DNA from: a virus
Length of the DNA stretch: 64,000 nucleotides
Direction: 5' to 3' (one strand)
Virus record (IMG/VR): IMGVR_UViG_3300005573_000064
Span: 32,001 to 96,000 of that record
The notes beneath the pieces are model-generated. The model made no database searches. It saw only the letters and a program-made list of their open reading frames with translations, and had not been told where the DNA came from. Shown piece after piece: positions 1 through 64,000 of this stretch (positions are counted from its first letter, which is position 1; the number at the start of each line of letters is the position of its first letter). Made by a program: the position numbers and the translations under genes.

Positions 1-873
1 ATGGTCGGCTCTACGTTTCAGATAATCGTCAAAATCCCCGGCACTTTGCCCGTGAAGATCCGCAAGTTCGGTGTACAGTCTTTGCATTTCACTGCACACC
101 GCCATGCTTTCCTTGAGGCGCTTTATTTTTTCAGAGTCCAGCTTATCGGGGTCTTGCGCCAGCATCTCCTTGATCTTATCCTGAATGGACTCCTTCACCC
201 GTCTGTAGTGGTGGGACTCAAGTATCGCATCGCCATGAAGCCTTGTATGGTATTCCAGTCCGTCATCCACCGAATGCGCTCCGCTTTCGTCATAGTCGAA
301 CAAACTGGGCAGTCTCATGGGCATCGAGGCGGGTCCGTTGGATCCTCCGGAATCATCGATATCGCCCATCTTATCAGAACCGCCAATCTCCTTGGCCTTT
401 GCACTCTCCTTGGCGACCTTCGAGGCTAGGGCCGAATGAATCCTGGCTGAGTCCAGAAAAGCCTGGGCCCTCCTATTATGAAAGTCCCCCATCTTCTCGT
501 GCACGAACATGGCGGCTTCGATTAACGGATCCTTCATGTCTGCCGCTTCGTTATCCAGTTCCGGATCCGTAATTATGGGGTCCTGAGGCGTGGCCAGCCC
601 GTTGGAGTAGGAGGGCGGATCACTCATGTTCTCGGCACTCTTTGGCGTGAACTGCAAAGGATTGCCCGGATTGGGAACGATTGGAGGAACCTGAGCCTTG
701 GCCGGACCGGTTCCGGTGTCTCTCGCCTTTTTCATCAGGTCGTAGTGCCTGGCCGCTATCTTTTGATCCTGCGTGTAAAATTTAATGGCGTACTTTGAGG
801 CCGCTGTATGGGATATTCGGCCCAGGTTCCCGGTTCCATATCTGGCGGGAAGATAGGAATATGATTTACTCAC
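1..873 (-). CDS. Hypothetical protein, 3'-truncated by the window edge (>=291 aa), absent from the supplied ORF track
   Basis: Manual translation: GTG at 873 preceded by AAGGAG overlapping the upstream stop. Frame is open to position 1 (MSKSYSYLPARYGTGNLG...DDYLKRRADH). Confidence 0.8.
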   Translation of the reverse strand, partial: MSKSYSYLPARYGTGNLGRISHTAASKYAIKFYTQDQKIAARHYDLMKKARDTGTGPAKAQVPPIVPNPGNPLQFTPKSAENMSDPPSYSNGLATPQDPIITDPELDNEAADMKDPLIEAAMFVHEKMGDFHNRRAQAFLDSARIHSALASKVAKESAKAKEIGGSDKMGDIDDSGGSNGPASMPMRLPSLFDYDESGAHSVDDGLEYHTRLHGDAILESHHYRRVKESIQDKIKEMLAQDPDKLDSEKIKRLKESMAVCSEMQRLYTELADLHGQSAGDFDDYLKRRADH

Positions 874-883
874 GATTTTCTCC

Positions 884-1303
884 TTAGGCTCTGGCCACGC
901 TTAGTTCGCCCTCCACGAGGTCAAGGGCTACTGACAAGGCGGTGCGCCTTCCGTTATACGTTATTACAACAACCAACAATATTGTCGAACTGTTTACAGG
1001 TATTGGTGTGATGGCTATGTTCGAGGCGTTTAAAAACCCGTCATGGGTCAAGGCGTTCGTAGCCAGAGTCACCATGGTCATGGCGGTGCTCGAGCTATTG
1101 GGTTCCCCGATCACGCTTTCCAGGGAGGCTCCGCACTCCGGAGCCAGAACCCAATCCCCGGCTACGGTCTTCAATCTGAACATGGCTTCCTGAATGACCG
1201 TATCCGAACCCTCCACGAACAGGAAATCCCCGTTAGGCCCTATGGAGGGCTCCCCGGTGGTATCCATAGCTATGTCATTTAAAAGATCAGGATTTAGGTA
1301 CAT
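884..1303 (-). CDS. Baseplate wedge protein, gp25/GPW-like
   Basis: 139 aa; pattern 'GDFLFVEGSDTVIQEAMFRLKTVAGDWVLAPECGASLESVIGEPN' is typical of gp25/DUF2634-like proteins; lies downstream of the spike-like genes. Confidence 0.8.
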   Translation of the reverse strand: MYLNPDLLNDIAMDTTGEPSIGPNGDFLFVEGSDTVIQEAMFRLKTVAGDWVLAPECGASLESVIGEPNSSSTAMTMVTLATNALTHDGFLNASNIAITPIPVNSSTILLVVVITYNGRRTALSVALDLVEGELSVARA

Positions 1304-1820
1304 TCAATTCCTCAAGTAATTTGGAGAGTCTGCTTATCTCTTTTATTGTTTCATTATTTTGCACGGGCTTAAGAAACAAGGGCTTTCTGCTCATTAAATC
1401 GGTTAACGGTATGGATGACTGGCCTTCCTGAGGAACTCCCACTATAACGTTAGTCGACAATCCCATATCGGTGAACGTGAGAGGGGATACTGCAAGCTCG
1501 GGATTGTTCCCAAGCCACCCTTGATTAAGCTGTGAGCTGTTTATGGAAAAGGACGGGGTCAGAATATTCGTTCTCGTATTGGACAGAAGAAAGGCTTGCG
1601 ATGCCGAGGCGACCGTTCCATTGTCACCGTCCAGGAAAAATCCGCAATTTCCGGCCGCGAGTTCGAGTATTCCATCCTCCCTAAGATGAACGCTGACATT
1701 CTCGGCAATGTTAACCAGTGACACCTCATCCGGGCGTGTCATGTGAGCGGTGCTTTTGAACGCGCTTAGTCTTTCGGAAAGAGGTGTCGCCAGGTTTTTC
1801 ACAACGCTTTTAATATCCAT
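1287..1820 (-). CDS. Putative baseplate spike-associated protein
   Basis: 177 aa with short beta-strand periodicity (SVHLREDGILELAAGNCGFFLDGDNGTV); sits between a spike-like gene and the gp25-like gene. Confidence 0.45.
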   Translation of the reverse strand: MDIKSVVKNLATPLSERLSAFKSTAHMTRPDEVSLVNIAENVSVHLREDGILELAAGNCGFFLDGDNGTVASASQAFLLSNTRTNILTPSFSINSSQLNQGWLGNNPELAVSPLTFTDMGLSTNVIVGVPQEGQSSIPLTDLMSRKPLFLKPVQNNETIKEISRLSKLLEELNVPKS

Positions 1821-2161
1821 CAGCCCTGAGGCGCTCCGTTTCTAGGGAGTTTTTGGTTTGTGAATTCATCAGGCTCCTTGCTAAGAATGGAGGATATCCC
1901 GGAGTAGGTGTAGTTTCCGTGTATGGAATGAAGAATCACTCGTTTTCCGGGCCTCGGCTTGCTTGGGTTGACGCCTTCGAATATGGGAAGGGAGGATCCC
2001 ACTATTCGTATGAAGCCGTTTCCGCTTGGGTTTTGGATGGTGACCGTTGCGGTGTTCTTGACGCCATCCACATCCTCCACTCTTCCGATAATGGAGGGTG
2101 ACCGTTTCCCCACCTCGTTCTGTATCAGACCTTCCAGTTTTTTTCTAAGTTCACCAGCCAT
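1820..2161 (-). CDS. Putative baseplate spike OB-fold (gp5/gpV N-terminal-like) protein
   Basis: 113 aa; 'IIGRVEDVDGVKNTATVTI...PSKPRPGKRVIL' resembles the gpV/gp5 OB fold; baseplate context. Confidence 0.55.
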   Translation of the reverse strand: MAGELRKKLEGLIQNEVGKRSPSIIGRVEDVDGVKNTATVTIQNPSGNGFIRIVGSSLPIFEGVNPSKPRPGKRVILHSIHGNYTYSGISSILSKEPDEFTNQKLPRNGAPQG

Positions 2162-2179
2162 TTCAATCTCCTCCCGTAT

Positions 2180-2187
2180 ATTATAGC
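2180..2187 (-). promoter_or_regulatory. Putative phage promoter -10 element (GCTATAAT)
   Basis: In the short intergenic gap just upstream of the RBS of 1820..2161; the same motif occurs in several other intergenic gaps. Confidence 0.55.
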
Positions 2188-2200
2188 ACGAACCGTAAGC

Positions 2201-5200
2201 CTATCGCCCGAATTGAGACTCTCGTGTCGCTAGCCAGGTATCCCATCCGATTTGGTTTGGTTGCGTTTTCAGCACCGATGAGGCGAAGCCCTGCGCTATT
2301 GTCGGGATAAGCTCTATATGCACCTTGTCGGTCGAAGCGATCGGGAACCACAGGTTATATTTCCGCGCCTCGGAGTGCACATAACTCCATGCGCTCGAGG
2401 GTGAGACGTTTAGGTCTGCGGCCATCCCGAACCCATGCCCGGAATATCCCGGGCGTGCGGCCACCTTCTCGTTCTCATGATGACTAAGATATATGGCGTT
2501 TTGTTCGGCCCATCCCCTGTACCCCGAGGTGACTGTTATGATTATGTTCTGTTTTCTCATGTCCTCTATGAATCTGCTCAGGTTCGTGGCGAAGGTGGGA
2601 TTAAGATCCGCAAGGTCCGGATGCGTTCCCGGGGTTACCGGCAATCTATAAATCGAGGACGTTTTATTACTTGAGTAATCCATGTTGGGATTATTCACAG
2701 CAGGGCTCGAAGGCGTGGAGGTGTTGGAAGTATTCCCGCCATCGAACAGGTAATCGTAGTTGCTCTGCGGATTACTCATGCCCTGGCTGCTGGCCGCCAA
2801 TCGGTTATTCAAGGAGGTCATGTAGCTATTCCAGGCATCGGTGTTAGGCTTCGTCAGCTTGTTTTTTATAAAGTCCTCGGAACTTGAGAAGTTGGTGTGC
2901 AACGGGTTTTGCATGGTCGCTCCGGGGAAAACGAAGTTCATGACCCAGGGAATGATCTCCCCGATTATGCCATGCTCCTCTCTTCCGTAGCTTGTAGAGA
3001 ATATTGAGGCCCACCAGGCGTCCCCCAGCGAGATGGGGTCGCCAACTACGCTGCCCAAATGTCCTTCTATTCCGGCCGAGAATTCAAACCCATTGACTTG
3101 AAGAGGCATTATGACCAGGCACTTCTTAGCCGCCAGGTATCTGCCTATCATATCTCCCAGGGACGAAGTTATGACCAGCGCGCCTAACTGAACAAGCAGA
3201 GGAATAATGCCAACCCCGGTTGCCCCCTCCGCAACGTCCGAACCCACTTGCGTTCCGACATCGATACCTTCGGTTACAGCCTTCTCACCTTCGGTTACAG
3301 CGGTCTCACCTTGGGTTACAGCGGTCTCACCTTGGGTTACAGCAGTCTCACCTTCGGTTACAGCAGTCTCACCTTCGGTTACAGCAGTCTCACCTTGGGT
3401 TACAGCGGTCTCACCTTGGGTTACAGCGGTCTCACCTTGGGTTACAGCGGTCTCACCTTCGGTTGGAAGTATGGTCTCGTCCGGAGCCGCTGCCTCGCCA
3501 CCCCCTCCGGTGTCCGGTGAAGTGGCGGTGTTGGTATCGGTTGAGGCGTTGGCGTTCGCCTGCGCTCCCTCGGGCGTGGTCGCCCTTCTGGGCTCCTCCG
3601 AGCCTAGGCCGTACCTTTCAATATCCCTGTAGACTGACTTTATTATACCTTTAGCGGCATCGGAAAGACCCTCCCATCCCTTCTTGATAAGGCCCAGAAT
3701 TTTACTTCCCGTAGGCGAGTCAGCACCCTTGTTTATGGCGTCCTTTATACCCTGGCCCATATCCCTAATGGTTTTTCTAGCGTTCAGAAGGTCATCAACA
3801 GGTTTTACACCCGTCTCCGAAGGAGTAGCCTCAGGATCTCCGGCTATTGTTTCGAAGGCTTTTTGCGCTTTTCCCGCAACCGCCTCTTTTATAGCCTGCG
3901 GCCTTCCCGTAATCCATCTCACTATTCTGGACTCCAGCCCCCACCTGCTGAAAGCTTTCAGTATTGTTCCAATCGCGATCAGGTAAAGCCGAGCCGAGAC
4001 TACGGTCATGCCGAATCTGGCCAGTGACATCCACACTCCGGTATCCATGCCGCTGGCCACCGAGACAAGACAATCCGGAGACACAAGGGTTATGTAGCCG
4101 GTTTCCAGGGATAGCTGTGTTATAACCTCCTTCACCTGAAACATGCCGTTCATCAATTTTCCACGATCCATGAAATAGACGTAATCCCACGGCCACATGT
4201 AAGGATCACCGGCTATCATGCTGTAGCCCTGATACATATCGGCAACGGCATCCCTGAGAGTCATGGCCGAGTACATGTTAGCCGCATGACACACCACGTT
4301 TATCGGAGTGAACCAGGTGAAGGCTCTCTGCAGACCCTCCCACCCGTAACCGGGTCCGGATAATAGACCGGATTGTATGACCTCACCTTTTCTAACCTGG
4401 GGATATATGTCATCATCCACATGCATAACGTCCGCATACACCATTGCGCTGCCCCACGCTCCGCCATAGATATATTTGGACTGACACTCGGTAAGCACGT
4501 TATCCGAGGAGGCCGTTATGTCGCTGGAAATAAGATTATAACCTGACGAGATCACATGGAACTGGGAAAAAGCCTTGCTCTCCATTAGGGTGGTGTAATC
4601 CGGATCCGTATCTTGAAGAACATCGACACCATCCACATAGTAATCCTTGGCGGCAGTGGATCCGGTTTGAGGGTTGGGTGCGGATACATTATACTGAAAC
4701 GGGTTCTCCGTCATATACTTGTACTTATAGTAATAGGGGAACCAGTCCCTGCCATAGAATAGGGTTGACCTATACTCGAAAGGACGCACAGCGAGAATGA
4801 AGTCGCTAACAGCCATACGGCAGGTTTCCGCTATCCCCCACGGGCTGGCGGATTCCATTTCTATGCCTATGAGAGTCTGGCCATGTAGCGCGGCTATGGA
4901 GCCATTTATGGTGTACCAATTCTCAGCGGCATAGCTTTTATTATTGGGGTCCTGGGTGCTCTCGTAAAGATTCACTCCGCATTCGCCCAGACTGTAACTT
5001 CCATAAGCGCGAAAGTCCAGGTTTCCAAAGTCGACAATACCGTAAGGGTTGTCCGTCATCCATCTTGCATGCGTTAACGTTTCAATAATGCTCGAAGTCG
5101 GGGAGAATAGCTGACCGATAATGTTTCTAGGCTCGATCCCGTGAAAGTTGAACAACCCCGTATTCTGCCAGACCTGATGGGAGTCTATCGGGTCGCTTAT

Positions 5201-8200
5201 CCAGTGACCGTCATTCCTGCTAGCCTCCTTGACAAGTTCAGCGCCATCGCCCAAAGCCACCACTTCGCAGATATCGGAAGCCGTGGGGACTTCGGAAACG
5301 GTGCCGTTAAATCTGACGGGATATTGAGAGGCGTCACTACCGTATCCGACTCTGATATGAATGCGAACACCGGGACGCAGGGCGAGCATCTTAGCCCACT
5401 GCTCCCTTCTTGCCTCAAGATCGGGGGTTACCTGGCTAGTGAAAAACTGTTTAATTCCATTTATCCACGACTCGAAGGTGTCCGTTGTTCTAGTGTCCTG
5501 CATCTTCTGGAGCTCGATCATCGCGGCCATTGAATTAAGTCTGTTATAGAGATTGGAGAATGCCAAAGTGGCCACGTCAACGGGATCCTTTCTGGTTTGG
5601 ACTATGCTAATCGATATCACGGAGGACATCCCGTAGAAATGGTCGCTAAGTCTTTCTATGCCAACCCACATGCCACCATCCACAAGTTGAACAAGATAGG
5701 ACGGAAACGCCCCGACAAGCCTGCCGATGTACTCCTTCTTTTGGAAGTCGTGAAACATAGGCCGAAACTTCATAGGCAGTGTTGAGGGCGCGGGAGGGTT
5801 AAGAGCCCCGGGTTTTTTCGAGTAAAGATAATCGTATATGTTTGCCGCCTTGGACGGATCGGGAAAAGCTGCCGGAGTGATATCCGTGTATACAGTGTAA
5901 CCATACCACTCCTTGTTTCCGTTTTCAGGCTCCGTAGGATATGGATATCCGTTATGCATATTCGATGAATCGACCAGGTTGCTCTTGGGCGTGGTCGTCT
6001 CATTATCCGGGTATATCGGTATGTTGGTAGGGAGACAGGGTAGGATAGCCAGTCTCGCCTCCCCTTGAAGAGGCTCCCACTTTTTAGTTCCGGGGAAGTA
6101 TTTTTCAAGAACAACATTCCAAGGGGATGTCTTCTTTTCGCCTTTGGGAGTGGCGAAGAGCCTAGTCTCCATTTGGCATAGATGGTATCTGTAAATACTG
6201 TCAAGGCCTATCTGACCGGATTCCAGCATTTGGAGGTATCTGGCCGCCTCGGGCTTCGGGATCCCAGCGTTGCTTATAACCTCCTCGTATATCTTCTTAC
6301 CGGAGGGGGACGTTCGAGAGGGGTTGTTTATCGGACTGCTCTTCGAGTATACGTTATTCCACAAACTGGCGAAGGCCATTACACCGGGGGTGTACCCGGC
6401 CCCGCCCATTTCACCAGCACCGAAATTGATACCGCGATAGCCCTGAACTCCGTTAGCCTGCATGGTCCAGGGGTCGTTTGAAAAAGCCGCCATCTTTCCA
6501 GCAATCAGGAGAATGCCGGCTAGGACGTTGGCCACGGGGTCGTAGTTGTTATTCCTCAAAGCATCGTACGCGTTATCAGGAGGCGGACCGCTTGAATCCA
6601 TGCCAAGCGGAGGCTCCCCCGGGCCCTTCCCGGTGTACTGGTTAAGCTCCCTGGCGATAGCCGGAGCGTCCTGGCTGAAACTTACCGACATCAGGCCCTT
6701 GTGGCTTCCACCTCCCCCGCTACCGGATCTCACACCACCATCGGATTCCGCAAGTATTACTCCTAGAATAAGGCCCGGATCAAGATGGTTGGCCACGTCC
6801 TGGGAAATCCCCCATTGCGTGGGATTTGTCTTTATCAGGTGAAGAAGAGGGGTTACGATTTTATTGTCAAGATCCACTGCATTGTAAATTTGCGGGGTTG
6901 ATTTTCTATTTAGGAATTCGTTGACCCTGCTGGCCAGGGCTGGATGGTCTTTAATCACCTCGTTGTAATTTGACGTGGCGTAACTCGGATCGGTTTGGAC
7001 GCCCAGCACCGGATAGCCGTTCCAGACGGGGGCGTCTCTTCCGGCCTCCATTTGAAGAAGTGACAGGCCATCCAAGGTCTGGCCCCAGTATCGCTCGGCA
7101 TACTCGGTGTCAACCGGGGTGTTTCCATAGTGACTCGAGGAATACCGCTCGGAGGACTGTTTTCCCGCCAATATGGTTTGATAGGCGGAGCTGAGGTCAA
7201 GCTGTTGCTGAGCGTAAGCTTCACCGCTATCCTCAGTGGGCGTGGAGGAGGATATGTGACTTCCCGCCTTGTGTATGGCTTGAATACCAAAACTATCCGT
7301 CAGCAGCATATGTGCGTAACCTTTGGGGGAGTTGGCCTTGGCCGATGGCCTGTTCAACTCCTCCGTAGGGACTTCAACTCCGAAGTTCGCATCCACAAGC
7401 TCGGAGGCCCAGGTCGTGGGCTGAACCGCAGGCACACAGAAAAAGTCAGGCTCCGCATATCCCATGGGGTCGTTGGATGGGGCCATCATCATTATATTTT
7501 CCAGGGTGTGCTTGTTCACACTCATGACGGACCGCATGGACTTAAGAAGCTTCCTATCCTCAGGGTCATCAGGGTCCTTTCCGGTGTGGGCCCAGTCTCT
7601 TAGAATGGTTATCCAATGGTCCAGCTTGACTTTTGAAGGCAGGCACATATCCGGATACATCTCCACCATCCTAAGTCTGGCGTCAAGCAGCGACATACGC
7701 CACTCCTTCATTGCCGAACCCTCGTGAATATCCTGCATAAGAGGGTCGGCTTGAGTAAGAGGACGGTAGAAATTACCCAGGACTTTCTCAAGATATTCCG
7801 GCTTATCGGCATTCTCGGCCATTACCTGTGCCAACTTATCCTGTGGAATTCCGGTGGCCAGGGACAAGCTCCAGTTGGTTATAAGCTTGTCCATAACATC
7901 AAACTCCTCTCTTCTCATTTGGGTGGGGCTATATTCCATGATATCCAGCTGATAGGAATACAGGTGAGGAAAGCCGTCCACGGTGGAGACAGAGAAGTTA
8001 ATAGGTATGAAATGAAGGAGGCCCAGGGAGTTTATAAGGCTGTTCTTAATACCGAAAAACCCGGGATACGGAATGTCCCACTCCATGGTTCTATAGTATC
8101 GGCCCAGTTCTCTTACCTCGTCCAGCATGGCGCGAAGCAATTCCAAATCTCTCTCCCCCGCAAGAATGCCTTGAATGGATACGAAGCCATCCCCCCCACC

Positions 8201-10090
8201 TAGATACTGATGTCTGGGTAACGGAGCGTCCTCGACTTGAAGAGTGGACAGGTGACTGGCGAACTGAACTGTTACCGAGCTTACGGTGGACATGGGGCTT
8301 AAGGCGTAATAGTCCATGTCCACGATGTCGTTTATGGTCTTGGAGGTTGAGGAGTTCAGCGCCTGCCATACATACGTCCAGACTGCGGAGTTCATGGGAA
8401 TCAGGAACCATAAGTTCGAGTACTCCGACTTCGAAGCTCCGTATGTTTGGTTTTTTGCAGCGACTCTTAAAGCCTCCGCTTTGGCCATTTTCTCCTTATC
8501 GCTCAATTGATTCGACAGGGTTATGTCGTTTATGGTGAGAGACGTGGCGGACTTGTACCCGCTCCTTAACGCTGCCGACTCATACACTTGGATATCCGCA
8601 GAGGTCAAGGCGTGCAGAACATTTCTATCGGATTGAAACTGAAGGAGTGCGAAGGGCTGACCATTGGCCATAAGTGTAACCACTGGGGATTTATCCACCC
8701 TCTCCCATTTGTAAACCCCACTCCTAAGGTTTTGAAGGGCCTTAAGAACCACGGACGAATCCCTGTCAAGAACGGTCTGATTTCCTCCCGGACCTAGTTG
8801 CACCTTGTAACTCCCGGATGACAGGTTCTGACTGAGCACCGACTTGGACGGTCCCCTCCCCGGCACCGGAGTGGTTGGAACGTTCTGAGTGGGTAGTTGA
8901 GACTTGTCAATCAGGGCTTGTTTTCTTGGGATTGAAAAGACCAGATTGGAGTTGAGGCCTGAGTCCTTCGAGGAAAGGGGTGTCGGGCATCTCCTGCCTT
9001 TTACCACATCCTCGCACCACACCTTGAATAACGGCCAGCAAAAGCTTTCCTGATAGCTGCTATTCATGGGAAGGTAGCTCTTCCAGTCAAAGGGCTCGGC
9101 ATCGATGGAGACGGCAATGCCCCCGGGTATTCCCTCAAGGGATGAGATCACGACATCCCTTATGGCCAGCGCGTCAATATTCCAGGATGAATTCAAAAAC
9201 ACATTAGTGACGGGAAGAAACGGCATCCTGTTATATTGCTGAAGGATGGGAATCACAACCTCGTTATATTGTCTTTCTCCTATTGAGGAGAACTCTATTT
9301 GCACTCTTTGTATGGTGTTGTAGTCTACACTGTTAAGATCACCCTGGGATCTTAGAATGTCAACGGCCACCACCCCGTTCTCGGTGGTTATCGTTATGGA
9401 TTTGGGAGGGATGAGAAGGGTCACGTAGCCCAGCCTGAAATAGTTCATCGGGTCATAAAATCTAGCATCCTCTATCGGCAAGTCTATGGGAAATATCGCG
9501 GGCTGAGCCACCGGGGCTGCCGGGTCATAGGTCATAGTCTTCGGAGTGGTCTTATTCGAAGGGTGCTTATTGGAGGAGTCCATCAGGCTCTTCGTCTTAG
9601 GTGTTGAAGGTGCGGACTTTGAGTTTGAGCCCAGGTATGTTGGAGGCCATACGCCATCCACCGGGGATATGACCACACGGCCGGGCGCCTCCGTTAGAGG
9701 GGGAACCTGTCCTTTAATTGATTGACCGTAGATAGTGATGGCGTAAACACCGCCCGGAATTAGCGGCTCGGTTCGAGTCGGGGAGGACCCCATGAGCTTG
9801 ATGGTGAATACCGAGGACACCTGGGACGGCTGATTCTCGCTCGGCCACCGTCCCGGTGATTTGGACAATATCGCCTCATATTCGGATTTAGTATCGCACC
9901 ATTCGGATATTGAGCCGGGAGGGGAGGGGGAGTTGGCCGGAGTTGCGAATATCGGAGTTTGCGTGGCGTCATTTGATATAAGCGTAATCGGGCCCGAAGC
10001 GTCAATAACCGACTCCGGTTCCGCTCTGTAGAACACTCCGATTCCGTTATTGGAGCTTTGATAGATGCCGTATATTACAGTGTTAGCCAT
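2201..10090 (-). CDS. Giant baseplate hub / tail-associated lysin (2629 aa) with an SLT-like domain and a C-terminal M15-family peptidase
   Basis: SLT-like motifs 'GVILAESDGG...KGLMSV...YDPVANVLAG' (~6490-6800); hub-like 'LRPGVRIHIRVGYGSD...FNGTVSEV'; M15 motifs 'TSGYR..AEQ', 'SGHGFGMAAD', 'DKVHIEL' (~2270-2620); directly upstream of the spike and gp25-like genes. Confidence 0.75.
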   Translation of the reverse strand: MANTVIYGIYQSSNNGIGVFYRAEPESVIDASGPITLISNDATQTPIFATPANSPSPPGSISEWCDTKSEYEAILSKSPGRWPSENQPSQVSSVFTIKLMGSSPTRTEPLIPGGVYAITIYGQSIKGQVPPLTEAPGRVVISPVDGVWPPTYLGSNSKSAPSTPKTKSLMDSSNKHPSNKTTPKTMTYDPAAPVAQPAIFPIDLPIEDARFYDPMNYFRLGYVTLLIPPKSITITTENGVVAVDILRSQGDLNSVDYNTIQRVQIEFSSIGERQYNEVVIPILQQYNRMPFLPVTNVFLNSSWNIDALAIRDVVISSLEGIPGGIAVSIDAEPFDWKSYLPMNSSYQESFCWPLFKVWCEDVVKGRRCPTPLSSKDSGLNSNLVFSIPRKQALIDKSQLPTQNVPTTPVPGRGPSKSVLSQNLSSGSYKVQLGPGGNQTVLDRDSSVVLKALQNLRSGVYKWERVDKSPVVTLMANGQPFALLQFQSDRNVLHALTSADIQVYESAALRSGYKSATSLTINDITLSNQLSDKEKMAKAEALRVAAKNQTYGASKSEYSNLWFLIPMNSAVWTYVWQALNSSTSKTINDIVDMDYYALSPMSTVSSVTVQFASHLSTLQVEDAPLPRHQYLGGGDGFVSIQGILAGERDLELLRAMLDEVRELGRYYRTMEWDIPYPGFFGIKNSLINSLGLLHFIPINFSVSTVDGFPHLYSYQLDIMEYSPTQMRREEFDVMDKLITNWSLSLATGIPQDKLAQVMAENADKPEYLEKVLGNFYRPLTQADPLMQDIHEGSAMKEWRMSLLDARLRMVEMYPDMCLPSKVKLDHWITILRDWAHTGKDPDDPEDRKLLKSMRSVMSVNKHTLENIMMMAPSNDPMGYAEPDFFCVPAVQPTTWASELVDANFGVEVPTEELNRPSAKANSPKGYAHMLLTDSFGIQAIHKAGSHISSSTPTEDSGEAYAQQQLDLSSAYQTILAGKQSSERYSSSHYGNTPVDTEYAERYWGQTLDGLSLLQMEAGRDAPVWNGYPVLGVQTDPSYATSNYNEVIKDHPALASRVNEFLNRKSTPQIYNAVDLDNKIVTPLLHLIKTNPTQWGISQDVANHLDPGLILGVILAESDGGVRSGSGGGGSHKGLMSVSFSQDAPAIARELNQYTGKGPGEPPLGMDSSGPPPDNAYDALRNNNYDPVANVLAGILLIAGKMAAFSNDPWTMQANGVQGYRGINFGAGEMGGAGYTPGVMAFASLWNNVYSKSSPINNPSRTSPSGKKIYEEVISNAGIPKPEAARYLQMLESGQIGLDSIYRYHLCQMETRLFATPKGEKKTSPWNVVLEKYFPGTKKWEPLQGEARLAILPCLPTNIPIYPDNETTTPKSNLVDSSNMHNGYPYPTEPENGNKEWYGYTVYTDITPAAFPDPSKAANIYDYLYSKKPGALNPPAPSTLPMKFRPMFHDFQKKEYIGRLVGAFPSYLVQLVDGGMWVGIERLSDHFYGMSSVISISIVQTRKDPVDVATLAFSNLYNRLNSMAAMIELQKMQDTRTTDTFESWINGIKQFFTSQVTPDLEARREQWAKMLALRPGVRIHIRVGYGSDASQYPVRFNGTVSEVPTASDICEVVALGDGAELVKEASRNDGHWISDPIDSHQVWQNTGLFNFHGIEPRNIIGQLFSPTSSIIETLTHARWMTDNPYGIVDFGNLDFRAYGSYSLGECGVNLYESTQDPNNKSYAAENWYTINGSIAALHGQTLIGIEMESASPWGIAETCRMAVSDFILAVRPFEYRSTLFYGRDWFPYYYKYKYMTENPFQYNVSAPNPQTGSTAAKDYYVDGVDVLQDTDPDYTTLMESKAFSQFHVISSGYNLISSDITASSDNVLTECQSKYIYGGAWGSAMVYADVMHVDDDIYPQVRKGEVIQSGLLSGPGYGWEGLQRAFTWFTPINVVCHAANMYSAMTLRDAVADMYQGYSMIAGDPYMWPWDYVYFMDRGKLMNGMFQVKEVITQLSLETGYITLVSPDCLVSVASGMDTGVWMSLARFGMTVVSARLYLIAIGTILKAFSRWGLESRIVRWITGRPQAIKEAVAGKAQKAFETIAGDPEATPSETGVKPVDDLLNARKTIRDMGQGIKDAINKGADSPTGSKILGLIKKGWEGLSDAAKGIIKSVYRDIERYGLGSEEPRRATTPEGAQANANASTDTNTATSPDTGGGGEAAAPDETILPTEGETAVTQGETAVTQGETAVTQGETAVTEGETAVTEGETAVTQGETAVTQGETAVTEGEKAVTEGIDVGTQVGSDVAEGATGVGIIPLLVQLGALVITSSLGDMIGRYLAAKKCLVIMPLQVNGFEFSAGIEGHLGSVVGDPISLGDAWWASIFSTSYGREEHGIIGEIIPWVMNFVFPGATMQNPLHTNFSSSEDFIKNKLTKPNTDAWNSYMTSLNNRLAASSQGMSNPQSNYDYLFDGGNTSNTSTPSSPAVNNPNMDYSSNKTSSIYRLPVTPGTHPDLADLNPTFATNLSRFIEDMRKQNIIITVTSGYRGWAEQNAIYLSHHENEKVAARPGYSGHGFGMAADLNVSPSSAWSYVHSEARKYNLWFPIASTDKVHIELIPTIAQGFASSVLKTQPNQIGWDTWLATRESQFGR
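3266..3463. repeat. In-frame 21-bp tandem repeat (9 full copies plus a partial), encoding T(E/Q)GETAV
   Basis: Unit tacagc(g/a)gtctcacctt(c/g)ggt read directly from the sequence. Confidence 0.95.
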
Positions 10091-13000
10091 TACTTAAGTA
10101 ATCTCCCGAGAATTAGTTTTTCTATCTTGGCGATATCCGCTTTGGCATCGGTGACTTTCACCGAGACGTGACTCTTGACTTTCGCCTGGGGAATATCCTG
10201 AACATTTTTAACCAGGGATGTAATATCTCCGGCCGTTTCGGAGGATACTGAGATGTGATCTTCAACGTGCGGATCCGGGGGCGGACTTACCGGTTGAACG
10301 GCTCCGTATATTGCGGGGGTCCTTGGAATCATGTTATCAAACGCCATCTTGCCCGAGTACTCGGGGCCTGAGGCCAGGCTCGTAATCTGGCGCGTGTCAT
10401 TTCTTATTATAGCCCGTTTCTCGGTCCCCGAGAGAAACACCCTTCGTTCAGCGGGCATATCACTGCGGCCCGATCTCTTGAACGAGGTCAGGATGGTTCT
10501 CACCTCCTGCAGGTTGACGCCTCTCCCGCGCACCTTCCTGGTGGCCGTGTTGTTTCTTAGCCAGTAGTACAGGTCATTCTCCGAAATATTGAAGCGTTCG
10601 AAGACGGCTTTATGCAGAGTCTCAAGAGAAACCCCCATGATTTCGGAATCTCTTCTGGTTGCGGCCAGCCGTATCTCGCCATCTATCGCGGCCTTGATCG
10701 GGTCGACCCTGGACTTGTCCTTATAATCCCTGAGCTTCCTCCGCTGTTCCTCGGTGTTCATCTCCCCGCTTGTTTCCAAATTTTGGTGAGGCGTAAGGCT
10801 TGAATCGCCTAGAACGTTACCCTCGGTATCCTTTGGAAGCATGGCTTTATATGCGTCCAGCAGGGCCTTGTCCACTTCCTCCTCGCTTACTTTAATTTCA
10901 ACTTTTTTTACCAAAAGGTTTGTAGGTTCGATATTGCGAAGCGACTTGCCAAAATGCCGTTCAAGCTCCGAAAAACCAGGAACGTCAAAAGTAGCGGTCA
11001 AAGTATCAATGGATGTTTTCGCCCAGGGACGATACCTGAGTCTGGCTACGAAATCCAAATATCGCTCCTGTTCAAATTCATCCGGCAGATAATCCTCGTG
11101 CACTATCATTTCGGGGTGTGCTGAAGTGGCGGGGTTTATGTCTCTAAGTTTTGACTGGATAAAATATTCATCCTCCTTGCCAAGGAAGCCCTTTATAAGT
11201 TTAGGATATTTTAGGTATGCGCGTTGCTCGGATGCCGATAGCGAACTTAACTTTCGCGCTATCTCCTCCTCCTCCGTTCTACTCGAGACGGGATCGCTCC
11301 TGTACATGTAGTGCTTTTTAAAGAAATCATACAGCTCCAATTCATATAACGTGGTTTTTCCGTTAACCGCTCTGATTCCCTCGTATGCGTAATCGAATAT
11401 CTGTTCGGTGCTAAGAACTATTCCATCATAGGTATGAAAGGCTTTTCTATATAACAGACTTAGCTTCTTATCCGCCACTATATGGGACCTTGGAATATCC
11501 TTGGGAATATCAACAAGTCCCCTATAGTACGAGGCGATACGCTCCTCTTCACTTAAGCCGGTGTATTTTGCGAAGGCGTCCTCTATGCTCTTGCCGGTAT
11601 TGACCGAATCCTGTGTCAGACTAGGAAGAATCTTTTTCCTGTACATTCCGAGCATGTAGTCGTGGTACTCTAGAGACGCCACTCTCGCATTCATTTTCGC
11701 CCCCCACGCTTTTATCTTGCTAGGTCTTTTAACCTTGACTCTCTTGGGTTTCACAAGAGCCTGGGATTGCTCGGTAATCCTGTTCATCGTATTAACATGT
11801 TCGGATAGATCCTTTTCGATGCTGCTATTCCCTAACCTTAAAGCCATCTTGAAGTTACGCATTACAATCTTGAGAGGGTCGGTGACGGAATGCTCCTTGA
11901 ACGTACCCAGGATTCTAGCCCACAATCTGGAGGCCCAGCCCTTCTCACCCACGCCCCAGTGTGAAGTGGCTATGTAATGGGATATCTCTCTGGCTTTATT
12001 AAGAGAATACCTGGCCCCTCTCGCAAGATGGGAGAATAATCTGGCTGCGGGAGATTTAAGAGAGTCAGACCCCATCCTCGCCTGAGGCGAATTTTTCGGA
12101 AAGAGATAATAGTACCTTTTATGGTAGGGATCTTGAATCTGTGCAAACTGTTTGAGAATATGATCGATGTTATACTGTGCGGTGGATTCTCTGTCAAACG
12201 GCCCATCGGTACCTACGCCCCCTTCCAGATATCCTCTTATCCAACTAGGCAGTCTCTTGTAATTTCCGTAAGTTATTGCATACTCCCTTATGGGATGCGC
12301 TTCGGCAAAATTATCCAGTGTTTCAGTATCCACGGCCCCCCAACGGGCGTTCGCCATATCCACCGCGCCATAACCGGGTACTAGTTTTATTTTTATCCAG
12401 TCTCTATTTCTTGGTTCCCATCCCGTTCTGTTTTCAATATCAATGAGGTTGCTCTCAAGCCTGTCGCTGCTAAAAGTCAGCACCACCATAGGGCCTGTGC
12501 CTTTGGGGTAAGCTGCGTGCACTCGATATTTTTTAGGAAGATAGTTGGGATAACAGCAGAGTATTTTGTCAGCTTCAGACATGCCTTTAGCCATATCTGG
12601 CCACATATAGGCCCCCGGCCCGTAATGGTGAATATAAAAGGTTTCAGGCTTGGCTCCCCACGTAAACACGCCATTCCTTCCGCCAATCGGGATGGCGTGG
12701 AACAAGGCGCCTGACATATTATCCCACCTATCGGAATCACCACCGTATTCGCCCTCCTCCCATCCCCTAACCACTTGTCTAAGATCCCTGTCGGAGGAAT
12801 AGTCCGTAAATAGAAAAGCCTGTACCGAGGACCTGGTAACGGTGGGAGACGCCATGCGATTAACCGTCTTGTAATTAAAAGCGCTCCGAGGAGGAATAAA
12901 GCTCGCTATGGCGAAGGCCATGGCTATTGAGGCGAGAATTGTTAGACCCATGCCTCCTTCCAGACTCTTCATGGCGGCTTTCAAGGCATCCACGCGGGAA

Positions 13001-16000
13001 TGCTCCTTGAAGGTGCCCAGGATTCTGGCCCACAATCTGGAGGCCCACCCCTTCTCGCCAACGCTCCAGTGGCTTATGATGTAGCGACCCAGCTGTCTCG
13101 CCTTGTCAAGCGCGTGAGGAAGGAAGCCTTTTCCAAGAACCCTTCTAGCGATGGGGGATATCGAGGCTCTGGTCAGACTGCGAAATCTGCCAGGGCTCCA
13201 GCGCCTTCTAGCGTGGGAGGGCGGAAGCGAAAGCGGGGATAATGTTTCATCCATATTTAGTTGATCAACTTTGGATTCCTCGTACTTTTCTTCGAAGGGA
13301 TTCTTCTCTTCCTCCTTGGAAGGTATTACAGCCTCTCCTCCGATTATCCTATCTATTTCATCCTGGCTAAACACATATCCCGGTTCCTTTGACAGATAGG
13401 CTTTATATAACTCACTTTCCAGCCCCATTGCATTAATGTTTCTAGAAAAATCTTCATCAGCAGCTTCGGGATCGAGATACTTAGCAAAGTAATGGCGAGG
13501 GAGCGTTGCTTCAAAGCCTATGGCTTTGATATAGCCTTTAAGTCTTTTCGTGGCTTTATCTCTGCGACCTCCCACTTTCCTTGCCAATTCGTTAAGCATA
13601 TCATCATTGGATTTACGGATCGGAGGAGTTAGCTCTCCAGCCTGAGCCCTGTAAAACACTCTTCGCATTATACTGCCTTCAGGACCTGGTCCGAATATCT
13701 CGTACCATATGAGGGACATGAACTCGTTGGCTTTTTGCTCCTCCTCGCCACCAGGATGCACATAACTAGACATGGCACTCATGCGAGCTTTCGTTAGTCT
13801 GCCCTTATCTATAAGATTCCCACGAGAAAATTTCCCAATAGCTATACTAAAGTTGAAGGGGGTTTCGCCAGACATATCGATAGGAATCTCGTGTAAAATA
13901 AGGTCTCTGGCCAAGGAGGAATTTGCATATCTGGAGAAGTGAGTGATTGCTCTGACGCCTTCTATAATGTGTTCTTTATGAAATTTGACCCTCGCCCTTT
14001 GGAGCTCGTCTTGTGGTATTGACCGAAATGTTCTTGTCTGATCCAGCTTAAGATACTCAATGAAGGACAGCGCGTGGCCAAACTCATGAGCCATCGATGC
14101 CGCGATCAGCTCCTCGTCAGACAAATTCCCGAAAGATTTGTGCTGAGATCTCATTAGATCGAAAACGTCACGATTTTCGGCCCATGCGCTCCTATCGTGA
14201 GGTAGCTGAATAAGTCCGTAGTCACATATAGGTGCAAAAGCTGGCTCGGAGAAGGGATACGCACTTATATCCACAAAAGCCAACACCGGGTACTTACGAA
14301 TTATGTGCTTGTACACTCTACTGGCCAGGGGAAGGTCCTTTAGAATTATAAGATTAGTGGTTACGGTGCTATGCTGTCGCAGGTTGACACTCCCGCTTAG
14401 CCAATGCATAAAGTCTTCATCCGAAACCTCGGGCGCAGTCTGGGAGCCGGACCACCCCATCCGATCCAAAGCGTACGCTGCGGCACGCAGCGGCTCAAGT
14501 GTTGAATGCTCCTTGAACGTCCCTAGAATTCTAGCCCATAGTCTGGAGGCCCAGCCCTTCTCACCTACGCCCCAATGGCTTATGACATAGCGACCCAACT
14601 GTCTCGCCTTGTCAAGCGCGTGAGGAATGAAGCCTTTTCCAAGAACCCTTCTATCGATGGGGGATATCGAGGCTCCGGTCAGACTGCGAAATCTGCCAAG
14701 GCTCCAGCGCCTTCTAGCGCGGGAGGAGGAAAGTGAAAGCGGTGGTAATGTTCTAGCCATATTTATAGGTATGGAAGGTAGCGTATTCAGTATTACCAAT
14801 ACTTTTTCCAGGCCGTACTTATCCGATAGCGCCTTAAGTTGGTCACCGGCCTCCAAGGAATTCCTATTTATGCCTCTAATTTCCTCGGCTATCTTTCTTA
14901 CTTCATCCTCACCGTATGCGGAGAAAACATCGTTAAGGTTTGACCTTTGGTACCCTTCGATACGTAACTCGCTCTCACTCTTCTCCATTAGGGGTATTGG
15001 AATAACTCCTCCGGTTATTCTGCTTATTTCATTGGGACTAAATACGAATCCCTCCCCTTTCGCCAAATAGGTTTCGTATAACTTGTTATGCGCTCTTAAA
15101 TTAATGGATAACTGCCTGGGGTTCCTCTCTAAATAACGACCAAAGTATGCATTAAAGTACTCGTCAGGAGTCATTACCCCATAGCCCATGGCTTTGATAA
15201 AGCCTTCAAGTCTTTCCGTGGCTTTGTCTCTGCGACCTCCCGCTGTCCTTGCCAATTCGTTAAACACATCCTCGTTGGATCTGCGGGCCCGAGGAGTTAG
15301 CTTTCCGGCCTGGACCATATGGAATATTCTTCGCATTATACTGCCTTCAGGACCTGGTCCGAACATCTCGTACCACGTGCGGGACATGAACTCGTTGGCT
15401 TTTTGCTCCTCCTCGCCACCAGGATGCACATGAAGACTTATGGCATCCATGCGAGCCTTCGTTAGTCTGTCCTGGTCTATAAGACCCCACAGAGAAACTT
15501 TAGAAACAAAGTTACTCAGATTAAAGGAGAGTCCGTTACGCCTATTGATAGGAATCTCGTATAAAATAAGGTCTTTGGCAAAGGGGGAATTTGCATACCT
15601 GGAGAAGTGAGTAACTATTCTGGTGTTTTCTATAATGTTTTCTATTGCAAATTTGTGCGATACTCTTAGGAACTCGTTTCGTAACGTTGAGTCAAACGAC
15701 TCATATGACGCATTCGGATCAAGCTTAAGGTGCTCCAAGGCGGACAGCGCATGACCAAACTCATGAGCCATCGCTGTCGCGACCACCTCCTCGTCAGACA
15801 AATTCCCGAAAAATTTGTGCTGAGCTCTAATTAGATCGAAAAACTCCCTGTACTTAGGCCACTCGCTCCTATCGTGAGGTAAATACATAATTAGAGAGTA
15901 ATACTGAAATTCAAACCCCGGCTCATCGATGGGGAACCGACCTATATCCACATAACTTAAAATCGGGTACTTACTAATTAAGTGCTTGTACACTCTACTT

Positions 16001-19000
16001 AGCAGAGGCAGATCTTTTAGGATATCAAGATTTTTGATTATGGTGTCACGTTGCCCCTCATTAACAGCCCCGCTTAGCCAATGCATAAAGTCTTCATCCG
16101 AAATCTTAGGCGCAGTCTGGGAGCCGGACCACCCCATCCGATCCAAAGCGTACGCTGCGGCACGCAGCGGCTCAAGCGATGAGTGCTCCTTGAACGTGCC
16201 TAGAATTCTAGCCCACAGTCTGGAGGCCCAGCCCTTCTCGCCAACGCCCCAATGGCTTATGACATAACGACCCAATTGTCTCGCCTTGTCAAGCGCGTGA
16301 GGAATGAAGCCTTTTCCAAGAACCCTTCTAGCGATGGGGGATATCGAGGCTCCGGTCAGACTGCGAAATCTGCCAAGGCTCCAGCGCCTTCTCTCGCGAG
16401 ATGGCGGCATCAGGAATGCGGAGGACCCTATGATTCCGTTTGAGGGCATCCCATTCGGCTCAGCATTCGCCATTACCGTTTTGACTGCGTTGGGCGCCAT
16501 CCCGGGATCAGGCCCAGGTCCGAAATTTTGCTTCAGATAGAGATCATACGCCTTGAATGCATCTTCCTCCGCCTGTGCCGAAAGGAGGCCTTCCTTAACC
16601 AGAAAGATATACTCTTCGGGTGTTGTATTAAGCCCCTGGGCTTCGAAGTACTTTCGCAGCCTTAGGTCGCTTTCCCTCTGAAGCCGTCTGGCCTTTTCCA
16701 GGGTTCGAGCCAGCCTCTCATCACCGGACATTCTAATCGGGGGAGTTAGCTTTCCGGCCTGAGCCATGTCGAACATTCTTCGCATTACACTGCCTTCAGG
16801 ACCCGGGCCACGTAGCTTGTACCACATGCGGAACATGTACTCATTGGCTATTTGCTCGTCCTCCTGCGTGGTGTGCATCCAGCGGTTCCAGGCATAGATG
16901 CGGGCTTCGGTAAGCTTGGTGGTGTCTAGGAATTTCGCAGAACGGAATGTATTAAGTCTGTCAATAGCTGACTGATCCTCCCAAGTAGGGAGTTGTGATA
17001 AAATAAGATCCCTGTACAAAGAGGACTTCGCATATCGAGATCCCGTAATGGCTCTTCTAATGCTTTCCGTAATTGGTGTTGTCCAGTACATCCTTTCCGT
17101 CTTTGACACCTGCATGCTCATGGCATTACTTAACGATACTCTCCGATTGACACCGAAAGTCTTATACGCATCCAAAGCGTGCCCGAATTCATGGGCTAAT
17201 ACCACTGCAGCCGTCTCCTCGTCAGATAACTTTCCTAAGGCTTTATATTGCATTTTGGTCGCTTTCAGAAGTTTATCTCTTACATCTCCCCTAACTATGG
17301 AGAATAGGTGAACGATCCCGTACTCGGAGTTCGGATCAAAACGCGGAGATTGAGACGTATCAGTGCTTATTTTCACAAAAGCCAGAGTCGGGCTTCTAAG
17401 AATTACGTGCTTATACATGCTCCTGACAAGGTTAAGATCCTTTAGGAGATTAAGATTTTCAATTATGGTGTCACGTTGCCGCTCATCGATAATCCCGCTT
17501 AGCGAACTTATAAAAGCTTCGTCCGAAACCTCAGGTGCAGGCTGGAAGTTGAACCCCATCTGAGTCAAAGCGTACACTGCGGCACGCAGTGGCTCAAGCG
17601 ATGAGTGCTCCTTGAACGTGCCCAGGATTCTGGCCCACAATCTGGAGGCCCACCCCTTCTCACCCACGCCCCAATGGCTGATGACATAACGACCCAATTG
17701 TCTCGCCTTGTCAAGCGCGTGAGGAAGGAAGCCTTTTCCAAGAACCCTTCTGGCGATGGGGGATATCGAGGCTCCGGTCAGACTACGAAATCTGCCAAGG
17801 CTCCAGCGCCTTCTCTCGCGAGATGGCGGCATCAGTAATGCGGAGGACCATGTGATTCCCTTTGAGGGCATGCCGTTCGGCTCAGCGTCCGCCATTACCG
17901 TTTTGGCTGCGGTGGGCGCCATCCCGGAATCAAATCCGCGTTCGGAATTTTGCTTCAGATAGAGATCATACGCCTCGGATGCGGCCTCCTCCGCCCCTGG
18001 CGGGAGGTGCCCTTCACTAACAATATTGACAAAACCTTCGGGTGTGATATTAAGTTTATGAGCTTCAAAGAACTTTCGCAGCTTCCGGTCGCTTTCCTTC
18101 CTAAGCCGTCTGGCCTTTTCCAGGGTTCGAGCCAGCCTCTCATCACCGGACATTCTAATCGGGGGAGTTAGCTTTCCGGCCTGAGCCATGTCGAACATTC
18201 TTCGCATTACACTGCCTTCAGGACCCGGGCCACGTAGCTTGTACATCATGAGGAACATGTACTCGTTAGCTATCTGCTCGTCCTCCTGCGTGGTGTGCAT
18301 CCAGCGGTTCCACGCATCGATGCGGGCTTCGGTAAGCTTAGCGGTATCTAGGAATCTACTGCTGTAAAATTGCTCAAGGCCACCAACAGCGGAAGTCCTT
18401 GCACGGGTAGGTAGTTGTGATAGAATCAGGTCTCTGTGCAGAGAGGACTTCGCATATCGGGACTCCATCATGGCACTTCGAATACTTTCAGTGATCGGTG
18501 TTGTCCAGTCCGCCTTCACTTTTAGTGCCTTCTTAATTCCCCTAAGGTACCTTAACGACAGACTCTGATTGACACCAAAAGTCCTATACGCATCCAAAGC
18601 GTGTCCAAACTCATGAGCCATCGCTGCTGCAATCATCTCCTCGTCCGAAACCGCTCCCAGGGCTTTGTTCTGTGTTCTGAGTATCCTCAGAAGCAGGTCC
18701 TTATTCCTGCCACTGGCCATGGAGAGAATGTTAATGGTCCCGTATTCGGAGCCTGCATTAAAACTCGGAGGGCGGGACGTATCAGCGCTTATTTTCACAA
18801 AAGCCAGAATCGGGTTTTCAGTAATTATGTGCTTGTACATCCTCCCGACCAGAGGAAGGTTTCTTAGGAGATTAAGATTTTCGATTATGGTTTCACGCTG
18901 TCGCCAATTGATAATCCCGCTTAGCGAACTCAGAAAGGCTTCGTCCGAAACCTCGGGCGCAGTCTGGGAGCCGGACCACCCCATCTGAGTCGCAGCATAC

Positions 19001-22000
19001 GCTGCGGCACGCAGCGGCTCAAGTGACGAATGCTCCTTGAATGTACCTAGTAGCGTAGCCAGCAGTCGGGAGGCCGGCCCTTTCTCTCCAACGCCCCAGT
19101 GCTTGACAAGATAGGATGAAAAGACTCTCGCTTTCCGTAGCGCCCATCCCGTTCTTATATCGGAAGGAATTGCGGCCACGACTCCCGGGCCTCCCTTTCT
19201 CTTAAAGAGATTAAGAAAGCTTTTTAGCGGATTCCACGCGAGTTTTCCTATCCCGCCAGTATACTCGACAGCCCATTGACTAGACCTATAGTAAACTCCG
19301 AGTGAGTCCAGAATCTTCTTTTCCATCTGCACAAGGTCAGTCTCGTTCCTTGTAAGAAAGGCGTAATGGGATGTTATGGATCTTGGATTCTCAAGGGATT
19401 TTTTAAAGGCTCTGATAACTCTGCCATAATCGCCACTCTGTACGCTCTCCAAGCCCTTCTGTATTCTTCTCTCTATTAAGTCTTTATTTGTAAGTGTTAT
19501 ATTGCCTCTGTAAGCCATGGACATTAGAGTCTCGTAGGCAAACGCATCGGCATAAACTTCGGCCGGATTTTCTCTGTAGATAATGTTTCCGTATAGGAGT
19601 TTAAGATACGGATTGACGGATGACCTGCGGAACCTTAACTTGCTTGCCGCCCTTCTCCTCCATACTCGGTTTCTAATATCCTCAAACGCATCCTCGCTGA
19701 ATACGCCCATTTCCGAGCTGGCTATCTTGTTTCCAACATCCAGCCATCTGTGAGCATGCCCCATCTCATGAGCGAAAATGAACTTGGATAAGACCTCAGG
19801 ATCATTGGGATCAAACCCGGCACGCCCAACGAAATACCTTAAGGGAATCTGGCTGGGATCTGTGAAACTAGCCAGGGACCCTCCGGGGGGGAACACCACC
19901 TTATAGTCGCTAGGCGATTCGAAATTGCCAAAGAACATACCGGGAATTCCCGCTATAAGGAATTCGACATCAAAGTGGATGGGTATGGTTGACAGCCTGG
20001 GATCGAGCGCGATGGCTTCCTCGTACACATCCTGCAGATAATCAGGCAGGGATTGCAGCGTTTGCTGGTAGGCTCTCCTTTGAGTCTCTGTCAGTTCGGG
20101 TTTTGCGTAATCGGACCTGGTGAGCTTTCCTTCGTATATCCTTTTGGCCACGCCAAGAGCCGCTATTCGGGCCGCTGCGGCCACGGAATGGGATTTGTAC
20201 GTGCCAAGAGCGTTAGCCTGAGCCCGGGAGTGGGGACCTTTCTCTCCGACTCCCGCGTGGGAGTAGGCGATTTGGGCGGAGTAATCGTCCTTTCTCATAT
20301 GCCTGTCAATCCACCTTCCCACCGGAACCAGTATTCCCTTCATTACGTAGAAGGACGCGATATCGATTACAGGGTCTATTATCTCCTGAATAGGCAATGA
20401 CACGCTGCGCAAGGTGTCTCTTCCCAAGGCCTGCTCGATATTGCCGGTTATTTTGCCAGAGAGGCTTTGAAGAAGACTGACCCCTCTTTTAACGCTGGCG
20501 CTTTTCTCGGAAGCCCACGCGCTTCCGAAGTCGGAGCCAAGACTCCCATAGAACTCGGCCATCCCGGTTAGAAGCTTTGCCGCCCCCTCCCTTACCGAAG
20601 GATAGCGAACGAGCTGATGACTAAGGTACTGGGAGACGGGATAGGAAATGGCCTCCTTGGCCACCCAAGGCAGGGATGAGACAAACTGCCCCAGTGTTTG
20701 GTCGCCTGCCGCGTAGCCTAAAAGCGAACGTATGGCCTTTCCGGTTCCGAAGGATATGAAGAGTCGGGGGTAGCTTCCGGAGACATGAGCGAGCCCGGCT
20801 ATGATTTTACCGGCCGTAGGCTCGTCCTCCGACAATTTGGCCGCCTGCAGCCACCCTCGTCTGAACAGAGAAGCCGCATGCAAAAGCGTCCAGTGGCCGG
20901 CCAAAAACATAGCGCCTTTCATAAGAGGATTATTTGAGTAATTGTCGTCCTCCACCGGGGAGCCGGGGCCGCTGCCTAGATTGCCGACCCAGTTGGCCTC
21001 GTCCCAGCTGTACGCTCTGTTATTGGTTGCCGACCAGCGCTGCGCGATTCGGTCCTCGGCCTCCCGTCTCGCCTCGTCCCTTCTCTTCTCAGATTGATTT
21101 ATGACATGATATAATCCGTAAGCGGCCCCTATCACCCCGAGAGCCGCAAGTCCGTAGCCTACGGGCTTTTTATTCTTGTCGAACCAGTCAAACAGGGAAT
21201 CCCACATCGAACCGGTGGGGGGCTCGCCCCCTCCTCCGATCCCGCCTCCGGCTTCGGGCGGCACACCGGTACCTCCGCCTGCACTCCCGGCCCCGGCCAC
21301 TCCTCCGGTGCTTCCTTCGGCCGCGCGTACGCTCTCGCTTTCCCTTAGTTTCCTTTGCCGTCTGCGTTCTCGCGCTTCATCCCGCTGTTTCAGCAGCTTA
21401 TCCAGTTTCTGCTTTCTAGCCTTTTCCCACTGTTCGTTCTGACGCCTCCATTCCTCCTCTTGCTGACGCTGTCGCTCCTCCTTCGCTTGTTGCTCCCGTA
21501 TCCTAGTTTGCTCCTTCGCTTTCGCCTCTTCCTCTATGCGCTGCAGGATCCTTTCGCTTCGGTTTCTTTCGATCTCCTGTCTGGCCTCCCACTCCGACAT
21601 GGCCTTCTCGTACTCACGCTTGTACTCCGGGTCGGAAGCCAGCCTCTCCTCGTGAATCTTTCTTTGCTCCTCTAACCGCTCTCGGAACGACCTGTCCTGC
21701 TCCTCCTGTAATTTTCTGAACTCCTCAAGCCTCTCGAATGTTGAAGGGGATTGTGGGGACTCGGAGTTCAGCTTCGCGTAAATCTCCGCCCACCCGGTAG
21801 CACGCTTGGAGGTCCTTCTCCACATCGCCTCCACCTTACCGGGAATAGGAGTTGAGGCGCCATGCTTTTTCTTCCACCATTCCGCCATCCGGTTGACATA
21901 TGTTTCCTCGGGCTCGATAAGACCGGTCATGCGGCCTGTTAGAAGAGAGTGGTGGAACGCTATGGTCCTTGGATTGCGCATGGACCTTTCAAAGGCCTCC

Positions 22001-24078
22001 ATGGCCTCATCATATCCACCTTGGTGAATGATATCCATAGCGGACTCTATCTTCTTCTTCAGGAGGGTCCCACTGGCGAGCGGCAAATCGCCACTGTAAG
22101 CGAGGGACATTAGGACCTCATAAGCAAACTTGTCCGCATAAACCTCGGCAGGGTTCTCCCTGTAGAGGATGTTTCCGTATATGTTTCTGAGGTACGGGTT
22201 GGAGGATAACGTCTTGATCTCCTCGCTCTCTTTTCCCCACACCGTATTTATAATGTCCTCGAACGCCTTCCCGCTAAATACGTTTTTCTCCGCGTGGTAC
22301 TCCTTTTTCCCTATATCCAGCAGTCTGTGTGCGTGTCCCATTTCATGAGTGAAAATAAACCTGGATATGGTTTCGTCATTAGGATCAAGTCCGGCACGTT
22401 CAATGAGACGTTTCAGGGGAAGTATGCGAGGGTCATAAATACTCGCCAGACGGTCCCCCTTTCTTCCTAGCGGATATACCAACCTGTAATTCTCTATGGA
22501 GTTGGTCTTGCTGACGAATATACCAGGGATATTTTTCTTGGCCAATTCAGGATCGAATACCACAGGTATGGACACCAGTCTTGGATCTAACGCTATGGCC
22601 CTCGCGTACGCGCCTTTCAGATACTTAGGCAAGGACTGCAGCGTTCTCTGATACAACTCTTCCTGCTCCGCTGTCAGTACCGGTCTTGTGTAACCGCTCG
22701 CGGTTAGCTTGCCTTCATATATCCTTTTGGCCACGCCAAGCGCGGCTATTCGGGCCGCTGCGGCCACGGAATGGGACTTGTACGTGCCAAGCGCGTCCGC
22801 CTGAGCCCGGGAGTAAGGGCCTTTCTCCCCGACTCCCGCATGGGAGTAGGCGTAAGCCTGCGATGCCGAGCTGGAGCCGCTCATAAGCCTTTTCTTTCTC
22901 TCGGCATCGCCTCTTCTTCCGGATAAGATATGATACAACCCGTAGCCCGCTCCGAGAATTCCCGCAGCGGCAAGGCCGTAACCTAAAAGACTTTTTACTT
23001 CGCCAAGTCCGCTGGAACTCAGGCTGCGCGCCAAACCGGAGGCCTGATTGTCGTCCTCGCTTTCGGCCTCAACCCCAAGCGTGCTTTTCACCGCCTTTTC
23101 CACTACGGTTTTCGCTTCAGCCGCTCGCGATTCTTCAGCCACCCTTTCAGTCGCTGTCGGAGCTTCGAATGCGCTTGCGCTTTTTGCCACAGGTTCACCC
23201 GCAGGCCTCGCTTCGGACCGTTCCAATCGACTTGAAAAATCACCCGATTTCTCCGTCTCTTTTCCGGGACTTACCTCCTCAGGCTTACCTACGGACTCAC
23301 GCACATACGGTTCAAGTTCGGAGATGCGTTCTTGGAGATTCGCCATCATTTTGAGACGGACGTCATCCAGAACCTGATCACCAAAATTCAGATTGCCGAG
23401 TTCCCTGTGGGATTGCTCCATCCATCCCTGAAACTCGGATACCCGTCTTCTTAGCTCCTCGTTCCCCGGCTCACCGTTATACTGTCGTACCCACTTGAGA
23501 AACTCAGATGTTCGGACGCCAAGCTCTCCCACAACTTGGGCGAAGAGAACGGACGGACGCTCCCGACCGGGGCCCAGACTGCGGGACACCTCTTCGGCTC
23601 CCTTCCGGGCGGCCTTTAACGGATCAACCTGTGAGTGGGACTTGTACGTACCCAGCTCCTCGGCCTGAGCTCTGGAGTAAGGGCCTTTTTCTCCAACCCC
23701 TGCATGAGAGTAGGCGTAGGCCTGAGACGCCAGACCGGAGCTTTCGCTAATATCAGTAAACAGACTCCCTCTCACCGGGACGGGCACCGAATCCAACCCT
23801 CCGCTCCATACTCTATCGTCAGGAATCAGGAATGGGGAAAGAGCCAGCCTGTTTCTTTCCGGTTCGTAAAAGTGGGAGCCAAGACTTTTGGAACCAAGTC
23901 CTGAAACTAGAAAAGGCGCAGGAGCCCCGCTGTCATCGGGGGATGCCGAACGCATCGGGGAGGCCACATTAAAGGCGCCAAGATGCGCCCCCGAAAGTTG
24001 CGAACCTGTCTCAAGGTACGGCCTTGTCTCCCAATATACGCCTCGTCCTGCTATGCCTCTATCATTAACAATTGACAT
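10090..24078 (-). CDS. Giant modular polyprotein (4662 aa) with six HExxH zincin (ImmA/IrrE-like) domains separated by a recurring 25-aa motif; probably virion-packaged
   Basis: HEMGH at 22333-22347 and 19756-19770; HEFGH at 18601-18615, 17179-17193, 15751-15765 and 14074-14088. Each is followed by an E-x-x-A-[DN]-x-[FY] motif. Located in the tail/baseplate operon. Confidence 0.8.
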   Translation of the reverse strand: MSIVNDRGIAGRGVYWETRPYLETGSQLSGAHLGAFNVASPMRSASPDDSGAPAPFLVSGLGSKSLGSHFYEPERNRLALSPFLIPDDRVWSGGLDSVPVPVRGSLFTDISESSGLASQAYAYSHAGVGEKGPYSRAQAEELGTYKSHSQVDPLKAARKGAEEVSRSLGPGRERPSVLFAQVVGELGVRTSEFLKWVRQYNGEPGNEELRRRVSEFQGWMEQSHRELGNLNFGDQVLDDVRLKMMANLQERISELEPYVRESVGKPEEVSPGKETEKSGDFSSRLERSEARPAGEPVAKSASAFEAPTATERVAEESRAAEAKTVVEKAVKSTLGVEAESEDDNQASGLARSLSSSGLGEVKSLLGYGLAAAGILGAGYGLYHILSGRRGDAERKKRLMSGSSSASQAYAYSHAGVGEKGPYSRAQADALGTYKSHSVAAAARIAALGVAKRIYEGKLTASGYTRPVLTAEQEELYQRTLQSLPKYLKGAYARAIALDPRLVSIPVVFDPELAKKNIPGIFVSKTNSIENYRLVYPLGRKGDRLASIYDPRILPLKRLIERAGLDPNDETISRFIFTHEMGHAHRLLDIGKKEYHAEKNVFSGKAFEDIINTVWGKESEEIKTLSSNPYLRNIYGNILYRENPAEVYADKFAYEVLMSLAYSGDLPLASGTLLKKKIESAMDIIHQGGYDEAMEAFERSMRNPRTIAFHHSLLTGRMTGLIEPEETYVNRMAEWWKKKHGASTPIPGKVEAMWRRTSKRATGWAEIYAKLNSESPQSPSTFERLEEFRKLQEEQDRSFRERLEEQRKIHEERLASDPEYKREYEKAMSEWEARQEIERNRSERILQRIEEEAKAKEQTRIREQQAKEERQRQQEEEWRRQNEQWEKARKQKLDKLLKQRDEARERRRQRKLRESESVRAAEGSTGGVAGAGSAGGGTGVPPEAGGGIGGGGEPPTGSMWDSLFDWFDKNKKPVGYGLAALGVIGAAYGLYHVINQSEKRRDEARREAEDRIAQRWSATNNRAYSWDEANWVGNLGSGPGSPVEDDNYSNNPLMKGAMFLAGHWTLLHAASLFRRGWLQAAKLSEDEPTAGKIIAGLAHVSGSYPRLFISFGTGKAIRSLLGYAAGDQTLGQFVSSLPWVAKEAISYPVSQYLSHQLVRYPSVREGAAKLLTGMAEFYGSLGSDFGSAWASEKSASVKRGVSLLQSLSGKITGNIEQALGRDTLRSVSLPIQEIIDPVIDIASFYVMKGILVPVGRWIDRHMRKDDYSAQIAYSHAGVGEKGPHSRAQANALGTYKSHSVAAAARIAALGVAKRIYEGKLTRSDYAKPELTETQRRAYQQTLQSLPDYLQDVYEEAIALDPRLSTIPIHFDVEFLIAGIPGMFFGNFESPSDYKVVFPPGGSLASFTDPSQIPLRYFVGRAGFDPNDPEVLSKFIFAHEMGHAHRWLDVGNKIASSEMGVFSEDAFEDIRNRVWRRRAASKLRFRRSSVNPYLKLLYGNIIYRENPAEVYADAFAYETLMSMAYRGNITLTNKDLIERRIQKGLESVQSGDYGRVIRAFKKSLENPRSITSHYAFLTRNETDLVQMEKKILDSLGVYYRSSQWAVEYTGGIGKLAWNPLKSFLNLFKRKGGPGVVAAIPSDIRTGWALRKARVFSSYLVKHWGVGEKGPASRLLATLLGTFKEHSSLEPLRAAAYAATQMGWSGSQTAPEVSDEAFLSSLSGIINWRQRETIIENLNLLRNLPLVGRMYKHIITENPILAFVKISADTSRPPSFNAGSEYGTINILSMASGRNKDLLLRILRTQNKALGAVSDEEMIAAAMAHEFGHALDAYRTFGVNQSLSLRYLRGIKKALKVKADWTTPITESIRSAMMESRYAKSSLHRDLILSQLPTRARTSAVGGLEQFYSSRFLDTAKLTEARIDAWNRWMHTTQEDEQIANEYMFLMMYKLRGPGPEGSVMRRMFDMAQAGKLTPPIRMSGDERLARTLEKARRLRKESDRKLRKFFEAHKLNITPEGFVNIVSEGHLPPGAEEAASEAYDLYLKQNSERGFDSGMAPTAAKTVMADAEPNGMPSKGITWSSALLMPPSRERRRWSLGRFRSLTGASISPIARRVLGKGFLPHALDKARQLGRYVISHWGVGEKGWASRLWARILGTFKEHSSLEPLRAAVYALTQMGFNFQPAPEVSDEAFISSLSGIIDERQRDTIIENLNLLKDLNLVRSMYKHVILRSPTLAFVKISTDTSQSPRFDPNSEYGIVHLFSIVRGDVRDKLLKATKMQYKALGKLSDEETAAVVLAHEFGHALDAYKTFGVNRRVSLSNAMSMQVSKTERMYWTTPITESIRRAITGSRYAKSSLYRDLILSQLPTWEDQSAIDRLNTFRSAKFLDTTKLTEARIYAWNRWMHTTQEDEQIANEYMFRMWYKLRGPGPEGSVMRRMFDMAQAGKLTPPIRMSGDERLARTLEKARRLQRESDLRLRKYFEAQGLNTTPEEYIFLVKEGLLSAQAEEDAFKAYDLYLKQNFGPGPDPGMAPNAVKTVMANAEPNGMPSNGIIGSSAFLMPPSRERRRWSLGRFRSLTGASISPIARRVLGKGFIPHALDKARQLGRYVISHWGVGEKGWASRLWARILGTFKEHSSLEPLRAAAYALDRMGWSGSQTAPKISDEDFMHWLSGAVNEGQRDTIIKNLDILKDLPLLSRVYKHLISKYPILSYVDIGRFPIDEPGFEFQYYSLIMYLPHDRSEWPKYREFFDLIRAQHKFFGNLSDEEVVATAMAHEFGHALSALEHLKLDPNASYESFDSTLRNEFLRVSHKFAIENIIENTRIVTHFSRYANSPFAKDLILYEIPINRRNGLSFNLSNFVSKVSLWGLIDQDRLTKARMDAISLHVHPGGEEEQKANEFMSRTWYEMFGPGPEGSIMRRIFHMVQAGKLTPRARRSNEDVFNELARTAGGRRDKATERLEGFIKAMGYGVMTPDEYFNAYFGRYLERNPRQLSINLRAHNKLYETYLAKGEGFVFSPNEISRITGGVIPIPLMEKSESELRIEGYQRSNLNDVFSAYGEDEVRKIAEEIRGINRNSLEAGDQLKALSDKYGLEKVLVILNTLPSIPINMARTLPPLSLSSSRARRRWSLGRFRSLTGASISPIDRRVLGKGFIPHALDKARQLGRYVISHWGVGEKGWASRLWARILGTFKEHSTLEPLRAAAYALDRMGWSGSQTAPEVSDEDFMHWLSGSVNLRQHSTVTTNLIILKDLPLASRVYKHIIRKYPVLAFVDISAYPFSEPAFAPICDYGLIQLPHDRSAWAENRDVFDLMRSQHKSFGNLSDEELIAASMAHEFGHALSFIEYLKLDQTRTFRSIPQDELQRARVKFHKEHIIEGVRAITHFSRYANSSLARDLILHEIPIDMSGETPFNFSIAIGKFSRGNLIDKGRLTKARMSAMSSYVHPGGEEEQKANEFMSLIWYEIFGPGPEGSIMRRVFYRAQAGELTPPIRKSNDDMLNELARKVGGRRDKATKRLKGYIKAIGFEATLPRHYFAKYLDPEAADEDFSRNINAMGLESELYKAYLSKEPGYVFSQDEIDRIIGGEAVIPSKEEEKNPFEEKYEESKVDQLNMDETLSPLSLPPSHARRRWSPGRFRSLTRASISPIARRVLGKGFLPHALDKARQLGRYIISHWSVGEKGWASRLWARILGTFKEHSRVDALKAAMKSLEGGMGLTILASIAMAFAIASFIPPRSAFNYKTVNRMASPTVTRSSVQAFLFTDYSSDRDLRQVVRGWEEGEYGGDSDRWDNMSGALFHAIPIGGRNGVFTWGAKPETFYIHHYGPGAYMWPDMAKGMSEADKILCCYPNYLPKKYRVHAAYPKGTGPMVVLTFSSDRLESNLIDIENRTGWEPRNRDWIKIKLVPGYGAVDMANARWGAVDTETLDNFAEAHPIREYAITYGNYKRLPSWIRGYLEGGVGTDGPFDRESTAQYNIDHILKQFAQIQDPYHKRYYYLFPKNSPQARMGSDSLKSPAARLFSHLARGARYSLNKAREISHYIATSHWGVGEKGWASRLWARILGTFKEHSVTDPLKIVMRNFKMALRLGNSSIEKDLSEHVNTMNRITEQSQALVKPKRVKVKRPSKIKAWGAKMNARVASLEYHDYMLGMYRKKILPSLTQDSVNTGKSIEDAFAKYTGLSEEERIASYYRGLVDIPKDIPRSHIVADKKLSLLYRKAFHTYDGIVLSTEQIFDYAYEGIRAVNGKTTLYELELYDFFKKHYMYRSDPVSSRTEEEEIARKLSSLSASEQRAYLKYPKLIKGFLGKEDEYFIQSKLRDINPATSAHPEMIVHEDYLPDEFEQERYLDFVARLRYRPWAKTSIDTLTATFDVPGFSELERHFGKSLRNIEPTNLLVKKVEIKVSEEEVDKALLDAYKAMLPKDTEGNVLGDSSLTPHQNLETSGEMNTEEQRRKLRDYKDKSRVDPIKAAIDGEIRLAATRRDSEIMGVSLETLHKAVFERFNISENDLYYWLRNNTATRKVRGRGVNLQEVRTILTSFKRSGRSDMPAERRVFLSGTEKRAIIRNDTRQITSLASGPEYSGKMAFDNMIPRTPAIYGAVQPVSPPPDPHVEDHISVSSETAGDITSLVKNVQDIPQAKVKSHVSVKVTDAKADIAKIEKLILGRLLK
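12997..17814 (-). repeat. Four dispersed near-identical 213-bp direct repeats (12997-13209, 14503-14715, 16180-16392, 17602-17814) forming module junctions of the giant protein
   Basis: Each encodes RRRWS(L/P)GRFRSLT...ALDKARQLGRY.ISHW.VGEKGWASRLWARILGTFKEHS; equal length confirmed by counting. Confidence 0.9.
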
Positions 24079-24092
24079 TTACATTCTCCATG

Positions 24093-27000
24093 CTACCCGA
24101 GTATTTTATGGACAACCTTTCCACGCTCTCTTTCCCTACCACTCCTATCCTCCGTCAAAGTCTGGCTTCTGTTGGTGGGGCTTGTAGTATGCATGTCAAT
24201 GGCCGTATGAATGGCGTTAATGACATGCATGGGATTAAGAGTGCCGCCAATTTTTCCTCTAACTCTTATTCTCACTCTTTGGTGTTGAATATCCGCACGA
24301 TGCTCCGTTTCCACCTTCCTCTCCTTGTCCTCCTTTTCCTTGGCCTCTTCATACTCACCTTCATCCTTGGTGTTAACCGCATTAAGAGTCGCCATTATGA
24401 CAAGGGCCGCCTTGGCCACTCCGGCCGCCACTTGGAATCGTTTGTTATGAAGGACGGCCCGTATGCCCGATGATAACGCATCACTGGAGAGCTCCGTCCG
24501 GCCGGCCAATACGCCAACCAGGTCTCTGGCCTTGCCTGACACCCTGGCCCATGTATTGGCTCCCAAAAGCGCGGCTCTGGCCACAGAAGGCCCTTTTGAT
24601 TCGGCATTTTTAATCTCCTGGTTAAGTGCAGCCACCACTGTCTTGGCCGGGGACATCCCAGCCCCCGGTCCCACCACGCCTACCGGAGATGGCACCGCAG
24701 GGTTGGCGTTGGTTCCGAAGTATATCTCTGCGGCCCTTTGAAGGTAGCCTGACAGCCTAAGATTGGCTCTGGCCTTTTGCAAAATCTCCTCGGCAGTTCC
24801 CGAGCGTAGGAAATCCTCGAAGCTTTGATGCCCCGAGGAGGACGGGACTATGGCCTTGCCTATATCCACTAGCTCATCCTTGACTCTCACCGGGCGGATG
24901 ACGCCACGGGATACGCCTTTGATGGCTTCGTCAAGATGCCTCCACTTTAGGAGCCTTTCTATTTCATCCTTCTGGTACATGTTCAGAAAAGAGGTGGAGG
25001 TCCCAAGCAAAGAGTCGCTGTATTCGCGCTCCGCGTTCCTTAGCAGCATGGAGGCCAGGACACCATAACCCTCCTTTTCGTTTGAGGCCAGGTAACTCTG
25101 AGGGGTCTTGCCCAGAACCGAAGGGGCCCACTTGTTGTTCTTGAACATCTTCGGAATAAAAATACTGCTGAATTTGAGCTGCTCCACCTTGCGTGCAGGG
25201 TTGGCCTCCCAGAGTCTGGCCTCCTCGCTCCTTATGAAGCCCTCCCTGACGTTCCTTGAGGAGAACAGCCTCCACAGGCCCTGCTCATACTTGCGTATTT
25301 TTTCAATATTGGCTGCAGTGTCGGTGTATCCTTTCTCCTCCAAGGTTTTCCATAGTGGAACGCCTATGAACTCCTGGTTGAGAGATGGGTTGGTTCTGAG
25401 CTGCTCCTCCGCGTGTGTCTTGACGTATTCCCGTATTCTTCCGGCCATTTCCGAAACATCGCTTCCCAGATCCGATTTCGCGGGCATTTGTGCCGCTTCG
25501 GCCAGAAGGGCGGAGATAGTCTTGTTCTCAAAGGTGAATCCGGTGGAAATAAGATGAGAGGCGATTCTCCCTCTCTTGGAGGTCTTATTCCCCGCGAATC
25601 TTCCGCTTTCAAGAAACTCCAGGGCCTCCCTTCTTGACAACCCCATGGAGGTTAGGAATGTGGCCCCCTTGTTTCTGTCCCCGCTAAACTTTCGTCTGAA
25701 CGTTTGAAGCGCGAACTCCTCTATGTCATACCGGGTTTGGCCTACGTCTCCCACCCTTATTCTGTAGGAGTTGGTTATCCTCGGGGTTATTGTCCACTCG
25801 TGAAACGGCTTGACCACCTTCTCGGGAGTCGCGGGAAACCCTCTTCTGGCAAGAGCCTCTCCGCCTATACCATAGAGTTCACGATTTCTCCTATGTATGA
25901 GAAGTTCGGCCTCGTACCGGTCTATGTTGCCGGAGCGTATCTCCTCGCTGATTTTATCAAAGAACGGTTTGTCATAAACCGAATATTGCTTGTCATACCA
26001 ATACTTGCCCTCGACATATTGCTTCGCCATTCGGGGATCGTTTATAAGATAGTTTCTTATCCACCTTATCCTTTCCGTCCCCTCCGCCACATTCTCCCCG
26101 TTTTCCACCATTCGCTCAAGATCCGCGACTTTGTCCAGTAACTCCTTGCGAGGCATGTTGGCGTACTCCATTCGCCAATCAATAACTTCATGAACAAACG
26201 GAGAGTTGCCGCCCCTTTCCCCGGTGTATAGTCTGTGTAACTGTCTTTGGAATAGGTCCAGGGCTATCCTGTCGCTTTCAGCATTGGCTTGCTCCGGGGA
26301 CAGGCCCGAAGGCTTAAGATTTTGAAGAATCACGGAAAGGTCAAGCGCGTCATTGGCTCTTATGACTCTTGGGGCTTCACCCGACACATCGTTGACATGC
26401 AGGTAATACTCATGCCCCCCGGTGAGTTCATTCTCTGCGGAAAAGACACCCTCAACCTTGACCATCCTATTGGATATGGGCAGATTGATGGGGTTGCCGA
26501 ACGCATCCTTGCTTCGAGTGGGGCGCCCGTACATAATCGGATTGGTGATGTCATCGGACGAGAGCCTTTGCCACTCGTTCGGGTTAATACCCAAGTAATC
26601 CCCGGCTCCGGCCTCGAACACCTTGGCCGTGACAGCCGCATCATAAGCCGCTCCGTGCAGTTGAGCCTCCTCAATTTGTAACCCTCTGCCCAGGGCGGCA
26701 TGCTCCAGGGATTGAAACCCTCCCTTGGGGTTCGCACCCTGCTCAAGAAACAGAACGTTTATGGCCCTATTTTCATTGGCCTCCTTGAATATGGCGGATG
26801 CTTTCTCCATTTCATCCGCCATAACCGTCTGTCCCTCCCCCTTTAGCCGTTTGGCGTGAGAGGCGGCCATGGCGGATAGTTTTCCAAGGTCAACGTCCTC
26901 ATTGTATATCAGAACATGCAAATCCTTGTGCTTATCCAAGAGTTGAGACGCTTCGGACAGCATGCTGACCTCAGCCTCATCGGGGTTACCCATAGTAAGA

Positions 27001-29849
27001 TCCGTAGGGGAGGATGGAAGGTTTCTCATGGTCTTCCATTTTAACCACGACCTGTCAAGAATGTTCGAGGCTGCGCCTCTCTCGGACTTGACAATCCCCA
27101 CCGACCCAAGCCTTTCATAGGCGGGACCGTATGTCTCAATGTCAATCGCCAGGTATTTTCCCGACTCGTAAGCCTTGCGGGCTCTTTGAATCTGTTCCTC
27201 CGGGCCGCCCTTCATTGACAGGCCAATCATGACATCGTCCTTGGTTTTCCATATCGGAAGTTCGGACATTCTTGTCGCCCCCTCGGGAACAATGGGAACG
27301 TTAAAATCCACCTGCTTCAGAAGGGATTGAGCGCCTAGCGTTGCCGTTCCGCCTTCCTCCAAGGCGTAGGATATTCCTGAATTCACGTCCACTATTCGAT
27401 GAGGGCCTTGAGGGCGCTCCTCGATCATCGCGCCATGTATGCTCTCCGTAGGAGTCTTCGAGCCACTATTAAAGGGGCTTTTGGCGGAGCCGCCTACGGT
27501 ATTCCAATTCATCTCTATTTCAGCATTCTTGTCAGGCAATATGTAGGACGTGTTGGCGGTCCGTATAAGCGTTCCAGTCTCTCCGTTAACCTCACCGGTT
27601 TCCAGATAGTCTTTCAATCTTTCCGCCAGATTAGGTACGCTGGCGTTATCGGTCTCAAAATATAGACGACCGTTCTCGTCCTGTTTAATATTTACCCCAT
27701 TCCAGGTTGACGGATGGGTTTTGAAAAGCTCCGTTAACTGTGTAGTCCACTTCTCATTAATTTTTCCAAGCTTTTCCTTCTCCTCAGCCTCCTCCTCCTT
27801 TTGCAACATGGCTTGCTCGGGGCTCGGAGTGTATCCCATGGCCTGGGCCTCGGCTTCCAAAGTTTCTTGAGGATTCCCCTCCTCGTCCTCTCTCGATGCA
27901 TTAAGACTTGTGACCTCTTCATCAGGCTGCCCTGTGATGGCGCCTCTTAGTCCATGCGTCCCGCCATGTCTGGCACGTGCAGTCTCCACTATCGCGCTTA
28001 TAAATTCATTTCCGATCGCCCCTATGTTATCCATCTTAAACTTGGAACTTCTTAGTGTCCACATAGTCTCCAAGTAAATGTTCGAGGCGATATCCTCGTT
28101 CAGGTCTCGATCCTCCCGCGGTGAGTAGGCGATCCTTTTAAGAAACGCTCTTCCGATCTCACTTTTGGAAAGCGCCCTGAACGAAGGCATCTCGCCTGAT
28201 TCGCTCGTTAGTTTCAGATCAACCATGATCTGCTCCACCGATCTTTCCTTGCCACCCACCTTGAGTTCATTCCTGGTAAACGTCTCCACCTCCTCGCCAA
28301 TAGCGCTTCTAGCGGCATTTCTTGCAACGGAGGGGATGAAATCTTCCGGTGGCTGCTCCGGGGAGCCGGCCCTCGCCACAATCTCCCGCACTAAGCTCTC
28401 TGGATCAAACCTAAGATATACTCTCGCTTTTTCCAGGCCATTCTCAGTTTCAGTAGTAAGGTTTTTCACCACGGGAGTCACCCTTTCAAACTTTTGGGTG
28501 AGAGGATTGAACCCCTCCAGCATGACGGCAAGCTTATCAGTTCGTCTTATCCCCATTCCCAGAGAGCTCGAGGAGGCCTCGTTCATTCGTTCTATGATAT
28601 GAGAGGTCGTATCAGGGCTCCATGCAGTCTCCTCGGGCCTTCCGTACAGATCATGAATCAGGCTTCGGGTCCTCCACTGCGCGTCCCTGTCAACGGAGTT
28701 AAACATAATTCGTGATAATTCCGAAAGGTCCAGAGGATGATCGGACTTGGACATGATCTCCCTAAGCCTGTTCAAATCCGATCTTCTGCTGGATTCGTAG
28801 TACGAATACTCCGCATCCAGGTTCCCCCATCTTCTAAACTCATCCTCCCGGTTGGACGCCTCCTCCTGATAACCGCCTGCTGTGTGCGGGTTATACTCGT
28901 CCTGCAGGGCGTTGACGTCCTCAATCCCGAATCCTATGTTTTGAAGTATCGAACTGAGTCGAGCGCTCTTCTTATCCTCCTCCCTCTGCACATCTCTTAT
29001 ATTCCGCTGGGCCTCCTTGATTACGTCCGCGAGAGTTTTCTCCACCTCTACGGCATGTGCCGACAGATGCCCTATCCCCTTTCCGGTTACATTGGTGTTT
29101 AAAGTCTTGAATATCCTGTCAACGCTATTGGCGGGCGTAATCTCCCCCGCCAACCCTCTTTTCAGAGTTTCTCGGAAGGATGGGGAGAACAGGTCGGAAT
29201 AGTGGGCCGCACTTAGTCTGGAAACGATCGACTTGGCTCTCATAACCCAGTTCGTGATCTGGCTTCCGGCCCTGCCGAGAGTGTCATGAAGACCCACCAC
29301 CGGCTCGCCTAGCTCCCCCATGATTCCGGTTTTGGCGTCCAGGGATATACGAACCGTGTGATCACGCTCTATTGCGTCCAGAACGTGGGTCGGTAGATTC
29401 TCCACCAGAACGTGGGAGAGAAAATCCAAATCCGATTCGGTGACGCTGCCGTCCTTTGGAATCAGCTTGCTCTCCTCGAGAGAGTCCTTGATGATTTTTC
29501 TGGCGGTCTCGTAAGCCCCCGGGGCCTTCTGCCGAACGCCTAGCTTATCGGGCGGAGGAGTGTTGCCGGTTCTTATCTCCTCCTTGACGGAGGCGCGAGG
29601 CTCGGAAGGCGGGGGCTCCTTATGCGTAAATCCCTCGAAAGGTTTGCCGTTCCTGTACAGGATGGTCACATTCTCAGGTTTCCAATCCTCGTAGGTTCCC
29701 AAGGTCTTGACATAAACCTGCAAGGTGGCCCCGCCAGTGGCGTTCTTCTTGATGGCGCTAATTACACCTACTCTGTGGGTTACGCGATCTCTAACCTTGT
29801 CACCTATCTTGTAATCATCCGGATTGAGGGAGTAAAATACGACTTTCAT
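24093..29849 (-). CDS. Giant multidomain protein (~1918 aa) with an N-terminal KOW/SH3-like segment, a sigma-factor-like segment and a DEDDh 3'-5' exonuclease domain
   Basis: Start moved to ATG 29849 (GGAGG 5 nt upstream). ExoI 'YLAIDIETYG', ExoII 'VLIYNEDVDL', ExoIII 'LHGAAYDAAV' (~26610-27160). Confidence 0.7.
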   Translation of the reverse strand: MKVVFYSLNPDDYKIGDKVRDRVTHRVGVISAIKKNATGGATLQVYVKTLGTYEDWKPENVTILYRNGKPFEGFTHKEPPPSEPRASVKEEIRTGNTPPPDKLGVRQKAPGAYETARKIIKDSLEESKLIPKDGSVTESDLDFLSHVLVENLPTHVLDAIERDHTVRISLDAKTGIMGELGEPVVGLHDTLGRAGSQITNWVMRAKSIVSRLSAAHYSDLFSPSFRETLKRGLAGEITPANSVDRIFKTLNTNVTGKGIGHLSAHAVEVEKTLADVIKEAQRNIRDVQREEDKKSARLSSILQNIGFGIEDVNALQDEYNPHTAGGYQEEASNREDEFRRWGNLDAEYSYYESSRRSDLNRLREIMSKSDHPLDLSELSRIMFNSVDRDAQWRTRSLIHDLYGRPEETAWSPDTTSHIIERMNEASSSSLGMGIRRTDKLAVMLEGFNPLTQKFERVTPVVKNLTTETENGLEKARVYLRFDPESLVREIVARAGSPEQPPEDFIPSVARNAARSAIGEEVETFTRNELKVGGKERSVEQIMVDLKLTSESGEMPSFRALSKSEIGRAFLKRIAYSPREDRDLNEDIASNIYLETMWTLRSSKFKMDNIGAIGNEFISAIVETARARHGGTHGLRGAITGQPDEEVTSLNASREDEEGNPQETLEAEAQAMGYTPSPEQAMLQKEEEAEEKEKLGKINEKWTTQLTELFKTHPSTWNGVNIKQDENGRLYFETDNASVPNLAERLKDYLETGEVNGETGTLIRTANTSYILPDKNAEIEMNWNTVGGSAKSPFNSGSKTPTESIHGAMIEERPQGPHRIVDVNSGISYALEEGGTATLGAQSLLKQVDFNVPIVPEGATRMSELPIWKTKDDVMIGLSMKGGPEEQIQRARKAYESGKYLAIDIETYGPAYERLGSVGIVKSERGAASNILDRSWLKWKTMRNLPSSPTDLTMGNPDEAEVSMLSEASQLLDKHKDLHVLIYNEDVDLGKLSAMAASHAKRLKGEGQTVMADEMEKASAIFKEANENRAINVLFLEQGANPKGGFQSLEHAALGRGLQIEEAQLHGAAYDAAVTAKVFEAGAGDYLGINPNEWQRLSSDDITNPIMYGRPTRSKDAFGNPINLPISNRMVKVEGVFSAENELTGGHEYYLHVNDVSGEAPRVIRANDALDLSVILQNLKPSGLSPEQANAESDRIALDLFQRQLHRLYTGERGGNSPFVHEVIDWRMEYANMPRKELLDKVADLERMVENGENVAEGTERIRWIRNYLINDPRMAKQYVEGKYWYDKQYSVYDKPFFDKISEEIRSGNIDRYEAELLIHRRNRELYGIGGEALARRGFPATPEKVVKPFHEWTITPRITNSYRIRVGDVGQTRYDIEEFALQTFRRKFSGDRNKGATFLTSMGLSRREALEFLESGRFAGNKTSKRGRIASHLISTGFTFENKTISALLAEAAQMPAKSDLGSDVSEMAGRIREYVKTHAEEQLRTNPSLNQEFIGVPLWKTLEEKGYTDTAANIEKIRKYEQGLWRLFSSRNVREGFIRSEEARLWEANPARKVEQLKFSSIFIPKMFKNNKWAPSVLGKTPQSYLASNEKEGYGVLASMLLRNAEREYSDSLLGTSTSFLNMYQKDEIERLLKWRHLDEAIKGVSRGVIRPVRVKDELVDIGKAIVPSSSGHQSFEDFLRSGTAEEILQKARANLRLSGYLQRAAEIYFGTNANPAVPSPVGVVGPGAGMSPAKTVVAALNQEIKNAESKGPSVARAALLGANTWARVSGKARDLVGVLAGRTELSSDALSSGIRAVLHNKRFQVAAGVAKAALVIMATLNAVNTKDEGEYEEAKEKEDKERKVETEHRADIQHQRVRIRVRGKIGGTLNPMHVINAIHTAIDMHTTSPTNRSQTLTEDRSGRERERGKVVHKILG

Positions 29850-29876
29850 GAGGGCCTCCGAGGACTTGTTTCTTAT

Positions 29877-29884
29877 ATTATAGC
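29877..29884 (-). promoter_or_regulatory. Putative promoter -10 element (GCTATAAT)
   Basis: About 28 nt upstream of ATG 29849 and immediately downstream of a terminator hairpin. Confidence 0.6.
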
Positions 29885-29891
29885 CCCCGAC

Positions 29892-29929
29892 AAAAAAAGA
29901 TCCTGAGTTTATTATGCGTAAACTCAGGA
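29892..29929 (-). terminator. Rho-independent terminator
   Basis: 11-bp perfect stem TCCTGAGTTTA/TAAACTCAGGA with a 7-nt loop, followed on the minus strand by TCTTTTTTT. Confidence 0.8.
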
Positions 29930-29937
29930 CCAAATAC

Positions 29938-29957
29938 GGGATTTAGTACTAAATCCC
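29938..29957. promoter_or_regulatory. Perfect 20-bp palindrome, possible operator
   Basis: GGGATTTAGTACTAAATCCC, intergenic, 7 bp before a plus-strand TATAAT (29965-29970). Confidence 0.45.
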
Positions 29958-30027
29958 TAGAGGATATAATGAGAGGGTTGGAAAGGACAATGATTGCCGC
30001 TTGCGACCAGGGATATGCTCCCTTGGC

Positions 30028-30255
30028 CTAGGACGGACCGTAAATATCGGTTAAATCCATGTTGTTTCTTCTAAGAAGACTTCTACGACTGAGCGTGTTG
30101 AGATGCCCGGGTATTTGGCGGCCTTCGTTTTTAATCAGCGCCTGCATCTCATTCTTTTTTCGGAGAATCGCTTGCTCGGCTTCGGATAGCCTGGGCTTGC
30201 CGTTTGATGACTTCTCCTTGGTCAGAACTTTTCTCTTGTTTTTTCTCACGCTCAA
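30028..30255 (-). CDS. Small basic hypothetical protein (75 aa)
   Basis: Lys/Arg-rich; start overlaps the upstream stop; GGAGG upstream. Confidence 0.65.
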   Translation of the reverse strand: MSVRKNKRKVLTKEKSSNGKPRLSEAEQAILRKKNEMQALIKNEGRQIPGHLNTLSRRSLLRRNNMDLTDIYGPS

Positions 30256-31196
30256 TTTACAGCCACCTCCTCGGATAAATATGACTTAAGATGAAATCTT
30301 ATCATTTGATTATAATTATCGACCCACTCCATGAAGTTATATTTGACATGGTCAAAGGACAAGGCCTTGGTCGACCTTATGGCGTCCCATTCATCCGACT
30401 GCCCAAAGAAGACGGTATAGGGAAGGTTAAAAGCCCAGCCCAGCCAGGAAATCCAATTATCGGAGACCGTCAGCAAGCAGGAGGGGTTGCCGATTATGGC
30501 TAGCGTTTCACCCAGTGACAGCGACTCCGAGGTGTTTATAACCTTTCCCGACTTGTCAATGTATATGTTGATGACACCAGGGAGAGGGCGCTTGAGGGAC
30601 ATTTCCATATACGTGTCTCTTAGGGATTCATCTTCCAGCGCGATTATCGCGTAATTGTCGTCTCGCACGGGCGCGCCATCAAGCTCCCAGGCGATGATGG
30701 ATTTTCTCAGTTTGCTTTTCACGCTCTTTAAATATCCGCGCGGAAAGGACGCATAAGGGGAGAGAGTCAACCTATCGGACTTCTTGGATATGGAGTACGA
30801 AGGTCTTACCGTTTTCAGAGCCTCCTCCATGGCCATCGACATTGATGACACCATGCCATAGGCCTGATCCGGAAGATCCTCCGGAGGAGCCTGCCCGGTC
30901 AGTCGTCTCATCTCCTCCATCCTGGCTCGGAGATCGGACTTGCCGAACAGAACGCCATCCTCTATTGTAAGGTCCAGGTTAACCGCAACATCGTATGGAT
31001 CAGGTGAAACCTTGCAATTAAAAACCCGGGAGGGAAGCCCGCTTAATACGGCCAACTCGCAAGCGCGTTCGTTCTCCAGGGATAGGTGAATGTCAAGAGC
31101 CTCGGGAAAATAGTCCATGCTTTCCCTCAGCGCCCTAAGGATGGCCAGGGTCTGCCTCTCGTCCCCCGTGGCCTCGATAAGAACCTTTTTCGCCAT
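30252..31196 (-). CDS. Glycosyltransferase family 9 (heptosyltransferase)-like protein, divergent
   Basis: N-terminal 'ATGDERQTLAILRALRE' and C-terminal 'SLGETLAIIGNPSCLLTVSDNWISWLGWAFNLPYTVFFG' follow the GT9 pattern, but the usual DSG..H motif is altered. Confidence 0.55.
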   Translation of the reverse strand: MAKKVLIEATGDERQTLAILRALRESMDYFPEALDIHLSLENERACELAVLSGLPSRVFNCKVSPDPYDVAVNLDLTIEDGVLFGKSDLRARMEEMRRLTGQAPPEDLPDQAYGMVSSMSMAMEEALKTVRPSYSISKKSDRLTLSPYASFPRGYLKSVKSKLRKSIIAWELDGAPVRDDNYAIIALEDESLRDTYMEMSLKRPLPGVINIYIDKSGKVINTSESLSLGETLAIIGNPSCLLTVSDNWISWLGWAFNLPYTVFFGQSDEWDAIRSTKALSFDHVKYNFMEWVDNYNQMIRFHLKSYLSEEVAVN

Positions 31197-31245
31197 TATC
31201 AGTTCCTTTCCCGGACCTCAAAGTCCTTTCAATCGCTCCATTTAT

Positions 31246-31253
31246 ATTATAGC
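31246..31253 (-). promoter_or_regulatory. Putative promoter -10 element (GCTATAAT)
   Basis: Intergenic between the 1990-aa gene and the GT9-like gene. Confidence 0.55.
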
Positions 31254-31267
31254 AGATTTTTATGCCG

Positions 31268-34200
31268 CTAGAGAAGAGATTTGATTGTGGCTTTAACAAG
31301 ATGCTGAGTCACATCCCTTTCAAGTCTCACATCGGCATACGATTCGGTCTCATCGTCATTTGACGCAACGGATACGTTCACGCTCAAGTCACTGACACCC
31401 ACTCCGGCCAGAAGTCTGGATAGAGTCTCCCGTATGTTCGAGCTGCTTCCATGTATGAGAGGAGTGGGCACGCCCACCGATTCCTGCTTGGCCTGAGCCT
31501 CGTTTTGCGGATATATTCCCAAATCCTGAGGGTTTATCTTCTCGTACATTGCGGTCATTATTCTCGGATTGTTCAAGTCCACGCTTTCAAGCCAACCGGC
31601 CCAGCTCTCATCAGGCAGCTGATGCGATTTGAAATAGTCCTCAAGCGATTCCTTTGGCGGAATTCGGGAGGCCTTTATGCCCAGACTAGGTCCCAAGGCC
31701 GTCTTCTCCCTGTTGCTAAGCAGGCTGAAGAACTCCCTTTTCTCCTTGGCGGTTCCATTCGTGGCTATGTCCATGGCCAGCTCACGCTCATACCTGGGCA
31801 ATCCCGCCATGGCGTCATTGAGAGGGGCTCCGGGTTTCGAGCCTATGAGGGTGTGCGCGGCCATCTCCCTGTACATCAAGGCTCGGGCTCCCATCGGTCC
31901 GAGCCTGAAATGCATTCTATTCGCCTTGATTAAATTATTAACTTCTCTGATAAGTTTTTTGTTAGCCTTATCCTTGGAGGCCTCGCTCATATCGGACATA
32001 AGAATGCGTCTTCTCTCATCTATCAGACGGTGAAACTGCTGCTTGAACCTGGCGCCTCTTTCCTCCATTGCGGTGGCCAGGTTTTCAACATTTATATGCT
32101 CCCTTTCTCTGGCCTCTATCGCGTACTGCCTGTACAGTCGTGAGTATTTTACGTATTTTAACGTATCATAGTACTCCTCTAGCTCACGTCTCTTTTTCAC
32201 ATCGGAGGGTATGTACTTTTTCCCGGTGAGTATCTCTCGGGCCATTCTTCTAATTGACGCCTCGCCCCCTATGGCGCCTCCGATAATCGCCCCTATCATC
32301 TTGCCCTTTTTGGTTCTTCCAAACAGGGAGCCTACGAACGCCCCCTCAGCCACCGCAAGAATCGGATTTCTTGCGGCCATGGCGTTCATGGTGGGTCTTA
32401 TCCATGTTCTGTACGGAGAGCCCCAGTCCCCGGAGTTGGTGCCATACACCTGCCCTCTCTTGTACTCCTCCAACGCGCTTCGAACATGCCAGAACTTGGT
32501 GTTAAACGGGGTGTCAAGATGGGCCGCCTTTTCCATGACGAACCCTATCGCCCGTTGAGTTCCGGTAAATCTGGCGGCAATTCCGGCAGCGGAATTGTCA
32601 TTCGTCAACTCCCGGCCTACACCGGAGCGGATGAGGCTGAGGTTAACATTTTTACCGTTTACGTATATTGCCGCATGCCGGGTGCCCAGCAGGTCGTTGG
32701 CCACCTGATTATCGGCACTCATAACCGCAGTTACTTCCGCGCCCGGCTTTATGCCATACAGACTGTAAAAGTAGGAGTTAAGGTCCTTGCCCCTGGGCTT
32801 TCTCAGTCCCGAGGCTCTCAAATACTCACGTATTCTTTCCTGTGAAACTCTGGTGCCGGCCAGACGAATGGGATGTGAGCTCTCCTTAACCATAAAGGTG
32901 TTGGCGTCCATGATTTTCTTTATGGTTAATCTCTCGGTATGGGTTTTTCTACTAAACTTGTAGTCGTGCAGCTCGTAGAGTTTCTTTTGAATTGACGCCC
33001 TGTGAATGGCCTCTCTTATAAGTCGCCTGTCGACTTCGCCCCTTGTCTTGTCCTCGGAGTTGGCCACGACTCTGGCCTGAGCCACCGCTAGTTTGAATTC
33101 ATCGGACCATGGAGCCACATCCGCTAGGATCTTAACTCTTTGAATAGCGGAGTATTGATTGTTCCCATGAAGCTTTTTGTAAGCCTCTCCTGGCAGTCTC
33201 AGCTCCCCGGACTGTATCAGGGCGTAGGGGTCGCCCTCCCTGAAGTTAATCATATAGTCAGAGCCGGGCAGCCAGTCGGGCATCGTATTGGGAACAGGGT
33301 CGTAGTACGAGGCGGTCCTATCCCGGTGAGGTATTACCCTGCGGATAAACTCGGAAACATCCCCGCCAACGGGCACTCCGGGAAGCACGGTGCCTCCAAG
33401 GTTTCTCTCCCAATACCTGCGCTCAAGTCCGTAAGCTCTGTCGGGAGTGGCCACTATCGGGTTGGAAATCGCGGATTGTCTAACTCCCAGGCTTTCCGCT
33501 ATCGTTCTTATGCCATACCCGTAAATTCCGGATATGTCCCAGTATTGTTCGGCCAGTCTTCTAGTCTGAAGGATCGGATTATGCTGACTAATTGGGAGCT
33601 TGGCAAGAGAGTCGGCAGCTACGGCTCGGCTCTTTATCGGAACCTTCGCCCCTACGAGCTCCAAGGCGGCTTCCACCTGACCCTTTCCACCATGAACCCC
33701 TTTGTTTACTCCCGCGACAATGGCGTGTCCGCCTTTTCCTCCGCCCTTTCCGCCTGCGCCACCGCTAACTCCTGCGCTCGGGTAAGACCCCTGCATCACA
33801 TCGGCTGGAACTCCGGCTGTCAGGGTGTACGCTCCCGACTGCGTAAAGTTCGCATATGCGGGAGCGGCCCCCTCATATTTGGTCGTCCCTCCGGTGTCTC
33901 CTTGCAGATATTCGGGATGGTAAACCCGAGTCGGCTTTATAATTCTTCCTACGGTGGAGTTAAGAACGTTCCCCCATATGGTGTTGGGATCGAAGGCCGG
34001 ACCGGATTCCACATAAGGTCTGTCCTGTCGATGCTTGTTCTCCCACCAGTAAGGGTCAAGAAAATGCCATAGGGTGGAAAGCGGGTGAGTCGGAGTGGGG
34101 AGCAGGCTATGGCTCCAGTAACTATCACTGTTCAGATCGGCAGTCGAAGTCTCCTGCCACTCGCTCATCTCCTTCCGATACCACGAAGGCGACCAGTACT

Positions 34201-37200
34201 GCACTCTGTTCCCGGTGAATGCCGTTCGTGAGCCTCCGAACCATCCCTTCCCTCTTCTTACCGGTTCGTATCCGTGGGCCAGATACTCCTTCTGCTCTTG
34301 ATAGCTTCTAGGCTGCCAGTAATCTTCAAGGCCCGGAACAAGGGCCACGACTTTTTGCTCTAAGCCCGTCAGATGCAGTATGTCGGAGATCTTCGAGCCA
34401 GCAAGGGCGGCTCTCGCCCTTATGTTGGCAATCTCTTCGTCCGGGCCGCCTCCCAGATGCTTGTTCGTAAAATGATTGATGTACTTCCAGTACTCTATTC
34501 CGATGTATACAGGCAGAACCCGCTTGAATAGAAGGCTCTTGTATGCATCGGTCGTATTCTGCATGTCCTTGGGATGAAGACCCAGACCGAACTCCGCAAG
34601 CATTCTATTCATTCTATAAGCGGAATGATACAATGCACCGGGGGTGACAGGCCCCTCGGAGTTATTGGTGCCGAACAGGTAGTCCGAAATTGCGCTTAGG
34701 GTTGGATGGCGCAAATTTTGGGCCGCCATCGGAGACGAGGCTATGGTATTTCCGCGCGCAATGTAGGAAGGAAGCTTGGATATATCCGGAAGCTTTCTCT
34801 CTTTTATCGAAGTCAGGACGGTGTCAATAAGGGAGGTTGAGGCGGGCGTGGCGTAGGGGGTGGCTCCGACTCCTTCGATGGTCTCCTCCGTTATCGCGTG
34901 CCATACCGAGGATGCACCGAACTTCTTGCGCGTGACTTGCCTTATTACTCTTTGCAGTTCGGCATTGTTTCTAATCTCGGAGGCTAAGGCTTCCGCCCGG
35001 TTACTTTGCTCGATGTAACTTGATCCAAGGCTCGATTCCGCTATGGCCTGCCATACTCTGGCTAGGGCGCTGTCGCCCTCCCTCCCTCCTATTTTCGAGG
35101 CATTGGCAAGTATATCCGACCTCACATTACTGAAGTTAGGGTTGGATACTATGGATCTTAAAACCTCGTCATGAAAAACATCCCTGATCCTGTCGTAACC
35201 GGACAGGGCATCCTCCTCTCCCAGAATGTTGGCCAGGTTAATTACTTTCTCGGAGGACGAGCCGTAGTTCCCCTGAACCATGTATTCAATATCGCTTTGG
35301 GCTATGCGTCTTGCGGTAATTCTGGTGTGCAACCCTCTAAGGCTGTTTACATTGTTGGAGGAAAAGTACTTCTCGTAGCCTGTAGGGGGAGCCCCGGTCA
35401 TCGCCCTGTCTATTTCGAGAGCCGCTTCGAGCACGGACTTATTTGACATATTCTCGTCAATAAGCCTTTCAAGACCGGAGCTAAGGCTAACCTTGCTTCT
35501 TATATCCCGCGTTATTATTTTGGAGAGCGGTATCTCTGACGAGATGTAAGCGGAGCCTCTTACGCCATGCAGAACTCTTTCAACATCGGCTACCGAGGAG
35601 GAGCCGTTAATAATATTTTGAAGGGCGGTGAGGGGATGGTCGGGGTATTCCTGCGGGCTAAGCATCCGGTCCAGGGTGGACATAAACTTGGACAGGCGCG
35701 AACGCTCCTCGCCCTGGAGACCTTTCGCGCCTGTCATTCTGTTTATAAATCCGGTGAACTCGGCATTGACTCTTTTGGCGGCCTCGTCAATGACCTCCCT
35801 TTCCTCCTTGGGGGTTTCCGCAACTAGGAACCTTTTTAGAAGAGAGAGGAATCCCGTCTTATCCTTATCCGAGGGTTTGCTAACGCCATGCTGTCTTATC
35901 TGCCTGAAGGCGGACTGGAATCCGTATCTTGCATCCTTGATTTTCCAATTAGCGGGGAGCGTCACCGTGCCGCCATCCTCAAGAGTGAGGAACACATTGG
36001 AACCTATGTAATAGGCGTCTCGTCTTAGCTTCGCGCCTTCGCTGAACAAGGCCTCCTTAAGAGCGGGAGGAACGGCTTCGTAAAGCTCTCTCTGAAACGA
36101 ACCGGCCCCAAGCGTGCCCGCAAAATCCCTGACTCCTCCTCTAGCCCATGGCATAAACTTAAGTGGCATCATGCCGCCAAAGCCTGGAGCCACCGGGAGG
36201 GTGAACTCATTGGCTAGAGCTTCGAATCCGGCCTTGGCCATGGACTTCCACGCCCTGGTGTTGTACGCGATATTCTCGTGAGCCAGCACCTCGGTTGGAA
36301 GTCTGTTAACTATTTTCTCCCAGTCAGCCTCCCCGGCCATCTTTACGGAAAACGCGGCTTGAGCGTACAGATGCTCCGCCTCACTCATTCCAACACCGCC
36401 CAAGGCCGTGCTAAGATTGTTCATAAACAGGGTCTTGGACTCCCAGGGAACCTTCTGCATGGACTGAGCGATTCTATCCGACTCCAGCTCGTCCTTCAAC
36501 GCATCCATGAATGTCGAGGACACCATGTCCCCGAGATTCATTTTCCGTATGCCAAGTTGGGAGTATATCTTGTTTGCAAAGGAGGATTCGTTGTTCCTGG
36601 CGGCCATCTCCTTGAGATGTTGGGCGAATAGTCTGTTCGCTTCAAGCACGCTCTCCGGGGAATGAACCTGACCTATGGATTTTGCAGCTTCTCGCGCCTC
36701 CGCCACCTGAGCGGCTCGCACCTCATCCACCGCACCGTAAGGATCTCTTCCGCTCATCCTATTCAGGATGCTTCTATAGTATGGATGGGCCAGCACCTCC
36801 TGATCAGAGGTATTGCTTAAAATATCGTAGGACCGGCCACTCTCCCTGAAGATGCTTTCCGCATCCTCGCGACTCCAGGCGTGTCGCTCCATAAGATAGT
36901 TTACGCCTACATCCCTTTGCTCCTGACGGGAAAGATCGCGAGCGACAAATCTATTGAAGCTCTCCATCTCCTTTCCGAGAGAGCTTTCGGCCATCCGCAT
37001 GTAATCCCCCGCATTATCCACGGAGGACGTTCCAAGTCTTACATGTTCGAGATTGCCGCCAAAGACCGCAGCCTCAATATGAGAGCCAAGCGACTGGATC
37101 CCGCGCATAAGCAGGCCTCCGAGCATTTTTCGGTTGCCGGCATTAGCGAGGAACGCGCCCGCCCCTATGCCGAGGGCTATTCCTCCTATTATCTTGGCGT

Positions 37201-37240
37201 TTCTTTGCGCCTTTCTTTCCTCTTCATATGAACGTATCAT
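31268..37240 (-). CDS. Giant virion protein (1990 aa), tape-measure-like, with a degenerate staphylococcal-nuclease (SNase) OB domain
   Basis: First giant gene after the tail chaperone; helical, Ala/Gly-rich with hydrophobic segments; 'IKKIMDANTF...IRLAGT...AIYVNGKNVNLSLIRSGVG' (~32600-32940). Confidence 0.6.
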   Translation of the reverse strand: MIRSYEEERKAQRNAKIIGGIALGIGAGAFLANAGNRKMLGGLLMRGIQSLGSHIEAAVFGGNLEHVRLGTSSVDNAGDYMRMAESSLGKEMESFNRFVARDLSRQEQRDVGVNYLMERHAWSREDAESIFRESGRSYDILSNTSDQEVLAHPYYRSILNRMSGRDPYGAVDEVRAAQVAEAREAAKSIGQVHSPESVLEANRLFAQHLKEMAARNNESSFANKIYSQLGIRKMNLGDMVSSTFMDALKDELESDRIAQSMQKVPWESKTLFMNNLSTALGGVGMSEAEHLYAQAAFSVKMAGEADWEKIVNRLPTEVLAHENIAYNTRAWKSMAKAGFEALANEFTLPVAPGFGGMMPLKFMPWARGGVRDFAGTLGAGSFQRELYEAVPPALKEALFSEGAKLRRDAYYIGSNVFLTLEDGGTVTLPANWKIKDARYGFQSAFRQIRQHGVSKPSDKDKTGFLSLLKRFLVAETPKEEREVIDEAAKRVNAEFTGFINRMTGAKGLQGEERSRLSKFMSTLDRMLSPQEYPDHPLTALQNIINGSSSVADVERVLHGVRGSAYISSEIPLSKIITRDIRSKVSLSSGLERLIDENMSNKSVLEAALEIDRAMTGAPPTGYEKYFSSNNVNSLRGLHTRITARRIAQSDIEYMVQGNYGSSSEKVINLANILGEEDALSGYDRIRDVFHDEVLRSIVSNPNFSNVRSDILANASKIGGREGDSALARVWQAIAESSLGSSYIEQSNRAEALASEIRNNAELQRVIRQVTRKKFGASSVWHAITEETIEGVGATPYATPASTSLIDTVLTSIKERKLPDISKLPSYIARGNTIASSPMAAQNLRHPTLSAISDYLFGTNNSEGPVTPGALYHSAYRMNRMLAEFGLGLHPKDMQNTTDAYKSLLFKRVLPVYIGIEYWKYINHFTNKHLGGGPDEEIANIRARAALAGSKISDILHLTGLEQKVVALVPGLEDYWQPRSYQEQKEYLAHGYEPVRRGKGWFGGSRTAFTGNRVQYWSPSWYRKEMSEWQETSTADLNSDSYWSHSLLPTPTHPLSTLWHFLDPYWWENKHRQDRPYVESGPAFDPNTIWGNVLNSTVGRIIKPTRVYHPEYLQGDTGGTTKYEGAAPAYANFTQSGAYTLTAGVPADVMQGSYPSAGVSGGAGGKGGGKGGHAIVAGVNKGVHGGKGQVEAALELVGAKVPIKSRAVAADSLAKLPISQHNPILQTRRLAEQYWDISGIYGYGIRTIAESLGVRQSAISNPIVATPDRAYGLERRYWERNLGGTVLPGVPVGGDVSEFIRRVIPHRDRTASYYDPVPNTMPDWLPGSDYMINFREGDPYALIQSGELRLPGEAYKKLHGNNQYSAIQRVKILADVAPWSDEFKLAVAQARVVANSEDKTRGEVDRRLIREAIHRASIQKKLYELHDYKFSRKTHTERLTIKKIMDANTFMVKESSHPIRLAGTRVSQERIREYLRASGLRKPRGKDLNSYFYSLYGIKPGAEVTAVMSADNQVANDLLGTRHAAIYVNGKNVNLSLIRSGVGRELTNDNSAAGIAARFTGTQRAIGFVMEKAAHLDTPFNTKFWHVRSALEEYKRGQVYGTNSGDWGSPYRTWIRPTMNAMAARNPILAVAEGAFVGSLFGRTKKGKMIGAIIGGAIGGEASIRRMAREILTGKKYIPSDVKKRRELEEYYDTLKYVKYSRLYRQYAIEAREREHINVENLATAMEERGARFKQQFHRLIDERRRILMSDMSEASKDKANKKLIREVNNLIKANRMHFRLGPMGARALMYREMAAHTLIGSKPGAPLNDAMAGLPRYERELAMDIATNGTAKEKREFFSLLSNREKTALGPSLGIKASRIPPKESLEDYFKSHQLPDESWAGWLESVDLNNPRIMTAMYEKINPQDLGIYPQNEAQAKQESVGVPTPLIHGSSSNIRETLSRLLAGVGVSDLSVNVSVASNDDETESYADVRLERDVTQHLVKATIKSLL

Positions 37241-37299
37241 TTGTCAGCTTCCTGTCAAATATCCCGGTTTATGGTTGAGTTTAAACATGTCATTTTCCC

Positions 37300-38223
37300 T
37301 CAGCGGTCCGATGGACCACCCCCGGCCGTGAGGGGCTCGAAAAACTCCAGCACCAGCCTCTCCTCCGGTGAACTATCCGGAAAGAGGTAATAGTTCATTT
37401 TATTCCCAGGGTCGCGGATCAGCGCGAAATGTCTGATAAGATAATCATTGTCATACCGCACCGTGAATTTCTCTCCGAACTTCCCTCTCCCGTCCTCCAG
37501 AGACTCTCTTATCGATGGCGGCAGTCTTTTGTAATTTCCGTAAGTTATCGCGTACTCCCTTAGAGGATGCGCCTTGGCGAACGCCTCGAGCGTATCCCTG
37601 TCGTAAGCCTTCCATCGGGCGTTTTCCATGTCCGTTACGCCATAACCGGGAATAAGTTTTATTGTTATCCAGTCTCCATCCTTCGGCTCGCCTCCCGTCT
37701 TGTCCTCGACATCCTTAAGGTCGCTCTCAAGCCTATCCCCGGTGAAAGCCAGCTGTTGCATCTCGCCAACGCCTTTGGGGTAAAAGGAGCGCATCCTGTA
37801 CTCCTTGGGAAGAAAGTTCGGATAGCAGCAGATTATCCTGTCAGCCTTGGCCATCAGCGGGGATATGTAACCATTCGGACAGTAATGCTGAAGCTCAATG
37901 GCTTCCGGTTTCGCTCCCCACATAAACACGCCATTCTCACCGCCAATAGGGATGGCGTGAAACAGGACGCCCGCCATATTATCCCAATCCTTGGTGTCGT
38001 AGCAGGCCGCCCTTTTCCACGCCCGCACCGCTTTCCTAAGGGCTTTGTTGGACAAGTAGTCCGTAATCAGAAAAGCTTTCACCGAGGACCTGGTGACGGT
38101 GGGGGATGTCATGCGATTAGCCATCCCACGGTCAAAAGCTCCTTGATGAGTGACAAGGCTTAGAACGATGAAAGCCGCAACTTTTGCGAGTGAACTTGTG
38201 AAAATATTTGATAACGCTTGCAT
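37300..38223 (-). CDS. Hypothetical protein (307 aa) with an N-terminal signal/TM segment; paralog of one module of the 4662-aa protein
   Basis: Shares long blocks (SPTVTRSSV.AFL.TDY, LFHAIPIGG.NGVF.WGAKPE, CCYPN, REYAITYGNYKRLP) with 12085-12960. Confidence 0.8.
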   Translation of the reverse strand: MQALSNIFTSSLAKVAAFIVLSLVTHQGAFDRGMANRMTSPTVTRSSVKAFLITDYLSNKALRKAVRAWKRAACYDTKDWDNMAGVLFHAIPIGGENGVFMWGAKPEAIELQHYCPNGYISPLMAKADRIICCYPNFLPKEYRMRSFYPKGVGEMQQLAFTGDRLESDLKDVEDKTGGEPKDGDWITIKLIPGYGVTDMENARWKAYDRDTLEAFAKAHPLREYAITYGNYKRLPPSIRESLEDGRGKFGEKFTVRYDNDYLIRHFALIRDPGNKMNYYLFPDSSPEERLVLEFFEPLTAGGGPSDR

Positions 38224-38259
38224 GATTGTCTCGTGGAGTAATTCCCTTGAGGGAGGAAT

Positions 38260-38814
38260 TCATTGGCCCCTGGGTCTGTTTTCAGGCAGTGTCAAGGGAG
38301 GAGGAATCACCGGGGCGTTGGGGTCGGCCGGATTTGAGAATGTCGGACGTCTGGATGGTGTGGCTTTTCCGTCTCCGGGGGTCATATTAATGTATTTCTG
38401 GATATCCATTCCAAACATGGTGACCGCCAGGAGCTGAGAGGCCGCAGCCGTTCTGTACCATTCCTCGGGGTCCATGTTGGATATGACGGAGAGCGGAAGG
38501 TGAAAAACCCCCATCATCAGACTTTCGGTTTTTCCTGATGATGAAAGTATCCACTCCTGGGCCTCCTCCCAGAATTTCTTGGAGCTCTCCTCCGTCATTC
38601 CGGAGGCTTCAAGAATCTTCTCGGCCAGAGCGGTGGGTACTCCGGCCAGGATGTTATCCCAATCCACGTCCTTGGGCTGGAGTACGCAGAGGCGACATAT
38701 CTCGTCCTCCTGCTCGACTTCGGACTCCATCCGAAGAATGCGCTCAATCTCGGCTCTGGTGGCTCCCCTGTATACGTACTCCACGCCTAAAACTGTCACC
38801 TTGTATTCTCTCAT
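38260..38814 (-). CDS. Tail assembly chaperone-like protein
   Basis: Acidic helical protein 'YVYRGATRAE...ICRLCVLQP...LAGVPTALAEKILEASG', located between the tube genes and the tape-measure-like gene; start moved to ATG 38814. Confidence 0.65.
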   Translation of the reverse strand: MREYKVTVLGVEYVYRGATRAEIERILRMESEVEQEDEICRLCVLQPKDVDWDNILAGVPTALAEKILEASGMTEESSKKFWEEAQEWILSSSGKTESLMMGVFHLPLSVISNMDPEEWYRTAAASQLLAVTMFGMDIQKYINMTPGDGKATPSRRPTFSNPADPNAPVIPPPLTLPENRPRGQ

Positions 38815-38816
38815 TA

Positions 38817-40343
38817 TTATCTCCACTCAGTCTTGTAACTTAAATTCACCGAGGAGGCGCCACCGGGGGAGTCGTTGTATGTGGATGACAGCGTTATAAA
38901 GTTTGTCGCGTTTATCTTGTTTGAGAATGATATCGTATCGGTGTTCCATCCAGATGAGCGGTAGGATGGCAACCCTCGCTCGCAGTTTACGGAAAGCGTG
39001 GTCACCTTTGACAGGTTTCCTGAAAAGCCGCCCGAAATTGACTCATCATATGTTCCCGGATTTTTTATTCTTGAGTATGAAAGACTCCAATTCAGACCCT
39101 CCCACTTCTCGGCAAATCCCAGAGTCGAGGTGGAACTCATCCCTATTTGCCGTATCAGCATGGAAAGAGAACCCGTCCGACCCAATCCCCCAAGAAGACT
39201 TAGCAGCCGAGATGAGGTTATCCCACTCGAGTACTGACCATCAAACTTGAACCCTTCAAATATCGGAAGGGAGAAATTTAAAAGCCGGGTGCGCGTGGCC
39301 GTATTTGAATTCACCGAGAAGGAGGCGTTCCTTAGCCCTAAGCCTGATGTCATGGTCATGGATGTCCCCGCAGCCGTCCCGTTCATTACTCGGGTAATTA
39401 GAAACTTGGTGGTCATTGGAAGAATCCCCGCCATTGAAAAAGTCTCCCCTATCCCTCCTACGTTCAAACCTTGAATATTGAAGAACTTGACGGGAGCGTG
39501 AAAATCCAACCCTTGATTGGCGCCCCCGATACCGTGCAGGAACATATTAGCCCCATGAAAAGTTGGCAGGGTTATGTCCATTCCCTGAGCCAGTCCTTCT
39601 CTGGCGTGGAAGGCGAACCCGTCCGCGATATAATCAAGCCGCATTTGATGCGCGGCCTGACCTATGCTCGAACCGCTTATATTCAGCGACTTCGAGTGGG
39701 CGATATTAAGACTTGTTATTCCATGAGATCCGAAGGATACGTTCCTGCCGGTAAACTCCAGATTTCCCTTGACGAGACTTACTGAGGATGATTTTTCGGA
39801 AATAAAAGCCTGAGTCGCCACCTTGCCGTTAATCCTGGAAAGGTTGACGGACAGTCCGTGTTTTGAATAGTCAAAGGTCGAGTCCCCCATTCCCGTCAAA
39901 CCCGCGTTTATTGCAGCGCTTGCACCACCGCCTTTAACGGCTATCAGGGCCGCCATGGGGTTGCCAGACGCCCTTGGCGTGCCCCGAACGAGCGGGGAGC
40001 GCGCTATGTTTCTTATGTTAAGAGACACTGACGTCCCCCTTACCCTATACCCTCCGGCTAGAGTGTAGGATAGTCCCCGCCACCCTCCGGTGACTGATAC
40101 TATCCCCAGTCTCGAGACCAGACTTGCGGTAAGAGGAGTCCGGGTCAGAAGAGAGGATAGCCTAAGGGACTTAAGTTTTGATACGGAGTCCTGCGCGCTT
40201 TTCAAATCAAGAATCGGGGGAAGCGAGAAATAGCTTAAGTTAAAAGGTTTCAGACTAATGGAAAAATCCCGGGGGGTCTTGGTCTCCGCCCTTGACGCTC
40301 CCGGGAAAATTGCCAGCAGTATTATAAGCCATGCGAGTTTCAT
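38817..40343 (-). CDS. Secreted beta-rich protein, possible outer-membrane beta-barrel (508 aa)
   Basis: Clear signal peptide (MKLAWLIILLAIFPGASRA); alternating Ser/Gly/hydrophobic strands; C-terminus 'SVNLSYKTEWR' resembles a beta-signal. Confidence 0.55.
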   Translation of the reverse strand: MKLAWLIILLAIFPGASRAETKTPRDFSISLKPFNLSYFSLPPILDLKSAQDSVSKLKSLRLSSLLTRTPLTASLVSRLGIVSVTGGWRGLSYTLAGGYRVRGTSVSLNIRNIARSPLVRGTPRASGNPMAALIAVKGGGASAAINAGLTGMGDSTFDYSKHGLSVNLSRINGKVATQAFISEKSSSVSLVKGNLEFTGRNVSFGSHGITSLNIAHSKSLNISGSSIGQAAHQMRLDYIADGFAFHAREGLAQGMDITLPTFHGANMFLHGIGGANQGLDFHAPVKFFNIQGLNVGGIGETFSMAGILPMTTKFLITRVMNGTAAGTSMTMTSGLGLRNASFSVNSNTATRTRLLNFSLPIFEGFKFDGQYSSGITSSRLLSLLGGLGRTGSLSMLIRQIGMSSTSTLGFAEKWEGLNWSLSYSRIKNPGTYDESISGGFSGNLSKVTTLSVNCERGLPSYRSSGWNTDTISFSNKINATNFITLSSTYNDSPGGASSVNLSYKTEWR

Positions 40344-40345
40344 AC

Positions 40346-41245
40346 CTAACCTACTTCGTCAATCTTGTCTTTCGCAAGGAAGGAGTACACCTCCATTACA
40401 GGCCTTCCGGAATCATCCACGGCCGTACCCACCCCGTTTATATTAACCCCGGTAAGGGAAAATATTGTGCCGGTCTCATAAGGAGAAGCCGAAGGTCCGT
40501 TCCTTCCATATGTTATGCGCTCGTCCTTTCCGTTATCGATATCTCCGAATCTGAATATTATGGAGAACCCGTAACTTCCCCCGTAGAACATAGGGGCGTT
40601 GGGGACGTACTTAAACTGAGAGGTCGGGGACTTGCTAATTGCGGAGCCCCAAAAATTTGTCTGGTTGGCTCGCGCTATCTCGTCAAGCACGTCCAAATTC
40701 GGGCCGTTATCCCCGCCATTGTTTATCATCCCAAGCATCTGCTCAAGAGTTTTCGGAAGGGCTATGTCCGCTTTCAAGGCGGATGGCGTCAAAGGCGATG
40801 TTCCCTTGCGACCAGATGTCTCCCCGGCCAAATACTCAAGGACGGATTTCATATACAGAGATCTCTTAAAATTAACGCTAAAGGAGCCTTGAATTATTCT
40901 AAATCCGTGCGCCATTGTTCTAACGGTGTAATCCCCCCATGACATAAGGGGCATTACGTTCTCCGTAATCTGATATTGAATATTAACTATGTCATCAATA
41001 AGCACGTCATTAAAAAATATGTTAAGGTCAAGACCGGACCAATACGAGGAATTGAACTGATCCACCACTAGATTAGTCGTTGATCCGGCATTCACGTATG
41101 TCGGATTTTTAACCGGGAACGGAGTTGGTGAGATGGAGCTATTTCTAGTGACAGGCGAGGTTGGATTACCACCATTGGAATATGCATTCAGGGTATTCTG
41201 GGAGGTTTGCAGGGTCGGATTGAAGAAAGATATTTTGGAACTCAT
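40346..41245 (-). CDS. Tail tube-like protein (paralog 3)
   Basis: 'YWSGLDLNIFF...IQYQITENVMPL...GFRIIQGSFSVNF...EVYSFLAKD' parallels the two upstream tube-like proteins. Confidence 0.7.
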   Translation of the reverse strand: MSSKISFFNPTLQTSQNTLNAYSNGGNPTSPVTRNSSISPTPFPVKNPTYVNAGSTTNLVVDQFNSSYWSGLDLNIFFNDVLIDDIVNIQYQITENVMPLMSWGDYTVRTMAHGFRIIQGSFSVNFKRSLYMKSVLEYLAGETSGRKGTSPLTPSALKADIALPKTLEQMLGMINNGGDNGPNLDVLDEIARANQTNFWGSAISKSPTSQFKYVPNAPMFYGGSYGFSIIFRFGDIDNGKDERITYGRNGPSASPYETGTIFSLTGVNINGVGTAVDDSGRPVMEVYSFLAKDKIDEVG

Positions 41246-41254
41246 TGCATATCC

Positions 41255-41920
41255 TCATTTAAAAAGCGGAAGGGATGAAATAAACCCGGAAGGATCGGGC
41301 ATCGGAGCGTCCATTGAAGGAGGAGTGACTGCGCTTCCCGTTCCCGTTGAAAAGTCAAATGATTGAAATGGCAGTCTTCTGATGGCCATATAGGAATAAG
41401 TTTCCATAAGGGAGATATTATTAACCGAATAGGTCTCGCCTTCGTCCAGAATGGTGACGCCCAGCACCCCCGTATAGGATATGTGCCCGGAATTATTCAC
41501 GAACGAGATACTGACATCGAAGGCGGGAAGCATATCGGGGAGTATGTTGTCAAGAGCGTTATTACGGGGCGTATAGGGATTACTAGGGGCGGCCTTTCCG
41601 TTCGTGAATCCCGCAGACAGTATCAAATCCTGCCATACAGAGCGGTCAACCGAGGAGAACACCATGGTTCCGGCAACCACCCTGTGTCCGTATGTAAACC
41701 CTTTAACTCCGACCTTTCCGCAGGATGTCACCGGGAACTTGTCCCTATGAGTCGAGATGTCAAAAAACCCAAGGGTGCCAAGAGTTACGCTTTTCCTTCC
41801 AGGCAGGGTGGCGTAAGCCACGATATCCGCGCTTGAAAACACCGACTTGCTCAAATTAAAGCCCGTAGGCAGGTATCCCGTGTCGGACACGAATGACACG
41901 GATGAAGAATCTTCGCTCAT
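41255..41920 (-). CDS. Tail tube-like protein (paralog 2)
   Basis: 'FSSADIVAY...ISTHRDKFPV...GHRVVAGTMVFSSVDR...DMLPAFDVSISFVN...ETYSYMA'. Confidence 0.75.
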   Translation of the reverse strand: MSEDSSSVSFVSDTGYLPTGFNLSKSVFSSADIVAYATLPGRKSVTLGTLGFFDISTHRDKFPVTSCGKVGVKGFTYGHRVVAGTMVFSSVDRSVWQDLILSAGFTNGKAAPSNPYTPRNNALDNILPDMLPAFDVSISFVNNSGHISYTGVLGVTILDEGETYSVNNISLMETYSYMAIRRLPFQSFDFSTGTGSAVTPPSMDAPMPDPSGFISSLPLFK

Positions 41921-41950
41921 GTTTTCCCTCGTAATCTTTTCTCGTATCGT

Positions 41951-41958
41951 ATTATAGC
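41951..41958 (-). promoter_or_regulatory. Putative promoter -10 element (GCTATAAT)
   Basis: Intergenic, about 10 nt downstream of a terminator hairpin and upstream of 41255..41920. Confidence 0.6.
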
Positions 41959-41960
41959 CT

Positions 41961-41993
41961 AAATGAATAAAGCCTCCCCGAAGGGAGGCTTTA
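41961..41993 (-). terminator. Rho-independent terminator after the major tube gene
   Basis: Minus-strand TAAAGCCTCCC-TTCG-GGGAGGCTTTA followed by TTCATTT (UUCG tetraloop). Confidence 0.8.
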
Positions 41994-42006
41994 CCGTCCT
42001 ACGGGA

Positions 42007-42801
42007 TTACGTAGGTATTCTAGCGGCTGATGCGTCATTCCAATATACGTTGGTGTTCGAGGAATCCAGAATGCTGTCCAAAGGCACGACCGCTCTGGCT
42101 ACGAACGTAAACGCGGCTTCGGGATTAAGATCGTCAAGCGTGTAACCCCAGCCTTCGTTTACAAGCTGAACGTACTGAATGGCCGTAAACGCGCACTGCC
42201 CCAGCTGGTTAACCATGGTGATGGTGACATCAAACGGAGGAACCTGGTCAGAGTATCTGAGCGTTCGAGAGGCCACAAGAGCGTACGTTTCAGCTAACTG
42301 CTGCTCTATGGCGCTCGCCAGGTCACTGCTGTTTGACAGGTCGAGACCCGGGTTGGGCTGCGATGAGGTGCTGTTTCCAAACGCATTGGATAGGTTGGAA
42401 AGCGTCTGAGTCGCGGATGACTGTCCACTAATCAGCATGCTAGCGGGAACTTGAAATGTGGCGAGATCCCCTACGTGATTAACGTTGGTTGGCAATAGTC
42501 CCGACATTTTGAGAATAGCATGGCGATCAAACTGAGTAAACACCATGTTACCGGCAATTGCGCGCTTTCCCTGGACGAACGCAACCGGATTCGGATTTCC
42601 AAAGACGAAGATAGGCATCGTCTCTCTTGTAATTGATACTGTGATTCCCTGAAGGGAAGCCACTTTATTCGGCCCCATGTAGGCTATGATATCCGCTCCC
42701 GAAAAGGCGGAGTAAGTCATCTCACTTTCTTGCAGGGAAACTTGACCTTTCGGGCTTTGATTTATAGCTGTATAGAGGCTCGACCCTAAGCTATTTGCCA
42801 T
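42007..42801 (-). CDS. Tail tube protein (major)
   Basis: Immediately follows the sheath gene; 'FSGADI...LQGITVSITRE..P...GKRAIAGNMVFTQFDR...SDQVPPFDVTIT...FTFVAR'; strong RBS and a downstream terminator. Confidence 0.8.
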   Translation of the reverse strand: MANSLGSSLYTAINQSPKGQVSLQESEMTYSAFSGADIIAYMGPNKVASLQGITVSITRETMPIFVFGNPNPVAFVQGKRAIAGNMVFTQFDRHAILKMSGLLPTNVNHVGDLATFQVPASMLISGQSSATQTLSNLSNAFGNSTSSQPNPGLDLSNSSDLASAIEQQLAETYALVASRTLRYSDQVPPFDVTITMVNQLGQCAFTAIQYVQLVNEGWGYTLDDLNPEAAFTFVARAVVPLDSILDSSNTNVYWNDASAARIPT

Positions 42802-42815
42802 GATGTCCTCCTTAA

Positions 42816-44513
42816 TTAGCTTGTAACGCTAACCACCACTTTGATATACTTGATTTGCAGGGCTGGCCGCAGGAATAGTGTGACAGTCACTTGACCCATT
42901 ACCAGTTCCACGGGGTCGGACGAAATAGTGAACTTATACCCGTTACCGTCCCCTCCAATAAGAGCTCCCGCATTAACCAGAGTCCCAAGAGCGGTATTTA
43001 TCTGCGTCTGCATGGCGGTTCTGGAGTCCACTCCATTCGGCTGTCCGATAAACGGCCGGCAGACTGACTCAACCATGAACGTAGCGAGGTTACATATCCT
43101 CAAAACCTGGAGAGTGGCGTAATCCGAACTGCGTTGGGCGCAAGTGTTATCCGCAACCACTATGGGAGCTCCCAGGTAGTTGCTGTATCGGAAAGTTACA
43201 TAAGCTGACCCGCCCGGTATGAACGGCTGCTGCTGATAACCCATTCCTTGATTAAGCTGTTCGTTGACGGATCTGGGATAGGCCCCATTAAGTCTTTTAA
43301 TCGACCCGATAGCATGATTGGTTGTAGCCTGCTGGGCCGGCAGTGAGGTGATAAGCCCGGCATAAGCGGCCGCTCCGTTTTCCAGATAGAATCCCAAGTC
43401 CTTCTGAGAGAAGATAAGATCCGGTCCGGCAACCACAGACAGGTAGCGTCCGATATCCACCTGAGCTCCGGTGTCCGGGTCCGTTCCATAGAAGCCCTGA
43501 GCCATGAAATACCCAAAGTTTATCCATCTGGCGGTCTGAGAGTAGTAACCCGGATTAGGGTTAAGCAGATCATTGTTCGCGTAATTTGTGAGAGCGGGTG
43601 GAGCTGAAAGTCCCGTAGGTCTCAGCCCTATGACACCGTGAACCGGCTGTTGCTGGGTGGATACGTTGTATAGGAAGTTGGCGAAGTCCCACGCCACGGA
43701 CTGAGTTGTGGGGTTCGTATTGGAGACTTGATCATCGGCATATATGCCGGTCAGGACCGCAATATCAAACGTAGCGTTTGATAGAACGCTGAATGTTCCA
43801 TACGGTTGCGTAAGGAGATTGTAATATCCCGTCTCATTGCCCGAGAAGTCCTCGTTAGGCGCGCTAGTCCCGTTTGTTCCCTGGGTCGTACCGCTCAGGA
43901 ATACGGTTCCCACTCCGATGCTTCCTATGGGGGACTGAAACATGGTTACGGGAATACTAAACAAGACCGTTGTATTTCTAGCGTCATTGTTCATAGTCGC
44001 TATGGCTTGCCCGGCAAAGGTCGTTGACGGAAAGGTCCAAGATACCGTGCCGTTTTTTGAGGCTGGCTGGTTTACCGTAAACGTATAACCTGTGGAGCCC
44101 GAGGACGATACGATGGTGACTGAGTTATACACTCTTCCCGGATACTTGGCGGTAATACTGACGTTTCCGCCTAGCACTCCAGTTGCGGATGCGGTGTTTC
44201 CTCCAACTCTCACTAACGCCAGATTACCGGCATTTCCAAGGATAGCCTCATAGGCGGCCTTGACAAGAGTGTTGTCGGCATAATTGCCGTCCGCGACTCC
44301 GGTAAGAGGGTCTATATAGTCTCCGGTATAGGTAAGCGGACCAAATATGGCCTCGGCATCCGCCAGCGACTGGACATATATTGGAGTGTTTACCGGCCCG
44401 TCAAGGGCGTTTCCAATTATTAACAATTTTTCCGTAGTGGGGATAGTGACTGCCGGAGTCAGTCCCCCATCTCGATAAGCTACCACGAAGCCTGGTAATC
44501 TTTGATTAGCCAT
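42816..44513 (-). CDS. Tail sheath protein
   Basis: 'LLIIGNALDGPVNTP...AEAIFG', 'ITAKYPGRVYN', C-terminal 'LQVLRI...FIGQPN...VTLFLRPALQIKYIKVVV'; start moved to ATG 44513 behind GGAGG. Confidence 0.88.
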   Translation of the reverse strand: MANQRLPGFVVAYRDGGLTPAVTIPTTEKLLIIGNALDGPVNTPIYVQSLADAEAIFGPLTYTGDYIDPLTGVADGNYADNTLVKAAYEAILGNAGNLALVRVGGNTASATGVLGGNVSITAKYPGRVYNSVTIVSSSGSTGYTFTVNQPASKNGTVSWTFPSTTFAGQAIATMNNDARNTTVLFSIPVTMFQSPIGSIGVGTVFLSGTTQGTNGTSAPNEDFSGNETGYYNLLTQPYGTFSVLSNATFDIAVLTGIYADDQVSNTNPTTQSVAWDFANFLYNVSTQQQPVHGVIGLRPTGLSAPPALTNYANNDLLNPNPGYYSQTARWINFGYFMAQGFYGTDPDTGAQVDIGRYLSVVAGPDLIFSQKDLGFYLENGAAAYAGLITSLPAQQATTNHAIGSIKRLNGAYPRSVNEQLNQGMGYQQQPFIPGGSAYVTFRYSNYLGAPIVVADNTCAQRSSDYATLQVLRICNLATFMVESVCRPFIGQPNGVDSRTAMQTQINTALGTLVNAGALIGGDGNGYKFTISSDPVELVMGQVTVTLFLRPALQIKYIKVVVSVTS

Positions 44514-44534
44514 GTTCTTTTCCTCCATCCGAGA

Positions 44535-45464
44535 CTAGCTCGGAGTAGTTGACCCCTGGACGGAATTTATCGGTAACGCGGGATTCATTATTCTGTAAAA
44601 GTAAGTTACGTAATAAGTCTGTCCAGGCATTGGGTGTAAGCCCTGAGGGAACCAGGTTATATTGGAGGTTCCCGTTGGTACGTCTACGGTCACGCAGAAA
44701 TCGACTCCCTCCACGTATTGAACACCGGAGGATGAGTATGAGACGAAGGTTATTTGAGGGTTGGTGGTGGCCATCCATACGCTGGCGACCCAAGGATGTT
44801 GCAGGGTGTCAGTCGCGGTAAGTCCGCCTCTCACCACCGGCTCACTGTTAACAAGGTGGTAATACATAACCCCTTGTTGAAGCTGTATGCTCTGAATGAC
44901 AGGATTAGGTTTGATGAACTTTCTTTCCAGAATGCATCTGTATCTTAGCGTTCTTCTGTAAATTTCCTGAGAAGCCGCTCTCTCCAGCTCCGTGTCAGCC
45001 AGCTCCTCCTCGAATAGCCACTCGCTTACGCCAAACTTTTGAAGAAGAGGCGTTACGAAAAACATCAGTTCATCAAACTCTTCGGTTAAACTATTAGTTG
45101 ATTCGTTATCAATGTCATAGATGTCAAATTGGTAGAGTATCGTCATCCACTGAGCGTACTGCTCGGTGATTACTGTGGGGTCGCTTTCGGAAGTCGTTGA
45201 GCCCCTGTATCTAGGTTTCAAACTTTCCAGACCTTCCCTGCCCGCAACCCTCCTGTATATCTTCCAAACAATGGTGGGATGCTCCACATTCTCCCTGGGG
45301 TAGCTCTGCGAAAAGACCGCATCCTTGTAAGTCCACGAATTCTGAATAAGATCCCATATCAGCAGCGGCAGCTTGTACGGGGAAAGCGGGACGTACTGTT
45401 CCATATTTGAGAGATCGGGAACATTTCCGTCCGGTATGGGTATATTGTCTCCAAGGTTAGGCAT
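44535..45464 (-). CDS. Putative tail terminator / neck completion protein
   Basis: Directly upstream of the sheath gene; 'PRYR...YAQWMTILYQFDIY...FEEELAD...RTLRY'; start moved to ATG 45464, next to the upstream TGA. Confidence 0.55.
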   Translation of the reverse strand: MPNLGDNIPIPDGNVPDLSNMEQYVPLSPYKLPLLIWDLIQNSWTYKDAVFSQSYPRENVEHPTIVWKIYRRVAGREGLESLKPRYRGSTTSESDPTVITEQYAQWMTILYQFDIYDIDNESTNSLTEEFDELMFFVTPLLQKFGVSEWLFEEELADTELERAASQEIYRRTLRYRCILERKFIKPNPVIQSIQLQQGVMYYHLVNSEPVVRGGLTATDTLQHPWVASVWMATTNPQITFVSYSSSGVQYVEGVDFCVTVDVPTGTSNITWFPQGLHPMPGQTYYVTYFYRIMNPALPINSVQGSTTPS

Positions 45465-45465
45465 G

Positions 45466-46914
45466 TCACAGAGCCCTTGTAACCGCAAGATTTATCTGAA
45501 TGTACTGAGTCTCACCATAGACCTGTACGAATATTACTATGTCCACCTCCTCGGTCCCAACGGAAACCGAGAAGTCATAGGAGCTTACATTGCCGAGACC
45601 CGCCAATGCGGAAGCCACCGCCTTGTATATCGAGTCCGGAGACATCGCGGGATTTCCAATCATCCGCTCCAAAGCGTTTTCAAGTCTGGCCGAGATGTCC
45701 ATCTTGACCTTGGCCACCAATGGATTCTCCCCGTTAGTAGGAGAGCTTCTCCAAGGGGAGAGGCCGTTCAGTATGAAGTTGTTGAATACGCAACAACTTG
45801 CGCCCAGAGTGTCCACCTGCGTCTTGTTCCAGTAGGGGTACATGTCGACAAGATGCGTGGGCTTGTTGGTCGGAGCCGAGGAGTGAGAGTTCCACAGCGC
45901 TGCGAAAGTGTATGAGAGCGGTGTTTGATATCCGTTAACCGGTGTCCGACTTTCAACGCCCCACCCCGGAACCAGGAACAGATGCTCGTCATTAAATCCC
46001 ATCCCCTGCAACGCATTGAATATGTCCGAAGCCGGAGAGGTCATGAAGTAGGAAGGGATTCCGGCTATCAGTCTGCAGTTGGGAGCGACATCAAACGAAT
46101 TGATATAAGACAAAGCCGAAGCCAGCGTTCCCGTGGCTGGATTACCCGCGATAAGAATGGTTCCTATGCTGTCAAGATCAAGCACCGAGAGGATGCTTGC
46201 GATAGTGGATTCGTTGATAACCCCGTTCGCCCCGCCAGTCGTATAATACGTGCCGACAGGTATTGACGGGTTTAAAACATTGCACGAAGCGGTGAGAGGA
46301 TGCCTATTGACATACGCATCCGTGTTTATATTATTAACCAGAGTCGTTCCATATTGAGGAAGAGTGTAAGTAACTTCTCCGGATCCGTAGCTGTCCAAAG
46401 GATACCATATGGTCATGGATGTAGGGGCCACCGTTATCGCTATTCCATTATATTTTGAGCCGCTATAGGGAGCCGTAAGAACAAGGTCCCCTATCGTAAC
46501 CGAGGCCACCGACCCGGGCGCCCTGAGCAACGCGGCATTGGTGACACCATACGAGGAGAGTATGTTATAAGCCACCACTATATTGTCATCGTCAGGAACT
46601 CTTGCGTACTTGAACAGGTAGTTGCCGCTAACTCCCGGCTGTCCGAAAGTGAAATACGACCCGGAGGATTGGAGAGTGAAATTATATAGCGGGTTCTGGA
46701 AAAGATAGGTCTCCACCTGCTGATATACGCTTATCAGCTCTCCCCACACCGGAAACTCCGTAGCCCCGGAGGATTGCATAGGGGTTATCAGTTGCCACTC
46801 CCGGTGCCACCACCCGTAAATATTCTCGGCCTGATAAAGGCTGCGGGGAATCTGGAGGGTTCCATCGGGACCGTCATCGGAAGACCCTAGTATGACAACA
46901 GGTAAAAAGCTCAA
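45466..46914 (-). CDS. Second, divergent tail-sheath-like protein
   Basis: Shares sheath motifs 'VILGSSDDGP...AENIYG', 'LTAPYSGSKYNGI', 'TTGGANG' and C-terminal 'VQVYGETQYIQINL'. Confidence 0.65.
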   Translation of the reverse strand: MSFLPVVILGSSDDGPDGTLQIPRSLYQAENIYGWWHREWQLITPMQSSGATEFPVWGELISVYQQVETYLFQNPLYNFTLQSSGSYFTFGQPGVSGNYLFKYARVPDDDNIVVAYNILSSYGVTNAALLRAPGSVASVTIGDLVLTAPYSGSKYNGIAITVAPTSMTIWYPLDSYGSGEVTYTLPQYGTTLVNNINTDAYVNRHPLTASCNVLNPSIPVGTYYTTGGANGVINESTIASILSVLDLDSIGTILIAGNPATGTLASALSYINSFDVAPNCRLIAGIPSYFMTSPASDIFNALQGMGFNDEHLFLVPGWGVESRTPVNGYQTPLSYTFAALWNSHSSAPTNKPTHLVDMYPYWNKTQVDTLGASCCVFNNFILNGLSPWRSSPTNGENPLVAKVKMDISARLENALERMIGNPAMSPDSIYKAVASALAGLGNVSSYDFSVSVGTEEVDIVIFVQVYGETQYIQINLAVTRAL

Positions 46915-46923
46915 TGTCCTCTC

Positions 46924-47511
46924 CTAAATCACTTTCTTAGGCGTCCACACGGATCCCAATTGAAGCATCCACTCCTCAAGATCCCCTATGGTGAAGTTGT
47001 ACGTATCGCATCCGCACCCGAAGAACACTATCTCTCTGTCACTGAATCCTATGGCTTCGTCCACTTGGTAGGCGTTTATAATCCTAATGGGTTTTCCGTA
47101 CTGTTCTATGAGAGGCGGCTCCACATCCCATTCAACCTCCAGATACAGGTCCTTTGACTTAGGATAGTAGTATCGGGGAGTGTATATTACGGTTCGAAAC
47201 TTCGCCAGATATCCGAAAAGGTCCATGGGACTTTGAGCGGCTCCGGCCCCGATAACCCTTCGAACCGCGTGCTTTTCATACTGAACCGAATAGCCCATTC
47301 CGAAACTCGTCTGGTCATCGGTATCGGGCGACCTTGTGGAAGGGTCATAGGACGTAGGGCTTGGAAATCTGGTGTCTCTTCTCACATACACAAGCCACAT
47401 TGGATGGTCGGTTATGAAGGAGTTGAAGGACTCCCTGAGGGCGGTTGACGGGGACAGCTCGAAGGGGTTTGAAGTAATACCGCTTTCAAGATTGAATATG
47501 TCCTTACTCAT
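46924..47511 (-). CDS. Putative head closure / neck protein
   Basis: Position between the adaptor-like gene and the tail genes; beta-rich, 195 aa. Confidence 0.5.
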   Translation of the reverse strand: MSKDIFNLESGITSNPFELSPSTALRESFNSFITDHPMWLVYVRRDTRFPSPTSYDPSTRSPDTDDQTSFGMGYSVQYEKHAVRRVIGAGAAQSPMDLFGYLAKFRTVIYTPRYYYPKSKDLYLEVEWDVEPPLIEQYGKPIRIINAYQVDEAIGFSDREIVFFGCGCDTYNFTIGDLEEWMLQLGSVWTPKKVI

Positions 47512-48043
47512 GAACTTTTCTCCTGAGTTTGACAGCGGTTCGCCACTTGCCTTTGACGGGCTTTCTCGATCCTATCGCCTCGGTCAACCATTCCGGTCTT
47601 TCAGTCTTGCACTTTACTTCTATGGTTCTCTTTATAAGGGGTATTATCACGCCATCCTTGTAGGAAAAAACGATATGCCTGTCGAGAGTCACCCTGACTC
47701 CGTTTTTCTCCCAGGCCGTGCGGTCGTAACTTGCGGTCAGCAAAGTCTCGACCTCCTTGAGTCTGGGATCTTCGGGGTCTATTTTCTCCCTGTGCTTTAT
47801 GGTCTTGTCTCCGACTCTTTTCTTTGTTTCATACCACAGGGAGGGGTCCCCAACGTAGCGTCTGAGGCGAAACTTCGTATCTCCTCGTCCTTGACTCCAC
47901 GTGCCGTTAGGATAGTCCAGATACTCCGTCCTTATCGAATAGGACTTGGGGGCGCCAAGATTCTTGTTAAGGGCCTTTTCCAGCTTATCCGTCTTTCCAA
48001 ACCTGTATCTTATTTCCTGTCTTGAAAAGTTTTTGGCTATCAT
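47504..48043 (-). CDS. VTC-domain (CYTH / triphosphate tunnel) protein
   Basis: 'YSIRTEYLD', 'KFRLRRY', 'YETKKRVGDKTIKHR', 'YDRTAW...VRVTLDRHI', 'IEVK' match the VTC/CYTH motif series. Confidence 0.75.
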   Translation of the reverse strand: MIAKNFSRQEIRYRFGKTDKLEKALNKNLGAPKSYSIRTEYLDYPNGTWSQGRGDTKFRLRRYVGDPSLWYETKKRVGDKTIKHREKIDPEDPRLKEVETLLTASYDRTAWEKNGVRVTLDRHIVFSYKDGVIIPLIKRTIEVKCKTERPEWLTEAIGSRKPVKGKWRTAVKLRRKVHE

Positions 48044-48098
48044 TACTTAAGTAATCCCCCTTTGACATCTTCCCGGATCCGCAAGTTTTTATATGTCG

Positions 48099-49658
48099 TC
48101 AGAAGGAGTCCCTCCGCATTCCCTGCATCGAAAAGTCGGTTGAACGTTGCCATACCGGCCACTGCGAGGACTTTCTAGCGGTGCGAGGTCTGGCTCTATG
48201 CCTTGAGAACTCCGCAAGCCATGCCGTGGCCAGCTTCCTCTGGTTGGCTATCTCATCCGATAGCTGCTTTAGCAAATTGGAACTTTGACTTTCCTCGTAG
48301 TCCCCCAGTCTTTTTCTCTGGTCCACGGACTCCAGGAGTTCGTAATATCTGGTGGTAAGCACTCGAACAGCGGCTTCATGCTCGACCCACCGTTCCATCG
48401 CATACCCGACAATGAAAACCTGACCTCTGACCTGGGTCTCGGTTGGCCCCCCGATAAGAGGGTTGTAGTACAAAATCCAGTTTCTGTTTACATCAAGCGA
48501 AACTCTGTATATTTGAAAGTTCAGGATATCGTCCGGAACGTTTATAAGAAACTTGCCGAAGTTGGCCCTAAGAACATTCAGGCCCAGATACATCGGGCTG
48601 TATTTGGAAGTGAAGTACGCGCTCCAAGGTGCGACCAACTGATTTCCGTATATGTCGGCAAGGGGAGGATTCAGCCAAATAACGTAGCGACTGTTTGTAA
48701 CTATGTTATCCGTAATATTTATGTATAACATAGTTCCGCTTGCAGTCACATTTATATTCGGATACGTCCTTGAGGAGTCGGGCCATCCGTCCACCGACTC
48801 TCGCGTGACATACACCGTGGAGGAGTTAACAGTGTTTGGATCCACCGGGGAGCTGAACTGCAGCATTATAGGCGGATAAGAGGATTGGTTGGACAGTCCG
48901 CTATTGGCGCCTATCCAACTGTTAATTTGGAACGGCACGGCTTGCGGATATGTCTGCTCGGTACTTGGACTAGGCTGTAGGAATGTCCCATAGTACCAGA
49001 CAAAAGGATCGGACCATTCTCCGACTCCGCTTCCAGCATCGGTGTAATACTCGCCCCTTACTCTCCAGAAGTAGTGCTGTCCGGGGTTTAGATAAACACC
49101 GGGCATCGCACTGGTGGCTGTCGTTAGCGTGGACCATCCGACACTGCTTACCGACTGAAACGCCACGGTCCTGTCGAGCTCCACTCTGTACATCAGGGAG
49201 CCAGTCCCCCCGGTGGTGGACACTGATATCGCGGACCAGCTAAACGGGCCCACCGTGGAGGTGGATGTGTAATTGGCAGGCTCCAGTAGCGTAACCTGCG
49301 GAATTTCACTCTGAGATACGACAAAAACAAATGACCTGTTAGCCGTTGCGGTACGGCCCTGACTGGATTGAATCGTGCTCAGTATCGTCACCTGATATGA
49401 CGATCCAGGGTTTAAGGGTTCAACCGGAGTGAAGGTCAGCCAACGATTCTGATAGCTTATAAAATGAACAGGTATGGTGCTATCGGTGCTTTCCTCCACC
49501 AGTATTATCTGCTGGTTCAGTTTTTCGTCCGAGTTTATAAGATCGACTAACAGGTCAATATTGAACTGAACCGAAATTTGAGGCTGAGTTCCCACATATG
49601 GAGTTAGAATATTGGGCTCCATGTATATTGGAGCCGGAAAGAAATCAGTGAGCCTCAT
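48099..49658 (-). CDS. Ig-like/FN3 domain virion protein with a C-terminal head-tail adaptor-like region
   Basis: Big_5-like 'LTFTPVEPLNPGSSYQVTI' and 'LQFSSPVDPNTV', FN3-like 'YFWRVR...GEWS'; helical C-terminus; first gene after the MCP. Confidence 0.7.
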   Translation of the reverse strand: MRLTDFFPAPIYMEPNILTPYVGTQPQISVQFNIDLLVDLINSDEKLNQQIILVEESTDSTIPVHFISYQNRWLTFTPVEPLNPGSSYQVTILSTIQSSQGRTATANRSFVFVVSQSEIPQVTLLEPANYTSTSTVGPFSWSAISVSTTGGTGSLMYRVELDRTVAFQSVSSVGWSTLTTATSAMPGVYLNPGQHYFWRVRGEYYTDAGSGVGEWSDPFVWYYGTFLQPSPSTEQTYPQAVPFQINSWIGANSGLSNQSSYPPIMLQFSSPVDPNTVNSSTVYVTRESVDGWPDSSRTYPNINVTASGTMLYINITDNIVTNSRYVIWLNPPLADIYGNQLVAPWSAYFTSKYSPMYLGLNVLRANFGKFLINVPDDILNFQIYRVSLDVNRNWILYYNPLIGGPTETQVRGQVFIVGYAMERWVEHEAAVRVLTTRYYELLESVDQRKRLGDYEESQSSNLLKQLSDEIANQRKLATAWLAEFSRHRARPRTARKSSQWPVWQRSTDFSMQGMRRDSF

Positions 49659-49744
49659 TCAAATCCCCTTAAGGAGGGGTACGGTTTCCGCACCCCGCCA
49701 TTTAATCTCGCCCTTCAGTCGAAAACGTTCTTAATTGATCTCAA

Positions 49745-50902
49745 TTAAGAAGGTGTGACTGTCAGGAAGCCTCCGGGAGGAGCCCAGTTCTGGTCTATAC
49801 GAACATTATTGATGACCGCGATCGACCTGCCTCCGTTGATCGCATTAACCCCATAGCGCTCGCGCACTTTAAGATTAAGCAGATCTCTGCGCGGATCCTC
49901 GAACTGATCCGTCTCCATCGGGTCTCTCTGCAGAACGACTATTCCGTGATTTCTGTCCACGACATATATGGAGGTCACGTTACAGGCTGCGAGCGAAGAG
50001 GCCGGTCCGTTGTTCAGAACAGTGTTGTAGCTGAACGGCACAAACGGGCTGACTTGGTACGCAATTTGCCACGGCACGTTTACAGACTGATCAAAGGCCG
50101 GGAGGCTGCTCCAGACGGACTGTCCGATCTGGCCTTGCGTGAACATAACGTTGCGGAGAATCGGATCCTTCGCGAACACCGCCCATGACAGAGGATGCAT
50201 TATGATATCGGTGGGGACATACTCGTTCGCAACGAGCGCACCCATCGCATCGATAATATCATCATAAGTCGCGGAATAGTTAAAGGATTGATTGTACGCC
50301 CGACCATGGGTCCACAGGGCTGGATTCGTGGTGTTGTTATCAAACACCTTGTGTCCCACCTGCTGGAAGGTGTTGAAGATCTTCTCCTCCTTGTGTCGGA
50401 GCATCGCGTATCCCGCACTCTCCAGGTAGAGAGCCACCAGATCCCACATGGAATCCTTGATAAGGTCTTCGCCAAGGGATACCATCAGACCGACTTTGTT
50501 CACCTTGATTTCAACCAGCTCCTCGGTGAAGGACGCCATCTGTTCTCGGTATTCCGAGGTATCGGCCATATCAAACGCTCTCATTGCGCCCATGGCCGGA
50601 AACTCGATGGAACGCACGTTATCAATTTGAATTGTACGACTGAGCAGCGTTTGCCCAATCATAAGCGGCTCTTTAGGTCTAATTAGAACATCCGATATAA
50701 CTTTCGGGAAGAGAATGGAAAAGTCGGCCGCCCTCACAGCTTCCTCCATAGGAATGCGAGGACCCCTGTAGCTACCATCCGTTCTCAGCATGTTATTCAG
50801 GACCGCTATGTTATTCTCCATTTCCTGGGGATCGATACCGCCACGCTCCCTTGTCTTGGTAGCCACATAGTCTCTTAGTATCTCTGAAAATTTTTGAGGC
50901 AT
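49745..50902 (-). CDS. Major capsid protein (HK97 fold)
   Basis: 385 aa; 'KVGLMVSLGEDLIKDSMWDL', 'PTDIIMHPLSW', 'DPRRDLLNLKVRERYG'; downstream of the protease and cement genes; strong AAGGAG. Confidence 0.9.
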   Translation of the reverse strand: MPQKFSEILRDYVATKTRERGGIDPQEMENNIAVLNNMLRTDGSYRGPRIPMEEAVRAADFSILFPKVISDVLIRPKEPLMIGQTLLSRTIQIDNVRSIEFPAMGAMRAFDMADTSEYREQMASFTEELVEIKVNKVGLMVSLGEDLIKDSMWDLVALYLESAGYAMLRHKEEKIFNTFQQVGHKVFDNNTTNPALWTHGRAYNQSFNYSATYDDIIDAMGALVANEYVPTDIIMHPLSWAVFAKDPILRNVMFTQGQIGQSVWSSLPAFDQSVNVPWQIAYQVSPFVPFSYNTVLNNGPASSLAACNVTSIYVVDRNHGIVVLQRDPMETDQFEDPRRDLLNLKVRERYGVNAINGGRSIAVINNVRIDQNWAPPGGFLTVTPS

Positions 50903-50950
50903 TGTTTTCTCCTTATGCCACTCGGAAACCGTACGTTTCCCTAAGCTGGC

Positions 50951-52207
50951 TTAATATATAATGCATCTCAGGGAACCAATAACCCCTGCGATTTCCAAGT
51001 TGGCCGGTGTTCCTGGCACTCCGGAATACGTACCGTCAGTCAGTCCGATCACGCCAGGATTAAAGAGTCGACCGTCTCGGTAAGAGGTTTCAAAGCTGTA
51101 GCTTACGGTAACCGCGTTTACCACGACATTGTTAGAGAAGTACAGATCTCCCGTAACCGAGTTAATCTGATAATACTGTCCCATGGTGTAATCCACCATA
51201 GGCATATCGGACGTGGACATGACAGTTCCGTTAAGTGGTGTCACGGACCCATCAGGATTGACCTGGGAACCGGTGACCGTAACGGTGATGTTAACCCATG
51301 GCGCGATAGGAACGTTGTTGAGACGATACCAGTTAACGCCCACCTGGGTTGGCACTTCGTTATTGATAGCCGTAGTTGGAACTCTCAGCAATTGCGGAGG
51401 ATACTCCCACGCCAGGAAGTTATCGGTAACCCACTCCAACCATCCTGACAGGTGGTGTGCCGAGGAAATGGGCTCTATGCGAATCACCTCGCCCGCTATC
51501 TGGGCCGGCCCCTGTCCGAACGTGAACACGACAGTGTTCACCGCATTGGCGAAGGTTGCGGTCCAGCAATTCAGCGAGGTATTCCATGCAAGGCTCGCTC
51601 CGGTGGTGTACACCGTGCCGGCATTCATCGCGAAGATAATCTGCGGAGTGAACGCGGGATAGTTCGCTGACAGAAGATTCACTGTGGTTGAGGCCGTGCC
51701 GATATTCTGGCAATACACCTGCTTCTCAACCCACGCCACGATCTTGCCTTTGTCATTCGGGACGGGATTGGTGCTGGTGGCCGACCCGTAGTACGCGGTG
51801 ATCTTTTGACCTGCGGCCAGGGTTCCGTACGCTCCGTTGATAGCCTGAACATAAGGAAGCTCGATAAAGTCCTGTCTGTTCATGTTGGGCATCCACTGCT
51901 CCTTCTCCTGCCACTGTCTGAAGATATTGACCTCGGTGTAGCCTTGAGGATGATTGCTCACCCCATCAGCTATGGTAAGAACGGCAAGCCCCGTGTACGA
52001 GGAGGTGTCCGGTCTTACGGCTATGATGCGCCCCCTGGGTATGACTATCTGGTCCGTGCTAGGATACCTAGGGTCAGTGCCTAGTGGAATTAAGTTCGGA
52101 TCGACCGTCCACTCCTCCGCAGGGGACAGCATCCCTGAGATTTTAACATCGGAGGTCCACTGCCGACCTTGGAAGCTTTCGGCTCCGCCTAAAACTGTAT
52201 ATGCCAT
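50951..52207 (-). CDS. Putative capsid cement/decoration protein
   Basis: Beta-rich, 418 aa, between the protease/scaffold gene and the MCP; 'IVIPRGRIIAV', 'GVIGLTDG'. Confidence 0.6.
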   Translation of the reverse strand: MAYTVLGGAESFQGRQWTSDVKISGMLSPAEEWTVDPNLIPLGTDPRYPSTDQIVIPRGRIIAVRPDTSSYTGLAVLTIADGVSNHPQGYTEVNIFRQWQEKEQWMPNMNRQDFIELPYVQAINGAYGTLAAGQKITAYYGSATSTNPVPNDKGKIVAWVEKQVYCQNIGTASTTVNLLSANYPAFTPQIIFAMNAGTVYTTGASLAWNTSLNCWTATFANAVNTVVFTFGQGPAQIAGEVIRIEPISSAHHLSGWLEWVTDNFLAWEYPPQLLRVPTTAINNEVPTQVGVNWYRLNNVPIAPWVNITVTVTGSQVNPDGSVTPLNGTVMSTSDMPMVDYTMGQYYQINSVTGDLYFSNNVVVNAVTVSYSFETSYRDGRLFNPGVIGLTDGTYSGVPGTPANLEIAGVIGSLRCIIY

Positions 52208-52255
52208 CTGATTTTCTCCTTGAGGCCTTATGCGAAGGCCATCATTACGTTGCCA

Positions 52256-53875
52256 TTAGGCAGCGGGTGTCGCTGAATCCGTTGAAGGTTTGCTAATCAC
52301 TCTAAAGTATGCGTAGACACTATCGGAGGGGGTTTCCTCTATGTCTCCTACCGTACCTAGGTCTTTGCTCTCCTCAACGAGTTTTTCCGTGGCGGCTTGA
52401 GCCGCCTGAGTTTCGTCAGTTTTAATAACAGGGGAAGCGACCTTCTCAACACGTGTGATATCCACGGGAGCGGAATCCCCAAACTCCGCCAAAAGATCCT
52501 CCAAAGTATCCTCCAATGAATGCGTGGTCCGCTTTCGCAACTCCTTGGCGAACTCCTCGGTGGTCTTGTTCCTGCTTACAGCCTTTCTTAGAATCTTCGA
52601 TAGAATAGCCACTTCCATAGCTAACCTTTTGTGAGAGGTGTTAGCCAGTTCAAGACATTTATCCTCGAAGGAAGCTATCTGTTCTTTGTAGCTGGCGATC
52701 TCCAGTAGCAACGACTCTTTGACTTTTTGGAGACTTTCAAGGGTTTCAGTAACACCGGTCGCCCCTCCCTCCGCCACAGTATTGGAGATCGCGCTTGTCT
52801 CCACTTCCGGTTTTTTCATATTCGACTCCTTTAGTGTTATATCCGAATTCTCGGATTCAAGATCGGTCTCATTATTCTCACCGTTCTTGTTGTCGGTATT
52901 CTCCACGCCAGCTTCCTGAGACTGTACGGAAGACAAACTCTCGGATGCGACCAATGACGAAGAGATATTTGGTTTAATCGGGGAGGGTTCGCTATTAACG
53001 CCAATAGCATCATCCTCCATTCCCTTAATCGAACTCTTTGCCGCCACCGGAGGGGTCCCGGCTTGAGCGACTATGGTCCTAGGGGGCGGCACGTCCTTGT
53101 TTCTGTTCCAGCTTTCCTTGATAAGTGCGAACCGTTCCTCCTTTCCCTTTATGGATATATCCCCGTCCCGCAGGCTTCTGACTCCCAGAAGAGGGATACT
53201 CTCGTTCTGCGTGGAGGACTTGCTTATAACTCTGGCCGTGGTGTCGCTTGGAATAGTCACAAACGATATCTCCTCGAACCACACCGGACCGATAACTCTA
53301 TAGCACTCCTTGGGCGTTCCATCTATGATATAAATGTTTCCCGGTATGTGCGTGCAGGAATCGTTCGCACCCTCCTCGGCACCGCATATGGAGCATTTCA
53401 CCGATGAGGTCTCAATGCCTATTGACACCGTTAGAAATCTCTCGGATAATATCATCTGAATCGCATACGGGTCACTTATCTCGGGAACCACGGAGACGTA
53501 TCCACCACCCCCTCCGTCACTTACGAACTTTGCGTACTTGACTCGGCCATATACTGGAGAGGTGTCTCCGCCCAGCATTCCCGGGACGGCATTGTGGTCC
53601 TTTATTATGGGTTTGGGATAGGGTTCAAGCAGACTGTATATTCCGTTTCCAATCGCGCTATCGCCTATGAGGCTCTCGGCAGGGTAGTATGTTTTATTAC
53701 GTGTGACTCTTGCAGCGGTTATCACTCTTATCTCAGGATATATGGCGTCAATATCGCCCTTGTATTCCTCAAGTAATTTTCTTGCGTGCCCTCCGGATTG
53801 GGGCGACATAAGAGTCGATTCGACTATTTGTATTCTTCCCATTAGTTCCTCTCCAAGGAGATGTCTCCTTTTCAT
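52256..53875 (-). CDS. Prohead protease with a C-terminal scaffold-like region
   Basis: 'KPIIKDHN', 'YGRV', 'RFLTVSIG...CSICG...CTH', 'FEEISFVTIPSD'; acidic coiled-coil C-terminus. Confidence 0.85.
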   Translation of the reverse strand: MKRRHLLGEELMGRIQIVESTLMSPQSGGHARKLLEEYKGDIDAIYPEIRVITAARVTRNKTYYPAESLIGDSAIGNGIYSLLEPYPKPIIKDHNAVPGMLGGDTSPVYGRVKYAKFVSDGGGGGYVSVVPEISDPYAIQMILSERFLTVSIGIETSSVKCSICGAEEGANDSCTHIPGNIYIIDGTPKECYRVIGPVWFEEISFVTIPSDTTARVISKSSTQNESIPLLGVRSLRDGDISIKGKEERFALIKESWNRNKDVPPPRTIVAQAGTPPVAAKSSIKGMEDDAIGVNSEPSPIKPNISSSLVASESLSSVQSQEAGVENTDNKNGENNETDLESENSDITLKESNMKKPEVETSAISNTVAEGGATGVTETLESLQKVKESLLLEIASYKEQIASFEDKCLELANTSHKRLAMEVAILSKILRKAVSRNKTTEEFAKELRKRTTHSLEDTLEDLLAEFGDSAPVDITRVEKVASPVIKTDETQAAQAATEKLVEESKDLGTVGDIEETPSDSVYAYFRVISKPSTDSATPAA

Positions 53876-54180
53876 CAGTTCCTGTTGAAATTCTCACGCT
53901 CCGCTAGTAAAAGCTCGGCTTTGGCTAGTTTTACTGAAAGATCAAGATTGTCTTTTTGAAGTTGCAGAATATTAGCTCTCAGTCTGTCGATTTCATCTCT
54001 AAGGTTTTTTATTTCAATCCACAGCTCACCTGTCAATTTGGCTCTATCTTCTATCTCAGCAACTTCAATAGCGGCATTCGACTCTCTAAGCTTCTCACCC
54101 CTTACGATTACTCTGCCAAGAAGGAACACGGTTATGGTACTGACCACCGAGGCCAAGGCGGGCAAGTAATCTCTTATCAT
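53875..54180 (-). CDS. Small membrane-anchored coiled-coil protein (holin/lysis-like)
   Basis: N-terminal TM helix followed by a heptad coiled coil. Confidence 0.5.
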   Translation of the reverse strand: MIRDYLPALASVVSTITVFLLGRVIVRGEKLRESNAAIEVAEIEDRAKLTGELWIEIKNLRDEIDRLRANILQLQKDNLDLSVKLAKAELLLAERENFNRN

Positions 54181-54198
54181 TATCCCCTCCCCCCGCTA

Positions 54199-54609
54199 TT
54201 AAATATTTCTTTGCAATCTCTCCAATATTTTCGTAAGCCTTAGATATACCAATCCGGAGGATAATACAAAAGTGAGGGAGAGAATGGCGAACATGTCATG
54301 TCTGCGCCATATCGCCACGGTTAGGTATGTCCATAGAGCGCACGAGACCAGAGAACTCACTCTTCTTAATTTCAGTTCACCGAAGGAAAGGCCGATGAAA
54401 TGCAATATCGCGATTGCAAACACCACAAGGGTTAATAGCTCAAGCCCGAATATCTTAGGGGTCACCAGATAGAGGGAACTGTTGGGCGGGGCGAGCCCAA
54501 AGAGGAGAAACACCGCTAACAGTATTATAGCCAAAATGGATTGAAGCTCTGCAATTTCTATATCCCAATAGTACAGGAGGTTCCTTACTAATCCTCTGAT
54601 ACGTTGCAT
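54199..54609 (-). CDS. Small 4-TM membrane protein (holin-like)
   Basis: Four hydrophobic segments in 136 aa; basic C-terminus. Confidence 0.5.
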   Translation of the reverse strand: MQRIRGLVRNLLYYWDIEIAELQSILAIILLAVFLLFGLAPPNSSLYLVTPKIFGLELLTLVVFAIAILHFIGLSFGELKLRRVSSLVSCALWTYLTVAIWRRHDMFAILSLTFVLSSGLVYLRLTKILERLQRNI

Positions 54610-56357
54610 TGTACGCCCTCCTCGACCAGCATCCTAGTAAGCGCGGAGTGCTCGGAAAGAAGTTTAGAGCGCACGTTAATTGCTCCGATATCCCTAGGCT
54701 TCTTGGCGGCTAATTCGATTATTTGATTGCAGAAGTTGTTGATCCACGCCTCATCACCGGTCAGATCGTAAAATAATTCCTTTCTCATACTCTCAGGAGT
54801 TAGTTTACCTTCTCTAATATCACCTAACCTTGAAATAACTCTGTCCGACAGCTCCCGCACCCTGTCTTCCGGATACGATAAGGTGATTGCGCTACCACCC
54901 TTCTTGTTCGTGGGAGTCGTTATATTCAATCCGGCCTTCCCGGTGGTGTCCTTCCTGTCCTTTCTCGGGGCTCTGCCTTTGGTGTCGGACTGCGGGAGGT
55001 CGGGAGACTTATCGGTAAGAATGTTAACTCCGAATCTGGAGGCTATGGCCTGTGGAATCTGCACCTTGCTCACATAGCCTTCGCCCCAATCCATCTTGCC
55101 CTTGAATCCCAAGCCCTCTCTTAGCTCCTCCGAGGTTATGCCATTCATAGTCCATAAATTCATAAGGTGGGTCTGCATCTTGATCAAATCATCGGTATCC
55201 AGGGTGGGCCATTCAAGAACGACTCTGTCATCGGGATTGTTAATTGGATCATATCCGGCTTCAATAAGGAGTTCGTCAAAAATATAAGAAGTAATATACG
55301 ATGATAGCATTGACTGATAAGCTCCGGCCCGCTTATGAGTCTGGGCGGCCAGGTGATCCGCTGCCCCTTGGGAAATCTCCCCGCTTATGTCCCCTATGTC
55401 CATATTGGACACGCCCAGTCCGGTAAGAACCCGAGCTTTGAACATTTGAAGGTAGCCTTCGGCCCGGATCGCCTGACTCTCGGCTCCTATGACTTTTATG
55501 GTGTGGCCGGGAGGAGTTATGATAAATCCGTCCGGTGCGCTTGTTCGGTAGGCATTGACGACATCGTCTATGTCCTCCTGCCTGCCCTCCCCGGTGCCCG
55601 TTATATCGGGAACGGTTTGGTGAATCATAGGGTTAAGGTATTTGTAAATCAGCTTTATTACATTCTCCTCCATCTGTCGGAGAGCCCTTATGTCCTCTAT
55701 GACGGTTACCACTGGAGGGATACCCCATATGCCGCCCGCCTCCTTGTCATAGGTGAAGTGGAGAATGTCCTTGGGATCGAACTCCCTTGTCTCCTGCTTC
55801 ACTCTCTGCTGCCATTTTATAACCTCCCCTTCGGGAGACAGCACCGGTGTCATCTGGAAAGCCGGTATGTTAAAGTACGCCCCCACCGGCTTTGTTCCCG
55901 GCTGGAAGTACATCCCGGGTATGGGATTGTCAGTGGTGAATCTAACCTTTACCAGAAAACAGTTTCCGTATTTGACAAAGTCGGAAACAAGGGTTCTAAA
56001 TGTGATATCCCAGTCCTGACCGGAGGTGTATCTGAACAGCTGAAGTCTTTTGCGAATATAGGCCGTGGTCTCCTTGCCGCCCTTAAGGTCCCAGCCGTTA
56101 TCAAATATAGTCTCAATATACTTATCCAACCCTTGATGGATATATGAATCCACAAGATAGGCGCTTCTAACGGCCATTATATCGAAAGGCGGGGCGGTAC
56201 CGACTTTGGTCGCTCTAACGCCCGAACCGGCCTGATACTTAAGTATTGGATTGCTAAGAGTCTTAGGACGAGATTTTGCCGGAATCGTTCCCGTGGACCG
56301 TCTGATCGCCCCGGACATTCCGGTTCTAACAGGAGCCTTCACATTATATTCGGCCAT
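54588..56357 (-). CDS. Portal protein
   Basis: 'DFVKYGNCFLVKVR', 'FDPKDILHF', 'WGIP...IEDIRALRQMEEN', 'NGITSEELREGLG'; between TerL and the protease; start moved to ATG 56357. Confidence 0.88.
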   Translation of the reverse strand: MAEYNVKAPVRTGMSGAIRRSTGTIPAKSRPKTLSNPILKYQAGSGVRATKVGTAPPFDIMAVRSAYLVDSYIHQGLDKYIETIFDNGWDLKGGKETTAYIRKRLQLFRYTSGQDWDITFRTLVSDFVKYGNCFLVKVRFTTDNPIPGMYFQPGTKPVGAYFNIPAFQMTPVLSPEGEVIKWQQRVKQETREFDPKDILHFTYDKEAGGIWGIPPVVTVIEDIRALRQMEENVIKLIYKYLNPMIHQTVPDITGTGEGRQEDIDDVVNAYRTSAPDGFIITPPGHTIKVIGAESQAIRAEGYLQMFKARVLTGLGVSNMDIGDISGEISQGAADHLAAQTHKRAGAYQSMLSSYITSYIFDELLIEAGYDPINNPDDRVVLEWPTLDTDDLIKMQTHLMNLWTMNGITSEELREGLGFKGKMDWGEGYVSKVQIPQAIASRFGVNILTDKSPDLPQSDTKGRAPRKDRKDTTGKAGLNITTPTNKKGGSAITLSYPEDRVRELSDRVISRLGDIREGKLTPESMRKELFYDLTGDEAWINNFCNQIIELAAKKPRDIGAINVRSKLLSEHSALTRMLVEEGVQCNVSED

Positions 56358-56799
56358 TCTCAATCTCCTTTAGTTTAAGTCTTATCGACTCTTCGCTTAC
56401 CGGCTCGTCCCATCCTATGATGATAAAAGGAATATGCAACTCCTTAAGGATAATGATGGTGTTTGACACTATTTGATTGGCCAGCTCCCATGACTTTTTG
56501 TCATAGCAGAATCTTTTTCTTTTATCCCAGTCCCCTATCTCGGGACCTAGAACATGGACGACCAACGGCCTTTCCGGAAACACAAGGGTGATAGGATAAG
56601 CAACACCGTTAAGCGCATTCCAGCTCCATTTGCCGTCCATCACCCACGGCTCCATTTCATCCTCTCTGACAGCCAGGAACATCGAGACCACGGTGTTTCT
56701 TCGTTTGGCGTATTCATCAAATAGTTTATTTCCCCCAAGAAATTTCCATCGAAGGAGAAGGTATAATGATCTAAGTTTTCGCATGAAAATCCTTTCCAC
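56344..56799 (-). CDS. Hypothetical protein, possibly a degenerate DUF559/Vsr-like fold
   Basis: C-terminal 'LKELHIPFIIIGWDEPVSEESIRLKL' resembles that family; catalytic residues are not evident. Confidence 0.4.
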   Translation of the reverse strand: MERIFMRKLRSLYLLLRWKFLGGNKLFDEYAKRRNTVVSMFLAVREDEMEPWVMDGKWSWNALNGVAYPITLVFPERPLVVHVLGPEIGDWDKRKRFCYDKKSWELANQIVSNTIIILKELHIPFIIIGWDEPVSEESIRLKLKEIENGRI

Positions 56800-56893
56800 G
56801 AATTTCCCAGGACCTTCCTTTGAATCGCCCTGACATCCCAGGCTTGAACCGCCCAGTCGCGAACGCCTTACCGCCCGCTGAATTCGGTATTCG

Positions 56894-58126
56894 TTATATC
56901 CTGGAGGAAAGATTCCGCATTATCCAGGAGGCCCCCTTTGATATTTCAATGGAGGGCAGCACCTCGGCTATTCTGGATAGTATGTTAATTTGGTTGATGT
57001 CACTGACTCTGGATACCGACATGTCCGTCATGGAGTCAAGCATTCCATACTTCCTTTCAAGCTCGTTCTCCCAGACATACATTTTATATATAAGATCCGT
57101 TTCCAGTTCGCTGACGGAGTTCGATATCGCGGAGATAAGACCGTCAAAAACCGGGCACTCTCCTAGGAGATTGGCGGACATAATGCTGGTTCCAATCCGA
57201 AGAATCGGAGAGCTCACCTTGTCATATATGGCGGAGGCCAGACTGTTAAGTATGTCAAGGGACTCTCCAACCAAAAGAGACAGAGTCAGTCTTCTAATCT
57301 CATCTCCTATGGCTTTCCATTTGCGCTCCTTTGGTCGAGAGGAGGCTTTTAAAACCACCGATGCCGCGCTTAACGAATAGGCTATGGACGCAGCGTTCAT
57401 CGGAGCGCTCAGTGCGGCCATGGTTGCAATCCCCTCGGCCTGAAGGGTGGCCTCCTGAGAGGAATAAACTCCCGGCTTGCTCCTTAGATCGGCAATTATC
57501 CGATTAACCTCCTGGACGTTTACACCTTCGGCCAGGCAGTCTATAAGTCTCGCCATCTGGCTTAGGAAGCAGTCACCTGCGGAATTCCAAACGGAGTTGA
57601 CGGCACCGCTTACAAGTCTGGATAGGAACGACCCGGCAAAGTCAACACGTCTCTGGAATATGCGCCTTACCTCCGGTGTTATAATCCATGACGCGGCATC
57701 CGGACCAAGACTGTAAAGATAATCATGCGACTGGATGATATCCCGCTCCACGCTTTGAATACCTGCGTACATCATATCCATCACGCTGGTTCCCCGATCC
57801 CAGGCTGCGGCTTCGTATTCAGAGGAGGCCTGAGCCCAGAGAGAGCAGTCACTAACTATCAGGGAGTCAAGGGAAGCGGCTGATATCGAGGTCACTCCCC
57901 GGGATGCCAAGGAGGGGGAGGAGGCTATCGATTCGTTGGAAACCTTGGATTTCACATCCGAGATAAGTTGCAGCAGGTTTTGGTGAGCGGATAGCAGACT
58001 TGTGTTTTCCACATAGTCAAGGTTGGTCACCACCGGAGGGGCTATGCTGGTCTGAACACTTCCAATACCGGTGGCCGGAGGGTCGGCAACCAGTTTTTTC
58101 TTCTTGGTAATATCGGAGAGGTTCAC
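56894..58126 (-). CDS. Hypothetical helical protein (410 aa)
   Basis: GTG start with GGAGG; co-oriented between TerL and portal. Confidence 0.7.
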   Translation of the reverse strand: MNLSDITKKKKLVADPPATGIGSVQTSIAPPVVTNLDYVENTSLLSAHQNLLQLISDVKSKVSNESIASSPSLASRGVTSISAASLDSLIVSDCSLWAQASSEYEAAAWDRGTSVMDMMYAGIQSVERDIIQSHDYLYSLGPDAASWIITPEVRRIFQRRVDFAGSFLSRLVSGAVNSVWNSAGDCFLSQMARLIDCLAEGVNVQEVNRIIADLRSKPGVYSSQEATLQAEGIATMAALSAPMNAASIAYSLSAASVVLKASSRPKERKWKAIGDEIRRLTLSLLVGESLDILNSLASAIYDKVSSPILRIGTSIMSANLLGECPVFDGLISAISNSVSELETDLIYKMYVWENELERKYGMLDSMTDMSVSRVSDINQINILSRIAEVLPSIEISKGASWIMRNLSSRI

Positions 58127-58135
58127 GCAATCCTC

Positions 58136-59725
58136 CTAGAACGAGGACCTGGAAATATTTCCTATCGACCCTCTTGAAAAGCCGGACCAAATTCCCCTGT
58201 CGGTCATGCCGCCTCGCATCCCCCTGAACATATCCTTCTCCAACTTTAACGTCCTTTTGGATGGAACGATTTTGGGAAGAGGCAGCGCATAGCTCTTCGT
58301 GGCTTTGACGTACTGCAGCTTGTCCTGATAATGAGAATGAAGAGCATAACACGCCAGACCGCACGCATCGATTATATGTTCGTTTCTTCTGGTGGTCCTT
58401 ATTATATTGGACCCCATCCCCACGATCTTGTAGTCCTTGAGCTGCTTGTCAAATATTCTATCGTAAACGCTAATCTCAAGCAGACCGTCCTCAAGGAGCT
58501 TCAACAGAGTATTTATCATGACGGTCTTAAATTGTTTTTTTACAGGCTTTCCGTCAACCGGGTCGTTGATTACGACATTCTCATTAAAGTTAAATCCCAC
58601 GACTTTGGTGGCCAGTCCGGAGGAGGCGTTATTCTTTCCGTACAGTTTAAGCTCCTCGACCGCATGTTCGCCATATCCCCTGTCCACATATATGAACTCA
58701 GGATCGAACGATTCGTTCAGCGCGATAACCCTCTTGACTGCATTGGTCAAAGTGTAATCGCTTCGGGGAACCTCCTCCCTGTAGATAAGCCTGTACTTTG
58801 TCTGGCCCGGCACGAGCTCCACTATGCAGATATTGACCCCGGCCTGATACTTATCCCAGTCCACGCCCATCGCCCTATGAGCGCTCCCTCTTGGCGAGCC
58901 CCTCTCCACATATCTGTAATCAACCTTGGCTCTTTCTATGTCCTTCACTCTGAAGGCGCTGAACCCGGCTTCAAGAAACTCAGCCAGATACTCGCAGGTG
59001 AACTCCATGTCGGTGGACAGGCTCCGTCTCTCGTCTATGTCCTCCTCAGTGAAGTCGGGGTTCTCGGTAATGGGAACGTGTATCTGATACCACTGTCCGG
59101 AAGTGTCACTGCACCATTCAAAAAATCTTCCCTTTTGCTCGGCAGGCGTGCTGCCTATGATGGCCCTTACTTCAAGACCGTCCGCGCTCTTGTACTTGTC
59201 TCCAAGTATGATAGGGGTCAAAGCCTTGAAGTCTCCATCCTGCATATAAGCGGCCTCGTCAACCAGCACCATGTTCGCACCCTTGCCTCGAAGGGCGCGG
59301 CCTTCCTTGTTGCCGCCCGTTCCAGTGGTCCTTCCCTTTATGGTGGAGCCGTTCTTAAACTTAATCAGGTGGGGGAATTTGGTTCTTTCCTGGAGAGCAT
59401 CGGATAGAACCGGGGTGGAGTTTATAAACTCATTGATAACTTCAAACAGCTCGGTCACCTTGTCATCATCGGGACAGGCTATAAGCACATCATAATACTT
59501 ATGAACGGAGACGGCCCACAGAGCCAGCACCGCCATGGAATACGACTTGCCTCCGCGTCTATGGGCCCTTATCACAATCCTCTTCTCATTACAAGATAGG
59601 ATTCTTCTTTCCAAATAGTTGGCTTTGAAATTCTCTCCGCTTGCCGGATCCTTAAGAAAAGCTTCGGCCCACAGCAGAGGGGATGATAAGATTTCGCCTA
59701 GTTTTCTTACATCCTCGGAATCCAT
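58136..59725 (-). CDS. terL: Terminase large subunit
   Basis: Walker A 'HRRGGKS', Walker B 'VLVDEAAY', coupling motif 'GSTP', RNase H-like 'MGVDWD', 'IYVDRGYG', 'HIIDACGLA'. Confidence 0.93.
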   Translation of the reverse strand: MDSEDVRKLGEILSSPLLWAEAFLKDPASGENFKANYLERRILSCNEKRIVIRAHRRGGKSYSMAVLALWAVSVHKYYDVLIACPDDDKVTELFEVINEFINSTPVLSDALQERTKFPHLIKFKNGSTIKGRTTGTGGNKEGRALRGKGANMVLVDEAAYMQDGDFKALTPIILGDKYKSADGLEVRAIIGSTPAEQKGRFFEWCSDTSGQWYQIHVPITENPDFTEEDIDERRSLSTDMEFTCEYLAEFLEAGFSAFRVKDIERAKVDYRYVERGSPRGSAHRAMGVDWDKYQAGVNICIVELVPGQTKYRLIYREEVPRSDYTLTNAVKRVIALNESFDPEFIYVDRGYGEHAVEELKLYGKNNASSGLATKVVGFNFNENVVINDPVDGKPVKKQFKTVMINTLLKLLEDGLLEISVYDRIFDKQLKDYKIVGMGSNIIRTTRRNEHIIDACGLACYALHSHYQDKLQYVKATKSYALPLPKIVPSKRTLKLEKDMFRGMRGGMTDRGIWSGFSRGSIGNISRSSF

Positions 59726-59727
59726 TC

Positions 59728-59997
59728 CTACTTCCCGTTGGAACTTTGGTAGCTGTCATAGTTCGGAGGCATGCCAATCTTATTGGCGAGAGCGGGTTTG
59801 ACTCTGTTGCCGCCATTCTTCGCTGGAACTCCGGGGCCACCCTGACCGTCACCGGCACCGTACGTGGACTTGTAGTCGGGCGGAACCTTGTCCAGTTTCT
59901 TCGTAATCGGGGACACTCTGGGTACCTGGGCGGTTCCACTGTTTCCACCGCCTTTTGCAGGAACGCTCTTCGGTGATCGCTTGTCTACGTTTGCCAT
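59728..59997 (-). CDS. Small basic Gly/Pro/Lys-rich protein
   Basis: 89 aa; strong AAGGAG RBS; two PP(D/N)Y motifs. Confidence 0.7.
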   Translation of the reverse strand: MANVDKRSPKSVPAKGGGNSGTAQVPRVSPITKKLDKVPPDYKSTYGAGDGQGGPGVPAKNGGNRVKPALANKIGMPPNYDSYQSSNGK

Positions 59998-60032
59998 TAT
60001 TTTCTCCTTGGAGAACTTGTTCTCTCCTCTGT

Positions 60033-60040
60033 ATTATAGC
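60033..60040 (-). promoter_or_regulatory. Putative promoter -10 element (GCTATAAT) overlapping a stop codon
   Basis: Same motif as at 2180, 29877, 31246 and 41951; about 35 nt upstream of the next start. Confidence 0.45.
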
Positions 60041-60345
60041 CTCAGTTGCTCTATGAATCTTAATTGAAAATTAGGTTGGGTGGGATCATAGGCTCCCACG
60101 GGATAGGTAATCCGAGCAACCCATCCTATCAAAGGATTAACCACCTGGTTAAAGGATATCGAAGCCTCCCCCGCCACGTTGGTGTATGTGCTGTAGACAA
60201 TAGGCCCCGGATTGGTCACCGACCCCGACCCTGGAAACACCTCGATAAGAACACCGGATACCGCAGTGGAGTATCCGCGCGCGTCAGGTTTGCTCGGGTA
60301 AGGTCCGAATGTTATTGTAGTGCTTACTTGGTTATCTCCCTGCAT
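60034..60345 (-). CDS. Small beta-rich hypothetical protein
   Basis: 103 aa; AGGAG RBS; co-oriented. Confidence 0.65.
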   Translation of the reverse strand: MQGDNQVSTTITFGPYPSKPDARGYSTAVSGVLIEVFPGSGSVTNPGPIVYSTYTNVAGEASISFNQVVNPLIGWVARITYPVGAYDPTQPNFQLRFIEQLRL

Positions 60346-60370
60346 GTCCGTCTCCTCGAAGCATAAATCT

Positions 60371-60790
60371 TTATTGTCTTCTGGCGTATCTCCTAGCCAT
60401 CGCTCCGGCCTCCGACCCCAGCATGGAGTTCGCCCCGTTCAAAGTTTGGAGCCCTCTTTGTTGCGCTCTCAATGTCCAGTCCGAATGCTCGAAGCTTTGA
60501 GAGAAGGGCGTGGACGCCATTCTGAACTGGGTGTTTCTCGCCTGCACCAGTCCGGATGAAAGGTGAATCACAGCCGGAGTCATCGATAGTATCTGTCCGG
60601 CAATATACCCAAGACCCGCCTCCGAAGTTCCTATCAACGCCACGGTAAGCCAGTTCTTGGCCACTATATCCTTTGTTGCCGCCCAAAACGCGCTATGATG
60701 CTGAGCCTTGGCCTCCCTCCCCGCACGTATCGCGGATTCGGCCGCTCCGATATAGTTGTATGCATTCAGACTAAATCTTATGGGATCCAC
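60371..60790 (-). CDS. Hypothetical protein with Ala/Gly-rich hydrophobic helices
   Basis: 139 aa; GTG start after AGGAG; co-oriented. Confidence 0.7.
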   Translation of the reverse strand: MDPIRFSLNAYNYIGAAESAIRAGREAKAQHHSAFWAATKDIVAKNWLTVALIGTSEAGLGYIAGQILSMTPAVIHLSSGLVQARNTQFRMASTPFSQSFEHSDWTLRAQQRGLQTLNGANSMLGSEAGAMARRYARRQ

Positions 60791-60802
60791 GTTGCGCTCC
60801 TA

Positions 60803-61573
60803 TCACTTGTTATTATAGTACATCGATAAGGCCAGATATCCATCACCGCCTAAATCCGGGCCCGACAGCGACAGAGGGGTGATCACACGCTGTCGCTTCC
60901 TGTCCTCCTTTGGCGAATCCCAATAGTTTCGTATGGTGAAGTATGCCGCTGAAAGAGCCGCGCCTTGAAATAGTCTTTTTCTAAGAGTCCTGTTTAGAAC
61001 GTAATGGTACCTCGAGCGCGCACGTCTTTGCTCGAAAGCCTCATCACTCTCACCCGGCCCTTGCTCATATTTGTAACCTAACTTGTCAAGAAGATTCTTC
61101 TCATCCGAGGTGAAGTTCTCCGGATGTAGCGAGGCCCCCTCTCCTCTGTTCTCTATGGTCCGAAGAACGGCTGTGATTCTAGGATCCTCCTTCAATCTCA
61201 TCGGGGCCGGATCCCCTCCCATCATCACACGCTCCCAGAACCCCACAGCCATCAAAGGAACGCTTAAAATGGCTTTTCCGATCTTTTTCAGGCCTTCACC
61301 TCTGTTCCGTCTTACAACTGAGCCATCGGAACCAATTCCAAACTCAAGTCTGGAAATCCCTACAGCTACCGCACGGATACCCCCAATAGTGGCGCTAAAC
61401 ATGCCTTTGACTGCGTTACCGGCCCCTTTCCAAAGATAATCCTCGAGATTGCTTCGAATTATCATGGAGCGAGTCCACAGGGGATATGCGACATGATCCC
61501 TCAGCGGAGCCCAAACATGGTCGCCCATGTAGCGCTTGAATGCCGACCATAGTCCTCTGAAATATCCGTTCAT
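60803..61573 (-). CDS. Hypothetical protein (256 aa)
   Basis: Co-oriented ORF with amphipathic and hydrophobic helices. Confidence 0.7.
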   Translation of the reverse strand: MNGYFRGLWSAFKRYMGDHVWAPLRDHVAYPLWTRSMIIRSNLEDYLWKGAGNAVKGMFSATIGGIRAVAVGISRLEFGIGSDGSVVRRNRGEGLKKIGKAILSVPLMAVGFWERVMMGGDPAPMRLKEDPRITAVLRTIENRGEGASLHPENFTSDEKNLLDKLGYKYEQGPGESDEAFEQRRARSRYHYVLNRTLRKRLFQGAALSAAYFTIRNYWDSPKEDRKRQRVITPLSLSGPDLGGDGYLALSMYYNNK

Positions 61574-61642
61574 AAATTTTACGGCTCAAGCCCTCCGCTG
61601 TTTAAACAGCGCAAGGCGCATGCCGCCTCCTTTTCAACAATT

Positions 61643-61837
61643 CTATTTTCGAGGGAGCAGTTCCCCTAGCAGGGGATCCGCTATGATAACCGACTGGGTT
61701 TTAAGATTACCTAACACTTTGGAGGGGTCTGTTGCGGTTGGCGTCCAATTCTTTTTGAGCGAGGGGCTGTTATTTCTAGAGCCGGAAGGCGAGGGCTTTG
61801 AATTGGACGGCCGGCCTCCGCCAGGTTTTTTACTCAT
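61643..61837 (-). CDS. Small basic hypothetical protein
   Basis: TGATG coupling with the upstream gene; 64 aa. Confidence 0.5.
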   Translation of the reverse strand: MSKKPGGGRPSNSKPSPSGSRNNSPSLKKNWTPTATDPSKVLGNLKTQSVIIADPLLGELLPRK

Positions 61838-62592
61838 CAGTCTGTCTCCTTGTCCGAAGAATCATCCTTGGAGGATCCTCTTCCTCCGCGGAGCGATTCC
61901 ATCTTCCTTTCCGAATTATATTGCGCAAGCACCTGAGTCATCACGTTCGTTATATCGCTTTCGCCCATGGACTTTCTCTCGGCCTCTTTTCTAGCCTGCC
62001 GTGACGCCAATAGAAGCTGATAGTGTTTGTTTATATCCTGTCTTAGCCTTCTCTGCTGTTCCAGGAGCTGGCTTGGTTGCCTGGAGTTATGTCTCAGTCC
62101 CGTCTTGGAGTCCGTACCTGCAACCATAACCTCCACCGGAGCCTCCTTGCGCTTAAGCTTGTCGCACTCCGTAAGTTGTATCTGCAGCCTTACAAGGTCG
62201 TTCACCATTTGAATGTCGGTGTAGTCCTCGGGCCTTATATCCAAATCATTGACATACCCGGCAAAATGTCTGAAGGCGTCCACTATCTCCAACGGGCATC
62301 CGTGCCCCACCCATCTTCCAACAGTGGAATTTTTAACCAAGGGGCACTCACCGCTGAAGTCGCACTCCTCGCCTTTGCAAAGCAGGGGCACCGTGGTGTA
62401 AATCGTTAGCTGCTCCTCCACATTGGAAAGCTCCTCGGCACTCCAGTTAAGGACATAGTACCGCTTTCTTCTCATCTGAATGACTTCGGGCGGCCTGTAG
62501 TAATACTCTCCGGACTCGTCCTTCACATCGAAATTGGAGAAGTCTATTCTCAACGAGCCCATAACAGTCTTTATATTTTTCTTTGACGCCAT
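61837..62592 (-). CDS. Putative terminase small subunit
   Basis: Cys cluster 'CKGEECDFSGECPL...GCPLE' followed by a helical hairpin and 'LLASRQAR'; first gene of the packaging operon. Confidence 0.55.
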   Translation of the reverse strand: MASKKNIKTVMGSLRIDFSNFDVKDESGEYYYRPPEVIQMRRKRYYVLNWSAEELSNVEEQLTIYTTVPLLCKGEECDFSGECPLVKNSTVGRWVGHGCPLEIVDAFRHFAGYVNDLDIRPEDYTDIQMVNDLVRLQIQLTECDKLKRKEAPVEVMVAGTDSKTGLRHNSRQPSQLLEQQRRLRQDINKHYQLLLASRQARKEAERKSMGESDITNVMTQVLAQYNSERKMESLRGGRGSSKDDSSDKETD

Positions 62593-62616
62593 ATATTCCT
62601 CTTACAGGTAGCTCAC

Positions 62617-62750
62617 GTCCCTCGAGTTACAAGTAACCCGCGTCCCTCGAGTTGCAATCAACTCGCGTCCCTCGAATTACAAGTAATTCGAGTCTCCGTG
62701 AGTTATAACTAACTCACGGGTCCCTCGAGTTACAAGTAACTCGAGTCTCT
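62617..62750. repeat. Tandem array of five ~25-bp palindromic (hairpin) repeats
   Basis: Consensus GTCCCTCGAGTTAC-AA-GTAACTCG; units start at 62617, 62642, 62667, 62692 and 62720. Confidence 0.9.
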
Positions 62751-62886
62751 GGTAAGTCGGTTCCTCCAAGGTACACTAATAAGTAGCGGACGAAAACAAT
62801 TGTTTTCATTAAGATTGCGACTGGCCGCTAAAATGCGAAGACCGTAGTGTGAGGAAACTTAACGGAACAAGGAAGTCAGGTCCCGA

Positions 62887-63540
62887 TTACTTGCGTGATC
62901 TCACCGAACCGGATCTCCGTCTATTGAGAGAATTCAGATCGTAATCGAACTTTCTAAAGGTGACCACGTATACTATGGTTCTTAAGGAAATATCGGACCC
63001 AAAACCTTTCCTGGAAGACTTAAAGCTATCACCGGAGGAGTGGGCCGAGCTATTGATAAGGTATTTGAAGTAGTTGACCACCGCTCGCCCGCTATTGATA
63101 TTCTCTATGGCGTTGTCATAATCCTCCTGGGATATGTTGGAGATGGCGCACTTCTTAATGCTTATCACTTCAAGCAGCCCTTTTCTTCGGTTCTCGCTTT
63201 TCGTGCGCACGTCAATGATGTCTCCGAGAAGCAACGCATCCTGAAGGCCGCTGCTGGCCGCGTTTAGGGAGTAGCCGTTTCGGGAATCCGTAGGGTTGGA
63301 CTCATGACCTCTCGGGACGGGAGAATTACTTTGTAAATCTCCCGGGGTCGGGGACTCGGCTTGCAAATCCCCCCGGTCAGGGCGGCTCGGATCCTCCGGG
63401 ATGACGTAGCCTGCGGACTCCGTCCGTCCGCCATGCCGTCCGGCCCTGGCGGGATCACGCTCGGCCATTACGAATATGGATATGCGATCCATTTTTTCAT
63501 ATCGATCAAGCAGCGACTCGGGAATAACAAAAGTGCGCAT
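62887..63540 (-). CDS. ASCH/PUA-like domain protein with a low-complexity insertion
   Basis: 'LGDIIDV...GLLEVISIKKCAISNISQED...VYVVTFRK' follows the ASCH pattern. Confidence 0.5.
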   Translation of the reverse strand: MRTFVIPESLLDRYEKMDRISIFVMAERDPARAGRHGGRTESAGYVIPEDPSRPDRGDLQAESPTPGDLQSNSPVPRGHESNPTDSRNGYSLNAASSGLQDALLLGDIIDVRTKSENRRKGLLEVISIKKCAISNISQEDYDNAIENINSGRAVVNYFKYLINSSAHSSGDSFKSSRKGFGSDISLRTIVYVVTFRKFDYDLNSLNRRRSGSVRSRK

Positions 63541-63708
63541 GGCGTTTATCCTATCGAAATTTCATTGACCGCAATCCGGGGTGGTAACCAAATCCCGTAC
63601 GTCTTGGGACATAGGCCCCACTATGGCTTAGGGCCGGCCCACCTCCCCCGGTGTAATCCAAAAATCATCCTATTCAAAGTGTCACACTCATATTATAGGC
63701 TATTTTCC

Positions 63709-63920
63709 TCAGGGCGTGAGATGACGCACACCCATGCAAATCACATCGTACGCCACCAATAACCCCATCACGATCAGATACCCCCGCAAAACATAAAGGG
63801 AGAACTTGACGCTCCTGCTCATTGGCATCGGACCAAGGGCGTCCGCGCTGACCTTCTCCTCCGGCTCATCAAACAGAGGATGCACTACGTAATAAACTTC
63901 GTCCCGTCTTGACTCCCCAT
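63709..63920 (-). pseudogene. Small single-TM membrane protein, apparently frameshifted just after its start codon
   Basis: ATG at 63920 has a GGAGG RBS but stops after 11 codons. The coding-like frame (GESRRDEVYYVVHPLFDEPEEKV...LRGYLIVMGLLVAY...) is reached by adding one G to the G4 run. Alternative: GTG start at 63885 (58 aa). Confidence 0.5.
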
Positions 63921-64000
63921 TGTCTTACCCTCCCTAGCCGGAACAACTCGGCCCCTTCGTAAAAGATTGTTTACACACCTGTTAGATTTATGCAAGCAGC

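Follow-up and report, generated by a model that had tools for sequence, protein, structure and literature searches.

A selected junction motif marks the domain boundaries of a hyper-expanded protein encoded beside the baseplate hub gene of a jumbo phage

P0001 is a 4662 aa protein of an uncultured hot-spring jumbo phage. It is a hyper-expanded member of a small new family in 0305phi8-36-like jumbo myoviruses, enlarged about eight-fold. The family scaffold consists of an N-terminal domain (~80-120 aa) and a C-terminal domain (~230 aa) with zero to about eight cassettes between them, and every domain junction in the family bears one copy of the same motif. Each motif copy is maintained through selection on the peptide. 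The cassettes comprise a hydrophobic helical domain, zincin-like HExxH+E domains, an ADP-ribosyltransferase (ART), a copy of a neighbouring orphan gene and domains that resemble no known family. Judged from gene order, P0001 is most likely a tail-internal protein that, in the manner of a tape measure protein, would exit through the tube upon infection, and would carry effector cargo.

The window analysed here is a stretch of 64,000 nucleotides (positions 32,001 to 96,000 of IMG/VR virus record IMGVR_UViG_3300005573_000064); all features described below lie on its minus strand. The P0001 gene (10090..24078) is open from its ATG, and it has an ortholog on a syntenic viral contig, L004. Its N-terminal family domain (residues 1-124, 23707..24078) belongs to a stretch, residues 2-185, that aligns to residues 3-142 of the L004 ortholog (E 2.8e-12), and the same N-terminus is present in the relatives P0002, P0003, P0017 and P0018. 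The C-terminal family domain (residues 4431-4662, 10093..10788) scores 265 bits against a profile of family C-termini and aligns to residues 338-575 of the L004 ortholog. Contigs from two other public sequencing runs match the gene at ≥99% identity (X1 in 30 of 30 bins, X2 in 26 of 30), and the matches contain neither joints nor indels. Among the 16 matching pieces listed (55 in all), one, X1 record 3, bridges a motif copy, copy 1; the remaining listed pieces end at or before motif copies. Since these do not cross the motif copies, the order of the modules depends on the original assembly.

The pattern H[AW][GS]VGEKG[PW].SR matches P0001 at exactly the nine places given in the earlier note, and a profile finds the same copies: residues 125 (copy 1, type 1, 23632..23706), 413 (copy 2, 22768..22842), 1274 (copy 3, 20185..20259), 1660 (copy 4, 19027..19101), 2135 (copy 5, 17602..17676), 2609 (copy 6, 16180..16254), 3168 (copy 7, 14503..14577), 3670 (copy 8, 12997..13071) and 4040 (copy 9, 11887..11961). 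The spacing from copy to copy is irregular and ranges from 288 to 861 aa. The tenth copy (residue 4431, 10681..10788; HQNLETSGE...SRVDPIKAA) also exists. It had been described as degenerate; it scores only 3.2 bits with the type-1, nine-copy profile (i-E 2.5) and instead represents a second conserved variant, H[QH]N[LI]ExSG[ED], that recurs in P0002 (residue 1089) and P0006 (residue 96). In P0001 this type-2 copy occupies the position of the last motif in the homologs. The conserved element is longer than the 25 aa first proposed: its consensus, [AS]Y.SH.G.GE.GP.SR.....LGT[YF]...S.VD.LKA, covers about 40-50 aa. In line with the view that the motif belongs to no described family, no Pfam, PHROG or PDB match was obtained; none of the nine 52-aa motif windows matched any Pfam family or any PDB sequence at E≤10. 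When a 94-aa junction query was run against the 117.5-kb contig, nine of nine matches fell inside this one ORF, and a six-frame profile scan of the window agreed; both searches found the motif in no other gene.

Among copies 5-9, any two differ by 0-1 nonsynonymous and 5-11 synonymous codons of 25. Across modules 4-7, scanned in windows of 25 codons, dN/dS falls to 0.049 and 0.038 over the motif (dS 1.0 and 0.45), compared with 0.22 over HExxH and 0.19-0.93 elsewhere. This means that purifying selection is much stronger on the motif than on the payloads. Copy 9 has nothing but the motif in common with copies 5-8. In AlphaFold2 models of P0018 and of module 5 with both flanking motifs, the motifs have a pLDDT below 50 and are not packed against the modelled domains; confidence in both models is low, with a mean pLDDT of 56.6 and 55.1 and with 16 and 8 rows in the underlying alignments. 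The motif is thus modelled as a flexible element outside the payload folds, where 'flexible' may mean merely 'not modelled'. A helix, a Gly-rich loop and a second helix are predicted for it in low-confidence models.

P0001 comprises at least ten segments of at least five unrelated classes in one polypeptide. As claimed before, the motif precedes variable payloads, with at least five unrelated kinds of sequence in P0001 and further kinds in homologs, i.e. the C-terminal domain, the hydrophobic helical domain and a stretch containing an ART. The findings run counter to a motif built into a single repeated fold whose homologs have no variable payloads, and support one that is separable from its payloads. 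The six zincin-like domains reported in the earlier note were recovered as six HExxH signatures, and in all six an ExxA[ND]x[FYM] lies downstream. A1 (21979..22767) has HEMGH at residue 578 (22333-22347) and E..AD.F at residue 645; A2 (19399..20184), 52% identical to A1, has HEMGH at residue 1437 (19756-19770). The B type carries HEFGH: B1 (18199..18981) at residue 1822 (18601-18615), B2 (16774..17556) at residue 2296 (17179-17193), B3 (15319..16131) at residue 2772 (15751-15765) and B4 (13654..14457) at residue 3331 (14074-14088). For B2, AlphaFold2 predicts a core of three strands followed by the HExxH helix (pLDDT 60-89, a weak model), which gives weak fold matches (Z only 3.8-5.1) to YbeY, SPRTN, ArdC, selecase, Wss1 and aminopeptidases. 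Pfam yields marginal M48/M43 matches only. The HExxH...ExxAN.F pattern is one that we take to resemble the ImmA/IrrE-type (M78) family; Pfam M78 gave no match at E≤1, either with whole P0001 or with single modules. The rule of one payload per motif copy does not extend to module 2, in which several domains follow a single motif: a zincin, a charged stretch, a Gly-rich stretch and, at the end, the hydrophobic helical core domain of the family (residues 1083-1262, 20293..20832). This core domain aligns to residues 139-412 of the L004 ortholog (E 1.8e-33), and for the matching part of P0018 the model shows a bundle of helices (pLDDT 70-84). The module 9 payload (10789..11886) has no family recognisable by search.

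A search with the motif profile, suggested in the earlier note, was run against 1.84e9 proteins (E≤1e-3) and retrieved relatives in which the motif stands before variable domains. The 13 matches comprise 10 true relatives, P0001 itself (E 7.8e-250, 10 stretches) and two low-complexity proteins that were rejected as false on reading. An additional search contributed P0017 and P0018. Across the resulting 13 family proteins, 29 type-1 and 3 type-2 motif copies were counted. Relatives carry one, two, three or four copies in the architectures N-m-C, N-m-Hyd-m-C, N-m-Hyd-m-zincin-m-C and N-m-Hyd-m-X/ART-m-Y-m-C (m, motif; Hyd, hydrophobic domain). Three relatives contain a zincin cassette and one an ART cassette, namely P0002, where PF03496 matches residues 720-841 with 30.5 bits (cut-off 23.4) and ends 18 aa before a motif. 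Family lengths span 310-4662 aa, i.e. 15-fold. The proposal that the gene is expandable is borne out by the copy numbers and by the syntenic ortholog on L004, which has only 580 aa.

The genomic context was available for three of 14 family members. The earlier assignment to a virion operon agrees with the terminase, portal, protease/scaffold, capsid, sheath, tube, chaperone and hub genes, which lie on the same strand in the IMG/VR record. Window genes of 314, 1946, 4662, 2629 and 177 aa correspond to L004 genes of 321, 2604, 580, 2783 and 190 aa, respectively. The upstream 1946-aa partner (24093..29933) is 35% identical to the 2604-aa L004 gene, which in turn matches a 2810-aa gene of a third locus, L005, so that this giant neighbour is homologous in three of three loci. 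Downstream lies the 2629-aa baseplate-hub/lysin gene (2201..10090), a homolog of gp147; in both loci that extend to this side, the family gene is located directly upstream of it. Four genes, the family gene among them, separate the tail chaperone from the hub. In Bacillus phage 0305phi8-36, the corresponding part of the published account gives chaperones, gp145, gp146, which is called tape measure and was detected as a virion protein by mass spectrometry, and hub gp147 (PMC2147016); the presumed tape measure gene there fills the slot held by the family gene. Because the family gene lies between tail-chaperone/gp145-like genes and the hub, its product is most likely tail-internal, gene order being the one line of evidence for a virion location of P0001. 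The head-internal analogy drawn before, to T4 internal proteins and the phiKZ inner body, fits this position less well.

The motif might be a docking or loading clamp, recognised in trans by a conserved partner inside the tail. With one clamp for each cassette, a chain of arbitrary domains would stay tethered and extended, the tube would assemble around this chain, and the chain would be ejected. We favour this reading tentatively, at somewhat less than even confidence, and prefer it to a cleavage site. A clamp for each cassette would explain why the motif count rises by one with every cassette and why the smallest family members retain one motif. It would also account for the length of the motif, its richness in Gly and polar residues, its place outside every payload fold and its independence of the zincin. 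The same chaperone, gp145 and hub genes also occur in 0305phi8-36 and a Moorella phage, and no motif-bearing protein was found in the regions of these phages that were compared; the partner can therefore not be a part requiring the motif in all of them. The residues themselves argue against a clamp, as the conserved His, Glu, Ser, Arg, Thr, Asp and several Gly would suit a catalytic or ligand-binding loop better than a typical hydrophobic docking helix. In a further step, which we consider doubtful, the motif would be a natural plug-and-play adaptor, so that the tail lumen takes up any domain flanked by it for ejection into the host. In that case the family would be an open effector cassette rack, a phage counterpart of the cargo signals of extracellular contractile injection systems (eCIS) with a defined, transferable sequence. 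More boldly still, the ~45-aa element might itself be a minimal self-cleaving or partner-activated release module.

Instead of a clamp, the motif could be a processing site at which a polyprotein is cut by its own zincins or by another phage or host protease, which would free the cassettes before or after ejection. The motif stands at every domain junction, and zincins are the commonest payload (10 cassettes in four of 13 proteins), each directly preceded by a motif wherever its N-terminal side is visible. Its V-G-E is presumably similar to the [LI]xE sites at which the T4 prohead protease cuts, a likeness counted in favour of cleavage. HExxH, however, is missing from nine of the 13 family proteins, and a zincin profile found no match in the L004 record (79% complete) or the L005 record (27% complete); both results speak against release by zincins as the general mechanism. 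Moreover, a constrained stretch of 40-50 aa far exceeds known protease sites, six diverged zincins are more than self-processing needs, and the flanking motifs lie outside the zincin cleft in the (weak) model of module 5. Processing would agree with Iyer et al. (2017), who argue for zincin metallopeptidases (MPTases) as the enzymes that split polyvalent proteins into their units; their main text gives no cleavage site (PMC5512222). On balance, we regard processing at the motif as unlikely. Less probable still is a helix-hairpin-helix (HhH)-like element (helix, G-V-G hairpin, helix) that would bind the DNA backbone and let the protein hold the leading end of the DNA or pilot it through the tail. 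The predicted helix, Gly-rich loop and helix would suit it, as would the conserved Ser-Arg and Lys and a G-h-G...A hairpin that we take to resemble the HhH consensus, but these secondary-structure models have low confidence, the spacer that follows G-h-G exceeds that of HhH by one residue, and none of the nine 52-aa windows matches a Pfam HhH family (E≤10) or a PDB sequence.

That P0001 is the tape measure itself, with the motif as a periodic structural repeat of the ruler, is very improbable. The gene does occupy the slot of gp146 directly upstream of the hub, and the models are rich in helices. A ruler of conserved length is, however, hard to reconcile with orthologs of 310 to 4662 aa, with the irregular motif spacing or with a protein in which zincin-type and other domains of globular appearance take up much of the chain; two further giant genes in the chaperone-hub slot (1990 and 1946 aa) vary less in length. 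P0001 has no similarity to gp146, which matches neither the motif nor the family C-domain, no Pfam or PHROG tape measure family matched, and tblastn found no match in 50,697 phage records. We give the least credence to a pure recombination footprint, in which the motif DNA would provide homology for inserting, duplicating or swapping cassettes and the peptide would be a tolerated linker. Upstream of copies 5-8, blocks of 45 codons share 93-100% identity, and blocks downstream of copies 4, 6 and 7 share 76-100%, which indicates recent exchange around the junctions. Yet the motif shows high synonymous and almost no nonsynonymous divergence (dN/dS 0.04-0.05) and is kept as a peptide in distant relatives with little else in common. 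Cassette exchange may still draw on the motif DNA, but this cannot be its sole role.

We class the P0001 family as a variant of the polyvalent-protein theme. According to Iyer et al. (2017, PMC5512222), polyvalent proteins combine 2-15 distinct domains in a single polypeptide. Shared traits are one very long chain of many unrelated domains, multiple copies of a zincin-like HExxH+E module as the commonest component, ART (here in a relative of P0001), a gene among late or virion genes and a presumed delivery with the DNA. In contrast, the P0001 family has a fixed N- and C-terminal scaffold and a single conserved motif between all cassettes, while the main text of that paper names no junction motif and lacks the word 'linker'. 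P0001 also has six MPTase-like domains instead of the one to five stated there, lies in a tail slot by the hub, whereas head-packaged examples are discussed there, and has no match to Pfam LPD families or others associated with polyvalent proteins. Tape measure proteins with embedded or exchangeable domains, i.e. 0305phi8-36 gp146 by position and the tape-measure-related CIS effectors of the Sle1 type (PMC13277306, in part), likewise have their gene between tail chaperone and hub, a hydrophobic helical domain, modular, exchangeable functional parts and a presumed ejection through the tube. The P0001 family differs from them in its 15-fold length variation, its multiple motif-bounded cassettes and its lack of sequence similarity to gp146 or any tape measure family. 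For eCIS cargo (PVC, Afp), it has been proposed that a short, probably unstructured peptide before the payload brings arbitrary proteins into a contractile tail tube (PMC9054023; 10.1101/2023.11.13.566157). Those signals are located at the N-terminus of separate cargo proteins and use a dedicated AAA ATPase (PMC11495950, in part), whereas the P0001 motif recurs inside a single chain and has a strongly conserved sequence.

The T4 capsid targeting sequence, the prohead-protease sites and phiKZ inner-body processing are cases in which a short peptide targets a protein into the particle and/or is cut off, and these head signals are common to several separate head proteins. The P0001 motif is much longer and confined to one tail-module gene. 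This weighs against the analogy to T4-type tags drawn in the earlier note: as no other gene of the contig carries the motif, it is not a signal common to separate virion proteins.

It is assumed that polyvalent proteins enter the host together with the phage DNA and are afterwards split into functional units. The main text of PMC5512222 defines no junction signal for them, and neither do the titles and abstracts retrieved by a full-text literature search on virion cleavage sites; the junctions of P0001 are marked by one strongly selected peptide. The natural variants with 0 to 8 cassettes provide defined constructs for studying how heterologous domains are loaded into and released from a contractile tail, and a transferable motif would be a tool for loading cargo into phage tails. 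The variable slot beside the hub in 0305phi8-36-like phages could accordingly hold putative cargo carriers and not a ruler alone.

One payload also exists outside the giant protein. A free-standing 307-aa gene without motif (37300..38223), which has no relative besides module 8 among 5.8e9 proteins, is the paralog of the module 8 payload (12073..12936). That module 8 is a copy of a stand-alone gene was noted before and holds: the two are 56% identical over 288 aa (E 8e-117), and the similarity includes the hydrophobic leader, a 19-mer at residues 3710-3728 of P0001.

The giant protein P0001 is encoded on the minus strand by an ORF at 10090-24078 that has an ATG start and 4662 open codons. A pattern search of the 4662 aa protein with H[AW][GS]VGEKG[PW].SR located the motif at residues 125, 413, 1274, 1660, 2135, 2609, 3168, 3670 and 4040, which maps exactly onto the nine copies reported in the earlier note. 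The tenth copy, described there as degenerate, is a real copy. It is not degenerate, as it represents a second motif form, H[QH]N[LI]ExSG[ED], that recurs in relatives of the protein. The junction sequence occurs nine times in the 117.5-kb contig, in all cases inside the giant ORF. When the inter-motif segments were compared all-against-all, only the first 31-48 residues were common to all nine. The payloads behind them differ: Module 1 comprises a charged stretch and a hydrophobic helix, two modules carry putative zincin-A payloads (52% mutual identity), and four carry putative zincin-B payloads (41-72% identity among them) with distant kinship to A. Module 8 is a copy of another gene and module 9 a region matching no known class. 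This means, the motif is independent of any single payload fold. HExxH is present six times, each time with ExxA[ND]x[FYM] 67-119 residues downstream. The counterpart of module 8 is a free-standing 307 aa gene without motif (37300-38223), which displays 56% identity to the module over 288 residues. In a word-based search of 5.8e9 proteins, this orphan returned itself alone. The idea that it is a second chaperone gene was dropped, as it lacks similarity to gp143 and gp144 of Bacillus phage 0305phi8-36 and to the 188 aa chaperone-like gene of the window. In addition, modules 1 and 2 share a second internal repeat with 39% identity over 56 aa. It is located at residues about 370-400 (window about 22880-22970) and about 1005-1035 (window about 20980-21070), and in it a hydrophobic helix resembling a Gly zipper, GYGLAA.G..GA.YGLYH.I, precedes a basic stretch.

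A profile of nine 52 aa motif windows (A1) was used to search 1.84 billion representative proteins (E<=1e-3). The 13 matches comprise the giant protein with 10 stretches, 10 true relatives of 310-1318 aa and two low-complexity repeat proteins that were set aside after inspection of their sequences. A word-based profile search added P0017 (792 aa) and P0018 (580 aa), so that 12 relatives are known. They have in common with the giant protein an N-terminal domain (N), the motif (m) and a C-terminal domain (C) of about 230 aa that ends with ..SHVN....D...D...LD..L...L. Their architectures form a graded series. Four proteins of 310-385 aa are N-m-C. P0003/P0014, P0005, P0006 and P0018 are N-m-Hyd-m-C, where Hyd is a hydrophobic helical domain. 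P0017 is N-m-Hyd-m-zincin-m-C, P0002 N-m-Hyd-m-X+ART-m-Y-m-C and P0009 zincin-m-C; P0004, which is cut at its N-terminus, is zincin-m-x-m-C. The ADP-ribosyltransferase (ART) cassette of P0002 lies between two motif copies at residues 720-841 (PF03496, 30.5 bits versus a cut-off of 23.4), and the domain ends 18 residues ahead of the next motif. Apart from it, Pfam and PHROGs yielded no family for ten relatives, and no relative has a name except for one uninformative source label on P0004. Altogether, the main form accounts for 29 motif copies in the 13 family proteins, and the second form for 3. A fixed N/C scaffold is combined with a variable number of cassettes and one selected motif per junction. 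Variable domains (Hyd, zincin, ART, C-domain) follow the motif in relatives, a point that the earlier note had proposed to check, and its idea of an expandable cassette protein is supported by the natural series of cassette numbers. The motif reaches even further than observed there: Judged from the sequences, it defines a family, and this family is rare. Both halves of the giant protein had no match in tblastn against 50,697 phage records, and megablast of the structural block gave none either. No loci were confirmed in viral contigs with A1, the 1946 aa neighbour of the giant protein, P0004 or P0005, in metagenome contigs with alignment A3 and then P0004, or in genome contigs with A3. A word-based search with zincin module 5 found no relative of 260-830 aa.

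Alignment A2, the sole query yielding loci, identified two viral contigs with family members, L004 and L005. In L004, genes for 321, 2604, 580, 2783, 126 and 190 aa proteins follow each other. The 321, 2604, 2783 and 190 aa genes are homologous to the 314, 1946, 2629 (hub) and 177 aa genes of the window, respectively. The 580 aa protein is the family member P0018. It aligns with the giant protein in three separate places (residues 2-185, 1083-1352 and 4442-4660), and therefore the giant protein is its ortholog plus about 4000 residues of cassettes. In L005, a 2810 aa gene homologous to the 2604 aa gene of L004 precedes a family member clipped by the contig end. Hence, the large upstream gene and the family gene are paired in all three loci, and the hub comes next in both loci where that side is visible. 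Neither the motif nor the family C-domain was detected in the examined regions of 0305phi8-36 and Moorella phage MTATph1.

Matches to these two phages were used to assign the genes of the window, all of which are located on the minus strand: terminase (58136-59725), portal (54588-56363), protease/scaffold (52256-53875), capsid (49745-50902), sheath (42816-44528), tube (42007-42801) plus a paralog, a chaperone-like gene (38260-38826), a gp145-like gene (31268-37240, 1990 aa) and a gp147-like gene (2201-10090, 2629 aa). Its capsid protein shares 35-38% identity with the capsid proteins of MTATph1 and 0305phi8-36; the closest cultured relative by this protein infects the thermophile Moorella. The tail block also comprises a 508 aa gene (38817-40343) whose product has a signal-peptide-like N-terminus (MKLAWLIILLAIFPGASRAE); the compared phages lack a relative of it, and Pfam and PHROGs assign it to no family. 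In 0305phi8-36, gp147 with its lysin domains forms the baseplate hub, gp146 immediately upstream is assigned as tape measure protein by position and tail length, and mass spectrometry places gp145 and gp146 among the virion proteins (PMC2147016). Because the gp147-like gene is located downstream of it, the giant ORF fills the slot immediately before the hub. The contents of this slot vary: 0305phi8-36 has gp146 (2537 aa), the Moorella phage a 1310 aa gene, an insertion sequence and a 314 aa gene, and the window 314, 1946 and 4662 aa genes. The 1946 aa partner (24093-29933) has a faint PHROG match to a DNA polymerase exonuclease subunit (E 0.006) and no Pfam match. The wall-degrading domains of the hub differ, too, with VanY in the window (2201-10090) and SLT plus NlpC/P60 in L004 (11676-20027); the hub of 0305phi8-36 has transglycosylase, NLP and M23 (PMC2147016). 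The hub is conserved, and its wall-degrading domains have been swapped. When gene ends were compared by eye (24093-24200, 31268-31400 and 10093-10200 in the window; L002, L003, L004 and L005), the last about 40 residues of all giant proteins encoded between chaperone and hub looked similar, with an alternating hydrophobic strand, D..D and an amphipathic helix. Such ends were seen in the 1990, 1946 and 4662 aa proteins of the window, gp145, gp146, Moorella CDS0026 and CDS0031, the 2604 aa protein of L004 and the 2810 aa protein of L005. They may be a shared hub-attachment tail. The proposal of a common C-terminal tail was dropped, since the likeness is by eye and the profile of the family C-domain gave no detection.

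Over the 25 motif codons, any two of copies 5-9 are separated by 5-11 synonymous but 0-1 nonsynonymous changes. In 25-codon windows along the alignment of modules 4-7, dN/dS was 0.049 (dN 0.05, dS 1.0) and 0.038 for the motif windows, 0.22 for the HExxH window and 0.19-0.93 for the remaining windows. As dN/dS of the motif is low and its synonymous divergence high, selection maintains the peptide itself. By contrast, the 45 codons that precede copies 5-8 (RRWSLGRFRSL...GRYVIS; 13072-13206, 14578-14712, 16255-16389 and 17677-17811) are 93-100% identical in DNA, compared to 82-93% for the motif. These near-identical flanks show that junctions have exchanged sequence recently and indicate gene conversion or duplication; DNA homology may help cassette movement. 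Copy 9 shares the motif alone with the other copies.

AF2 modelling of P0018 (16 alignment rows, mean pLDDT 56.6) predicted a helical bundle at residues 115-320 (pLDDT 70-84) and a small helical unit within the C-domain (pLDDT 74-83). Both motifs, with pLDDT below 50, appear as loop, short helix, loop and helix start. For module 5 with both flanking motifs (8 alignment rows, mean pLDDT 55.1), three short strands precede the HExxH helix in the core (residues 61-270, pLDDT 60-89); pLDDT of both motifs is again below 50, and they are unpacked against the core. Exhaustive structural comparison of this model reached Z scores of 5.1 at best. Even so, small zincins account for many of the highest-ranking entries: YbeY, SPRTN, the ArdC metalloprotease domain, selecase, abylysin, Wss1 and catalytic domains of M1 aminopeptidases. 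The HExxH modules are likely zincins according to the model. At E<=0.001, Foldseek matched nothing in PDB with either model and nothing in BFVD with module 5; a T7 ejectosome chain and several tape-measure-labelled proteins among the weak rows were given no weight. P0018 yielded no lead in the ESM Atlas (best feature score 0.76, TM <0.3). For the motif windows, neither Pfam (E<=10) nor the PDB sequences gave a match. A weak profile alignment to the zinc-site region of astacin (E 1.5) was judged to be due to chance because no HExxH precedes the motif. Complex prediction with three copies of the 52 aa window gave a score of 0.01 (mark 0.42).

The closest concept is that of polyvalent proteins. 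For these many-domain proteins of phages and plasmids, rich in zincin metallopeptidases and ARTs, delivery into the host together with the DNA and subsequent processing into units have been proposed (Iyer et al. 2017, PMC5512222). The giant protein resembles them in domain number, context and HExxH+E modules. In contrast to them, as portrayed there, its junctions carry a defined motif, its scaffold is fixed, and it occupies a tail slot beside the hub. By position, the closest systems are tape measure proteins whose domains are embedded or exchangeable, among them TMP-related CIS effectors (PMC13277306), and for the proposed loading role, the signal peptides of eCIS cargo. The motif and the family were not described in Pfam, PHROGs, PDB and the searched literature, which covered few subscription-journal papers. 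The giant protein is classed as a variant of a polyvalent, tail-borne cargo protein.

From gene order, we infer that the giant protein is tail-internal and ejected through the tube. For the motif, a docking or loading clamp is the favoured reading, with somewhat less than even chances. A chain that resides inside the growing tube and later passes through it would need one tether per added domain; this is consistent with a motif number that scales with the cassette number. The length of the motif, its conserved residues (Gly, His, Glu, Ser, Arg, Thr and Asp), its occurrence in even the smallest members and the rule of one copy per cassette point to recognition in trans by something common to all these phages. 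The main rival, a cleavage site, possibly in combination with docking in the manner of T4 internal proteins, is rather improbable, and a T4-like form of the putative tag function is unlikely. The absence of HExxH from 9 of the 13 family proteins speaks against a motif that serves solely as substrate for the zincins of the same protein. Moreover, a profile built from the six zincin cores has no match in the records of L004 (79% complete) and L005 (27% complete). Lesser alternatives to a docking or loading clamp regard the motif as an HhH-like DNA-binding unit, a recombination footprint or a true tape measure repeat.

The giant ORF is covered at at least 99% identity, free of joints or indels, by contigs from two other public runs (X1 and X2), both labelled 'hot springs metagenome'; 4 of 30 bins of the ORF lack cover by X2 contigs. 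Among the pieces listed, one spans a motif copy (X1 record 3, copy 1) and the others end at or before copies. Because these pieces rarely cross motif copies, the presence of every distinct module is independently supported and the module order is not. The host of the phage is probably a thermophilic Firmicute. All public runs found with this stretch carry the hot springs metagenome label.

Follow-up and report, generated by a model that had tools for sequence, protein, structure and literature searches.

A stand-alone phage gene, hydrophobic leader included, recurs as one cassette of a giant tag-repeat protein

How does a complete gene come to exist twice in one phage genome, once standing alone and once as an internal module of a giant protein? 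The question is raised by a 64,000-nt stretch of DNA (the window) within a 117.5-kb viral record whose sequence is found in hot-spring metagenome runs. The phage is uncultivated, jumbo-type and contractile-tailed, and distantly related to Bacillus phage 0305phi8-36; its MCP is 35% identical to that of 0305phi8-36, and homologues of the chaperonin, gp145 and hub proteins are also present. The window encodes the giant P0001, in which payloads are inserted between copies of a repeated tag, and P0002, a free-standing gene in the late structural operon that resembles the payload behind tag copy 8 (Table 1). An earlier note on this DNA saw in the pair a sign that independent genes either join the array behind a tag or leave the polyprotein to stand alone.

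Table 1. Features of the window that bear on the paralogous pair
Feature	Position	Strand	Details
Giant ORF P0001	10090..24078	-	4662 aa; nine tag copies, with about eight payloads inserted
Tag copy 9	11888..11961	-	downstream of payload in protein; repeat family D6
Cassette 8 payload	12072..12963	-	about residues 3706-4002; paralogue of P0002
Hydrophobic leader of module copy	12895..12951	-	residues 3710-3728; Kyte-Doolittle mean 2.17
Tag copy 8	12998..13071	-	upstream of payload in protein; repeat family D6
Downstream neighbour of P0002	31268..37240	-	1990 aa; homologue of 0305phi8-36 virion protein gp145
Free-standing gene P0002	37300..38223	-	307 aa; ORF and translation
Hydrophobic leader of P0002	38149..38205	-	residues 7-25; Kyte-Doolittle mean 1.91
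Upstream neighbour of P0002	38260..38826	-	188 aa; homologue of 0305phi8-36 gp143/144-type tail chaperonin

Two diverged copies of an orphan domain

The full-length correspondence that the earlier note had claimed is borne out by BLASTP, which pairs residues 12-290 of P0002 with residues 3715-4002 of the giant (about 12073-12936 of the window) at 161 of 288 identical positions (56%), 71% positives, nine gap positions and an E value of 4e-107. All of the shared motifs it listed are visible in this alignment (NRMxSPTVTRSSV, LFHAIPIGGxNGVFxWGAKPE, CCYPN, IKLxPGYG, REYAITYGNYKRLP and YYLFP), and the homology begins about 12 residues past the ATG of P0002 and stops 17 residues short of its stop codon. 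At the DNA level the similarity covers 798 nt at 69.4% identity (38125-37353 against 12868-12072), payload and free gene being 67-69% identical in nucleotides, and the domain is matched at these two places only across the whole record. Both copies do start with a hydrophobic segment, which in each is the strongest such stretch of its protein, the mean for the module being the highest in all 4662 residues of the giant. Compared on their own, the leaders reach a local score of 31, a value reached in 96 of 5000 shuffles, while seven other hydrophobic segments of the window score 14-22; the similarity of the leaders is modest, yet it is collinear with the remaining alignment.

The public gene call for the free gene, P0003 (274 aa), starts at Met34, and with this start the leader would be lost. 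Since residues 12-33 are conserved with the giant's module, the comparison favours the ATG at 38223 as the true start, and no well-placed Shine-Dalgarno site is found at either position. Both ORFs are intact, and over 301 aligned codons the pair shows a dN of 0.32, a dS of 1.12 and a dN/dS of 0.29, so that neither lineage can have evolved neutrally throughout; the codon comparison establishes both copies as being under purifying selection and neither as a decaying fragment. The contrary case, in which the domain would always belong to giant proteins and the free copy would be decaying, thus fails, as no homologue of that kind was found. On this evidence the phage carries one orphan domain, some 290 aa long and starting with a transmembrane-like helix, in the form of two functional paralogues that have diverged. 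Their divergence is similar to that between orthologues of this phage and its relative G006 (30-70% identity), and neither copy is present in the sequenced part of G006, which is estimated to be 79% complete.

Beyond the pair the domain is exceedingly rare. A phmmer search of 1.84 billion representative proteins returned four rows, namely P0003, the giant, P0004 and P0005. P0004 was rejected as a spurious repeat fibre match, which leaves P0005, a 92-aa fragment, as the sole credible match among these representatives; it lies equally far from the two copies (22 and 20 of 63 columns). One word-indexed search retrieved P0003 only and another P0003 and P0005, scans of viral, metagenome and genome contigs by pattern turned up no relative, and a domain profile matched none of ten relative records and nothing in G006. 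Two copies and a fragment are too few for a domain phylogeny that would show the direction of transfer. No credible family was found for the domain in Pfam (at E <= 0.1 for P0002 and E <= 1 for the module), PHROG, NCBIfam or PADLOC, and a profile search of the PDB gave nothing below E 0.15. AlphaFold run on the two-copy alignment yields no reliable fold (pLDDT 33.4), and the Atlas entry of the free protein is a poor model (pLDDT 0.31) with structure matches at TM < 0.3. DUF4291 (PF14124), put forward by an Atlas feature score of 0.75 that serves as a lead only, was rejected as neither copy has a Pfam match to it, and PF14124 run against all six reading frames of the record found no match at E <= 10. 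A histidine (in LFHAIPIGG) followed about 43 residues later by a cysteine (in IICCYPN) recalls, as a pattern, the dyad of His-Cys peptidases, and no such activity is claimed. Our guess is that the domain may be an envelope-associated effector or enzyme.

The cassette array and the site of the free gene

The junctions of the giant are concerted in their DNA: tags 8 and 9, which flank the payload, are 91% identical, and copies 5-9 match the reference copy at 89-93% identity, while payload 8 and the free gene reach no more than 67-69%. Each tag belongs, together with a pre-tag, to a junction unit some 80 aa long, and one such unit precedes every payload; residues 39-116 of P0007, a 580-aa protein of G006, match the giant's pre-tag and tag copies at 40-42% identity; the comparison identifies the unit as copied from the N-terminal region of a core protein. 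The core family (541-580 aa) consists of an N domain, a tag, a hydrophobic helical domain, a second tag and a C domain, and its gene sits between a tape-measure-position gene and a hub-like gene. P0007 has two tags and no cargo and fills the exact slot of the giant in G006, between homologues of the 1946-aa and 2629-aa genes, in a relative whose MCP is 70% identical to that of this phage. P0008 (541 aa) likewise has two tags and no cargo, whereas in P0006 (1318 aa), where tags number three, an ADPrib_exo_Tox domain (30.5 bits against a cut-off of 23.4) lies between tags. Since an uncargoed protein occupies the same slot in a relative, the giant is an expanded core; this orthologue and the different cargo of P0006 together mark the payloads as lineage-specific additions to a conserved core.

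A tag search of viral contigs and a core search of metagenome and genome contigs gave no match, searches with the core and with its C domain re-found G006 alone, and no member of the core/tag family was matched in cultured phages. P0009 was rejected as a chance repeat protein, megablast against a phage collection gave no match, and an AlphaFold model of the core from three sequences is mostly helical without a reliable fold (pLDDT 37.7). As to cargo, the giant as a whole protein matches Peptidase_M48 above the cut-off (26.7 bits) and M43 below it (22.4 bits), and its payloads include HExxH modules with weak Pfam matches only, single modules returning chance-level rows at E <= 1. A separate protease-like gene lies at 52256-53875 of the window. 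Module 8 is the only cassette with a strong hydrophobic helix straight after its tag, and it is the only cargo module with a free paralogue. The giant may be packaged in the virion and delivered into the host; its gene stands in the structural operon, with homologues of virion proteins of 0305phi8-36 on either side.

The order of the cassettes across repeated junctions rests on metagenome assembly. A 1134-nt Logan contig from a public run, which may be the source sample, joins tag 9, payload and tag 8 with no differences, and run X2 leaves parts of the stretch without coverage. None of the public runs listed as carrying the sequence is an RNA run.

The earlier note placed the free gene between a tail chaperone and a tape-measure-like gene; the first assignment stands, the upstream neighbour giving a tblastn match inside gp143 (E 3.9e-7), with annotation and an alignment of orthologues as further evidence, but the second does not, as the downstream neighbour is a homologue of the virion protein gp145 (tblastn E 4.8e-76). 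The tape measure of 0305phi8-36 is assigned to the next gene, gp146 (PMC2147016). The gp145-like orthologues of relatives (2150-2259 aa) lie directly after the chaperonin homologue, and in all five related loci, which represent two sequence types, the two genes abut with a gap of 5-8 nt; gp144 even overlaps gp145 in 0305phi8-36. None of the five has a free gene at this junction, and P0002 is therefore best read as a lineage-specific single-gene insertion. No promoter- or terminator-like sites and no repeats were found flanking it, and on that count P0002 would not be a textbook moron. The nine-tag profile, run over the whole record, matches the giant ORF only (nine strong hits and one insignificant tenth), and the flanks of P0002 carry no trace of tag or linker; the free copy does lack the tag, as had been claimed.

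Capture, separate import or release

An either/or of recruitment and release fits the uncargoed core, the lineage-specific payloads and the closed junctions of the relatives, so that the alternative posed by the earlier note was well drawn. We lean towards capture over release, and consider the full account that follows to have about an even chance of being right. A complete, moron-like stand-alone accessory gene with a membrane anchor would have recombined into the array of junctions and so turned into a cassette, with either the resident copy or one from a related phage as its donor; such a route, by which a stand-alone gene becomes a virion-protein domain, has been proposed for 0305phi8-36. 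The array would take the domain into the virion for delivery at infection, where it would probably be freed at, or docked through, the junction units, while the free copy would be made late from the structural operon and reach the membrane via its own anchor. A helix directly behind tag 8 is what would be expected if the leader of a membrane protein had been imported with it. Against this account stand the missing promoter, terminator and repeats of the free gene, a divergence of the pair as deep as that from G006 although G006 shows neither copy, and codon composition: GC3 is 0.497 in the module (z = -2.6) and 0.617 in the free copy, against 0.598 +/- 0.039 for 51 ORFs, and this contrast fits a separate import of the module better than copying within the genome.

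The same base composition also lends itself to a different history, in which both copies came separately from an unsampled pool, the cassette by tag-guided recombination with the giant of another phage and the free gene by an unrelated insertion. GC3 is low throughout cargo segments 3-9 (0.48-0.56; 0.48-0.53 in the neighbours of the module) and 0.62-0.63 in the conserved core segments 2 and 10, near-identical junction DNA would offer recombination sites, and the pair is as divergent as whole phages are from one another. Yet low GC3 could equally reflect a different constraint on cargo, the collections searched hold no other carrier of the domain save the 92-aa fragment, and it is less parsimonious for a family this rare to have reached the same genome twice independently; we regard this history as possible but rather unlikely.

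Release is a touch more doubtful still. It would have a cassette excised from the polyprotein at its boundaries and inserted between the chaperonin and gp145-like genes, where it gained a start codon, and the limits of the free gene do coincide with those of the payload, at a derived position and with a weak ribosome-binding site. However, its flanks retain no vestige of tag or linker; GC3 is genome-typical in the free copy and atypical in the cassette, and the N-terminal membrane helix, unique among the cassettes to number 8, makes better sense as a stand-alone leader. Moreover, the precedent published for 0305phi8-36 runs in the opposite direction (PMC2147016). That the pair is an assembly duplication, a chance match or a dying free copy is very improbable even for a metagenome assembly with repeats, given the E value, a nucleotide identity of only 67-69%, a second assembly that links the payload to its tags, and a dN/dS incompatible with neutral drift throughout either lineage.

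A bolder reading, which we hold to be tentative and more probably wrong than right, is that the 541-580-aa tail-region protein works as an open 'loading rack'. Its junction unit (about 80 aa) would be at once the recombination site for capturing whole genes, in this case a membrane-anchored one along with its leader, and the signal by which each captured protein is packed and then freed at infection. If so, the pair would be a preserved intermediate on a path from late accessory genes to injected effectors that may be general in phages.

Relation to known systems

The closest precedent comes from 0305phi8-36 itself, where the stand-alone moron gp209 is described as having given a domain to the virion protein gp142 (paralogue family f; Hardies et al. 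2007, PMC2147016). There as here, in the same phage lineage, a large protein of the virion operon contains a domain that is an old paralogue of a stand-alone gene (with 41% identity in that case and 56% in this one), and the domain is missing from the orthologue of a relative, in our case the 580-aa protein of G006. The present locus differs in that the recipient is an array whose cassettes are set apart by a conserved junction unit (about 80 aa), that a whole ORF including its membrane leader makes up one cassette, and that the stand-alone copy sits inside the tail operon without a promoter or terminator of its own.

Polyvalent proteins, known from phages and from conjugative elements, are very large and string together 2-15 effector-type domains, HExxH peptidases and ADP-ribosyltransferases among them; certain of the domains are found in phages on their own as well, and processing and delivery with the DNA have been proposed (Iyer et al. 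2017, PMC5512222). The giant with its roughly eight payloads, HExxH modules included, and P0006 with its ADP-ribosyltransferase domain resemble this class. Unlike in the giant, no repeated junction tag or 'linker' is described for them in the passages of the survey considered here (PMC5512222); neither a zincin peptidase of the polyvalent type nor another signature domain of that class is among the giant's Pfam matches, and its gene has the tape-measure-position gene on one side and the hub gene on the other.

Polymorphic toxin systems (Zhang et al. 2012, PMC3482391) and MuF phage toxins (Jamet et al. 2017, PMC5576092) likewise combine a conserved trafficking part with variable payloads, which recombination swaps with stand-alone cassettes. 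These systems, in the accessible portions of both accounts, have a single toxin that varies at the C terminus, an immunity gene beside it and silent cassettes nearby, whereas here the payloads are multiple and internal (3706-4002 of 4662), no immunity gene is evident, the next genes are those of the hub homologue and the tail, and the free copy, itself a complete gene, lies 25 kb off.

The capsid-targeted internal proteins of T4 and Alt, an ADP-ribosyltransferase, carry a short targeting or cleavage sequence, are processed by a protease, packed in the virion and injected. The cargo of P0006 is an ADP-ribosyltransferase domain like Alt, but the T4 proteins are single proteins with one N-terminal signal, and cleavage at the tags of the giant would be hypothetical. 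A limited literature search for phage polyproteins with repeated processing sites returned work on viruses of animals and plants and general studies of jumbo phages, and no such tag array.

Movement of genes into or out of virion proteins is not unprecedented, and the locus is a clear example of it. It extends the 2007 idea for 0305phi8-36 to a tag-delimited array and offers one clean, datable case in which an entire gene with its leader is both a gene and a virion-operon cassette, while relatives preserve both an orthologue without cargo and an insertion site that is still empty. The cassette model of the giant thereby becomes testable, as to whether its junctions are cut and whether the tagged copy is in the particle and the free one in the membrane.

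The free gene and its counterpart in the giant protein

The free gene and cassette 8 of the giant protein form a real pair of paralogues. As the earlier note had claimed, the 307-aa product of the free gene aligns with one module of the giant (residues 3715-4002, 56% identity over 288 positions, E 4e-107), and a transmembrane-like helix opens both copies. The two share 69.4% DNA identity over 798 aligned nt, and the whole record holds exactly two copies of the domain. The leader of cassette 8 is the most hydrophobic 19-mer of the giant; similarity between the leaders alone is weak yet above controls, its score being reached in 96 of 5000 shuffles and by none of seven other hydrophobic segments. 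The free copy does lack the tag: across the record the tag profile has nine matches, all within the giant (a 'tenth copy' is not significant on its own in this whole-record search), and a search of the flanks of the free gene found no tag or linker remnant. The tag array and its near-identical junction DNA were likewise confirmed. In the public run X1, possibly the source sample, a 1134-nt Logan contig spans 11909-13042 with 0 differences, so the payload is physically joined to tags 8 and 9 in a second assembly; the order of the cassettes rests on the original assembly, since Logan contigs break inside the repeated tags.

Constraint acts on both copies. Over 301 aligned codons dN is 0.32, dS 1.12 and dN/dS 0.29, a mean that, given approximately equal branch lengths, is incompatible with neutral drift of either copy; together with the intact reading frames of both it rules out that the free copy is a 'decaying fragment'.

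Two observations concern translation starts. The public gene call of the free gene, P0003, begins at Met34 (274 aa) and thereby loses the hydrophobic leader; the longer form is favoured by its conservation with the cassette copy. Within the giant ORF, a single base separates the motif AAGGAGG from the ATG that follows it (12949-12959, minus strand), which encodes Met3710, the first residue of the leader of cassette 8. Such spacing appears too tight for a start site, and the motif may be chance or a relic.

Genome setting and architecture of the giant protein

The virus record, from IMG/VR, comprises 117,564 bases (completeness estimate 65%), of which the window covers 32001-96000; the stretch is present in two public runs labelled hot springs metagenome. 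All large ORFs of the window lie on the minus strand. Among cultured phages, Moorella phage MTATph1 and the Bacillus phage 0305phi8-36 group come nearest in capsid protein (35-38% identity, 8 records).

Features of the window, with the basis of identification where there is one: PHROG and Pfam matches or, for 0305phi8-36 homologues, tblastn against the annotated structural region of that phage
Feature	Position	Strand	Basis or remark
Large terminase	58136-59725	minus	PHROG/Pfam
Portal	54588-56363	minus	PHROG/Pfam
Protease-like gene	52256-53875	minus	PHROG/Pfam
Major capsid protein	49745-50902	minus	PHROG/Pfam
Tail sheath	42816-44528	minus	PHROG/Pfam
Tube-like proteins	42007-42801 and 41255-41920	minus	PHROG/Pfam
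508-aa Ser/Gly/Thr-rich ORF	38817-40343	minus	signal-peptide-like start; just upstream of chaperonin gene
188-aa gene	38260-38826	minus	homologue of 'tail chaperonin' gp143 (tblastn)
Free gene, 307 aa	37300-38223	minus	
1990-aa gene	31268-37240	minus	homologue of virion protein gp145 (tblastn)
Giant ORF, 4662 aa	10090-24078	minus	
2629-aa protein, VanY domain C-terminal	2201-10090	minus	PHROG/Pfam; gp147 homologue (tblastn)

A tag-profile search recovered three real tag-bearing proteins outside the window, P0007 (580 aa), P0008 (541 aa) and P0006 (1318 aa); the fourth hit, P0009, is a repeat protein matched by chance. The giant ORF is a member of this small uncharacterised family, whose aligned common core runs from an N domain through a tag, a hydrophobic helical domain and a second tag to a C domain. 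The minimal form of 541-580 aa carries two tags either side of the helical domain, and P0006 has an insert after the second tag that contains an ADP-ribosyltransferase-exoenzyme domain (30.5 bits against a cut-off of 23.4) and a third tag. The gene for P0007 (10001-11743 of stretch L020) lies on G006, a related 122-kb virus record that shares gene order with the window and has a capsid protein 70% identical, and it occupies the exact slot of the giant, between homologues of the 1946-aa gene and the 2629-aa hub-like gene. The core is matched by the two ends of the giant plus residues 1083-1352; the giant is thus core plus about eight payloads, a core-plus-cassette architecture whose cargo is absent from the orthologue.

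Residues 39-116 of P0007 match the stretch preceding each of tags 5-8 (40-42% identity), so that what repeats at the junctions is a unit of ~80 aa, longer than the 25-aa tag, that was copied from the core's N-terminal region. At the DNA level, tag copies 5-9 share 89-93% identity with the reference copy, far above the 67-69% between payload and free gene, a homogeneity that speaks for very strong constraint on the junctions or for gene conversion there. GC3 in segments 3-9 of the giant (10090-20300, cargo) is 0.48-0.56 as against 0.62-0.63 in the core segments, and lies also below the ORFs of the record (51 ORFs, mean 0.598 +/- 0.039), which suggests cassettes of separate history or under different constraint. 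A comparison of all payloads with the ORFs of the record, of the related record G001 and of the examined parts of G006 gave a free-standing paralogue for cassette 8 alone. Since its neighbours are homologues of 0305phi8-36 virion proteins, the giant would itself be a virion or ejection protein; the junction units could serve as packing and/or cleavage signals, and late in infection the free copy may act from the membrane.

Position of the free gene and direction of transfer

In five loci from five related contigs, representing two sequence types (G006 type twice, G001 type three times), only 5-8 nt separate the chaperonin homologue from the gp145-like giant gene downstream, and no gene intervenes; gp144 and the start of gp145 overlap in 0305phi8-36. 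The domain profile matched 0 of 10 relative records, most of them fragments. The most parsimonious reading is that the free gene was inserted in the lineage of the window and that its position is derived. A search for flanking repeats and for promoter- or terminator-like sites belonging to the free gene was negative; lacking such sites, it is presumably read with the late operon. The chaperonin homologue ends in a TGA that shares the reading frame of the free gene and precedes the ATG of that gene by 12 codons (38224-38262), as expected one time in three by coincidence.

G006 retains the two-gene chaperonin arrangement described for 0305phi8-36, and there (7160-8485 of stretch L021) the C-terminal part of a 222-aa protein resembles the N-terminal part of a 202-aa protein. 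The window has the second chaperonin gene only, the first being replaced by the unrelated 508-aa gene, which has no family match and is missing from the same position in G001 and G006. Its product is possibly a phage-encoded outer-membrane or secreted protein; with the free gene, it would make two envelope-directed, lineage-specific extras flanking the chaperonin gene.

A phmmer search of 1.84 billion representatives gave four hits. Two are the public call of the free gene and the giant itself, and a third is a spurious match to a repetitive fibre; the fourth, a 92-aa fragment on a 1-kb contig, is equidistant from the two copies (22 and 20 of 63 columns). No further homologues of the domain came from a profile search or from pattern scans of three DNA collections. 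Capture of a stand-alone gene as a cassette is favoured by indirect hints: a strong membrane helix opens cassette 8, alone among the cassettes; the free copy is genome-typical in GC3 (0.617) whereas the cassette is atypical (0.497, like neighbouring cargo segments); and in the published precedent the stand-alone gene was the source and the virion protein the recipient. We hold it with about even confidence, since the GC3 contrast fits a cassette brought with its cargo block from another phage equally well, as does the divergence of the pair, as deep as that between phages; such a separate import we consider improbable. Release of the free gene from the giant is slightly less probable still.

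Comparison with known systems

The pair has a close parallel in the same phage lineage. In 0305phi8-36, where gp147 is described as a T4 gp27-like hub with cell-wall-degrading domains, a domain of the virion protein gp142 is paralogous to the stand-alone moron gp209 (41% identity) and absent from the orthologue of a relative, the proposal being that such domains first enter a genome as stand-alone genes and are relocated afterwards by recombination within it (Hardies et al., PMC2147016). The giant multi-effector 'polyvalent' phage proteins, for which peptidase-mediated processing was put forward as a hypothesis, also include domains with noted solo versions (Iyer et al., PMC5512222). To these the present pair adds an unusually complete case, and what is new here is the tag-delimited array and a whole-gene cassette that includes its leader.
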